DNA of 44,277 nt from Acidobacteriaceae bacterium (GTDB lineage: Bacteria > Acidobacteriota > Terriglobia > Terriglobales > Acidobacteriaceae), in contig JBDUDA010000001.1 in NCBI GenBank assembly GCA_040003205.1, positions 1-44,277 on the forward strand. Reading direction: 5' to 3'. Both the position numbers and the translations under genes were made by a program. Under the pieces are notes generated by a model. The model worked only from the letters and a program-made list of their open reading frames with translations. It did not search any database and was not told the origin of the DNA. The first letter of the stretch is position 1; each line of letters starts with the position of its first letter. Shown here piece after piece: positions 1 through 44,277 of this stretch.

Positions 1-141
1 TCCGGTCGAGATGACAGATTATTTTGAAATTCAGCCACTGCTCCGGAGAACATCCTGAAATTCTCCCCATTTTCATCGGACCCGCTCGATGCCGAAAGAG
101 CTAGCCGCAAAGTTCCCATGCCTGCATAATCACAGTTACCT

Positions 142-984
142 ATGCGTGTAACGGTCTTTGGGGCCACTGGGCTGCTGGGTCAAGAAATCATCCGGCAATG
201 GAAAGAAGATGACGTCGTTGGCCTAAATTCTAAGGACGCGGACATTCGCGATCCGGCGGAGGTGCTACGCGCGGTCGAAAAGACGCGTCCCGACTGGATC
301 GTGCTTGCGGCCGCCTACACCGACGTGGATGGATGTGAGTCCAATCGCGAACTCGCGTTCGATGTGAATAGTCGAGGCGCCGTGAACGTCGCGCGCGCTG
401 CTAAGCAGCACGGCGCTAGTCTTCTTTTCGTCAGCACTGACTATGTATTTGACGGTGAGGGCGATGTGCCCTACGAGATCTATCATCCGCGCTCACCCCG
501 ATCTGTGTATGGAAAATCAAAAGCGGAAGCTGAGGTTCGGCTGAGTGAGATTGCTTCCGAATGCTGCATCGTTCGGACTTCGTGGCTTTTCGGTGCAGGC
601 GGAAAATGTTTCCCTGACACGATTCTTAAGCTGGCGGAATCCCGCAAAGAAATTGATGTGGTGGATGACCAGCGGGGATCGCCTACTTACACTGCTGATC
701 TCGCCCGCGCTATCAGCGAGCTTTGTCGAAGGGACGCGCGCGGCATTGTGCATGTCACTAATCGTGGAGACTGCTCCTGGTTCGAATTTGCGAATGAGAT
801 CGTAAGGTTGTCGGGCAACGGAGTGGTAATTCGACCGACTACCAGCGAACGTTTACCTCGCCCTGCGGAGCGTCCGAAGTATTCTGTGCTGTCGCCTAAC
901 AGCCTGCAAAATTACGACATCGCCATGCCCGACTGGCATTCCGCTCTGAAGGACTACCTTGCACGACGCGGTCGTAAAGATTAA
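142..984 (+). CDS. rfbD: dTDP-4-dehydrorhamnose reductase
   Basis: 280-aa ORF. It has an N-terminal Rossmann motif VFGATGLLG, plus STDYVFDG and YGKSKAEAE (YxxxK), typical of RmlD/RfbD. Confidence 0.88.
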   Translation: MRVTVFGATGLLGQEIIRQWKEDDVVGLNSKDADIRDPAEVLRAVEKTRPDWIVLAAAYTDVDGCESNRELAFDVNSRGAVNVARAAKQHGASLLFVSTDYVFDGEGDVPYEIYHPRSPRSVYGKSKAEAEVRLSEIASECCIVRTSWLFGAGGKCFPDTILKLAESRKEIDVVDDQRGSPTYTADLARAISELCRRDARGIVHVTNRGDCSWFEFANEIVRLSGNGVVIRPTTSERLPRPAERPKYSVLSPNSLQNYDIAMPDWHSALKDYLARRGRKD

Positions 985-985
985 G

Positions 986-1044
986 AGGGATGCTTCGACT
1001 TCTTGCGCTTTCGCTAGCGAAAGCGCAATCCGCTCAGCATGACA
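986..1044 (-). repeat. TGTCAT...CCCTAT structured palindromic element, long form, reverse orientation
   Basis: Reads AGGGATGCTTCGAC-[perfect 26-nt palindrome ttgcgctttcgctagcgaaagcgcaa]-TCCGCTCAGCATGACA. It starts 2 nt after the rfbD stop. Confidence 0.85.
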
Positions 1045-1572
1045 TTAGCTTATAAGGGCAACTTCGACTTGTAGGGAGGTCGTCCGAACCGCGCAACCGA
1101 TCGCCGCTGGAGAGAATCATAAGAGTGACTTTTACTCTGCCGAATTTCGGCAATAATCGTGCCTCCGGTTCGAGGTACCGCAACATGGTTCCAGCGCACT
1201 TTTCCCGCAGTGACGATGAGCACGAAAAGAGCTTTCGGTCGCAGGCAGATGAAACGTCTACAACATCTCTGTCGCTTCAACAGCCGCCCAACTTTTCCGA
1301 ACCGACGACTGGCCCCGTGAAGAAGGAAGCGAGACGTAGCGACCGGCGGATTTTATCCCGACCCGACGGCATTATCTCGAATATCGAGAACGCGACTTAT
1401 ACCGTCCTTCGCAAGCACGCAAAAGGATCGTCGTAGCGCCCGCCTCAGGCTGAAGGGCTCACTTCTTTTTTTACGCTCAGAGTTCTTCCCACCGTAGAAT
1501 GCCAAACTGAATCATCCAAATTCGAAAACTTGTCGAAGCTTGTTCAACTAACGCCAGCGCAATGGAGGAACC

Positions 1573-3507
1573 GTGCCTCTCACCGCAATTGATTGGATGG
1601 TGATTGTCGGATATCTGCTGGTCAATTTGATGATCGGCATTTACTACCGTCGCCGCGCCAGCGGGAACACCGAAGAATTCTTCATCTCAGGGCGCGACGT
1701 TTCGTGGTGGCTGGCCGGAACCTCAATGGTGGCGACGACTTTCGCCGCCGATACTCCGCTATTGGTGGCTGGACTAGTTGCCCGGCAGGGTATTGCGGGC
1801 AATTGGATCTGGTGGGGCTTATGCGTTGGCGGCATGCTGACGGTTTTCTTTTTCGCACGCTACTGGCGACGGGCCGAAATCCTAACTGACGTGCAGTTCG
1901 TTGAAGTGCGCTATGGCGGGCCGGCGGCCGCATTTTTGCGCGGGTTCAAAGCCGTCTATCTCGGACTGTTTATGAACTGCTTTATCCTGGGATGGGTCAC
2001 GCAGGCGATGATCAGCATTATCACTGTGCTGCTCGGACCCGTGATCGCGCAGGGCAGAGTTTTGCAACTCACGCTGGCGAGCCACACGTTTCAATACACG
2101 CTGGGGGATCCTCGCACCACTTCCCTTCTGATCTGCATTTTTATTCTGATTCCGTTTACCGGGCTTTACACGTTTATCGGCGGACTCTGGGGAGTCCTGG
2201 TCACCGATCTTTTTCAGTTCGCATTGAAGATGACCATGATCATCGTGCTCGCGTGGGTGGCGGTTTCGAAGATTGGCGGGATACAGGCGTTGCAGGTTCA
2301 TCTACAAGTGATCGGCGACAACATGCGCAACAGCGGAATTGAAACCGCGAATCCGGTGGCGTTCTTCCCAGATTTTCGTTCCGGACTCACCAGCAATGCG
2401 GTGTGGACCCTGCCGTTACTGACATTCTTTGTTTATCTGGCAATGCAATGGTGGCTGGCGTGGTATCCGGGAGCGGAGCCGGGCGGCGGTGGATACGTTG
2501 CGCAAAGAATGTTCAGCGCAAAAGATGAAAAGAATTCTCTGGGCGCGACCCTCTGGTTCAACATCGCGCACTACGCGTTGCGTCCATGGCCGTGGATCGT
2601 TACTGGACTGGTCGCGGTCGCGGTTTACTCTCCCTACGGAGGCATTCATCCCAGCGCTGCTTTTGCGCAGAATCCTGAGCAGGGTTATGTGATGGTGCTT
2701 CGCGACTACCTGCCTCCGGCTCTGAGAGGATTGATGGTGGCGGCATTTCTCGCCGCCTTCATGTCCACCATTGGAACGCAGTTGAACTGGGGCAGCTCAT
2801 ACCTTGTGAACGACCTCTACAAGCGTTTTATCGTGCGCGGAGCCGATGAACGACATTATGTATTCATCAGCAAAATTTTTACCGTGCTCCTGGTTCTCGT
2901 CAGCGGCTTTACGGCGATGCAGTTGTCTTCCATCAATCAAGGGTGGCAACTCGTGCTTAACATCGGATTCGGTACGGGCGCGGTATACATCCTGCGCTGG
3001 TACTGGTGGCGAATTAACGCGTGGAGCGAAATCTCCGCCATGCTCGCCGCCGCCGTGGTCACGCTTGCGCTCAACCGCGTGACCTTCGCGGGAAACAGTG
3101 CGATCGTTTACGCCAAGACCGCTCTTATCACTGGCGGGATCACGACGATTGTCTGGTTGATTGCGACTTTTATGACTCCTCCGGAGTCGAAAGAGACATT
3201 AGTAGGGTTCTACAGACGCGTTCATCCCACTGTGTACGGCTGGAAGCGCATTGCGAAGCTTGTGCCTGAGCTTCCAGAGGTAAGAGATGTTGCCGGTAAT
3301 ACTTTCGACTGGCTGATGGGATGCGTGATGGTTTATGGATGCCTGTTCGGCATCGGCAAAATTGTTTTCCAGCAGTGGGCGTGGGGAATCGCGCTATTGA
3401 TTATTTCTGCTACCGCCGGGTATCTGATTTTTTGGGACTTGTCGCGTCGAGGCTGGGCGACGTTCTCGGGAGAGACGGTCCTGCCAAAGCAGCCAGCGCA
3501 AAAGTGA
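1573..3507 (+). CDS. sodium:solute symporter (SSS) family transporter
   Basis: 644-aa polytopic membrane ORF with SSS-like N-terminus (FFISGRDVSWWLAGTSMVATTFAADTPL). GTG start is preceded by GGAGGA at 1564-1569. Confidence 0.85.
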   Translation: MPLTAIDWMVIVGYLLVNLMIGIYYRRRASGNTEEFFISGRDVSWWLAGTSMVATTFAADTPLLVAGLVARQGIAGNWIWWGLCVGGMLTVFFFARYWRRAEILTDVQFVEVRYGGPAAAFLRGFKAVYLGLFMNCFILGWVTQAMISIITVLLGPVIAQGRVLQLTLASHTFQYTLGDPRTTSLLICIFILIPFTGLYTFIGGLWGVLVTDLFQFALKMTMIIVLAWVAVSKIGGIQALQVHLQVIGDNMRNSGIETANPVAFFPDFRSGLTSNAVWTLPLLTFFVYLAMQWWLAWYPGAEPGGGGYVAQRMFSAKDEKNSLGATLWFNIAHYALRPWPWIVTGLVAVAVYSPYGGIHPSAAFAQNPEQGYVMVLRDYLPPALRGLMVAAFLAAFMSTIGTQLNWGSSYLVNDLYKRFIVRGADERHYVFISKIFTVLLVLVSGFTAMQLSSINQGWQLVLNIGFGTGAVYILRWYWWRINAWSEISAMLAAAVVTLALNRVTFAGNSAIVYAKTALITGGITTIVWLIATFMTPPESKETLVGFYRRVHPTVYGWKRIAKLVPELPEVRDVAGNTFDWLMGCVMVYGCLFGIGKIVFQQWAWGIALLIISATAGYLIFWDLSRRGWATFSGETVLPKQPAQK

Positions 3508-3521
3508 CCGCGTACCGAAAA

Positions 3522-3552
3522 AGCAGGTCCCTCGGCTTCGCTCGGGATGACA
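3522..3552 (-). repeat. short-form element (CTGCT-tail variant), reverse orientation
   Basis: agcaggtccctcggcttcgctcgggatgaca. Its reverse complement is TGTCATCCCGA-GCGAAGC-CGAGGGACCTGCT. Confidence 0.8.
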
Positions 3553-3657
3553 GAGCTTTTCTTCCTACACGCGCTCGCTCGCGATGACAGAGTTTTTCTT
3601 CTTACACGCGACGCTCGCGATGACACAGGCTTTGCTCGCGACGACAGTTTCCTTCTG
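3541..3657. repeat. degenerate tandem array of the element end-module CTCG(G/C)GA(T/C)GACA
   Basis: There are four direct copies starting at 3541, 3578, 3614 and 3635. The first two units are about 37 nt and near-identical (gatgacagagYttttcttcYtacacgcg). The array lies between the convergent SSS and PLC genes. Confidence 0.75.
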
Positions 3658-3674
3658 ATTAACTTTTTTACGAT

Positions 3675-3705
3675 TGTCATTCCGAGCGCAGCGAGGAATC
3701 CCTAT
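3675..3705 (+). repeat. short-form element, forward orientation
   Basis: tgtcattccgagcgcagcgaggaatccctat. ATTCC/GGAAT closing boxes flank a GCGCAGC core. Confidence 0.8.
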
Positions 3706-3748
3706 CTTTAACCGGGGGCGGGCACATCGACAGACTTCGCTCAAGTCT

Positions 3749-6424
3749 TCACGGCCCCATGTTGTCGGGTGTGCACGTATCCGCGGACGATCCCGGAACA
3801 ATTGGAGTCACGGGCACCGGCGGAGTCGACCACGGTATGTTCGCGAAATCGAAGAATTCTGTCAGGTCTGGCTGCACATTATCCCGGTTCGTCAGATGCG
3901 CAGCCGGTCCGATGAAGCGGCTCTCCACCAGCTTGATAACCGCCGTGTGGTCCATCGGAGTGTGCGAAACGTAGTGCGCCCGGCTGAATGGAGACACCAC
4001 AAAGTTCGGCACCCGGAAGCCTAACTGGGCGGCAAATCCATTGACCGCGGCGGCGTCCGTCGAAACCGCGCCCGGGTCGGTCAGTTTCAGATCACAATGC
4101 AATGTCGGCGTTCCCGGAGTTACGGGCACACACGGGCTATAGCTGTCGGATTGCACGGAAATTCCAGCGATGTCGGGAGGCGTTGCCCCCAGCGTCGTCG
4201 TGTTCGTGAAAGCATTACTCTGGCCGGGCACCGGAGGTACGTGCTCGTATGGACCGCCGCCCTCGTCATAGCTGAAGAAAAATACCGAGTCGCTCCACGA
4301 AGGACTATTCATGAACCCGTTAATCACATTTGCAACCTGATACTGCCCCGCAAGCACGGATTGTCCAGATCCCGGATGTTCATCGTTGTGGCTGTATCCC
4401 GCTTCGATGTAGGCGAAACTGGGCAGAGTCGCATTCTGCAAATCAGTGAAGTATTCCGGCAACGGCGCGATGTGGTTGGTGTCAATGCAGAAAGAGTTCG
4501 CTGGATCGCCAACCGCGGTCCCTGAGTCCTGAGCGGTGCCGGTGCATGTCGGTCTGGTGGCATTCTTCTTGTAGAGCCAACTGACCGAATACGTAAAAAT
4601 GGAAAATGAGGTTGCGGGAAATTTGTCTCCCGGGTTAACACACGGCGGACCGGGTGTTACCAGGCACTGGTCTTCGGTAGTCGAATAGTAAATTTTCCAG
4701 GAAACGCCCGCGTTTTGAAGCTTCTGAAAAATCGTTGGAATACTGAGCTGCGGCAGGTGATCGCGTCCGACGTCGTATGCCAGGCCTTGCGTGGTGCCTC
4801 CGGTCAGGGTGGCGATGCGGTTGGGAGTGCTCTCACTCGCGACTGGGGAAAACCAGCGATCGGAGATCGCGAACTGTGAAGCCATGTCGTAGTAATAATT
4901 CAGGAAATCCTGATCGTAGTAGCCCATCGCCCGCTGCCCGGTTAGATCGGTATAAGTGCCACCGCCTCCGAAGCCGTTGTTCTTGGCGAAATTTTCCGCA
5001 GTATGCACAAAGCCGTCCATCAGCATGGGACGCGTGGTCGCGAAATTGTAGCGATTGACATCGCCAAAGCTTTGCAGCCAGGCCGATGAATCATCGTCAA
5101 TGCAGGTGGATTTAAGCTTGAAGAGTGGAAAGGCAGGATCGCCCTCGTCGTCCTGATTGCTGATTGTCGCGAGCTTGTCGTCAATGCCGTCCACGTTGTA
5201 AGTATTGCCGTCCCCGCTGACGGTGCGTCCGTGCGCGACGCGGTAGGGATTCAGCATCCCAAAATAACTGTCGAAGCTGCGATTCTCCTGCAGCATCATG
5301 ATCACGTGATTGATTGAATTGTTAAGCGTGCGCGTGCCTACGGTGATGGTCGCGTTCGCGGTGGCTGTCTGACCGCCGGATCCCGTCGCGGTGGCCGTAT
5401 AAGTAGCCGTCTGGGTTGGATGCACGCTCTGCGTGCCTCCGGTTCCCGCCAGAGTGTAAGTATTCGAATCGATGTTGTCAGTAATTACGATGCTAGTGGA
5501 ATTCGACGCCGTCACGCTAAGTGTGGTGTTCTGACCATTAAGTATGGTCGTAGGATTTGCACTCATACTGACAGAGGGAGGAGGGCCCAGCGGCTGTACG
5601 GTTACCGTACTCTGAGCTGTAGCGTTGCCTCCGGAACCAGAGACTGAAATCGTGTAAGTCGTATTTTGCGCAGGAGATACCGACATACTTCCTGAGGTCG
5701 CGACCGAACCGATTCCGTTATCGATGCTGGCGGTGGTCGCGTTCGTTGAACTCCAGGTAAGCGTTGAACTCTGTCCCACCGTAATTGACGAAGGACTTGC
5801 CATGATTGTTACAGTAGGCGCCACGCCTGCTGGTTGTACTGTCACGGTTGTCTGCGCGCTGGCGCTGCCACCTGCACCAGTGACGGTGATGATGTAGGTA
5901 GTCGTTTGTGTAGGCGAGATTGAAATAGCGCCAGTAGTAGCGACCGCTCCAATACCGTTATCGATATTGGCTGACGTGGCGTTGGTGGCCGTCCAACTCA
6001 AGGTCGTGCTTTGGCCGACCATGATGGTCGCGGGATTCGCGCTCATAGAGACGGCGGGCGATGCGTTGACCGGCTGCACCGTAATGGTCACGCGCGCAGT
6101 GGCAGTCCCCCCGGCCCCGGTAACCGTGATGAGGTACGTTGTCGTCTGGGTGGGCGATACCGACTTGCTTCCCGAAGTGGCTACTGCACCAATGCCGTTG
6201 TCGATGCTCGCCGAAGTTGCGTTGACTGACGTCCAGGTCAGCGTGGCACTCTGTCCTGAAGTGATAGCCGCAACGTTCGCCGATAGAGCCGCGGTGGGTG
6301 CCGGCGGGCCAGGTTGGGGCGCTGCTGAAGCTCCCCCGCCGCAGCCGGCCAGCAGCAGCAAGCTGAGTATCAGAAGCAGAAAAATGCTCAGTGAAGCGCG
6401 GTTTCGACGAAGGGCGAGTTTCAT
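3749..6424 (-). CDS. phospholipase C / phosphoesterase-family lipoprotein with four N-terminal Ig-like repeats
   Basis: Phosphoesterase signature NHVIMMLQENRSFDSYFG and a large C-terminal catalytic region. I prefer the ATG at 6424, which gives MKLALRRNRASLSIFLLLILSLLLLAGC (lipobox LLAGC). The track ORF extends to a TTG at 6454. Confidence 0.85.
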   Translation of the reverse strand: MKLALRRNRASLSIFLLLILSLLLLAGCGGGASAAPQPGPPAPTAALSANVAAITSGQSATLTWTSVNATSASIDNGIGAVATSGSKSVSPTQTTTYLITVTGAGGTATARVTITVQPVNASPAVSMSANPATIMVGQSTTLSWTATNATSANIDNGIGAVATTGAISISPTQTTTYIITVTGAGGSASAQTTVTVQPAGVAPTVTIMASPSSITVGQSSTLTWSSTNATTASIDNGIGSVATSGSMSVSPAQNTTYTISVSGSGGNATAQSTVTVQPLGPPPSVSMSANPTTILNGQNTTLSVTASNSTSIVITDNIDSNTYTLAGTGGTQSVHPTQTATYTATATGSGGQTATANATITVGTRTLNNSINHVIMMLQENRSFDSYFGMLNPYRVAHGRTVSGDGNTYNVDGIDDKLATISNQDDEGDPAFPLFKLKSTCIDDDSSAWLQSFGDVNRYNFATTRPMLMDGFVHTAENFAKNNGFGGGGTYTDLTGQRAMGYYDQDFLNYYYDMASQFAISDRWFSPVASESTPNRIATLTGGTTQGLAYDVGRDHLPQLSIPTIFQKLQNAGVSWKIYYSTTEDQCLVTPGPPCVNPGDKFPATSFSIFTYSVSWLYKKNATRPTCTGTAQDSGTAVGDPANSFCIDTNHIAPLPEYFTDLQNATLPSFAYIEAGYSHNDEHPGSGQSVLAGQYQVANVINGFMNSPSWSDSVFFFSYDEGGGPYEHVPPVPGQSNAFTNTTTLGATPPDIAGISVQSDSYSPCVPVTPGTPTLHCDLKLTDPGAVSTDAAAVNGFAAQLGFRVPNFVVSPFSRAHYVSHTPMDHTAVIKLVESRFIGPAAHLTNRDNVQPDLTEFFDFANIPWSTPPVPVTPIVPGSSADTCTPDNMGP
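5339..6298 (-). repeat. four tandem ~80-codon (~240-nt) coding repeats inside the PLC-family gene
   Basis: The protein repeat (A/M)SANP..I..GQS(T/A)TL(T/S)W(T/S)..NATSA(S/N)IDNGIG(A/S)VAT(S/T)G..S(V/I)SP(T/A)Q(T/N)TTY.I(T/S)V(T/S)G(A/S)GG..(T/S)A...VTVQP occurs three times in near-identical form. A fourth copy is diverged. Confidence 0.85.
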
Positions 6425-6757
6425 AATCGATGGCTGATAAACCTGAAAAGCCAATCCGGAGCTGCTTCTTTATGCTGCAATACTCAGGCTAGTCGCACAA
6501 TGGCCAATCCGTTCCGTTTCGAGTGGATGACTGGTTACCACGGTTACCGGATTCGCCGCCAGTTGGCGTGGTAAGTGGCTAAGTTAATTCTCCCCCTGCC
6601 GTTTCATTGATCGACCTTGCATAATGCCGGTCGCCTGATGTAAAACCCTCCCGACCTCACTCTTCTTGCCGAAAAATGACTTGTCCGGAGGGTTTTCGTC
6701 CCCCGCTCAAGCTTCTAATGTCTTGAACTCGGCTTGGAGTGCAGGAAGGAAGCTTCT

Positions 6758-9700
6758 ATGAAAATCTCCAGGCTCGTATCGCTCACACTTTTTGTCTCTC
6801 TTTCAGGCGTACTGGCATGCGCGCAGAGCGTCACCACTGGCGACCTTCACGTCATAGTCAAGGACCCGAGAGGCGCCACCGTGACTGGCGCAACTGTCAC
6901 CGCCAGTGACAAGGCGCAAGGGTTTACCCGAACCGCCTCAGGGGATACTGAAGGCGATTACCGCGTTTTAGCATTGCCTCCGGGCTCGTATGAAGTGGTC
7001 ACAGAGGCTGCGGGCTTCGCGAAATTCACCGCCAACGTGACTATTACTGTCGGACAGGTAGCCGAAGTCCCGGTCGGACTTTCAGTAGCGGGGACGCAGG
7101 AAACTGTGGAGGTCAGCTCCGCTGCCGAGCTGGTTGAGACCCAGCGCAGCTCGACCACCGACACCATTGACCAGCGCCGCATTGACAACCTGCCAACCAA
7201 CGGACGGAATTACATCAATTTTGCCTTAACAGATTCGCAAGTTTTGCGGGACAACGCGCCCAGCATCGGGGCCGCGCCGACATCTGGGCTCAACATTTCC
7301 GGACAGCGCGCGCGTTCGAATCTAGTGAACGTGGATGGCGGCGACGCGATTGATAACTCGACCAACGGAGTGAGGTCCACGGTTTCGCAGGAGGCAGTAC
7401 GGGAATTTCAAATCATTACGAATAGCTATGCTGCGGAGTACGGCCGCGCGGCGGGCGGAGTGGTGAACATCATTACGCGCTCGGGCTCGAACCAGTTTCA
7501 CGGCGACGTCTATGGATATCTGCGTAACCGGAACTTCCAGGCCGTGAATCCGTTCAGCAACGTTTCCAATCCTGCCTACACACGGGTGCAGGCGGGCACG
7601 GCGTTTGGCGGTCCGATTAAAAAGAATAAGACTTACTATTATTTTTCTTACGAGATCACGCGCAGGCATGAGACCGGATTCAGCAGCATCGGCCAGAACA
7701 ATTATGGGCTGGTGCCGTTCGATGCCTCACCATATTTTGGCGCGCCCGCGGGGACTTTTGACATTCAGGTGACGCCGCAGCAAGCTGGGTTCCTGGCTAA
7801 TCCCGGACCGGTTCCATTGCCGGTTGTGCAGGCTTATGCTTTCACGGCTGGGGCCGCGTCCGGTATCGCCCTGAACGGCACCTATCCGGCTTCGTTCGCT
7901 TTTCTCCCGCCAATACTGGTGCCCGCCGGGCTCCAACAGTTTCCTTCTTCTTGTAATCCGGCGCTGCTTGGGGCGGGCGCTTATTGCACCGGATTGCCGG
8001 GATCATTCCAAACACTGAATTCGCAAGTTGGAAATTTCCCTGTTTTCGAGGGAACGAGTCTGTACTCTCTGCGCCTCGACCACAACATTAATAACAACAA
8101 TCGCCTGATGCTTCGAGGCAATGTAAGTCCGAGTACGGTCACGGGAATAGAAGTGAACGGCGAGAACCAGACATTCGGACAGAATGCCTTCTCGCGGACT
8201 TCACAACAAACTTACCGGGATGTGACCGGCCTTCTGCAGGAGACCTGGGCGATCGGCAACAACCGAGTGAATGAGTTTCGCTTTCAATTTTCGCGCCGCG
8301 GATTGCTTTACAACTTTTCCAGCGCCGCAGGCGGCACCGATCCGGCGATCAATATTCCTGGGACCGCGTTTTTCGGGCGCGAGCCCTACTCTTTTATTCA
8401 GCGAACAGAAAAACGGTATCAGGCCACAGATAATTTTTCTCTCGCGTTCGGGCACCACAACACAAAATTTGGAGTGGACTTCAACTACATTCCCGTGGAC
8501 GCCACGTTCACGGTGAACTACGGCGGCGTGTACGACTTCGGATCGCAGACGCTGTTTCCATCGCTGCCTTCTTTTAGTCCGGTGCAGGCTTATGGACTCG
8601 GACTGCCCGGTGATTTCATTCAGGGGATTGGCAATCCTCACGATACTTTTATTAACAAGGCAGTCGGCGTGTTCTGGCAGGACTCGTGGCGAGCGTCTCC
8701 CACTCTTACGTTGAATTATGGTCTGCGCTACGACATAGAGTTCCCTCCGAAATTCACGCCGCCGAATCCGCTGGCTCTGGCTGCTTACAACCAGCTGGGA
8801 TTGCAAAAAGGAATTCAGCCCGACACTCACATGTTCCAGCCTCGCCTCGGACTGGCGTGGGACCCCAGAGGATCCGGCAAGTCGGTGCTGCGGGCATCGT
8901 ATGGGATCTTCTTTGATCATCCCCTGCTGGGGCTTTACTTTCTCGGCGATGCTTCCGATGGATCGAAGTCCGGACAACTGGCATTCCCCGGCACGGGACT
9001 GTGTTCCAATGCGCCGGGCGGAGTGAATCCCGCAAACCTGAATGGCATTCCAATTTTTCAGGGCAATCTAACTACAGCGCCCCAGTGCGCGCCTGGACCA
9101 CCTGCTCTGCTGAGCCTTTTGGGATATCAACCGAACCAGCAGCAGTTCGATGCGTTTTTGCCCAACTCGCTATTCATCAATCAGAATTACATCACGGCGG
9201 GATTTCCGCTCGCGTTTCAGCCTTTCGGCTATCCGCAGAGCAAAAATTTTGTCTATGCCAGCTCGCATCAGGCGAATCTGACCTTCGAGCAAGACCTGGG
9301 CGGGGGGTTGGCTCTCAGCCTGGCTTATAACTTCAACGGCGGACGCCACCTGAACCGGCCCATCAACGCCAACACTTCACGGGGAGATTTGCTGGTGCAG
9401 AATTTGCGCGCGGCGGTGGCAGCGGGAGTCAATCTGCCGACTGACAATCCTCTGCTGGTCAGCGGCTGTAACGTTGGTCCGGGCGGGCCTTATGTTCCCG
9501 CTTCACTGGTGAACTTCTTCCGCCCGTCGGGATTGAATCCCTCCATCGCAAACGCATTCATCGCGGGAGGCGGCGCGGCCTGCGTAGGGCTGGCGCAACA
9601 GGTTCTGCAAGCCGACGGACTGAACTCGAAATGCGATCCAACGACGCTGGCGAACTGTGTCCCCTTCGGCGACATGGACGCCAACTATTCCAACGGCAGC

Positions 9701-10441
9701 TCGGTTTACCACGGCTTCACCGCAAATTTACGCAAGCGCTTCGAACATCACACCGAATTTCTTGCGTCTTACACCTGGTCGCATGCGATTGATGATTCGA
9801 CCGACTTGCAATCACCACTCGCGCCGCAAGACAGCTACTTCCCGGCTTTAGAGAGATCGAATTCAACATTCGATCAGCGCCACCGCTTCGTCTTCAGCGG
9901 AGTGTTTCAGAGCGGCAAGTTAAGTGGAGATAATTTCGCCAAGAAATTCTTGAGCAATTGGACGTTGGCGCCGATTCTCGAAATCGCCTCGGGACGTCCA
10001 TTCCTGATCATCACCGGCGATGACACGAACTTCCAGCTAGCCAGTAGCTCGGCGCGCCCCAGCATCGTCGCCGCCGGAGCTTCTCCTTCACCATGCGGGA
10101 CGCCAACCATCGCTTCCAAATTTTCACCTACAGGATTCTTGCAGGAGCCATGCTTCGTCCCCTATGCAACGCCGGGCGGTCCAGCTCCCACGCTGCTTGC
10201 ACTCGATGGCAATCTAGGACGCAACGCCGGCGTTTCTCCTTGGACAGTGTTCAGCGATCTTCGAGTTTCACGCCGAATCTACTTCTCGGAGCGCATCAGC
10301 ATGGACGCCATCGCCGATGTCTTCAACCTCCCGAACAAATTCAACGTTGCCGGGGTGAACGTTTTATGGACGAATGCAGGACAGCCGACGGCGGCGTATG
10401 ATCCACGGCAGTTTCAGTTTGCGCTGAAGGTGAATTGGTAG
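6758..10441 (+). CDS. TonB-dependent receptor with N-terminal carboxypeptidase-regulatory-like domain
   Basis: About 1227 aa. Signal peptide MKISRLVSLTLFVSLSGVLACAQS follows GGAAGGA. It has a CarboxypepD_reg-like beta-sandwich (GDLHVIVKDPRGATVTGATVTA), plug-like TNGRNYINF / NVDGGD, and a C-terminal beta-signal FQFALKVNW. Confidence 0.9.
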   Translation: MKISRLVSLTLFVSLSGVLACAQSVTTGDLHVIVKDPRGATVTGATVTASDKAQGFTRTASGDTEGDYRVLALPPGSYEVVTEAAGFAKFTANVTITVGQVAEVPVGLSVAGTQETVEVSSAAELVETQRSSTTDTIDQRRIDNLPTNGRNYINFALTDSQVLRDNAPSIGAAPTSGLNISGQRARSNLVNVDGGDAIDNSTNGVRSTVSQEAVREFQIITNSYAAEYGRAAGGVVNIITRSGSNQFHGDVYGYLRNRNFQAVNPFSNVSNPAYTRVQAGTAFGGPIKKNKTYYYFSYEITRRHETGFSSIGQNNYGLVPFDASPYFGAPAGTFDIQVTPQQAGFLANPGPVPLPVVQAYAFTAGAASGIALNGTYPASFAFLPPILVPAGLQQFPSSCNPALLGAGAYCTGLPGSFQTLNSQVGNFPVFEGTSLYSLRLDHNINNNNRLMLRGNVSPSTVTGIEVNGENQTFGQNAFSRTSQQTYRDVTGLLQETWAIGNNRVNEFRFQFSRRGLLYNFSSAAGGTDPAINIPGTAFFGREPYSFIQRTEKRYQATDNFSLAFGHHNTKFGVDFNYIPVDATFTVNYGGVYDFGSQTLFPSLPSFSPVQAYGLGLPGDFIQGIGNPHDTFINKAVGVFWQDSWRASPTLTLNYGLRYDIEFPPKFTPPNPLALAAYNQLGLQKGIQPDTHMFQPRLGLAWDPRGSGKSVLRASYGIFFDHPLLGLYFLGDASDGSKSGQLAFPGTGLCSNAPGGVNPANLNGIPIFQGNLTTAPQCAPGPPALLSLLGYQPNQQQFDAFLPNSLFINQNYITAGFPLAFQPFGYPQSKNFVYASSHQANLTFEQDLGGGLALSLAYNFNGGRHLNRPINANTSRGDLLVQNLRAAVAAGVNLPTDNPLLVSGCNVGPGGPYVPASLVNFFRPSGLNPSIANAFIAGGGAACVGLAQQVLQADGLNSKCDPTTLANCVPFGDMDANYSNGSSVYHGFTANLRKRFEHHTEFLASYTWSHAIDDSTDLQSPLAPQDSYFPALERSNSTFDQRHRFVFSGVFQSGKLSGDNFAKKFLSNWTLAPILEIASGRPFLIITGDDTNFQLASSSARPSIVAAGASPSPCGTPTIASKFSPTGFLQEPCFVPYATPGGPAPTLLALDGNLGRNAGVSPWTVFSDLRVSRRIYFSERISMDAIADVFNLPNKFNVAGVNVLWTNAGQPTAAYDPRQFQFALKVNW

Positions 10442-10470
10442 CTCCGGTTATCCGGGCCCGAGGAGGTTCG

Positions 10471-10890
10471 ATGAAGAAATTTCTGTTGGCATTCGTCACG
10501 GTCTTCGTCCTGACCGCTGGACTGAATTTTGTCGTTCACGGTGTCCTGCTGAAGTCGCTTTACCAGCAGAGTCCCCAGCTCGGCCGAGCTCCGGATGACG
10601 CTGCCAGTTATGCACCCTTCCTCATGGTCGGCTTTTTCTTCTTCACCTTGGGCTTTGTTTGGATCTACGCTCGCGGAATTGAGGCTAAGCCATGGATCGG
10701 ACAGGGCCTTCGTTACGGACTGGCGGTGTGGCTGATCGCCGCGGTCAGCCGCTATTTCATTTATTACGCAATTCAGCCTTGGCCTCTGCAAGTGGTGGTG
10801 GTGCAAATCGCATACGAGCTCGGGATGTTGCTTTTGCTAGGCGTGGCGGTGGCCTGGTTCTATCGTTCGGGCACGCGTGTTTCGCAGTAA
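10471..10890 (+). CDS. small integral membrane protein, family not recognised
   Basis: About 139 aa with 4 hydrophobic segments. ATG at 10471 is preceded by AGGAGG (10461-10466). The track ORF start at 10435 would overlap the receptor stop. Confidence 0.6.
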   Translation: MKKFLLAFVTVFVLTAGLNFVVHGVLLKSLYQQSPQLGRAPDDAASYAPFLMVGFFFFTLGFVWIYARGIEAKPWIGQGLRYGLAVWLIAAVSRYFIYYAIQPWPLQVVVVQIAYELGMLLLLGVAVAWFYRSGTRVSQ

Positions 10891-10902
10891 ACGAATCCCG
10901 GT

Positions 10903-10959
10903 TGTCATGTTGAGCGGACGGAGTCGCGCCAGCGACCGAGGGTAGTCGAAATATCCCTG
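10903..10959 (+). repeat. TGTCAT...CCCTAT element, long form, forward
   Basis: tgtcatgttgagcggacggagtcgcgccagcgaccgagggtagtcgaaatatccctg. Close copy of the element at 27770-27827. Confidence 0.85.
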
Positions 10960-10977
10960 CTGAGATTTCGTGGAGCC

Positions 10978-11039
10978 AATAGGGGTCCTTCGGCGCAAGA
11001 GTCATTCGCAAGCGAATGGCTCTTTTGCTCAGGATGACA
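10978..11039 (-). repeat. TGTCAT...CCCTAT element, long form, reverse
   Basis: aataggggtccttcggcgcaagagtcattcgcaagcgaatggctcttttgctcaggatgaca. The inner hairpin is agagtcattcgc/gcgaatggctct. Confidence 0.85.
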
Positions 11040-11278
11040 ACCTTATAGGAGACAATTCTCGGGCAGCGGGCACTTTGGCCTCTTCCGTGCTCTTAGGAGA
11101 GTTGCGGGGCAGACGCCTCCGGCTTCTGGCGTATCGAAGCTTGGCGTCGAGGTGATTCGTGGTCCTCTCCACCGTTGGTCGCCCGTCTCTTTCGGCCGTC
11201 TCAGACCCGGCGCGCCTTTCGGCCAGGCAAAAAAATATACCCGGGTGTGAAAGGTTTTTCACAGCCCTCCGGCTGGCA

Positions 11279-12280
11279 ATGCTGTCAGCGGCGTGTCTGT
11301 CAACGATATCAGGCTGGGCATCGGACGCCGGCGCCGGCATTCCCAATTCCGCCGAAGCACCTGTCGCCTCCATATCCATCAAGAAGAACAGCGAGTACGA
11401 CGTTGGCAGCATTGGACAGCGCGGCGTCGGCAAAGGCATGAATCTCTACTCCATAGAAAAGGAGCGTGCCCTAGGAGAAGCGATGGCGGCCATGATTGAC
11501 CGCAATACCAAGTTCGTCGCCGACCAGGAAGTTTTCGACTACGTCAATCGGCTGGGACGCAAGCTCGCGCGCAGCTCCGACGCAGAAGTACCTTTCACGA
11601 TCAGGGTGATTGACTCTCCGGACCTGAAGGTCTTTTCACTGCCAGGCGGCTTCCTCTATGTCGCCAAGGGCTTGATTATGGAGCTCGATAACGAGGCTGA
11701 ACTCGCCGGAATGATGGCTCACGAGATAGCACATGTGGCCGCGCGCCATGCGTCACGCACTGCAACGCGCAGATATGCCTGGAATATGGCGGCGATTCCG
11801 CTCGCGCAAGTGACTGGGCCCGCCGGATTAGGCGTGAAACAGATCGCGTCGCTGACATTCAAGAAAATCAGCCGCGACGCTGAAAACGAGGCCGATCTTC
11901 TGGGGATTGAATATCAATATACCGCCGGATACGATCCGCAGGCTTTTCTTGACGCGCTGGAGAAATTACACGCCAAAGAGGTCCAAAAGCGCACGGTCAT
12001 CGCCAAGGGGCTGCCTGCGCTCGGATTCATTGACAAGCTTCCGCTGCATGACCGGATCTCACGCGCCTTCTCGAATTATCCCGCGACCCAGGAGCGCATT
12101 GAGAGAGTACAAAGCGAGATTGCCACGCTTCTGCCCAGCCGCAATGAATACGTAACGGATTCGAGCGAGTTCCAGGACGTGAAGGCCAGGCTCGGACTCG
12201 CAGACCTTCCGATTCTGCACCATCACCACGCCGGGGATGGCGTTGCTAATCCACCGATTCTTCATCGAGGAGCACGATAA
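11279..12280 (+). CDS. M48-family zinc metallopeptidase
   Basis: HExxH motif (MAHEIAHVAARH) with downstream NEADLLGIEY. The start is uncertain: the ORF is open from 11159, and ATG 11279 gives a signal-like MLSAACLSTISGWA. Confidence 0.78.
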   Translation: MLSAACLSTISGWASDAGAGIPNSAEAPVASISIKKNSEYDVGSIGQRGVGKGMNLYSIEKERALGEAMAAMIDRNTKFVADQEVFDYVNRLGRKLARSSDAEVPFTIRVIDSPDLKVFSLPGGFLYVAKGLIMELDNEAELAGMMAHEIAHVAARHASRTATRRYAWNMAAIPLAQVTGPAGLGVKQIASLTFKKISRDAENEADLLGIEYQYTAGYDPQAFLDALEKLHAKEVQKRTVIAKGLPALGFIDKLPLHDRISRAFSNYPATQERIERVQSEIATLLPSRNEYVTDSSEFQDVKARLGLADLPILHHHHAGDGVANPPILHRGAR

Positions 12281-12472
12281 AAGCTGCCGAGGGTCACTGC
12301 CCCAGGTCCAAAATGCCGCTAAGTCGTTCCATCCACTAGAAGTTACCATCAGACATTGCCTTCGGTTACCTTGTTGGCCTTCCCATTCTGAAATTCAATG
12401 TGTGCAGCACAACCATTCAGCGAAAGCTGCGGAACCTTTGCTCCCCTGGGCCGTCCGGATAATTCATCGGAA

Positions 12473-13024
12473 ATGAGTGCGAATTTCAACTTGGAGGATA
12501 TATTGGTGCGAAATTTTATTGGATTTGCTCTATTGTTCGGAATGCTTTCGTTGGCCGCAGCCGCGCAGGAGAGTGCGCCAAAAGGGGAATTCTTCGGCGG
12601 CTATCAATACACAAAGTATGACGGTGGCACCAACGCAAATGGCTGGGACACAGCCGTCACCGGTAACCTGAACCGCTGGTTGGGCGTGACCGGAGACTTC
12701 AGCGGCGCTTACAACTCTCAGAACGGCGTCAGCTTTCACGATTACCTCTACACCGTTGGACCGGTAGTTTCTTTGCGGACCAACAAAGCCTTTACTCCCT
12801 ACGCTCACTTCCTTGCTGGTGGAAGCCGTGCGTCCTTCTCTGGATTGGGTTTAACGGGTTCGAATAGTGGATTTGCCATGATGTTCGGCGGTGGCGTTGA
12901 TATTGCCGCGACCCGGCATGTTGCCATTCGTGCGGCTCAGCTCGACTGGCTGTCCCTGCGTTCCAATGGCGTGAGCGACAACAACAACCTGCGCATCACG
13001 ACCGGACTCGTTTTCCGCTACTAG
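12473..13024 (+). CDS. outer-membrane beta-barrel protein (OMP_b-brl-like)
   Basis: Signal peptide ...FALLFGMLSLAAAAQE, alternating beta-strand pattern, C-terminal aromatic GLVFRY. The start is taken at ATG 12473, and the ORF is open from 12398. Confidence 0.7.
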   Translation: MSANFNLEDILVRNFIGFALLFGMLSLAAAAQESAPKGEFFGGYQYTKYDGGTNANGWDTAVTGNLNRWLGVTGDFSGAYNSQNGVSFHDYLYTVGPVVSLRTNKAFTPYAHFLAGGSRASFSGLGLTGSNSGFAMMFGGGVDIAATRHVAIRAAQLDWLSLRSNGVSDNNNLRITTGLVFRY

Positions 13025-13050
13025 TACTTTCGGTCAGGTATGACATTCAG

Positions 13051-13079
13051 GGGCGGCCAATCGGTCGCCCTTATTTTTT
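13051..13079 (+). terminator. intrinsic terminator after the OMP gene
   Basis: gggcggcc-aatc-ggtcgccc forms an 8-bp stem with one G:U, followed by ttatttttt. Confidence 0.75.
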
Positions 13080-13148
13080 GCTACCACCTGCGGTAAACTC
13101 CTTCTTCGTCTTTTTCCCCATCCTTGGCGCTTGCCGGAGTTTCTCTCA

Positions 13149-13811
13149 ATGTCTGAAACCCAAAACCCAACTACCCGCACACGTGTGGTCCGAGAGCCTG
13201 ACCGCGCCGTTTACGACCGCGCGGCTGCGTACCAAATTCTGGACGAAGGGTTCATCTGCCACGTCGGTTTCGCGCTCGATGGGCAGCCATACGTTATACC
13301 GACCAGCTACGGACGCAATGGCGATGACCTCTACATTCACGGCTCCGCCGCCAGTCGCATGCTACGGAACCTTGATAGCGGGATTCCGGTCTGTGTGACC
13401 GTCACGCTGTTGGATGGTTTGGTGCTGGCGCGCTCGATCTTTAATCACTCCATGAATTACCGGTCGGTGGTCATACTCGGGACCGCCACTGCGGTAAAAG
13501 ATCCGGCGGAAAAGCTGGAAGTTCTGCGGCTATTGTCCGAACACATTCTGCCGGGCCGCTGGGATGAGTCGCGCCAGCCTAACGAGAAAGAGCTGAAAGC
13601 CACGACGGCGCTGCGACTCCCTATCACAGAGTTTTCCGCAAAGGTTAGGCAAGGCCCTGTAGTAGATGACGAAGTGGACTACTCATTTCCGACTTGGGCC
13701 GGGATCGTGCCGCTCATTATGGAGACTGGAATTCCGGTTAACGATGCGAGGTTGGATCCCGCCATTGAAGTGCCAGAGTATGCGAAGAACTACTCACGGA
13801 AGAAGCGCTAG
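13149..13811 (+). CDS. pyridoxamine 5'-phosphate oxidase-family (FMN-binding split-barrel) protein
   Basis: About 220 aa, with the general shape of PNPOx-like flavin-binding proteins (GFALDGQPYVIPTSYGRNGDDLYIHGS...). ATG at 13149. Confidence 0.75.
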   Translation: MSETQNPTTRTRVVREPDRAVYDRAAAYQILDEGFICHVGFALDGQPYVIPTSYGRNGDDLYIHGSAASRMLRNLDSGIPVCVTVTLLDGLVLARSIFNHSMNYRSVVILGTATAVKDPAEKLEVLRLLSEHILPGRWDESRQPNEKELKATTALRLPITEFSAKVRQGPVVDDEVDYSFPTWAGIVPLIMETGIPVNDARLDPAIEVPEYAKNYSRKKR

Positions 13812-13878
13812 TCTTTTGGCTCCGGTGTGCTGTGTCCAATACCTCAGGGGTTGAAGCCCTCTTAAGGGAAGCTGGTGC

Positions 13879-13899
13879 GGCACGCCTTGAAGGCGTGCC
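13879..13899. terminator. hairpin between convergent genes (possible bidirectional terminator)
   Basis: ggcacgcc-ttgaa-ggcgtgcc is a perfect 8-bp stem. The flanking T/A tracts are weak. Confidence 0.4.
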
Positions 13900-13954
13900 C
13901 TTTCAAAGCAAAAGCGGGGGTCAAAGCAAAGCGAAGCCATATATCAAACGATAT

Positions 13955-14923
13955 TTATGGCAGCAGCAGCAGCTTTCCCGTGGTCTTTCTGCCTTCCAGA
14001 TCGCGATGCGCCTGCGCGGCCTGCGCTAATGGATACGTATGCTCCACTCGAAGTTTGACTTTACCGGAACCAATCATTCCCAGCACGGAACTGGCTCTCG
14101 CTTGCAGTTCCTCCGAAGTGGCAATGTGCGGCGCGAGCATCGGCCTCGCAAGAAACAGCGAGCCTTTGGTGGATAAAACGATGGGGTCGAAGGGAGCTAC
14201 GGCGCCGCTCGATCCGCCGAAGAGCACCATATAGCCGCGCGGGCGCAGAACGTTTAATCCCTTCTCGAAAGTATCTTTTCCGACGCCGTCGTAGACAACG
14301 TCCACTCCCTTGCCTCCTGTGAGCCGCTTGGTCTCAGCTTCAAAATCGGCCTTGGTATAAAAAATAATCTCGTCGGCACCGGCTTCTCGGGCCAGTTTTG
14401 CTTTCTCTTCGGTGGAGACGGTTCCGATCACGCGGGCTCCGATGTTGTGTGCCATTTGCACCAGCAACAAACCCACGCCTCCAGCCGCCGCATGAATGAG
14501 GGCAGTATCTCCACGCTTCAGCGGGAAAGTGTCATGGCTTAAATAGTGTGCAGTCATGCCTTGTAACATGGACGCAGCCGCGTCGCGGTCGCTGACGCTG
14601 CCGGGAATGCGCACCAGGCGGTCGGCCGGAGCTGCCACATACTCGACATACCCTCCCTGAATCCCGACCCACGCCACCCGGTCGCCTACCTTAACCGTTG
14701 TGACGTCGCTTCCCACGGCAGTGATGGTTCCTGCACCCTCCTGTCCTGCAATGAAGGGCAATGGCAGCTTGTAGCGGCCCTCGCGCTGATAGACGTCAAT
14801 AAAATTGACGCCCGCCGCGGCCACTTTTACAACGGCTTCATTTCCTTTGGGCTGTGGGATGGGTAGCTCCGCTATCTGGAGTACTTCCGGTCCGCCGGGC
14901 TGCTTTACCTGGATGGCTTTCAT
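13955..14923 (-). CDS. qor: NADPH:quinone oxidoreductase (zinc-type ADH superfamily)
   Basis: 322 aa. The sequence MKAIQV..PGGPEVL...VKVAAAGVNFIDVYQREGRY and AAGGVG nucleotide-binding motif are classic Qor features. Confidence 0.88.
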   Translation of the reverse strand: MKAIQVKQPGGPEVLQIAELPIPQPKGNEAVVKVAAAGVNFIDVYQREGRYKLPLPFIAGQEGAGTITAVGSDVTTVKVGDRVAWVGIQGGYVEYVAAPADRLVRIPGSVSDRDAAASMLQGMTAHYLSHDTFPLKRGDTALIHAAAGGVGLLLVQMAHNIGARVIGTVSTEEKAKLAREAGADEIIFYTKADFEAETKRLTGGKGVDVVYDGVGKDTFEKGLNVLRPRGYMVLFGGSSGAVAPFDPIVLSTKGSLFLARPMLAPHIATSEELQARASSVLGMIGSGKVKLRVEHTYPLAQAAQAHRDLEGRKTTGKLLLLP

Positions 14924-14949
14924 AGTGGTTTCGATAAGTACGGACGGCT

Positions 14950-15006
14950 ATAGGGATGTTTCGACTGCACTCGTCGCTTGCGCGACTCTTTCCGCTCAAC
15001 ATGACA
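14950..15006 (-). repeat. TGTCAT...CCCTAT element, long form, reverse
   Basis: atagggatgtttcgactgcactcgtcgcttgcgcgactctttccgctcaacatgaca. It lies in the divergent qor / transglycosylase region. Confidence 0.85.
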
Positions 15007-15054
15007 ATATTTATTTTTGGGTTTTTGAGCAAGCGGAGTTCGTTAAAGCCGCCC

Positions 15055-15119
15055 TGTCATCTTGAGCGGAGCATCTTTGCTCGCTCGCGAGCAGAGACGC
15101 GGAGTCGAAAGATCCCTAT
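15055..15119 (+). repeat. TGTCAT...CCCTAT element, long form, forward
   Basis: tgtcatcttgagcggagcatctttgctcgctcgcgagcagagacgcggagtcgaaagatccctat. Closing boxes are ATCTT/AAGAT. Confidence 0.85.
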
Positions 15120-15281
15120 GCCTGTTGTCTGACTTTTTTGCGGCCAGCGACCTTGTACCCAAAGTAACCGAGGCTAACCCTGAAACGGATTGACCCATCA
15201 AAATCAGGGTAGTAGCATTTAGTCTGCTGCCGCGTGCGCAGGCGAATCGAACGATAGAACTCGCAGTAAGTCGCAGACACT

Positions 15282-17234
15282 ATGAGAATTAGTGAACCCT
15301 ATCTTCGAATCGCTGGAATTGCCGCTTTGGCGCTCATCACCTCCGCTTGCCCGAGCGCGAAACACGCAGCTTCGTCGAAGCCTCCCAAGCAGGCTAATGC
15401 TCCTGCACTGACGACGGTGGCTGCAGCAAAGCCCCCGGCTAAAGCAGAAACAAAGGTGGCTTCGACTCAAGTTACGACGCCCACGCCGGTTCCGAAGGCG
15501 TCGCCGACTCCAGCGCCCGTTCCGCAGCAGAAACCCGAAGCGCGTCCAGATCCAGTTGCCGAATTGATTGCTAAAGTGGAGCAGGAATATCTTGCCGGGC
15601 AGGAAAACGAAAAAGCAGGCAAGCTCGACGCAGCCAACGAGAATTTCGATCATGCCTTTGATTTGTTGATGGGTAGTTCGGTGGAGATTGGCTCCGACGC
15701 GCGCTTACAAAAGGAATACGACCGCGTGCTCGAGGGCACCACCGGATTCGATCTCAATACCACCCACCAGGCGGAGGATTCCAACGAGCAGAAACCGGAG
15801 CCCGCGCCTATCGACGAAGCCAATGAGGTGACGGTTCCCGTAGATCCCAATATCAAGGCGAAAGCGGCAGCCGAACTTGCGGCCACGAAATCCGATTTAC
15901 CGCTGATGATGACCGATCAGGTCGCCAGCTATATCAGTTTCTATTCAACTCGCGGCAAAAGTACGCTGGAGCGCGCGCTGGTCCGCAGCGGCCGTTATCA
16001 GGAAATGATCCATCGAGTTTTGAAGGAAGAGGGAGTACCTCAGGACTTGATGTATCTGGCGCAAGCTGAATCAGGGTTTCATCCGCTGGCGCTGTCGCGA
16101 GCGGGAGCTCGCGGTATGTGGCAATTCATGGGCAGCAGGGCCAAGGGTTATGGTCTGCAGCGCAGCTACTGGGTTGACGAGCGCCAAGACCCCGAAAAAT
16201 CTACCCGCGCCGCAGCCCGTCATTTAAAAGATCTCTACAACCAGTTTGGAGACTGGTATCTCGCGATGGCAGCCTACAATTCGGGACCCGGCACCGTGCA
16301 GAGCGCCGTCAAGAGAACCGGTTACGCCGACTTCTGGGAGCTTTACCGCCGCAACGTGCTGCCGAAAGAGACGCGCAATTATGTCCCCATCATTGTGGCG
16401 GTCACGATCATCGCCAAGAATCCCGAGCAGTATGGGCTGGGCGACTTGGAGCTTGAGCGTCCCGTTTCGTACGATGCGGTTAAGATCAACTATTCCGTAG
16501 ATCTCCGCCTGGTTGCCCAGTGCGTGGATGCGCCCCCCGAAAGCTTGCAGGATTTAAATCCCAGTCTGTTGCGATTGACGACTCCGAAGAACCAAGAGTT
16601 CGAACTACACCTACCCGAAGGAAGCAAGGAAAAATATCTGAGTGCCATTGCGGCTATTCCTCCGGACCTGAGGGTTTGGTGGCGTTACCATACCGTCGCT
16701 GCCGGAGACACGCTGGCCTCAGTCTCGCGGACGTACCACGTCACTGCGCGCGCAGTCGTGCAGGCCAATAAGATGGAAATCGGCAACGAACTGGAAGCCG
16801 ACAACAAATTGATCATCCCGCTGGCGCCCGGCAAACTTTCCGGCGGAGACACGCAGGCTTATTCGCGCCGCATCACGCACTACAAGATTCGGCGAGGAGA
16901 TACGGTGCAGTCAGTGGCGGATACGGTTGGCGTTCCTCCCGTGATGGTGCGGAGGTGGAACCATCTTCGGGGCGAAAGCCTGGGCTCGCGACGTGTGCTG
17001 TATGTTCATCTCCCGGTCACTCCCGACCTGAGTGGGAATCGCGAACACGCTTCTAAAGCTAAACGTAGCAAGACTTTACCCTCTCGTGATTCGGCGCAAG
17101 TACGTCACAAAGTGAAACCCGGCGAAACTCTGTTTTCCATCGCAACTTCGTACAACACGACGGTTTCGGCCCTGAAGGAAAACAATTCGAATCTCGGCAT
17201 TCTCCGGCCCGGGATGATCCTTCTGATCCGCTAG
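15282..17234 (+). CDS. lytic murein transglycosylase (SLT domain) with three C-terminal LysM domains, MltD-like lipoprotein
   Basis: Lipobox LITSAC. SLT catalytic region LMYLAQAESGFHPLALSRAGARGMWQFM. Three LysM repeats are present (HTVAAGDTLASVSR..., YKIRRGDTVQSVAD..., HKVKPGETLFSIAT...). Confidence 0.85.
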   Translation: MRISEPYLRIAGIAALALITSACPSAKHAASSKPPKQANAPALTTVAAAKPPAKAETKVASTQVTTPTPVPKASPTPAPVPQQKPEARPDPVAELIAKVEQEYLAGQENEKAGKLDAANENFDHAFDLLMGSSVEIGSDARLQKEYDRVLEGTTGFDLNTTHQAEDSNEQKPEPAPIDEANEVTVPVDPNIKAKAAAELAATKSDLPLMMTDQVASYISFYSTRGKSTLERALVRSGRYQEMIHRVLKEEGVPQDLMYLAQAESGFHPLALSRAGARGMWQFMGSRAKGYGLQRSYWVDERQDPEKSTRAAARHLKDLYNQFGDWYLAMAAYNSGPGTVQSAVKRTGYADFWELYRRNVLPKETRNYVPIIVAVTIIAKNPEQYGLGDLELERPVSYDAVKINYSVDLRLVAQCVDAPPESLQDLNPSLLRLTTPKNQEFELHLPEGSKEKYLSAIAAIPPDLRVWWRYHTVAAGDTLASVSRTYHVTARAVVQANKMEIGNELEADNKLIIPLAPGKLSGGDTQAYSRRITHYKIRRGDTVQSVADTVGVPPVMVRRWNHLRGESLGSRRVLYVHLPVTPDLSGNREHASKAKRSKTLPSRDSAQVRHKVKPGETLFSIATSYNTTVSALKENNSNLGILRPGMILLIR

Positions 17235-17512
17235 TGGAGACTTAGCTGTTATCCCATCAAACGTGATTTTATTCCCGTGCGGAAACTTTCTCAGAACTTT
17301 TGGCAACCGCTGAGAGAAGAACCGATTCTCAAAAGCTCACTTAGTGTTAGTATGCAAACCGCGCTCGCGGCATCCTACAAATTGTTGTTGCATGCGGAAT
17401 GAGTTGTGATTAGTCTCATGCGGTTCAGCAGCGAGAACTTTAAGTTGTCTTTTTATTCCCTAGCGCAATCGAATTGCGCAGCCTCCGGCGGAGCCGGAAT
17501 TCAGGAGGAGAG

Positions 17513-17968
17513 ATGAGCTTTTTCGAAGAAACCCTGTATCTGCGGGAAGACGATAACGATGAATTCGGCGACAGCGGATCGTACGGCGATTCGATAGAAG
17601 AAGGGTACGAGGAAGAAGAGGAAGAGGAGGAAGAAGAAGAAGTGCCCGTGGGCGGACTGGAGCGAGCGCCTGTGAGCCCCCCGCCATCCCCTCCGTCTCA
17701 TTCGGGCGGTGGGTCGTCGAAACCTCCGGCTAAAAAGGCCCCGGCCAAGAAGACTCCAGCCAAGAAGGCCCCAGCCAGGAAGGCCCCAGCCAGGAAAAAA
17801 GCTCCGGCGAAGAAAAAGGCGGCAAAAAAGAAGGCCAGCAAAAAGCCTGTGGGAAAAAAGAAAGCCGCTGCGAAGAAGAAATCATCTGGTCGAAAGAGTT
17901 CGACCAGGAAAAAGTCAGCGCCCAGTAAGGCGAAGAAGTCCAGTCGCCGAAGCGGACGCCGAAGGTAA
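17513..17968 (+). CDS. bipolar acidic/basic protein with histone-H1-like AKKAPAKK repeat tail
   Basis: ATG 17513 is preceded by AGGAGGAG. The N-terminus is acidic (EEGYEEEEEEEEEEE) and the C-terminus is made of PAKKAPAKKTPAKKAPARK...KKKAAKKK repeats. Confidence 0.6.
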   Translation: MSFFEETLYLREDDNDEFGDSGSYGDSIEEGYEEEEEEEEEEEVPVGGLERAPVSPPPSPPSHSGGGSSKPPAKKAPAKKTPAKKAPARKAPARKKAPAKKKAAKKKASKKPVGKKKAAAKKKSSGRKSSTRKKSAPSKAKKSSRRSGRRR

Positions 17969-18000
17969 CTGACGCATTTTGTTTAGTTTAAGATTATGTT

Positions 18001-18034
18001 AAACCGCAGCTTCCGGCTGCGGTTTTCCCTTTTG
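18001..18034 (+). terminator. intrinsic terminator after the H1-like gene
   Basis: aaaccgcagc-ttccg-gctgcggttt forms a 10-bp stem followed by tcccttttg. Confidence 0.75.
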
Positions 18035-18146
18035 AGGATATTATTTGAGCAACGAGTTGGGCATTTAATTGCTTCTTAAAGCAGCGTGGCCCTCCCGTCC
18101 TTCATCTTAAATCCGTCGCAATTGCGACTCCACAAGTTCAACTAGC

Positions 18147-19460
18147 ATGTCAGATCAGGAAATCGGCTCCGTTATCGTTTTGCTGCTGCTGCTGATCTCC
18201 ACTGCCCATCTTTTTGGATACCTCTTTACTAAATTAAGGCAGCCTCGGGTTATCGGCGAAATACTTGGCGGGCTGCTGGTCGGGCCCACCCTGATGGGAC
18301 ATTTTGCCCCCGACTTTTCCGCCAGCCTTTTCTCGGGAATGAACCCTTCGTCCGCGCATTCACGCGCCGCGGTTTTGGATTTTATTTACTGGATGGGCTT
18401 ACTGCTTTTGATGTTCACCTCGGGAACTGAAACTCGAAAACTGTTTGGGCGTGAAGACCGGCGTCAAGTGGCATGGCTTACTACCGTCGGCACGGGACTG
18501 CCATTTCTGATCGCCATGCTGGTTCTTCCGCTATTTCCGATCCGACGCCTGATGGGTTCGGCGAACCAGACGGTCGCCCTGGTGCTGGTAGTAGGGATCG
18601 CGGTTGCGGTGACTTCTATTCCAGTAATCTCGCGGATATTTCACGACCTCAAGATTCTGCACACACGCTTCGCCCGCCTGGTGCTGAGCGTCGCAGTTTT
18701 GGAGGACATCGTTCTGTGGGCCGTGCTCGCCGTAGCCACTGCACTCGCTAAATCGGCGGTGCTGCCTAAAGCGGAGATTCTTCGGCATGTTTCCGCAACT
18801 CTGATTTTCTTTGCGGCGGGCTTGACGGTCGCCCCAGGAGCTTTGCAACGCTTGCAGCGCGCGCGCTGGAACATTCTGGCAGCGGCTTCCCCTATCGGAT
18901 ATCTGGTTGCCGTTTTATTCGGATTCTGCGCCGTTGCAGCTCTTCTGCAAGTCAACCTGGTATTCGCGGCCTTTCTGGCAGGTTATGGTGTTTCCAGTGG
19001 CAGAGAACATTTCGCAGAGGCGCTCGATTCCCTCTCGCGTTTTTCGTTTGCGGTTTTCATCCCGCTATATTTTCTGATCGTCGGTTATCGTCTCGATCTG
19101 TGGAGAAGTTTTTCCTTCTCCATGCTGGCGGTATTTCTGGCGGGTGCGTGTCTCATTAAACTTTTCTCCGTCGGTTTGGGAGCGAAGCTGGCAGGCTTTC
19201 GCGGCCTCGATATCATCAATCTAGCGGTAGCTACAAATGCGCGCGGCGGACCGGGAATCGTGCTTGCCAGTGTGGCTTTCGACGCCGGAATCGTGAACGC
19301 TGCTGGATATACAACGCTGGTGCTGGTGGCGGTGCTGACGTCTCAGGCAGCCGGGGCCTGGCTGGAACATGTCACGCGAAAGGGATGGCCGCTGCTTGAG
19401 GCCAATCCAGCTACGGGCGCCCCTCCGCAAAATGAGCATGACTCTAAAGTAGTCGCGTAA
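18147..19460 (+). CDS. cation:proton antiporter (CPA2 / Kef-type Na+/H+ exchanger family)
   Basis: 437-aa polytopic membrane protein. The N-terminus (...FGYLFTKLRQPRVIGEILGGLLVGPTLMG) is typical of the Na_H_Exchanger family. Confidence 0.82.
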   Translation: MSDQEIGSVIVLLLLLISTAHLFGYLFTKLRQPRVIGEILGGLLVGPTLMGHFAPDFSASLFSGMNPSSAHSRAAVLDFIYWMGLLLLMFTSGTETRKLFGREDRRQVAWLTTVGTGLPFLIAMLVLPLFPIRRLMGSANQTVALVLVVGIAVAVTSIPVISRIFHDLKILHTRFARLVLSVAVLEDIVLWAVLAVATALAKSAVLPKAEILRHVSATLIFFAAGLTVAPGALQRLQRARWNILAAASPIGYLVAVLFGFCAVAALLQVNLVFAAFLAGYGVSSGREHFAEALDSLSRFSFAVFIPLYFLIVGYRLDLWRSFSFSMLAVFLAGACLIKLFSVGLGAKLAGFRGLDIINLAVATNARGGPGIVLASVAFDAGIVNAAGYTTLVLVAVLTSQAAGAWLEHVTRKGWPLLEANPATGAPPQNEHDSKVVA

Positions 19461-19489
19461 GCAAGGCTCGCCGGTCTCAACCAAACACA

Positions 19490-19498
19490 TGCTATAAT
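19490..19498 (+). promoter_or_regulatory. candidate extended -10 promoter element upstream of infC
   Basis: TGCTATAAT (TGnTATAAT). I see no convincing -35 hexamer. Confidence 0.3.
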
Positions 19499-19512
19499 TT
19501 TTTGATCGCGGC

Positions 19513-20133
19513 TTGCTTTGTAAGCTGACGGAGGATGGTATCGATAAACGCTTTATCCGCACGAACGATCGCATCCGGGCGCGTGAAATCCGGGTGATTG
19601 ATGATGAAGGTCAACAGATTGGCATTTTGCCTCCCTTCGAAGCGCTGAAAATGGCCCGCGAGAAGAATTTGGATCTGGTTGAGATCTCGCCCACGGCCGT
19701 CCCTCCTGTATGTCGCATCATGGACTACGGGAAGTTTCTCTATCAGCAGGAGAAGAAGGAACGGGAAGCCAAAAAACATCAAAAGGTGATCGTCGTCAAG
19801 GAAGTGAAATTCCGCATTAATGTGGACGATCACGACTACGAGACCAAGAAGAACCACGTGCTGCGCTTCCTGGAAGATGGCGACAAGGTAAAAGCCACGA
19901 TCTTTTTTCGTGGACGTGAAATGAGCCGCACGAATTTAGGCCGTCAGATTTTGGAGCGGCTGATTAAAGATATCGGGGACAACGGAATCGTGGAATTCCG
20001 GCCGCGGCAGGAAGGCAATACGCTGCACGCGATTCTCGCTCCTAAGAAGTCGGAGCGCGAGAAAGAAAAAGACCGGGTCAAGCAGCAGGCTACCGCTGCC
20101 GCGCAGTCGCAACAACGCGCGAATCAGGCTTAA
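19513..20133 (+). CDS. infC: translation initiation factor IF-3
   Basis: Strong IF-3 similarity (IRAREIRVIDDEGQQIG...VDLVEISPTAVPPVCRIMDYGKFLYQQEKK...FRGREM). There is no in-frame ATG or GTG before the conserved core. The options are TTG 19513 or, more likely, ATC 19540, which lies behind GGAGGA (19530-19535). Confidence 0.9.
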   Translation: MLCKLTEDGIDKRFIRTNDRIRAREIRVIDDEGQQIGILPPFEALKMAREKNLDLVEISPTAVPPVCRIMDYGKFLYQQEKKEREAKKHQKVIVVKEVKFRINVDDHDYETKKNHVLRFLEDGDKVKATIFFRGREMSRTNLGRQILERLIKDIGDNGIVEFRPRQEGNTLHAILAPKKSEREKEKDRVKQQATAAAQSQQRANQA

Positions 20134-20171
20134 TAATCCGGCTCAGTACATCAGTTCAGTTCAGAAATTTT

Positions 20172-20197
20172 ACAGAGATGTTTTTGCGCATCTCTGT
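20172..20197 (+). other. stem-loop immediately upstream of the rpmI ribosome-binding site
   Basis: acagagatg-tttttgcg-catctctgt forms a 9-bp stem. No T-tract follows, and GAGGA plus the rpmI ATG come directly after it. Confidence 0.5.
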
Positions 20198-20208
20198 TCG
20201 AGGATTTT

Positions 20209-20403
20209 ATGCCGAAGATGAAGACACATAAAGGCGCGGCCAAGCGCTTCAAGAAGACTGCGAGCGGGAAGGTGAAGCGCGGGCATTCCAATCTGCGTCA
20301 CATCCTGACCTCGAAGAGCAAGCGACGTAAGAAAAAGTCGGGAAAAAGCACGCTGGTCAGCGATGCCGATACGCCGAAGATCAAACGCATGATTCCGTAC
20401 TAG
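20209..20403 (+). CDS. rpmI: 50S ribosomal protein L35
   Basis: The 64-aa sequence [24 protein letters not shown]... is canonical L35. Confidence 0.95.
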
Positions 20404-20411
20404 TTGGAAGC

Positions 20412-20437
20412 GCGTCTTTCGTCTTAAAGAAAGACGC
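20412..20437 (+). other. stem-loop just after rpmI
   Basis: gcgtctttc-gtcttaaa-gaaagacgc forms a 9-bp stem with no T-tract. Confidence 0.5.
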
Positions 20438-20561
20438 AATTTGCGGGCCCGTTCTTTAGCCGTATTAGGAACAGTGGTCCGGGGCGTGTGAAGAGGTCGG
20501 ACTCACAAAATAAGTTCCTTGCCTCCAGCCGCCGTAATCGTAATAAAAAAAGGAGCCGTCC

Positions 20562-20927
20562 ATGCCTCGTGTAAAACGCGGAACCAAACGCCGCGCGAAG
20601 CGTAAAAAGATTCTTGACCGCGCAAGCGGATACTTCCTCACAAAATCAAAACTCCACCGCGCGGCGAAAGAAGCGGTTGATCGCGCGCTGAAGTTCGCCT
20701 ACTCCGGCCGCAAGCAGAGGAAGCGCCAGTTTCGCTCGCTGTGGATTGTCCGCATCGGCGCTGCCGCCAAGCTCAGCGGGTTGAGCTACAGCCAGTTTAT
20801 TCATGGACTGAAGCTGGCAGGCGTCGAGTTGGATCGCAAGATTCTCGCCGACATCGCAGTGCATGACGCGGCTGCGTTTAAGACCTTGGCGGAACAGGCC
20901 AAGGGCTCGATCGCGAAGGCTGCTTAG
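20562..20927 (+). CDS. rplT: 50S ribosomal protein L20
   Basis: The 121-aa sequence [18 protein letters not shown]...[20 protein letters not shown] is canonical L20. Confidence 0.95.
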
Positions 20928-20948
20928 GCTTTCCAGTTTTACTCATTT

Positions 20949-21008
20949 TGTCATCCCGAGTGCAGTCAGTGCGGCGCTCGCGCCGCACTGCAAATCGAGG
21001 GACCTGCT
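20949..21008 (+). repeat. element, CTGCT-tail long form, forward
   Basis: tgtcatcccgagtgcagtcagtgcggcgctcgcgccgcactgcaaatcgagggacctgct. The inner hairpin is cagtgcggcg/cgccgcactg. Confidence 0.85.
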
Positions 21009-21037
21009 TTTCGGCGGCTGACAGTTAGTTCAAGAAC

Positions 21038-21098
21038 AGCAGGTCCCTCGACTTGTTCTCACCGCGCTAGCGCGGCTCGGCCGGCGCTCGGGATGACA
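21038..21098 (-). repeat. element, CTGCT-tail long form, reverse
   Basis: agcaggtccctcgacttgttctcaccgcgctagcgcggctcggccggcgctcgggatgaca. It forms an inverted pair with 20949-21008. Confidence 0.85.
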
Positions 21099-21118
21099 AG
21101 GTTAATTTGAGATAGTTA

Positions 21119-22255
21119 ATGGCATACACGGTTACGAAGCCAAAAGATTTTTCGGCGCAGGCTCTGACGAAAGAATCGGACCATCTGCTCGCTGCGCTCT
21201 CCGAGGAAGCGAACGCCATTGGCACTGAAGCTGAGTGGAAAGCATTCCGTGATCGGTGGATGGGTCGTAAGAATGGCATCCTCACTCAGCTCAATGATCT
21301 GTGGTTGAAGGCTGCTCCTAAGGATGCGAAGCGAGAAGTCGGTGCGCGCGTCAATGAAATAAAGTCCAGCGTCGAGTCAAGACTCGAGGCTTCCAAGGCC
21401 CTCGGCGCGGGGGCCACGTCGATAGCCGGCGCCGACCTCAAGATAGGCGCCACGATAGATCGCCCGCTAGACATCACCCTCCCCGGCATTCGCCGTCCTC
21501 TCGGCGCCGAGCATCCCATCATTAAGACGATGAATGAAATCGTCTCCGTCTTTCGCAATCTTGGATACTCGGTTGAGGAAGGTCCCGAGATTGAGACTGA
21601 CTACTACAATTTTGAGGCGCTGAATTTTCCGCCTGATCATCCCGCTCGCGATACGCAGGACACATTATTCATCGCGAATCAGCAGTCGAAAGCGGCGCGT
21701 GATCGCCTGCTGTTGCGCACGCATACTTCTCCCGTGCAGATTCGTACGATGGAGAAGCGGAGGCCTCCGGTGCGCGTGGTGTGTCCGGGGAAAGTCCATC
21801 GTAACGATGCGCCTGACGCTACCCACTCGCCGATTTTTCACCAGGTCGAAGGGCTGGCAGTGGATAGCAACATCACCTTTTGCGATCTCAAGGGAACGCT
21901 CGATCACGCAATGAAAGCGCTCTTCGGATCGAGCGTTAAGACACGCTTCTATCCGTCATTTTTTCCGTTTACCGAGCCCAGCGCCGACGTGCAGATCAGT
22001 TGCATTTTCTGCGGAGGCAAAGGTTTTCGTGCTGGAGCGCGCTGTCCGAATTGCAAATCCAGCGGATGGATCGAGTTGCTGGGATGCGGCATGGTTGATC
22101 CGAATGTGTATGGATTCGTGGATTACGACGCGAAGAAAGTCAGTGGCTTCGCATTCGGCATGGGAGTCGAACGGATTGCGATCCTGAAATATGGCGTGGA
22201 TGATATTCAGCTATTTTTTCAGGGTGATGTGCGGTTCTTGCAGCAATTTTCGTAG
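21119..22255 (+). CDS. pheS: phenylalanine--tRNA ligase alpha subunit
   Basis: 378 aa. Class II motifs and typical PheS core are present (HPARDTQDTLF, LLRTHTSPVQIR, FGMGVERIAILKYG). Confidence 0.95.
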   Translation: MAYTVTKPKDFSAQALTKESDHLLAALSEEANAIGTEAEWKAFRDRWMGRKNGILTQLNDLWLKAAPKDAKREVGARVNEIKSSVESRLEASKALGAGATSIAGADLKIGATIDRPLDITLPGIRRPLGAEHPIIKTMNEIVSVFRNLGYSVEEGPEIETDYYNFEALNFPPDHPARDTQDTLFIANQQSKAARDRLLLRTHTSPVQIRTMEKRRPPVRVVCPGKVHRNDAPDATHSPIFHQVEGLAVDSNITFCDLKGTLDHAMKALFGSSVKTRFYPSFFPFTEPSADVQISCIFCGGKGFRAGARCPNCKSSGWIELLGCGMVDPNVYGFVDYDAKKVSGFAFGMGVERIAILKYGVDDIQLFFQGDVRFLQQFS

Positions 22256-22304
22256 CCAGCTTTTGGCCTTTGGCCATTAGCTAGTAACTCTTAAAGCTCC
22301 AATC

Positions 22305-24341
22305 ATGAAACTTTCTCCACAGTGGCTGCGCGATTTTGTTGACCTTAAGGTGAATTATCACCAATTGGCAGAGGACCTTACTCTGTCTGGAATCGCGGTG
22401 GAATCGGTCAGTGGCGAGGGCGACAGCACTGTGTTTGAGATGGAGATCACGACCAATCGTCCTGATGCCATGAATCATTACGGCGTCGCTCGCGAGTGTT
22501 CTGCTTTGTACGATCTTCCGCTGAAGCCGATTGCTCCAACTCTGCCCAAGGCAACTGTCAGGGGTGCTTTTTCTATTGAGGTTGCTGAGCGTTCGCTGTG
22601 TCCGCGATTTACGGCGCGCGTTTTGAAAAATATTTCCATCAAGCCTTCTCCCATTGACATTTCGAGGCGCCTGGCATTGATAGATCAACGTGCCATCAAC
22701 AATGCAGTGGACGCGACCAACTATACCCTGTGGGAGATGGGAAAGCCCACGCACGTATTCGATCTCGACTTGCTCGAAGGCGGAAAGATCATCGTGCGCT
22801 ACGCGCGCGAGGGAGAGACGCTCAAAACTCTTGACGGCGTGGAGCGCAAGCTGACGGCGAAAGACCTCGTCGTGGCTGACGGCAAAAAGCCGGTTGCTCT
22901 GGCTGGTGTTATGGGCGGATGGGACACGATGATTACCGACAAAACGCGCAACATCGTGATCGAGTCGGCGTGGTGGGATCCCGTGACCGTGCGCAAGATG
23001 TCGAAGCGACATGCGATTCATACCGACGCGTCGCATCGTTTTGAGCGCGGCGCCGACTTTGAGGCAACGATTTTATCCTGCGACCGGGTTGCGGAATTAA
23101 TTCTTAACTCTGGAGGCGGCGAGCTTGCGGGCGAAATCATAGATGTGATGGACCGTCCGCTCGATCAGGCTCCGGTGGCGCTACGGGTTGCGGAGGTACA
23201 TCGCATTCTTGGAGAGCCGCTTCCCGTGAGCGAGATCACGCGCATCCTGAAGCGGTTGGGCTTCGAGTTGATATCCGAACCTGAGCAGGAGCCTGAGTTC
23301 ACGGTGCGGGTGCCAAGCTGGCGATTAGATGTTGAACGCGAAATTGATCTGATCGAAGAAATTGCGCGTCTGCACGGCTACGATAAATTCAGCAACACGT
23401 TGCCTGCTTATGCAGGGTCGGTGATTGAAACTCCCCATGCTGCGGAAAATGAAAAGCTGCGTTCCTCCCTGCTGGCGCTCGGTTACGACGAAGCAATCTC
23501 GCTGACATTTGTTTCGCATGACGACGCGGAGCGATTTTCCTCCGTCCCCGTGCTCGAGCTAGAGAATCCGCTGAGCGAAGAAGCTTCCGTGATGCGTACT
23601 GTGTTAGTGCCGGGGATGCTCAATATGCTGGCCTACAATTTGAATCGCGGCGGCGAGAGCGTTCGGTTATTCGAAGCGGGGAATGTATTCGAGAAATCAG
23701 GCGAACAGGCTTTGCAGGCAGCTCAGATTTGCTTGGGCGCGACCGGAAGCGCGGTGCCACCGGATGCGCACCAGAAAGCGCGGCCTCTTTCATTTTTCGA
23801 TCTTAAAGGCGATGTCGAGCAATTGCTGCACGCCTTCCAGCATAAGACCCTGAGCTACGAGAAGACCTCTTCGGAGTATTACCATCCTGGACGGTCTGCT
23901 CGCGTCCTCATGGATGGCTTGCTGGTAGGGCAGTTTGGGCAATTGCATCCTGAGATTGCTACTGTCCGAAAGCTGCGGCAGGAAGTTTTCATCGCCGAGA
24001 TTTTCGTCGGCCAACTCTATAAAGCCGGATGGCGCGAGGTCCACTATGAGGCCCTCTCTCGCTATCCCGCAGTCGAGCGCGATTTTTCTTTCATCTTCGG
24101 CGACGAAGTGACTTTCGATACCATCAGCCGCTCAGTCATGAAACTCGATATGCCTGAGATGCGGAGCTTCACACCCGTGGAGGTATTTCGCGGCGGAGCG
24201 ATCCCGGCAGGAAAATATTCTCTGCTCCTGCGCGCGACATTTCAGTCCTATGAACGCACCCTGCGCGAGGAAGAAGTAACTCGCTGGACAGAGCTCATCG
24301 TTAATGCTCTGCAAGCTTTGGGCGGCACACAGCGAGCGTAA
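22305..24341 (+). CDS. pheT: phenylalanine--tRNA ligase beta subunit (short form, apparently lacking the B2 OB-fold)
   Basis: 678 aa. Begins MKLSPQWLRDFVDL and contains the B3_4 region (ITTNRPDAMNHYGVARE), a B5 domain and a C-terminal FDX-ACB-like domain (YPAVERDFSF). Confidence 0.93.
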   Translation: MKLSPQWLRDFVDLKVNYHQLAEDLTLSGIAVESVSGEGDSTVFEMEITTNRPDAMNHYGVARECSALYDLPLKPIAPTLPKATVRGAFSIEVAERSLCPRFTARVLKNISIKPSPIDISRRLALIDQRAINNAVDATNYTLWEMGKPTHVFDLDLLEGGKIIVRYAREGETLKTLDGVERKLTAKDLVVADGKKPVALAGVMGGWDTMITDKTRNIVIESAWWDPVTVRKMSKRHAIHTDASHRFERGADFEATILSCDRVAELILNSGGGELAGEIIDVMDRPLDQAPVALRVAEVHRILGEPLPVSEITRILKRLGFELISEPEQEPEFTVRVPSWRLDVEREIDLIEEIARLHGYDKFSNTLPAYAGSVIETPHAAENEKLRSSLLALGYDEAISLTFVSHDDAERFSSVPVLELENPLSEEASVMRTVLVPGMLNMLAYNLNRGGESVRLFEAGNVFEKSGEQALQAAQICLGATGSAVPPDAHQKARPLSFFDLKGDVEQLLHAFQHKTLSYEKTSSEYYHPGRSARVLMDGLLVGQFGQLHPEIATVRKLRQEVFIAEIFVGQLYKAGWREVHYEALSRYPAVERDFSFIFGDEVTFDTISRSVMKLDMPEMRSFTPVEVFRGGAIPAGKYSLLLRATFQSYERTLREEEVTRWTELIVNALQALGGTQRA

Positions 24342-24366
24342 AACACTGTGCTAATCTGAGCCAATC

Positions 24367-25584
24367 ATGGCAGACGCCGTCCCGCATAAAGTATCCGAAC
24401 CCAAAACTTTTCTCAGCGAAAAAGTGGGACTCTTCACCGAGTCTGTCATTCGTGACATGTCGCGGCAGGCGAAACTTTATGGCGCAGTGAATTTGGCGCA
24501 GGGGTTTCCTGACTTTCCGGCTCCCTCCGAGATCAAGCTCGCGGCCCAGAACGCGATTGCCCGCGACATCAACCAGTACGCGATCACCTGGGGCGCGAAA
24601 AATCTGCGTGAGGCGATTGCCCGCCAGATGCAGGAATGGCAAGGCATTAAAGTCAATCCGGAAACGCAGGTCACCGTGTGCTGCGGCTCCACCGAAGCAA
24701 TGATTTCCACTCTTCTTGCAGTTTGCAACAAGGGTGATGAGGTCGTTGTCTTTGAGCCTTTTTACGAAAACTACGGTCCCGATACAGTTCTCTCGGGAGC
24801 GACCCCGCGATTTGTGAGGTTGCGGCCTCCGCAATCCGCCGTAGATGAATGGACGTTCGATGAACGCGAGCTGCGCGCCGCCTTTCAGGACAACACCAAA
24901 GCGATCATCCTCAACACGCCGAATAATCCCACTGGCAAAGTATTCAGCAGGGCCGAACTGGAACTCATTCGCGATCTGTGCGTGGAGTTCAACGTCCTCG
25001 CCATCACCGACGAAATTTACGAGCACATTCTTTATGACGGCGCGCGCCATATTTCCATCGCTGCGCTCGATGGCATGGCTGAGCGCACGGTCACCATCAA
25101 CGGGATGTCGAAAACTTATGGCGTGACTGGGTGGCGCATCGGGTGGACGGTGGCTCCGCCGGCGATCACGGACGCGATCCGCAAAGTACACGACTTTCTA
25201 ACCGTCGGAGCTCCCGCCCCGCTCCAGGAAGCAGGAGCGACCGCTTTAGCCTTGCCGAAAAGCTACTACCAAAGTCTCGCTGAGGCATATCGCAAACGTC
25301 GCGATCTGCTCATCCCCGCTCTGACCGATGCCGGCTTTCAATGCTTCTGTCCGCAGGGCGCTTATTACGTGATGACTGACATCAGCTCGTTCGGCTTCGC
25401 CAACGACCTGGAATTTACCCGCTATCTCGTGAAAGAAATCGGAGTGGCTGCCGTGCCAGGCTCGAGTTTTTATCGCGATCGGCGCGATGGGGCGCGTCAG
25501 GTGCGCTTTGCCTTCTGCAAAAAAGACGAAACGCTGCATGCCGCAGCAAAAAAATTGCAGCAGTTGAAAATCCGTACCAAATGA
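24367..25584 (+). CDS. class I/II PLP-dependent aminotransferase (YbdL / kynurenine-aminotransferase-like)
   Basis: 405 aa. Contains NLAQGFPDFP, NTPNNPTGKVF and the PLP-lysine region INGMSKTYGVTGWRIGW. Confidence 0.88.
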   Translation: MADAVPHKVSEPKTFLSEKVGLFTESVIRDMSRQAKLYGAVNLAQGFPDFPAPSEIKLAAQNAIARDINQYAITWGAKNLREAIARQMQEWQGIKVNPETQVTVCCGSTEAMISTLLAVCNKGDEVVVFEPFYENYGPDTVLSGATPRFVRLRPPQSAVDEWTFDERELRAAFQDNTKAIILNTPNNPTGKVFSRAELELIRDLCVEFNVLAITDEIYEHILYDGARHISIAALDGMAERTVTINGMSKTYGVTGWRIGWTVAPPAITDAIRKVHDFLTVGAPAPLQEAGATALALPKSYYQSLAEAYRKRRDLLIPALTDAGFQCFCPQGAYYVMTDISSFGFANDLEFTRYLVKEIGVAAVPGSSFYRDRRDGARQVRFAFCKKDETLHAAAKKLQQLKIRTK

Positions 25585-25674
25585 TTGAGTTTTCCAATGG
25601 CACTCTTGTTCTACCGACAAAATTCTGCGTTATACTGCGCTAAAGTTGTAAATTTTTAGGGAAAGAAGTGACTT

Positions 25675-25968
25675 ATGGCAGTGAGGGCGGAAGAGGTACC
25701 TACGCTGGTTCCGGCTGACGATTTTCAGGCGCTGGAGAGCAAAGTCTATCGCACTATTGAGTTATATAAGAGCGCGCGTGAGGCCCGAACCGCAGCCGAG
25801 CGCGATGTACAACGCATTCGCGAGCAGCTTGAGGAACGTGAAGAGCAAGTGGAAACGCTGCGACGCGAGATGGTGCAGCTACGCCGGGAGCGCGAAGAAA
25901 TTCGCGGGCGGGTGGAAAAAATGCTGCATCAGATTGAAACTATTTCCGAGGAGCAGGCCGCGAGCTAA
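25675..25968 (+). CDS. ZapB-like coiled-coil cell-division protein
   Basis: 97-aa heptad-rich, E/R-rich ORF (REQLEEREEQVETLRREMVQLRREREEIRGR) immediately upstream of zapA. Confidence 0.55.
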   Translation: MAVRAEEVPTLVPADDFQALESKVYRTIELYKSAREARTAAERDVQRIREQLEEREEQVETLRREMVQLRREREEIRGRVEKMLHQIETISEEQAAS

Positions 25969-26000
25969 GTTGTGCGCTGCGATGAATCTTCATCTGGCCG

Positions 26001-26351
26001 ATGAGAGGACGGGTTATGGCTACTGCTGTAAAACAACCACAAGTTAGCGATCCGAATAACAATAGCGTGCGGGTCGAAATTTTCGACCAGGGCTACAACC
26101 TGCGCGGCTCCGATCCGGAATATATCTTAAAGCTCGCGGATTATGTAGACACCAAGATGCGCGCCGTCGCCGAGCAGACGCATACCGTAGATACCGCGCG
26201 CCTCGCGGTATTGGCGGCACTGAATATCGCCGACGAATTTCATCTGATCAAGCGTAAGGTTGATGGAGCCACTCCAGATTACCGCCAGCGGGCGCTGCAT
26301 TTGTCGAATGCGCTGGATGAAGTGCTGGAAGACCGACGACGCACTGGATAG
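26001..26351 (+). CDS. zapA: cell division protein ZapA
   Basis: ZapA-like sequence VRVEIFDQGYNLRG...LADYVDTKMRAVAEQT...LAVLAALNIADEF. The start could alternatively be the ATG at 26016. Confidence 0.8.
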   Translation: MRGRVMATAVKQPQVSDPNNNSVRVEIFDQGYNLRGSDPEYILKLADYVDTKMRAVAEQTHTVDTARLAVLAALNIADEFHLIKRKVDGATPDYRQRALHLSNALDEVLEDRRRTG

Positions 26352-26494
26352 TGCGGTGAAGCTCGGGTCAGTGCGCTGATGTTGCTGTGTCCGAAAATCC
26401 CACCTGTTCTAATGCAACTTCCCCGCGAAGTCACGTAACGAAAGTTGCTGGCAAGTGGAGTTCCAACTTTTTCACTTTTCCCTCTTGCGAAACT

Positions 26495-26657
26495 TTCGCT
26501 GTTTCCCTAGCATCTGATCTGAAAGCCGTCCTGCTAAGTTGGTGCTGGTGGTCACCGATTTTTGAACCAACACTGAATGAACGGGGGCCTGACTCGTAAA
26601 TTACGATCCGGTGTGCAGTGCTCCGCCATGCGGAGATGCCTAAAGGGTCGCGGCGGG
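26495..26657 (+). ncRNA. ssrS: candidate 6S RNA (position-based, unverified)
   Basis: It lies in a 445-nt non-coding gap directly downstream of zapA. A terminal closing helix is available: 26495-26502 with 26650-26657, 26505-26508 with 26644-26647, and GCATCT 26510-26515 with AGATGC 26634-26639. Internal helices include GTTGG 26538-42 with CCAAC 26567-71 and the hairpin 26588-26611. No covariance-model test was possible. Confidence 0.33.
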
Positions 26658-26796
26658 TTCCCAACGTCTACCGACGGGTTCATTCTCGGCCCATCACACG
26701 GTTTCGTGGGTCGGCTTTTACTTCTTCCTGCATCCTCCTGCGTTCGTTTGCTAGACTGGCTGGAACAAATTCCCGTAGTGTCGCATCCAAGTAATA

Positions 26797-27600
26797 GTGT
26801 TCCCCAGACTCTTTCATATCGGAAATTTTAGTCTGCCCACGTACGGGCTGCTGGTCGCGACCGGAGTTCTGGTTGGCATGTGGATCAGCGTACGCAACTC
26901 CGAACGGCAAGGTATCAATCCTGAGCACGCCTGGAATTTTGGCATTCTGGTTGTCTTGTTTGGAATCGTCGGCGCCAAGGTGCTCTACATCATCAACGAT
27001 TGGAGCATCTACGCGGCGCATCCACGAGAAATTTTCAGCATCAGCACACTGCAAGCGGGTGGCGTGTTTTCGGGAGGACTGATCGGCGCATTCGCTGCCG
27101 CTGCGTGGTATATCAGGAAACATCACATGCCGGCGCTCGCCACTTGCGACGCTTTTGCTCCCGGACTGGCGATCGGTCACGCCATCGGGCGTGTGGGATG
27201 TTTCGCCGCAGGATGCTGCTACGGCAAACCTACACATCATTTCTGGGGAGTTACGTTTACCAATCCGCTGACGAATTATTGGACGGGCACGCCGCTGAAC
27301 CAGTCTCTGGAGCCGACGCAACTGCTGGAATCTGCGGCCGAGCTGGCGATTTTTTTTACCCTGATGGGGATGTTCAAGCGCAAGAAATTCGAGGGCCAGG
27401 TTTTCGGGGCCTATCTTTTTTTGTACGGTGTCGCCCGCTTTTTTCTGGAATTCCTGCGCGACGATCCCGGACGCGGAGAAGTCTTCGGTGGCATCATGAG
27501 CGGCACGCAACTGATCTCGATTTGCCTGGTGCTCGGCGGTGGAGTGATTTGGTGGCTGCGTCCCACGGCGAAGGCCTTGCCGGTGGCTACCGCCCGGTAA
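26797..27600 (+). CDS. lgt: prolipoprotein diacylglyceryl transferase
   Basis: 267 aa with a GTG start. The Lgt-like N-terminus is FPRLFHIGNFSLPTYGLLVATG and the conserved region is GRVGCFAAGCCYGKPT. Confidence 0.88.
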   Translation: MFPRLFHIGNFSLPTYGLLVATGVLVGMWISVRNSERQGINPEHAWNFGILVVLFGIVGAKVLYIINDWSIYAAHPREIFSISTLQAGGVFSGGLIGAFAAAAWYIRKHHMPALATCDAFAPGLAIGHAIGRVGCFAAGCCYGKPTHHFWGVTFTNPLTNYWTGTPLNQSLEPTQLLESAAELAIFFTLMGMFKRKKFEGQVFGAYLFLYGVARFFLEFLRDDPGRGEVFGGIMSGTQLISICLVLGGGVIWWLRPTAKALPVATAR

Positions 27601-27700
27601 TCACGAAATCACTGAACGCCGATAATCGCCGGGGCCGCGTTCCATGCAGAATAGAGTCGTCCCCCGATTCGTTTATGCTCAGGGAGGCGGTCAACGAATT

Positions 27701-27759
27701 TAGGGACCCTTCATTGGCAGGTCTTCGCCAGCGAAGGACCGTGCTGCTTCAGGATGACA
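27701..27759 (-). repeat. TGTCAT...CCCTAT element, degenerate long form, reverse
   Basis: tagggacccttcattggcaggtcttcgccagcgaaggaccgtgctgcttcaggatgaca. Confidence 0.7.
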
Positions 27760-27769
27760 AAGTAATTAT

Positions 27770-27827
27770 TGTCATGTTGAGCGGACGGAGTCGCGTTAGC
27801 GACCGAGGGAAGTCGAAACACCCCTAT
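27770..27827 (+). repeat. TGTCAT...CCCTAT element, long form, forward
   Basis: tgtcatgttgagcggacggagtcgcgttagcgaccgagggaagtcgaaacacccctat. Its TGTCAT end faces the TGTCAT end of 27701-27759 across a 10-nt spacer. Confidence 0.85.
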
Positions 27828-28023
27828 CCCTGCCACAGTGTCGAGCGCAGCCCGGGTGGCTGGCTAAGCACTTTGAGCCAGACCAGGAAAAGGGTATGCT
27901 TCCGCCGTGACGGAGAGATGGACATTCTGGCTATTGATTGTTTTAGCCCTGGCCATCGTGTTTCTCGCGTACCACATTCTGACCACCCACGGCGCTCCTC
28001 TCTGGTGATGCGGAACAATTGCC

Positions 28024-29013
28024 ATGCCTGCGTCCGAGTTTCCCAAAAACTTTGCGGTTACGTCTGAAGACACAGGCAAGCGCCTGGATCAATTCCTGGC
28101 TTCCCATCTCACAGAAACAAGCCGCGCCCGCGTGCAGCAATTGATCGCCGAGCAGCAAGTAAAGGTGAACGAAGCCGCTGCAAAGGCGTCGGCTCGTTTG
28201 CGTGCAGGGGACCAAGTCTCAGTGTTAGGGGAAGTCCAGCCTCCGCCACTGCGTGCCATCGCGGAAGAAATTCCGCTAGACATAGTTTATGAAGACGCCG
28301 ACCTCGCAGTTGTAAACAAACCGTCCGGCATGATGGTGCATGCGGGCGCTGGGGCGACCGAGGCTGAACGCAATCGCGGCACCCTGGTCAATGCCCTTCT
28401 GCACCGCTTTGGGGAGCTATCGGATGTTGGCGGCGAACTGCGTCCAGGAATTGTGCATCGCCTTGACAAAGCCACCAGCGGCTTGATCATCGTTGCTAAA
28501 AATGATGAGGCGCATCGCCGACTGTCGGCTGCCTTCGCTGCCCGGAAAGTAAAGAAAACTTACATCGCGCTCGTTCATGGATGGATGGAAAAAGAAAAAG
28601 GGACAGTGAGCAGTAGTATCAGCCGAGACCCGGTTCGGCGAACGCGCATGACGACGCGCGGCCCGGGGCGGGAAGCGATTACTCATTACAAGGTCCTGCG
28701 CCGTATCGAGTCGCGTTTTGGCAAATTCACTCTGCTGGAAGTGCAGATTGATACGGGACGCACCCATCAGATTCGCGTGCATCTTTCGTCGCTCAAGCAT
28801 CCCGTGGTCGGAGACGCACTCTACGGTGCTCCCCGTGAGATTCACGAATTGCAGGGACGCGGCCAGCAGCAGTCGAACATTTCACTTGCGAGAAACTTTC
28901 TGCATGCTGCGGCTTTGCGCTTCGAACATCCGCGCAGTGGTGAAGCTGTTTCGCTCGCGGCCCCGCTGCCCGCTGAGTTGGAGGACTTTTTGGCTAAACT
29001 CGCCGGCGACTGA
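28024..29013 (+). CDS. rluD: RluA/RluD-family 23S rRNA pseudouridine synthase
   Basis: 329 aa with an S4-like N-terminus (KRLDQFLA). The catalytic motif is GIVHRLDKATSGLIIVAKN, and the sequence also contains TGRTHQIRVHL. Confidence 0.88.
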   Translation: MPASEFPKNFAVTSEDTGKRLDQFLASHLTETSRARVQQLIAEQQVKVNEAAAKASARLRAGDQVSVLGEVQPPPLRAIAEEIPLDIVYEDADLAVVNKPSGMMVHAGAGATEAERNRGTLVNALLHRFGELSDVGGELRPGIVHRLDKATSGLIIVAKNDEAHRRLSAAFAARKVKKTYIALVHGWMEKEKGTVSSSISRDPVRRTRMTTRGPGREAITHYKVLRRIESRFGKFTLLEVQIDTGRTHQIRVHLSSLKHPVVGDALYGAPREIHELQGRGQQQSNISLARNFLHAAALRFEHPRSGEAVSLAAPLPAELEDFLAKLAGD

Positions 29014-29037
29014 ATCCGATTTCTTATTGCAGATATA

Positions 29038-30156
29038 ATGAGCGCAACCATGAAGCTGCGCGGCGTCATTCTTTTTGTTGCAAGTTTCACGCTGGCTGCT
29101 GGCCTCTTTGCGCAGCAGGATTCCCCACCGAGTTCTGGGGCCGACACTCTGCCCTCCGCGCCCTCGGCGACCGTGCGCCAACAAAAAAAATCCCCGCCTC
29201 CAGCCCCAACGGCCGCGCCAACTCCAGCGCCTGCGGCCGCTACAACCGATGACCCCAAGCCGCAAGCTCCGCCTGCGTCGGAGTCCAGTAGGTCGCCCGC
29301 CCCGGTTGAGCCGGCAGACACGACCATCCGACGCACCGTGAATGAAGTTAACGTTGTGTTCACCGTCACAGATCGTCACGGACACTATGTGAACGATCTG
29401 AAGAAAACCGATTTTCAGGTGCTGGACGACAATAAGCCGGCTGCGGAGATTCGCAGCTTCCACCGCGAAACCGATTTGCCTTTGCAGGTTGGCCTTCTGG
29501 TGGACGCGAGCAATTCGGTGCGCGACCGTTTTAAGTTCGAGCAGGAATCCGCGATTGAGTTTTTGAGCCAGACTATCCGTCCGAAGTATGACCGGGCTTT
29601 CGTGGTCGGATTCGATGTCACTCCTGAGGTCACGCAGGATTTCACTGACAATACCGAAGCGCTCTCCGTGGGCGTTCGCGCGCTGCGGCCGGGCGGCGGG
29701 ACGGCGATGTACGATGCGCTCTACTTCGCGTGCCGCGACAAACTCCTGAAAGAGCAGCAGGACGTCGCAACCAGGCGCGCGATCATCCTTCTTAGCGACG
29801 GGGATGACAATCAGAGCCACGTGTCGCGCGAAGAAGCAATTGAGATGTCGCAGCGCGCCGAGGTCGTCGTTTACACCATCAGTACGAATGTGAGTGGAAA
29901 TCCGGACCGGGGCGACAAAGTATTACAGCGTATCGCGGAAGCTACCGGAGGCCGCGCCTTCTTTCCATTTCAAATCAGAGACGTTGCGAATGCGTTCGCG
30001 GAAATTCAGAATGAACTACGCAGTCAGTACGCGCTCTCATATAAACCCGCCGAACTCGCCGCAGGCGGACGCTATCACTCGATCGAAATCATTGCCCAAA
30101 ATCACAAGGGATTGAGGATTCGCAGCCGGCATGGCTACTACGCGCCCGCGCAGTAG
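29038..30156 (+). CDS. secreted VWA-domain protein (acidobacterial VWFA-related type)
   Basis: Signal peptide and Pro/Ala-rich linker. Contains the pre-VWA module LKKTDFQVLDDNKPAAEIRSF, an intact MIDAS motif LLVDASNS, ILLSDGDDNQS, and a C-terminal RSRHGYYAPAQ. Confidence 0.8.
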   Translation: MSATMKLRGVILFVASFTLAAGLFAQQDSPPSSGADTLPSAPSATVRQQKKSPPPAPTAAPTPAPAAATTDDPKPQAPPASESSRSPAPVEPADTTIRRTVNEVNVVFTVTDRHGHYVNDLKKTDFQVLDDNKPAAEIRSFHRETDLPLQVGLLVDASNSVRDRFKFEQESAIEFLSQTIRPKYDRAFVVGFDVTPEVTQDFTDNTEALSVGVRALRPGGGTAMYDALYFACRDKLLKEQQDVATRRAIILLSDGDDNQSHVSREEAIEMSQRAEVVVYTISTNVSGNPDRGDKVLQRIAEATGGRAFFPFQIRDVANAFAEIQNELRSQYALSYKPAELAAGGRYHSIEIIAQNHKGLRIRSRHGYYAPAQ

Positions 30157-30171
30157 CAGTCACCTGCAACG

Positions 30172-31224
30172 TTACTCGTGCTTGGGCACCGCGTAGTAAC
30201 CCGAACGCGCCTGAATCTTATAGTCCTTCGTGTTAGGCCGCACTTCAACCTTCCTGAAAGTCCCGTCCAGCGCAGTGTTCACGGGGGTGTAGCCAATGTT
30301 GTACTGGCTGCGAAGCTCGTTGGAAATTTGGTCGAAGGCAGATTTCAGCTTGTCCATCTTGTTTCCGACTTCGATGACTCTGCCTCCGGTTTCCTGCGCA
30401 AGTTTTTTCATTTCGCTGTCGCCGGAGAAGCCTCCAAAGCCACCGTAAAATCCGCGGTCCGCGCACAACAAAACGTAAACAATGCTGTCCGATTTCTGCG
30501 CGGCTTCCTCGGCGTCTTTTAGTTTGAGCTGGCTGCCCTGATCTTCTCCGTCGGTGAGGATGATCATGGCTTTGCGTCCAACTTGCTGCGCGAGCTCATC
30601 GTGCGACGCGAGATAGATGGCGTCATAGAGAACCGTGCCCTTCGGCCCGTTCGCGGTGGGAACCGGACCGCCGCCCATGCCCGGAATCACGCCGCCGCCA
30701 CCCCCGGTATTGATGGTCGTACTGTTCATGGCTACTTTCAGCAGATGGACGGAGCTGGTGAAATCCTGCAACAGATTGGCATTCACATTAAAATCGAGCA
30801 CGAAGGCCAAATCTTTTTCGCGCATGATCTGGCTGAGGAAGTCGCCTCCAACCTGCTTTTCCATGTCAAGCACGCGAGCCTGGCTGCCGCTGGAGTCAAT
30901 CAGAATTCCGAGCGTTAGCGGGAGATTGGATTCCGCCGTGAAGTACTTGATGGTTTGTGGTTTGCCATCCTCGAAAATTTGAAAATCATTTTTCGTGAGG
31001 CTGGGGATGAGACCGCCCTTTTTATCCTTGACGTTGAAAAAGAGCTGGACCACGTTGACGTTGACCTTAAGGGTCTCCATTGACTGGTCGCGGGATTGGT
31101 CGTTGCCTGTTTGGTCGCCTGTCTTCTGGTCCCCTGACTGACTGAAGCCCGGGCTGGAGAGAGCGATCGAAAAACACAGCGCCACGAGCGCGCTCGACAA
31201 TCGGAAAAAGGAAGGCTTACGCAT
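30172..31224 (-). CDS. secreted VWA-domain protein (paralogue 2)
   Basis: Signal peptide. Contains LTKNDFQIFEDGKPQTIKYF, MIDAS motif ILIDSSGS, IILTDGEDQGS, and a C-terminal ARSGYYAVPKHE. It is convergent with paralogue 1, with 15 nt between the stops. Confidence 0.8.
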   Translation of the reverse strand: MRKPSFFRLSSALVALCFSIALSSPGFSQSGDQKTGDQTGNDQSRDQSMETLKVNVNVVQLFFNVKDKKGGLIPSLTKNDFQIFEDGKPQTIKYFTAESNLPLTLGILIDSSGSQARVLDMEKQVGGDFLSQIMREKDLAFVLDFNVNANLLQDFTSSVHLLKVAMNSTTINTGGGGGVIPGMGGGPVPTANGPKGTVLYDAIYLASHDELAQQVGRKAMIILTDGEDQGSQLKLKDAEEAAQKSDSIVYVLLCADRGFYGGFGGFSGDSEMKKLAQETGGRVIEVGNKMDKLKSAFDQISNELRSQYNIGYTPVNTALDGTFRKVEVRPNTKDYKIQARSGYYAVPKHE

Positions 31225-31366
31225 GCAATTTGCTCTCGCTATCTTTTTGGTAGTCTAGTGCTGCCAGTTTAGATGCATAAAAATGGACATGTCCGCATCG
31301 AAGCTAGGAAGAGCGAAAACGCTCACCGAATAAGCATAGCGGTAGCTGGCTCAGCTGGCCAGGAGA

Positions 31367-31397
31367 AGCAGGTCCCTCGGCTGCGCTCGGGATGACA
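31367..31397 (-). repeat. short-form element (CTGCT-tail variant), reverse
   Basis: agcaggtccctcggctgcgctcgggatgaca. It lies in the divergent region between VWA paralogues 2 and 3. Confidence 0.8.
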
Positions 31398-31440
31398 GTT
31401 TGTGTAATAGCGAGAGACCCTACTGACGGAAAGGCTCCTC

Positions 31441-32838
31441 ATGGCGATCGCGCGACCGTTGAAAAAAATTGGCTTTTGGCGAACCGTGATGGTGGCGCTT
31501 TTCATGGTCTCTACCGTTGCTACGGGACAGCAAGCGGCCCAAAATCCTGATCAGGGCATCCCGGACGCCCCCTCCACGGTACAACCTCCTAAACCGGCGC
31601 CGACCCTTCCCGATAAAATCGCGCCTGAAACTGGACCTCCCGGCAGATCGAGTGAAGATAGCTCGAGCGGAGATAGCGCTCACGGAGCGATCCCGGACTC
31701 GGTTCCGGCGCCGCCTCCGGGTACGCCGTCTTCCGACGAGCCCGCTCAGCCCGCCCCACCTCTGAACGTCAAAACGGTTCCGGAAGGTGGCGCGACTCCT
31801 GACCAAAATGCCGCAGGCGCCACTCCTGCCAACGGCGCGGGCAAGAATGAAGAACTTTTCAAGATTGTGGCGACTGTAAACCAGGTGCTCATTCCGGTAA
31901 GGGTCACAGACGGTTCCGGCCGGATGGAAAACGGCTTGCTGCCGAAGGACTTCTCGATCTACGAAGAAGGCAAGAAGCAGGCCCTGAACTTCTTCACCAG
32001 CGACCCATTCGCGCTCTCTGCGGCAATCGTACTCGATCTCGGCATGCCGGATATCGCAGTCCAAAAAGTGAATCAGACATTCACCGCCTTGCAGGGTGCG
32101 TTCAGTCCCTATGATGAGGTCTCTGTCTACACATACAGTTCAACGGTCGGCAAAGCCACTGACTTCGGAGCAGCCGGACAAAGACTTACGTCAGCGATGA
32201 TGGGACTAAAGACAGTCAGAGGGCGAAATAACGGGCCTCCGGTCTTAGGAGGACCACTAGGATCGCAGGGTCCCATGGTGAATAACGTTCCCATTGATCC
32301 CGGAGCGCCTATCGTCGTGACTCCGCCGAAAGAGTCTCACGTTTTGAATGACGCCATTCTTGCGGCTGCCCTGGATTTGAGCAGGCGCGACCGGTCGCGC
32401 AGAAAAATCATTTTCATCATCAGCGATGGACGAGAATATCGCAGCACCGCAAGCTACAGCGACGTCCTGAAAGTGCTGCTCTCAAACGGGATCGCAGTCT
32501 ATGGCGTGGGAGTTGAAAGCGCTGCAATTCCCGGCTACAACAAACTTGAAAGATTGCACATCCCCCGTTTTGGATACAGCGATATCCTGCCAAAATACGC
32601 GTCCGCCACGGCTGGCGAGCTCTTCACCGAATATTCCAAGGCCAATATTGAGAGTATTTACTCGCGCGCATTTGGGGATGCCCGCAACCAGTACACTCTC
32701 GGCTATGTCACTCGTGCCACACCCAGCAGCGCCTATCGCGAGATTGAGGTCCGCGTAAGCCGTCCAGAGGTAAAAGTATTCGCCAAGGACGGCTACTATC
32801 CGCTGCCTCGCGGATTGTCCTTGCCTGTGCCCAAGTAG
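31441..32838 (+). CDS. secreted VWA-like protein (paralogue 3, MIDAS motif degenerate)
   Basis: Signal peptide and long Pro-rich linker. Contains LLPKDFSIYEEGKKQALNFF. The position of DxSxS reads IVLDLGMPD. It also has FIISDGREYRS and C-terminal AKDGYYPLPRG. Confidence 0.75.
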   Translation: MAIARPLKKIGFWRTVMVALFMVSTVATGQQAAQNPDQGIPDAPSTVQPPKPAPTLPDKIAPETGPPGRSSEDSSSGDSAHGAIPDSVPAPPPGTPSSDEPAQPAPPLNVKTVPEGGATPDQNAAGATPANGAGKNEELFKIVATVNQVLIPVRVTDGSGRMENGLLPKDFSIYEEGKKQALNFFTSDPFALSAAIVLDLGMPDIAVQKVNQTFTALQGAFSPYDEVSVYTYSSTVGKATDFGAAGQRLTSAMMGLKTVRGRNNGPPVLGGPLGSQGPMVNNVPIDPGAPIVVTPPKESHVLNDAILAAALDLSRRDRSRRKIIFIISDGREYRSTASYSDVLKVLLSNGIAVYGVGVESAAIPGYNKLERLHIPRFGYSDILPKYASATAGELFTEYSKANIESIYSRAFGDARNQYTLGYVTRATPSSAYREIEVRVSRPEVKVFAKDGYYPLPRGLSLPVPK

Positions 32839-32980
32839 GACCGCGCGCGACGGTGATAACCACAGTAACCTGTTAGTAACACACGGCTTTGTGTTATAAA
32901 ACCAGCAGTACAAAAGCCAAAATCTCTCGTCGCAGCGTTCGCCGGATATCCGAACGTTTGTAGCAGGTTTGAGGAAATTC

Positions 32981-33568
32981 TTGAGTTTCATCAACTTTGC
33001 AGCCCGCGAAATTAATTGCAAAATCGTGTATTACGGCGCCGGGCTGGGCGGCAAGACTACCAATCTGCAACACATCTACAAGAAAACAGCCGAGCAGCAG
33101 AAGGGGAAAATGATCTCCCTCGCCACGGAGACGGAACGTACCCTGTTTTTCGATTTCCTTCCGCTGGATTTAGGCTCGGTGCGCGGCTTCAAGACCAGAA
33201 TCCATCTCTATACCGTCCCCGGACAGGTCTTCTACGATGCCAGCCGCAAGCTGATCCTGCGCGGTGTGGACGGCATTGTGTTCGTGGCAGATTCTCAGCA
33301 GGAGCGCATGGACGCCAACGTAGAAGCGCTCGACAATTTGATGGACAACCTCAAAGAACACAACTACGACTTCCAGAAAATTCCCTACGTGCTACAGCTC
33401 AACAAGCGGGATTTGCCTAACATTCTTCCGGTTGACACGTTAACGAAAGAGTTGCGACGAAAGAATGAAACCGTGATTGAGGCGATTGCATTCCAGGGCG
33501 GGGGCGTATTCGAGACCCTCAAAGATATCGCACGACAAGTGCTGGTGGAATTGAAACAAGGCGGGTAG
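32981..33568 (+). CDS. mglA: MglA-type Ras-like small GTPase
   Basis: From TTG 32981 (GAGGA at 32971-32975) the product is 195 aa. It begins (M)[28 protein letters not shown] and continues ...[10 protein letters not shown]...[30 protein letters not shown]...LNKRDL. As I recall it, this is collinear with Myxococcus MglA. The track ORF starts 12 nt upstream. Confidence 0.85.
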
Positions 33569-33650
33569 CCCCAAAGTTTGCGCCTGACACTTTGCTATTT
33601 GTCCTGAAGACTCCCTCAGCGGCTAAAGCCTCATCCAAAACAGGTTTCGC

Positions 33651-33671
33651 GGCACGAGTGAACTTCGTGCC
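33651..33671. terminator. hairpin between convergent mglA and the small ORF
   Basis: ggcacga-gtgaact-tcgtgcc forms a 7-bp stem flanked by modest T/A runs on both sides. Confidence 0.35.
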
Positions 33672-33720
33672 CTTTCGAAACTTTCTACTGTGTTTTTGTT
33701 TCTTCGACGCGACAAACCTT

Positions 33721-33915
33721 CTACGGATGTTTTTCTTTCGCCAGCATGCTCAATTCTTCCATTATTTCTTTGAGACGCTGACGGCGTTCTCCGTTCGCGC
33801 GGGTTGCGAAGGGTTGCGGATCCTCTGATTCGGCGAATTTCTGGTTCAGATTTTGCAGGTTGGCAACTTCAAAGCGGAGAGCCTGCACTCGGGACAGAAT
33901 GTCAGATGCGTACAT
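33721..33915 (-). CDS. hypothetical 64-aa coiled-coil-like protein
   Basis: The ATG at 33915 gives MYASDILSRVQALRFEVANLQNLNQKFAESEDPQPFATRANGERRQRLKEIMEELSMLAKEKHP. No family is recognised. The upstream part of the track ORF runs into repeat sequence. Confidence 0.4.
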   Translation of the reverse strand: MYASDILSRVQALRFEVANLQNLNQKFAESEDPQPFATRANGERRQRLKEIMEELSMLAKEKHP

Positions 33916-33990
33916 ATACCTAGCATACGCTGATTCGTGCAATGCGGTGGCTGGCAGCACATTCGGAAGGCGGACCAAAATAGAGAACCC

Positions 33991-34022
33991 TGTCACTCCG
34001 AGCGAAGCCAAGAAACCCCTAT
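33991..34022 (+). repeat. short-form element, forward
   Basis: tgtcactccgaGCGAAGCcaagaaacccctat. Confidence 0.8.
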
Positions 34023-34074
34023 TTTTTCAGCATAGAACTGGAAATTCGGGAGGGGCGGACAAAAAATAGAAATC

Positions 34075-34106
34075 TGTCATTCCGAGCGAAGCCGAGGAAC
34101 CCCTAT
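34075..34106 (+). repeat. short-form element, forward
   Basis: tgtcattccgaGCGAAGCcgaggaacccctat. Confidence 0.8.
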
Positions 34107-34127
34107 TCCTTCGGCATAGAACTGGAA

Positions 34128-34189
34128 ATAGGGATGCTTCGACTTCAGAGCCTCTTCGTTTCGAAGAGGCTCTTCCGCTCAGCATGACA
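34128..34189 (-). repeat. TGTCAT...CCCTAT element, long form, reverse
   Basis: atagggatgcttcgacttcagagcctcttcgtttcgaagaggctcttccgctcagcatgaca. The inner hairpin is agagcctcttcg/cgaagaggctct. Confidence 0.85.
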
Positions 34190-34194
34190 AGGAA

Positions 34195-35358
34195 TTACTT
34201 GGCTTCAGAAACCGGTGTCGCTCCGAATTCTCGTCGCCCCGCGACCGGACGAGCGGTTCTCGCCACTAGCGTGGGCGCTGGCGCCGCAGCCCCGTAGCGT
34301 TCCATCAGCATGGGAACCATCGCGCCTTCGGCTTCTTTCACAAAAGTGATGCGGCCCTCGGGACTCATGTCCACCTTGATGAAGTCGCCGAGCCTGACCT
34401 GTCCGGTCGCCACCAGACTGGCAAGAGGAAACACCAGGTTTCTTTCGATGGAACGCTTCAAGTGTCTGGCGCCGTACTTGGGATCGGTGCCCTCATGCAG
34501 AAGGAAGTTCTTAACATTCGTCGTACATGAGAAAACAAACTGGTTGGCGGGCGATGCGCTCAAAACGCGCTGCTGGACCATTCCCAGCTCGATTTCCAGG
34601 ATTTGCTGCAAGTGTTCTGGACGAAGTGTCTGGAATACGACGACTTTATCAATCCGGTTCATGAACTCAGGCGTAAATTTGCGCTTGGCTGCATCCACGG
34701 CCGTGCGGTTGATCTTGTCGTCGAGGATGGCATCCACCGCCTGTGGTTTAGGCGCAAATCCCAGACCGCCATCCACTAAGTTGCTCATCTCGCTGGCGCC
34801 AAGATTCGAAGTCATGATAATGATGCACTGCGAAAGGTCAACCCGGCGATTGTCTCCAAGGGTCAGGGTGGCCTTATCGAGGATGCCCAGCAAGAGCTGC
34901 CAGAGGGCGTCCGAGGCCTTCTCGATTTCGTCAAATAGAAGAATCGAAAGTTTCAGCTTGTCCGTATGCCACTGATTCAAAGCTTCCTGCGTGAGCAGAG
35001 GATGAGTTTCGCGGTGTCCGAGGTAGCCGGGAGGCGACCCAATCAGCTTGGCGATCTCGTGGGAGTGCTGGAATTCAGCGCAGTCAATTTTTATGCAAGC
35101 GCGAGCGTCGCCGAACAATGATTCGGCGAGGGCTTCCACCACCCGGGTTTTGCCCGAGCCGGTAGGTCCCAGGAAAAGAAGATTGCCAACCGGACGAGAA
35201 GGCGGGTTCAGACCCGCGAGAAACATCTGGTAGATTTCCGCCACTTTTTCGATCGCGGCATCCTGCCCAACAATCTTTCGACTGAGGGCGCCTTCAAACT
35301 CTCGGGCATCGCTGCTGCGGCGGGTCGGGTCAAGTACGGTATTCGTTACGGTTTTCAT
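34195..35358 (-). CDS. stand-alone single-ring AAA+ ATPase of the ClpA/ClpB D2 lineage
   Basis: 387 aa from ATG 35358 (GAGGGGG lies upstream). It contains a D2-type entry motif KIVGQDAAIEKV, Walker A GPTGSGKT, Walker B LLFDEIEKA, sensor-1 IIMTSNLG, GSPPGYLG, and a ClpB_D2-small-like region (FTPEFMNRIDKVVVF..L). There is no N-domain, D1 or M-domain. Confidence 0.85.
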   Translation of the reverse strand: MKTVTNTVLDPTRRSSDAREFEGALSRKIVGQDAAIEKVAEIYQMFLAGLNPPSRPVGNLLFLGPTGSGKTRVVEALAESLFGDARACIKIDCAEFQHSHEIAKLIGSPPGYLGHRETHPLLTQEALNQWHTDKLKLSILLFDEIEKASDALWQLLLGILDKATLTLGDNRRVDLSQCIIIMTSNLGASEMSNLVDGGLGFAPKPQAVDAILDDKINRTAVDAAKRKFTPEFMNRIDKVVVFQTLRPEHLQQILEIELGMVQQRVLSASPANQFVFSCTTNVKNFLLHEGTDPKYGARHLKRSIERNLVFPLASLVATGQVRLGDFIKVDMSPEGRITFVKEAEGAMVPMLMERYGAAAPAPTLVARTARPVAGRREFGATPVSEAK

Positions 35359-35735
35359 AGGGTCTGGCCCCCTCAATTTCCGTTCGTTTGGGCCTTTATT
35401 CCGTTTCTGTCAGATCGTTTTGCTCACTCGCAAACTGGCTCTCGATGTCACCAGCCCTCGCTTGCCATTCGCATAGTCCATGTGCAAATCAGTCGCCATT
35501 TCCCGTACCGCCCCGATTCTTAATCCCTGCAACGTTTAGATGCGACCACCTTGCTGTTCGAGACACTTACATCGCCTTGGAACATCGTGTAAAGGGAAAG
35601 AGTTTGCGCACGCGAGCGCATTATGTGCCTCGACTATAATTTGGATGTCTGCCATCTAATTCCTCAACCGCGCAACCGGCCCAAGACCTTGGCCGGACGT
35701 AACTGGCGGAGCGCTTGTGCAGCGTTTAGCATGCG

Positions 35736-37244
35736 TTGAAAAGCGGTCCACGGAGAAACATCTTGCGTCGTCTTCAACCTGCGTACGTCGTCACCGTCGT
35801 TTCTTTCATCCTGGTTATAGTTTTCGCGCTGTGCTTTGCCCACACTTCGCTGCCAGTAGCGCAGGCCGCACAAGCCGCCGCGCAACCGCAACCGGTCAAA
35901 GCGGACGCATCGATTCCCCCGAGGGCGAAGCCGGCTGACTTGGTTTTGCCTACTGTAACTCCCGCGCTAAACGGAAGCTCGCTGTACGTGGCCAAGCGTG
36001 GAGACACCATCGCCTCGGTTGCGCACCATTTCGTTCCCCAGACGTCGTACCTGACGACGGTAGAACTAGCAGCGGCGATCCGCAAGTCAAATGGCGATCC
36101 GCAGTCTAATTTTTTGAAGGCCAGCCAGCAAGTCGTAATTCCTGGGATGCTGGACGCTCCAATTGTCGAAAAGCCGGTTCCCGTGGGCCGGGATTTCGAA
36201 GTCCGCGCTGTGTATTTGACCGGACTGATGGCAGGGAGCGATCGTGGACTGAAAATTATTCGTCGCTGGAGAGAATTGGGCGGCAACGCCGTGGTCTTTG
36301 ATATCAAGGATAGCGACGGCAGCATTAACATTCCCTTCGACCATGCGCTCGCCGGAGGCCACCACGTGACCCTGCGCGATCTGCCGAAGTTTACCCGATT
36401 TTTGCACTCCCAGAACATGCATGCGATCGCTCGAGTCGCGATTTTCCGCGATGAACGGCTGGTGGTAGCGCATCCCGAGCTGGCAGTGCAATCGCGAAAG
36501 AATGCCACCACATGGCGGGAGAACGGCAAGCTGGTCTGGGCCGACCCCTCTCAGCCCAAGGTACAGGAATACAACATCGCTCTGGCGAAGAAGGCTGCCG
36601 CGGCCGGAGCGGACGAGATTCAGTTTGACTACGTGCGATTTCCCGCGGAAGGCGACCAGAAAGACGCAAGTTTCTATTTCCAGAAAGAGCATCCGGACTG
36701 GCATCGCTCCGATGTGATTGCGGACTTTCTGAAGCATGCCTACGCTGAGTTACATCCGACCGGCGTTCTGTTGTCTCTAGACGTCTTCGGTATCATGGCC
36801 TGGCAGCGCTCTGTCGACCTGGCGCATACTGGACAGGACATCGTGCAGATGGCGAAGTATTGCGATGTGCTCTCACCCATGATTTATCCCTCGCACTTCT
36901 TTGGCATGGATGGAATCGCGCGTCCCGGTGACGCCCCGGAGCATTTCATCGGCGAATCCATGGAACGCTTCGAGAAAATCACGCAGGGCAGCGGGGTTGT
37001 GATTCGTCCCTGGCTGCAAGCTTTTGCCTGGCGGACGAAGACCTATTCGCCAAAGTACATAGAAGTTCAGGTGCTGGCCTCAAAAGAAAAGGGCGGGATC
37101 GGATTTCTGCTCTGGAATGCGAACAATAATTACAGCAAGCCCTACGCCGCCATGCCCGAGATGCTGGCGGGCAAGGGACGGTATGTGCGTGGAGATGAGA
37201 TACCGGTGGCGGCTACCGCAAAGCCAGTGATCGCGATTCGCTGA
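35736..37244 (+). CDS. membrane-anchored LysM protein with glycoside-hydrolase-like TIM-barrel (DUF4015-like) domain
   Basis: N-terminal TM segment YVVTVVSFILVIVFALCFA and LysM domain YVAKRGDTIASVAHHF. The C-terminal region resembles putative GH-like DUF4015 proteins (RAVYLTG...NAVVFDIKDSDGSINIP...EIQFDYVRFP). TTG start, and the exact start is uncertain. Confidence 0.7.
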   Translation: MKSGPRRNILRRLQPAYVVTVVSFILVIVFALCFAHTSLPVAQAAQAAAQPQPVKADASIPPRAKPADLVLPTVTPALNGSSLYVAKRGDTIASVAHHFVPQTSYLTTVELAAAIRKSNGDPQSNFLKASQQVVIPGMLDAPIVEKPVPVGRDFEVRAVYLTGLMAGSDRGLKIIRRWRELGGNAVVFDIKDSDGSINIPFDHALAGGHHVTLRDLPKFTRFLHSQNMHAIARVAIFRDERLVVAHPELAVQSRKNATTWRENGKLVWADPSQPKVQEYNIALAKKAAAAGADEIQFDYVRFPAEGDQKDASFYFQKEHPDWHRSDVIADFLKHAYAELHPTGVLLSLDVFGIMAWQRSVDLAHTGQDIVQMAKYCDVLSPMIYPSHFFGMDGIARPGDAPEHFIGESMERFEKITQGSGVVIRPWLQAFAWRTKTYSPKYIEVQVLASKEKGGIGFLLWNANNNYSKPYAAMPEMLAGKGRYVRGDEIPVAATAKPVIAIR

Positions 37245-37266
37245 GCCCATTTCTGTCGTAGGGCGA

Positions 37267-37328
37267 ATAGGGATCTTTCGAATCGCAATGGTCTTCGTCC
37301 CGAAGACCATCTCTCCCTCAAGATGACA
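37267..37328 (-). repeat. TGTCAT...CCCTAT element, long form, reverse
   Basis: atagggatctttcgaatcgcaatggtcttcgtcccgaagaccatctctccctcaagatgaca. Closing boxes are ATCTT/AAGAT. Confidence 0.85.
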
Positions 37329-37340
37329 ATGGTCTTTAAG

Positions 37341-37380
37341 GTAGGGATGGGCTTATGAAGGTAAGGGATGGGCTCATGGC
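37341..37380 (+). repeat. 20-nt tandem duplication
   Basis: gtagggatgggcttatgaag is followed directly by gtaagggatgggctcatggc. Both contain an AGGGATG end-module-like core. Confidence 0.7.
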
Positions 37381-37400
37381 TTCGCAACTCTCAACCCAAT

Positions 37401-37461
37401 TGTCATGTTGAGCGGATTACGCTTTCGCGTGCGAAAGCGTAAGAAGTCGAAACATCCCTAT
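37401..37461 (+). repeat. TGTCAT...CCCTAT element, long form, forward
   Basis: tgtcatgttgagcggattacgctttcgcgtgcgaaagcgtaagaagtcgaaacatccctat. Confidence 0.85.
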
Positions 37462-37571
37462 GACCGCGGCAAATGTGTGTGCCTGCGTTAAGTTTCCGTA
37501 ATACCGCACGTGAAGCATGGGTCTTTCGCCTCCCCAGCCCTCGTCGGATATAATTTCCTCAAGGAGTTCTC

Positions 37572-38516
37572 ATGGCGCTGCAAAAAACCGACAAAATCTG
37601 GCACAACGGAAAGCTGATTCGCTGGGACGACGCGACCATCCACGTTATGTCACACGTGGTGCATTACGGATCGTCGGTGTTTGAAGGCGTCCGCTGCTAC
37701 AAGCTGCCGACCGGCCCGGCTATCTTCCGCGCCCAAGAGCACGCTCAACGCCTGCTCGATTCCGCCAAGGTTTATCGCATGGATATGGAATACAGCCGCG
37801 AAGAGATCGTGGCCGCCATGGTCGAACTCATCCAGAGTAATGGCATGTCGCCGTGCTACGTGCGTCCGATTGTGCTACGCGGTTACGGAGAAGCCGGGGT
37901 AAATCCTCTCGGCGGTCCGATCGAGGTTTACATCATCAATTATCCCTGGGGAAAATATCTCGGCACCGGAAACGAGGGCGTGGACGTCTGCGTATCTTCG
38001 TGGACCCGGCTCGCTCCGAACACTCTGCCTGCGATGGCCAAGGCAGGCGCGAATTACATGAATTCGCAACTCATCAAGATGGAAGCCATCATCAACGGAT
38101 ACGTCGAAGGCATCGCTCTCGACGCTAATGGATACGTCAGCGAAGGTTCTGGCGAAAACGTTTTCGTGGTGCGCAATGGCGTGCTGCAAACGGCGCCGCT
38201 GGGAAATTCTGTGCTTCCGGGCATCACCCGGGACTCAGTATTGAAACTCGCTCACGAGCTGAAGATTCCGGTCGCTGAACACGGCATTCCGCGCGAGATG
38301 CTCTACATCGCGGACGAAGTTTTCTTTACAGGTACGGCGGCGGAGATTACTCCAATTCGCTCAGTGGATAAAATCAGCGTCGGCAAAGGCGATGTTGGAC
38401 CCATCACCAAGGCGCTGCAAAAAGAGTTTTATGCTATCGTGCACGGAGAAAAAGCCGACCGCTTTAACTGGCTCACGCCCGTGCCCGTCAGCAGCAAGCA
38501 GCCCGTCGGAGTTTAG
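37572..38516 (+). CDS. ilvE: branched-chain amino acid aminotransferase
   Basis: 314 aa. Contains HVMSHVVHYGSSVFEGVRCY, EGSGENVFVV and LPGITRDSV, typical of class IV IlvE. Confidence 0.93.
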   Translation: MALQKTDKIWHNGKLIRWDDATIHVMSHVVHYGSSVFEGVRCYKLPTGPAIFRAQEHAQRLLDSAKVYRMDMEYSREEIVAAMVELIQSNGMSPCYVRPIVLRGYGEAGVNPLGGPIEVYIINYPWGKYLGTGNEGVDVCVSSWTRLAPNTLPAMAKAGANYMNSQLIKMEAIINGYVEGIALDANGYVSEGSGENVFVVRNGVLQTAPLGNSVLPGITRDSVLKLAHELKIPVAEHGIPREMLYIADEVFFTGTAAEITPIRSVDKISVGKGDVGPITKALQKEFYAIVHGEKADRFNWLTPVPVSSKQPVGV

Positions 38517-38530
38517 GAATTAGTCCGCTG

Positions 38531-38592
38531 ATAGGGATGCTTCGACTCCTTCACCGTTCACCATGTGAACGGTTCTCTCGCTCAGCATGACA
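38531..38592 (-). repeat. TGTCAT...CCCTAT element, long form, reverse
   Basis: atagggatgcttcgactccttcaccgttcaccatgtgaacggttctctcgctcagcatgaca. The inner hairpin is accgttcac/gtgaacggt. Confidence 0.85.
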
Positions 38593-38605
38593 AAATTAAA
38601 AACGA

Positions 38606-38667
38606 GTCATCCTGAGCGAAAAGAATCATTCGCTCGCGAATGATTCTTGCAGTCGAAGGACCCCTAT
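38606..38667 (+). repeat. TGTCAT...CCCTAT element, long form, forward
   Basis: gtcatcctgagcgaaaagaatcattcgctcgcgaatgattcttgcagtcgaaggacccctat. It matches 40136-40197 at 60 of 62 positions. Confidence 0.9.
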
Positions 38668-38721
38668 AGCCGTCAGAATGCCAGCTACAGGGCTAGCCCT
38701 TAGGCGACAGAGGGCCGTAAC

Positions 38722-38753
38722 AGCAGGCCCCCTCGACAGCGCTCGGGATAACA
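38722..38753 (-). repeat. degenerate short-form element (CTGCT-tail variant), reverse
   Basis: agcaggccccctcgacagcgctcgggataaca. Confidence 0.6.
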
Positions 38754-38888
38754 ACAATCCTAGATAGATTGCCGCCATCACAGGCCTTCCAATCGCCCGT
38801 TCTCCCTCTGTCCTACCGCCGTTACTTAGGTCATCTTGGGCATAGTCACTTTTGGGTTCATGATATTCAGGAGCCTTGGAAAGCCTTC

Positions 38889-40010
38889 ATGAATATTGAT
38901 GACCTTTTGCGAATTGCGATGGAGCGCCGCGCCTCCGACTTGCACCTCAAAGTCGGCAACTATCCTCATCTCCGTATTGATGGCGAACTTTTCCCTCTCA
39001 CGGATCAACCTCGCGTCAGCGCCGAAGATATGCTGACCATGGCGTTCAGCATGATGTCGTCGCGTCAGAAGCAGAAGTTCAAAGAGACTACCGAAATTGA
39101 TATGGCATACGGCGTGGCCGGACTCGGCCGCTTCCGTGTGAACGTATTTCAGCAACGCGGCAATGTGGGATTGGTTCTGCGTATGATTCCCACCAAAATT
39201 CGCGCGCTGGACGAACTCTTTCTGCCGAAAATTGTGGAACAGATTTGCGATATGCCCCGCGGCTTAATTCTCGTCACCGGAGTTACGGGATCGGGCAAAT
39301 CCACCACGCTCGCGGCCATGATTGATCGCATCAATTCCAGCCGCGCCGAGCACATTATCACCATTGAAGATCCTATCGAATTTCTGCACCGCGATAAAAA
39401 AGGCTACGTAAATCAGCGCGAGATTGAAGTGGACACTCCCACGTTTTCATCGGCGCTGCGAGCTTCTTTGCGTCAGGATCCGGACGTAATTCTTGTCGGC
39501 GAAATGCGCGATATCGAAACCATCGGCACCGCGCTTCACGCCGCCGAAACTGGACACATGGTTTTCTCCACGCTGCATACCTTGGACGCGGTCGAAACCG
39601 TGAACCGTATCATCTCGGTATTTCCGCCGCCGGAGCAGAAGCAGATTCGTTTGCAACTTGCCGCCGTGCTGCGCGCCGTCGTCAGCCAGCGCCTGGTAAA
39701 GCGCTGCGATGGTGACGGACGAGTGCCCGCGGTCGAAGTCATGATCAACACCGCATACATTCGCGAGTGCATCTTAGTTCCAGAAAAAACTCGCTCGGTG
39801 CGCGAAGCAATTTCGGCTGGTACTTCGCAATACGGCATGCAGACCTTCGATCAATCGTTATGGGATTTATTCCAATCCAACTTGATTGATTATTCGACTG
39901 CTCTCGAAAACGCCTCCAATGCGGACGACTTCAAGTTGCGCATGCAGGGTATTTCGTCCAGCAGCGACGGCTCGCGAAATTCGATGCAAACGGCGGGATT
40001 CGGAAACTGA
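38889..40010 (+). CDS. pilT: type IV pilus retraction ATPase, PilT family
   Basis: From ATG 38889 the sequence begins MNIDDLLRIAMERRASDLHL. Walker A GVTGSGKSTT, Asp box, Walker B ILVGEMRD and His box GHMVFSTLHT are present. The track ORF extends 120 nt upstream into repeat-rich DNA. Confidence 0.88.
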   Translation: MNIDDLLRIAMERRASDLHLKVGNYPHLRIDGELFPLTDQPRVSAEDMLTMAFSMMSSRQKQKFKETTEIDMAYGVAGLGRFRVNVFQQRGNVGLVLRMIPTKIRALDELFLPKIVEQICDMPRGLILVTGVTGSGKSTTLAAMIDRINSSRAEHIITIEDPIEFLHRDKKGYVNQREIEVDTPTFSSALRASLRQDPDVILVGEMRDIETIGTALHAAETGHMVFSTLHTLDAVETVNRIISVFPPPEQKQIRLQLAAVLRAVVSQRLVKRCDGDGRVPAVEVMINTAYIRECILVPEKTRSVREAISAGTSQYGMQTFDQSLWDLFQSNLIDYSTALENASNADDFKLRMQGISSSSDGSRNSMQTAGFGN

Positions 40011-40022
40011 TTCGGCGTGGGA

Positions 40023-40081
40023 ATAGGGATGTTTCGACTCTCTAAGCTTTCGCCAGCGAAAGCTCAGCGCTCAACATGACA
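40023..40081 (-). repeat. TGTCAT...CCCTAT element, long form, reverse
   Basis: atagggatgtttcgactctctaagctttcgccagcgaaagctcagcgctcaacatgaca. Confidence 0.85.
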
Positions 40082-40135
40082 TGGGCTGTTGTGTGGGTAA
40101 TTGGCTGCTCTCTTCCCCTCAACCGTAATCTCGGA

Positions 40136-40197
40136 GTCATCCTGAGCGAAAAGAATCATTCGCTGGCGAATGATTCTTGTAGTCGAAGGACCCCTAT
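40136..40197 (+). repeat. TGTCAT...CCCTAT element, long form, forward
   Basis: gtcatcctgagcgaaaagaatcattcgctggcgaatgattcttgtagtcgaaggacccctat. Confidence 0.9.
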
Positions 40198-40314
40198 AGC
40201 CTCCCGTGCTGCGAGCCTCCACGGCTTTCTTCCGCGAATTCCATCCAATGATCGTCCTCAGCAATAATCATCGTCACAAGCTTTTCCCTCGCTATTGCGG
40301 TAACGTTATCCCGT

Positions 40315-40854
40315 ATGCCGTTTTCGCGTCCGCGCAAAACAGGGTCTGAAAACGAACTTTACGACTACGCCATCGGCGCTCTCGGACGCCGCATGCGCTC
40401 AGTCGCCGAACTCAAACGTCTGCTGCGTCCGCGTGTAGATGCGGACACCGAATACGGACAGACGTTAGTCGAACTCGTAATCCGCCGCCTAAAAGACAAT
40501 GGATACCTGAACGACGCCAAGTACGCAGCCGCGTATTCGTCTTTCCGCCGCGACAACGAAAAGTTTGGACGCATGCGCGTCATTACGGATTTGAAAGTGA
40601 AGGGGGTGCACGGAGAAGTCATAGAAACTGCCGTGAACTCTGTCTATGAAGACGTCAGCGACGAAAAACTGGCGCGCGATTATCTCCGCCGCAAGCGTCT
40701 GGTGAAACCGCAAGACCGCAAACAAAGTGCGCGCATCTTTCGCCAGCTCACGCGCGCAGGATTCACTTCGAAAACCATCTTCGCCATTTTGAAGAAATGG
40801 GATGTGGACGACGAAACCTTGGCCGCGCTCGAAGAAGCCTCCGAAACCGGATAG
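40315..40854 (+). CDS. recX: RecX family regulatory protein
   Basis: 179 aa made of three-helix repeats (YAIGALGRRMRSVAELKRLL..., LKDNGYLNDAKYAAAY...). It sits in the classic position directly upstream of alaS. Confidence 0.8.
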   Translation: MPFSRPRKTGSENELYDYAIGALGRRMRSVAELKRLLRPRVDADTEYGQTLVELVIRRLKDNGYLNDAKYAAAYSSFRRDNEKFGRMRVITDLKVKGVHGEVIETAVNSVYEDVSDEKLARDYLRRKRLVKPQDRKQSARIFRQLTRAGFTSKTIFAILKKWDVDDETLAALEEASETG

Positions 40855-40872
40855 AATAATCCCTTCCTTGCT

Positions 40873-43818
<2,946 letters not shown>

Positions 43819-43854
43819 ACGTTTGCCGCCCGGCCGCCTCGGCCTGGTGATCAC

Positions 43855-44217
43855 ATGGCGGGAAGCATTCAGTCAGTTTCACATCGGGGAAAAGACATTG
43901 TGCTGGTGGATTGCAGCCGCTGCACGTCAGCCGAAATGCTGCCACTGCTTGATCAGGTGCAGAGTGAAGTAGCAAGCCATCCGAAAAATTCTGTTCTGAT
44001 CCTCGCTGATTTCTGCGACGCTGAGTTTGATAAAGAAGTGGCAACGCAAATGAAGAAAGTGCTGGCGCTGGACCGTCCATTCGTGAAGCGCGCGGCGTGG
44101 GTGGGTGCGGATAAAATCCCCAAAGTTTACATCGATAATTTCAAAACTTTCTCGCAGCGCAAATTTCCGACCTTCGCCACCCGCGAAGAAGCGATGAACT
44201 GGCTGGTCAGCGAATAA
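43855..44217 (+). CDS. STAS/SpoIIAA-like (DUF3478-like) small protein
   Basis: 120 aa. Its size and pattern (..ILADFCDAEFDKEV...AAWVGADKIPKVYIDNF...FATREEAMNWL) resemble SpoIIAA-like stand-alone STAS proteins. This assignment is tentative. Confidence 0.5.
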   Translation: MAGSIQSVSHRGKDIVLVDCSRCTSAEMLPLLDQVQSEVASHPKNSVLILADFCDAEFDKEVATQMKKVLALDRPFVKRAAWVGADKIPKVYIDNFKTFSQRKFPTFATREEAMNWLVSE

Positions 44218-44277
44218 AGCGGCGGAACTGCTCTTTGAAGAGGATCGGATTGAAGATTCTCCGTGGAAGATCGGCCA

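Follow-up and report, generated by a model that had tools for sequence, protein, structure and literature searches.

A short hairpin-forming DNA repeat of the window, i.e. of the whole 44,277-nucleotide stretch of Acidobacteriaceae DNA analyzed here, is widespread in soil Acidobacteria of the class Terriglobia. Other genomes have an inverted pair of such elements, tails inward, closely around a gene for a GIY-YIG nuclease of about 109 amino acids. We read the elements as REP/REPIN-like DNA and not as an RNA gene, and estimate at about 55% the probability that they form a Terriglobia family of palindromic DNA whose partner is this nuclease and not a RAYT, the window copies being non-autonomous members. 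REP repeats surround their transposase gene in a similar way, but the enzyme here is of another kind; the nuclease partner is the new result.

Copies of the element in the window

The window holds 22 copies of the pattern TGTCAT-box-GAGCG-[hairpin]-GTCGA-box'-CCCTAT, besides head-only fragments. All 22 are intergenic and spread over 11 intergenic regions, where they occupy 3' and intergenic regions of housekeeping genes. A covariance model was trained on 15 long copies, and a search of the window without filters returned 15 long copies, one divergent long copy and six short copies:

984..1044, minus strand: long element, box ATGCT/AGCAT, 12-bp palindromic core; tail touches the rmlD stop codon; 75.4 bits
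3521..3552, minus: short coreless element, box ATCCC/GGGAC, CTGCTT tail; 29.5 bits
3553..3660, minus: head-only partial copies in tandem, two of TGTCATCGCGAGCG followed by about 22 nt and a degenerate third
3675..3705, plus: short element, box ATTCC/GGAAT; 31.4 bits
10903..10960, plus: long element, left member of a tail-to-tail doublet; 57 bits
10979..11039, minus: long element, right member of the doublet with 10903..10960; 63.1 bits
14950..15006, minus: long element, divergent promoter region, head-to-head with 15055..15119; 67.4 bits
15055..15119, plus: long element, box ATCTT/AAGAT; 56.7 bits
20949..21009, plus: long element, CTGCTT tail, left member of the rplT-pheS intergenic doublet; 54.6 bits
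21037..21098, minus: long element, CTGCTG tail, right member of the rplT-pheS doublet; end 21 nt 5' of the pheS start codon; 54 bits
27696..27763, minus: divergent long element, absent from the earlier list; 36.9 bits
27770..27827, plus: long element, box ATGTT/AACAC; 64.8 bits
31366..31397, minus: short element, CTGCTT tail, divergent region; 30.4 bits
33991..34022, plus: degenerate short element, unit 1 of an 84-nt tandem duplication; 12.9 bits
34075..34106, plus: short element, left member of a doublet; 36.8 bits
34128..34189, minus: long element, 12-bp core, 6 nt 3' of the stop codon of an AAA/ClpB-like gene; 68.7 bits
37267..37328, minus: long element, box ATCTT/AAGAT; 59.5 bits
37401..37461, plus: long element, upstream bracket of ilvE; two pairs differ from the 984-1044 copy, both fully compensated; 77.5 bits
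38531..38592, minus: long element, downstream bracket of ilvE; 64.4 bits
38605..38667, plus: long element, upstream bracket of a T2SSE/PilT-like gene, near-identical to 40135-40197; 65.2 bits
38717..38757, minus: degenerate short element, CTGCT tail, weak match; 10.9 bits, E 0.31
40023..40081, minus: long element, 13 nt 3' of the T2SSE-like stop codon; 69.9 bits
40135..40197, plus: long element, box ATCCT/AGGAC; 64.6 bits

The original prediction of at least 22 copies in 11 intergenic regions agrees with this count, and every box pair that it listed was found in its place. Its list of copies stands as far as it goes, but it overlooked 27696-27763, 38717-38757 and the short elements at 33991 and 34075. 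The core stem, given there as 8-13 bp, measures 5 to 12 bp in the window. Chance does not account for these numbers: TGTCNNNNNGAGCG matched 17 times where 0.7 matches were expected, GTCGANNNNNCCCTAT with at most one mismatch 13 times against 0.6 expected, and neither count was ever attained in shuffled sequence. When 185,579 species genomes were scanned, with at least 120 matches, the first 120 matching stretches were all from Terriglobia.

Pairing, arrangement and turnover

Each unit has a 5-bp outer stem formed by the co-varying boxes and an optional core hairpin that is nearly always copy-specific. Between the two lies the conserved purine-rich internal loop GAGCG/GTCGA, in which a tandem G.A pair is possible, and the fixed, single-stranded ends TGTC and CCCTAT flank the outer stem. 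Pairing was assessed in 150 copies taken from the window and from 99 further loci: 91.6% of cells pair, as compared to 83.3% with shuffled columns and only 24-49% in slid structures. The two variable P1 positions (CG 125/GC 23 and CG 138/UA 11) show one broken cell each. Cores are unique in 225 of the 228 long copies, and 137 of these 225 form perfect hairpins (mean stem 10 bp). The proposed modular family that keeps its pairing while its sequence varies is thus confirmed. However, in palindromic DNA either selection at mobilization or intra-strand template switching can produce compensatory change, which alone is no demonstration of a folded-RNA function.

Tail-to-tail doublets clearly outnumber head-to-head pairs (72 versus 10), and their folding into a four-way junction is pronounced (z about -12). 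The common arrangement in the window is the opposite one, head-to-head with tails toward the genes, which counts against a GIY-YIG partner. The first copy lies at a median of 32 nt downstream of the stop codon, and a search for target-site duplications at the copies yielded none. Inverted doublets just 3' of stop codons without target-site duplication are REP/REPIN anatomy, so that the elements are no more than REP-like repeats, contrary to the original claim.

A syntenic relative (locus L121; IlvE 95% identical to that of the window) carries one copy in the syntenic stretch, at a different site, versus 11 in the window. The presence/absence polymorphism implied by the original prediction is therefore observed. 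A clean pair of filled and empty sites was not recovered between near-identical strains, which again speaks against the GIY-YIG partner. Gene ends in the window lack canonical terminators, and L121 has one where the window has the 40023..40081 element.

A GIY-YIG nuclease gene between inverted elements

Among 74 GIY-YIG homologues from a metagenome sample, chosen by protein motifs alone, 52 lie between two elements, an inverted pair within about 25 nt of the gene, 19 have an element on one side only and three have none. Of 771 other ORFs, only 6 stand between such a pair. All four homologues retrieved solely for their protein identity were bracketed, and six bracketed ORFs at loci selected by their elements match PF01541 (E 4e-13 to 5e-10). 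Element pair and nuclease gene behave as one entity, in mostly non-syntenic genomic contexts and with varying distances from the gene to its two tails. Residues Y9, Y22, R32, H36, E69 and N88 are invariant, the catalytic residues are intact, and two orthologous pairs have pN/pS values of 0.065 and 0.225. In fold the protein is closest to UPF0213 (1zg2) and Slx1; the bracketed clade scores below every NCBIfam cut-off, and the 109-aa protein has no I-TevI-type DNA-binding domain.

In L125 the left and right ends of the nuclease unit are near-identical, and in L077, L005 and L109 they are similar, unlike ordinary doublets, the two members of which have unrelated cores. At L172 and L142 truncated GIY-YIG remnants lie between element pairs. 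No nuclease-gene remnants were detected in the spacers of ordinary doublets, a further point against the GIY-YIG partner. As predicted, the window contains no mobilizing gene, neither a Y1 transposase nor a GIY-YIG gene, and the absence of the latter also counts against the GIY-YIG partner. The enzyme gene that was found flanked by elements encodes a GIY-YIG nuclease and not the RAYT or IS200 TnpA proposed as a search target.

The full unit would thus be an inverted element pair around a stand-alone gene of about 109 codons from the UPF0213/Slx1 branch, and its internal deletion would give rise to gene-less doublets; single elements occur as well. The nuclease may recognize the folded element (hairpin, cruciform, or the single-stranded four-way junction of a doublet) and nick at or near the junction, after which host repair or replication would spread or maintain copies in trans. 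Only copies able to fold would be propagated, which could explain why pairing stays intact while the sequence drifts. A folded-DNA substrate for the bracketed nuclease would agree with the activity of Slx1, which cleaves branched DNA. To our knowledge, GIY-YIG enzymes only cleave and have no strand-transfer chemistry, so that homology-free copying to new sites would be without an established mechanism. By analogy with REPs, a secondary role as 3'-end hairpins that stabilize or terminate transcripts is possible.

Related systems and rival explanations

REP/REPIN sequences with their RAYT (TnpA-REP, 'REPtron') share most features with the present elements: short imperfect palindromes in high copy, exclusively intergenic and often just past stop codons, inverted doublets without target-site duplication, a nuclease-type gene itself placed between inverted copies, copy numbers that differ among relatives, and pairing conserved within sequence clouds. 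However, their flanked gene is an HUH-Y1 gene, their foot is GT[AG]G in place of the consensus ATAGGG/TGTCAT, and they lack the two-tiered stem with invariant internal loop and hypervariable core. Furthermore, REPs are usually species-specific (PMC6006769), whereas the flanks described here are common to a whole bacterial class. MITEs (Correia/NEMIS, RUP) likewise carry terminal inverted repeats on either side of a short spacer and have gene-bearing parents with internally deleted derivatives, as at L172 and L142, but here target-site duplication and a DDE transposase are absent, and a single repeat arm folds by itself and also occurs alone. Slx1 and UPF0213 (YhbQ-like) nucleases are the nearest relatives of the bracketed gene in sequence and fold; no association of Slx1 or UPF0213 with genomic repeats was found in the literature searched. 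Integron attC sites, which work as folded single strands, also favor structure over sequence, with conserved boxes around a variable palindromic center at gene 3' ends. In contrast, the present elements accompany housekeeping genes in both orientations, without cassette array, integrase or R/L box consensus. In fungal mitochondria, double-hairpin elements and GC clusters are small mobile palindromes adjoining GIY-YIG or LAGLIDADG endonuclease ORFs, albeit in another domain of life and type of genome.

It is possible, though doubtful, that the elements are ordinary REPs mobilized by an HUH-Y1 enzyme (RAYT, TIRYT or class 3 TnpA) encoded elsewhere, and that the GIY-YIG gene is a selfish homing-type gene in doublet spacers which uses the copies as landing sites and homology arms. 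The REP/REPIN anatomy would fit, as would the variable gene-to-tail distances expected of insertion into a pre-existing doublet, and we know of no rejoining activity in the GIY-YIG family. The bottom-strand tail reads GTAGGG, resembling the REP foot GTAG, in 34 of 272 copies (about 13%), but the majority foot is ATAG. Class 3 HUH-Y1 (CnGA-foot hairpins) and TIRYT genes exist in the same phylum, flanked by hairpins called atypical and present in about 600 copies in Solibacter usitatus (PMC6006769; PMC3733652). No Y1 gene was seen adjoining the present elements, and about 1 Mb of Terriglobia DNA, in which the chance of capturing one was low, yielded none. The common cores of nuclease-unit ends and the lack of a domain to confer site specificity on the 109-aa protein also speak against a homing gene.

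We consider it unlikely that the elements are functional RNA motifs (3'-UTR stabilizers, terminators or protein-binding riboregulators) with structure under selection on transcripts, even though covariation, the conserved internal loop, the position past stop codons and the distribution of terminators between the window and L121 would suit them. Rfam has no matching family, singletons between co-directional genes show no bias with transcription (21 sense, 19 antisense), and the excess of G:U over A:C mismatches (G:T 38 versus A:C 24) is not significant (p = 0.10). Of the selection on folded RNA or single-stranded DNA originally proposed, the conservation of pairing stands, and nothing favors an RNA. 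The 11 versus 1 copies in close relatives and the tight linkage of the elements, as inverted repeats in DNA, to a nuclease gene also speak against RNA motifs. To vertically inherited, immobile palindromes, e.g. binding sites of a nucleoid protein or gyrase, we give very little credence. Their complementarity would come from intra-strand template switching, an established process of palindrome correction, and not from selection or mobility; indeed, orthologous copies change by transitions that create and then resolve mismatches, and with nearly all cores unique few copies look recently duplicated. Against this stand the differing sites and numbers in L121, the deletion derivatives of nuclease units, flanks conserved class-wide around freely varying cores, and near-identical pairs within the window itself (38605-38667 with 40135-40197, and the copy at 10903 with that at 27770).

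Structure and folding of the repeats in the window

The 44 kb window contains 22 copies of a hairpin-forming repeat, distributed over 11 intergenic regions. They were identified with a covariance model that was trained on 15 long copies and then run on the window without filters. All matches are intergenic and comprise the 15 long copies, one divergent long copy and six short copies. The element coordinates and box pairs of the original prediction were all confirmed on checking. The window has 17 occurrences of the head motif TGTCNNNNNGAGCG (0.7 expected) and 13 of the tail motif GTCGANNNNNCCCTAT with at most one mismatch (0.6 expected). The G+C content of the window is 55% and its gene content that of an ordinary chromosome.

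Features of the window
Genes: rmlD, a TonB-dependent-type outer-membrane protein gene, infC, rplT, pheS, pheT, zapA, lgt, a rluD-like gene, ilvE, a PilT/T2SSE ATPase gene, recX, alaS
3553-3660, minus strand: head-only fragments, tandem duplications of the element head and adjacent flank
26001-26351: zapA
26525-26716, plus strand: probable 6S RNA (ssrS)
27696-27763: divergent long copy
33721-34011, minus strand: small ORF
33991-34160: 84-nt tandem duplication of a short element and its spacer (CCCTATT..GCATAGAACTGGAAAT)
37572-38516: ilvE
38531-38757: elements between ilvE and the PilT-like gene
38769-40010: PilT-like gene

The long form has the architecture TGTC-[AT+3 nt]-GAGCG-(R)AG-[core hairpin]-NCGNA-GTCGA-[3 nt+AY]-CCCTAT. 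Upon folding, the two boxes pair as an outer 5-bp stem, which is followed by a conserved internal loop and the core hairpin; within the loop GA/GA are able to form tandem purine pairs, and a G-C/C-G step carries a bulged U/T. The short form is the identical module with a GAA loop instead of the core (GAGC-GAA-GYCGA). In 150 copies from many species, paired cells amount to 91.6%, versus 83.3% in shuffled controls and 24-49% in slid structures, which bears out the earlier claim that pairing is kept while the sequence varies. At the two variable box positions of these copies, CG is exchanged for GC in 23 cases and for UA in 11, with one broken cell each.

The core is unique in 225 of the 228 long copies. 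A perfect stem is formed by 137 of the 225 unique cores, the mean length being 10 bp, and the pairing score is 8.8 as compared to 3.8 in shuffled cores. Distally the core is semi-conserved (TTCGC-loop-GCGAA), and its proximal 6-8 bp vary freely. Orthologous cores change via transitions, by which mismatches are made and then resolved; the stems of the window copies at 984-1044 and 37401-37461 differ solely by two fully compensated pairs. For two adjacent inverted elements (a doublet) as a single strand, the predicted fold is a four-way junction in which the heads pair with each other, the tails likewise, and both core hairpins form the remaining arms (-57 to -59 kcal/mol, z-score of about -12).

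The tandem duplications in the head-only fragments include the element head and about 12-22 nt of flank, and similar ones are present at 3360-3420 of a locus from another genome (L125). Their breakpoint is located exactly at the head/core boundary and could be a trace of DNA breakage at the junction. The probable 6S RNA reached 44.5 bits (E 7.6e-6, full model coverage; Rfam gathering score 46.4) and lies directly downstream of zapA, a gene order that is common in other bacteria.

Taxonomic range and polymorphism of the repeats

When one genome per species was scanned with the long-form pattern (185,579 species), at least 120 stretches were obtained, against about two chance matches that we estimated from how many bases the pattern specifies. 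Among the matches listed, all belong to the class Terriglobia of the Acidobacteriota and fall into Acidobacteriaceae, Korobacteraceae, Sulfotelmatobacter and other Terriglobales. A set of 0.8 Mb of Terriglobia DNA holds 244 copies. Adjacent copies form 72 tail-to-tail pairs, 10 head-to-head pairs and 16 direct pairs. A plasmid collection searched with the element consensus gave chance-level matches only, and no description of the elements was found in the literature searched.

One locus (L049) contains a long tandem array at 4531-7671 with a period of about 165 nt, holding short elements and variants with a CTGCT tail; its repeated unit also includes GATGACAAGAGATA... sub-repeats. At another (L007, 1863-2204), two tRNA-like sequences, judged by eye apparently tRNA-Ile and tRNA-Ala, lie between a minus-strand and a plus-strand element, with short CGTTGGTCG-type repeats between the two.

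Comparison of relatives for presence or absence of copies, as suggested with the original prediction, showed that element sites and numbers differ. The closest relative compared (L121, GCA_054930035.1; IlvE 95% identical) is syntenic with window positions 28000-44277. Its 21 kb hold a single element, and the window has none at the corresponding site; in the shared 16 kb the window has eleven. Intergenic DNA of the two has diverged too far for exact insertion boundaries. Downstream of the T2SSE-like gene, a canonical terminator is present in L121 (12918-12937) and two elements in the window. A more distant relative (L122) has no element in 21 kb. Three near-identical strains from different metagenomes differ in the number of tandem plus-strand copies (unit of 88 nt) upstream of a GIY-YIG gene, with four copies in L129 (2527-2887) versus three in L128 (31-305) and L131 (1671-1945). 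Furthermore, in the pair L160 and L205 one orthologue precisely lacks the palindromic core.

Between ilvE and the PilT-like gene, where elements are located in the window, L121 carries an RHH antitoxin/PemK toxin pair (11057-11628). The small ORF corresponds to L121 5793-5999. It is located between an Arf-like GTPase gene and an AAA/ClpB-like gene, where the two genomes align closely. It encodes 68 aa in L121, where no Pfam match is on record, and its flanking elements are on different sides in each genome.

A GIY-YIG gene between inverted elements

Six of the 72 tail-to-tail pairs have a spacer of 293-356 nt, each coding for a protein of about 100 aa with a GIY-YIG catalytic domain (PF01541; 40-50 bits, Pfam gathering score 22.6). 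The partner gene was next sampled independently of the repeat. Four homologues, obtained via protein similarity and picked for the length of their contigs, are all preceded by a plus-strand element whose end lies some 10 nt (in one case 113 nt) from the start codon, and followed by a minus-strand element that overlaps the stop codon or lies just after it. A metagenome scan seeded solely by two peptide motifs yielded 80 loci with 237 element matches in 230 kb. A deliberately simple detector placed elements on both sides of 52 of the 74 assessable GIY-YIG genes; a further 19 had an element on one side only, and 3 had none. As a control, the same test was applied to the other ORFs of element-rich loci, and just 6 of 771 (0.8%) were bracketed. 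The association is specific for the GIY-YIG gene.

Two of the bracketed control ORFs are ilvE and the PilT-like gene of the window, each enclosed by elements with inward tails, like the GIY-YIG gene elsewhere; just four other ORFs show this. The arrangement at 37401-40197 is opposite to the usual one, the intergenic pairs being head-to-head.

In L125 the ends of the nuclease unit, i.e. of the inverted element pair and the enclosed gene, form a near-perfect 52-nt inverted repeat that includes the core. The two cores of a unit are related in L077, L005 and L109, whereas those of ordinary doublets are unrelated. Decayed derivatives occur as well. In L172 (870-992), an element pair encloses residues 4-44 of the protein fused to its C-terminal end, and L142 (1473-1592) retains residues 55-96 with a stop codon. 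Both are internal-deletion derivatives of the nuclease unit, and it is in this way that gene-less doublets would come about. The gene neighbourhoods of the units are mostly unrelated to each other. From the shared ends, the deletion derivatives and the unrelated neighbourhoods, we regard the gene-bearing unit as one entity. When 39 doublet spacers of 40-135 nt were compared with GIY-YIG proteins by blastx, nothing exceeded shuffled controls, and tblastn detected no GIY-YIG gene in the window.

The encoded protein of about 109 aa has a single domain and no extra DNA-binding domain. It thereby differs from I-TevI-type homing endonucleases, which combine the catalytic domain with a separate sequence-specific DNA-binding domain. 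The gene is intact and constrained: the catalytic set Y9, Y22, R32, H36, E69 and N88 is invariant in 22 sequences, and pN/pS was 0.065 and 0.225 in orthologous pairs. A Foldseek search with a predicted model (pLDDT 78) returned 1zg2 at E 4e-4, followed by Slx1 (7cq2, 4xm5, 7cq4) and 1ywl, and a profile search gave 1zg2 at E 1.6e-4. By both searches, the nearest solved relatives are two UPF0213 proteins, BH0048 and EF2693, together with Slx1, a structure-specific endonuclease that cuts branched DNA. NCBIfam contains no model naming the nuclease; the protein collection has 4,484 homologues with E values of 1e-5 or below. One of them (P0238; 83% identity, 79% query coverage) carries the label Limnocylindrales (Chloroflexota): either its contig is mis-binned or the system is present outside Acidobacteriota.

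Nature and possible spread of the repeats

The original prediction had proposed a folded RNA or single-stranded DNA. Its basis, the conserved pairing, holds, but the RNA alternative is at odds with the orientation of the copies and the Rfam results. Singletons between co-directional genes are in sense orientation in 21 cases and antisense in 19, i.e. without consistent orientation relative to transcription. No element matched an Rfam family at the gathering threshold; with the cut-off relaxed to E 1, one chance-level overlap (BTnc231, E 0.97) was all that appeared on any element. Both results speak against a structured non-coding RNA of the Rfam type. A scan for promoters and terminators gave no excess, and the elements lack a U-tract. 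G:T and A:C mismatches number 38 versus 24, a difference that is not significant (p = 0.10, symmetric scoring). More elements lie between tandem (114) or convergent (54) genes than between divergent ones (19), and the median distance between the stop codon and the copy nearest to a gene end is 32 nt. Around single elements and doublets alike, direct repeats of 2-9 nt such as a target-site duplication would leave did not exceed chance. Orientation, gene contexts, doublets and the lack of duplications all match DNA repeats of the REP/REPIN type and favour DNA rather than RNA.

Like REP sequences, the elements are short (about 20-65 nt) imperfect palindromes with many intergenic copies, and like REPINs they often occur as inverted doublets. 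REP hairpins have a conserved GT[AG]G at their 5' foot; the bottom-strand foot of the elements is ATAGGG in 173 and GTAGGG in 34 of 272 copies, with TGTCAT on the top strand. The repeat anatomy is REP/REPIN-like; the partner enzyme is of a different class, the flanked gene encoding a GIY-YIG protein instead of an HUH-Y1 transposase. With IS-derived MITEs of the DDE type the elements share a gene-bearing parent with the same ends and internal-deletion derivatives, but this gene is not a transposase and target-site duplications are missing. Integron attC sites require a cassette array, an integrase and R''-L''/L'-R' boxes, which the elements lack; the neighbours are housekeeping genes (rplT, pheST, ilvE, alaS) and both orientations are present. 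Along with attC sites and DDE-type MITEs, CRISPR repeats and tRNA-derived repeats were rejected on anatomy.

The standard case of bacterial repeat populations that are long-lived and inherited vertically is the REP/REPIN-RAYT system; to our knowledge, all known examples rest on HUH-Y1 chemistry. We consider it possible, with a probability of about 0.4, that Terriglobia harbour an independently evolved REPIN-RAYT-like replicator in which a stand-alone Slx1/UPF0213-type GIY-YIG nuclease recognises folded, junction-forming DNA. This would be an undescribed mobile or semi-domesticated class, with a unit of about 460 bp and thousands of gene-less copies. In our preferred reading, the nuclease would recognise and nick the folded element, its action in trans would drive or maintain the repeats, and the window copies would depend on a GIY-YIG gene elsewhere in the genome. 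The main weakness is the chemistry. GIY-YIG enzymes, as far as we know, cut and do not rejoin, and therefore a host pathway would be needed for spread to new sites.

In the strongest rival explanation the repeats are mobilised by a Y1 transposase, and the GIY-YIG gene does no more than home into doublets. TIRYT and class 3 Y1 genes are indeed present in Acidobacteria (PMC3733652, PMC6006769); the supplementary tables of PMC6006769 contain no Acidobacteria repeat sequences. The original prediction had likewise pointed to TnpA- or RAYT-like genes. A search of low power for ORFs with the HUH-Y1 motif (HUH...Y) in about 1 Mb of loci found none, and the gene that the elements do flank is the GIY-YIG gene. 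The literature searched held nothing relevant linking GIY-YIG nucleases to bacterial REP, REPIN or MITE-type repeats or to COG2827. Under either reading, we infer, the GIY-YIG protein must recognise the element.

If nuclease-driven replication is true, a parallel GIY-YIG system would make the REPIN-type lifestyle convergent, provide a first biological context for the large, uncharacterised UPF0213-like clade of small GIY-YIG proteins and account for a repeat at many gene 3' ends in Terriglobia, which are among the most abundant groups of soil bacteria. In practical terms, the elements probably complicate the assembly of Terriglobia metagenome-assembled genomes, and ORFs running through them give rise to spurious protein extensions. 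The GIY-YIG ORF as predicted by gene callers in L129 (3001-3498; P0198, 165 aa), L005 and L090 reads on across the antisense element that follows the gene and thereby acquires a false C-terminal end, for example ...GRGPST...LRMT. The authentic stop codon of several units is a TAG within ATAGGG, the tail of the element.
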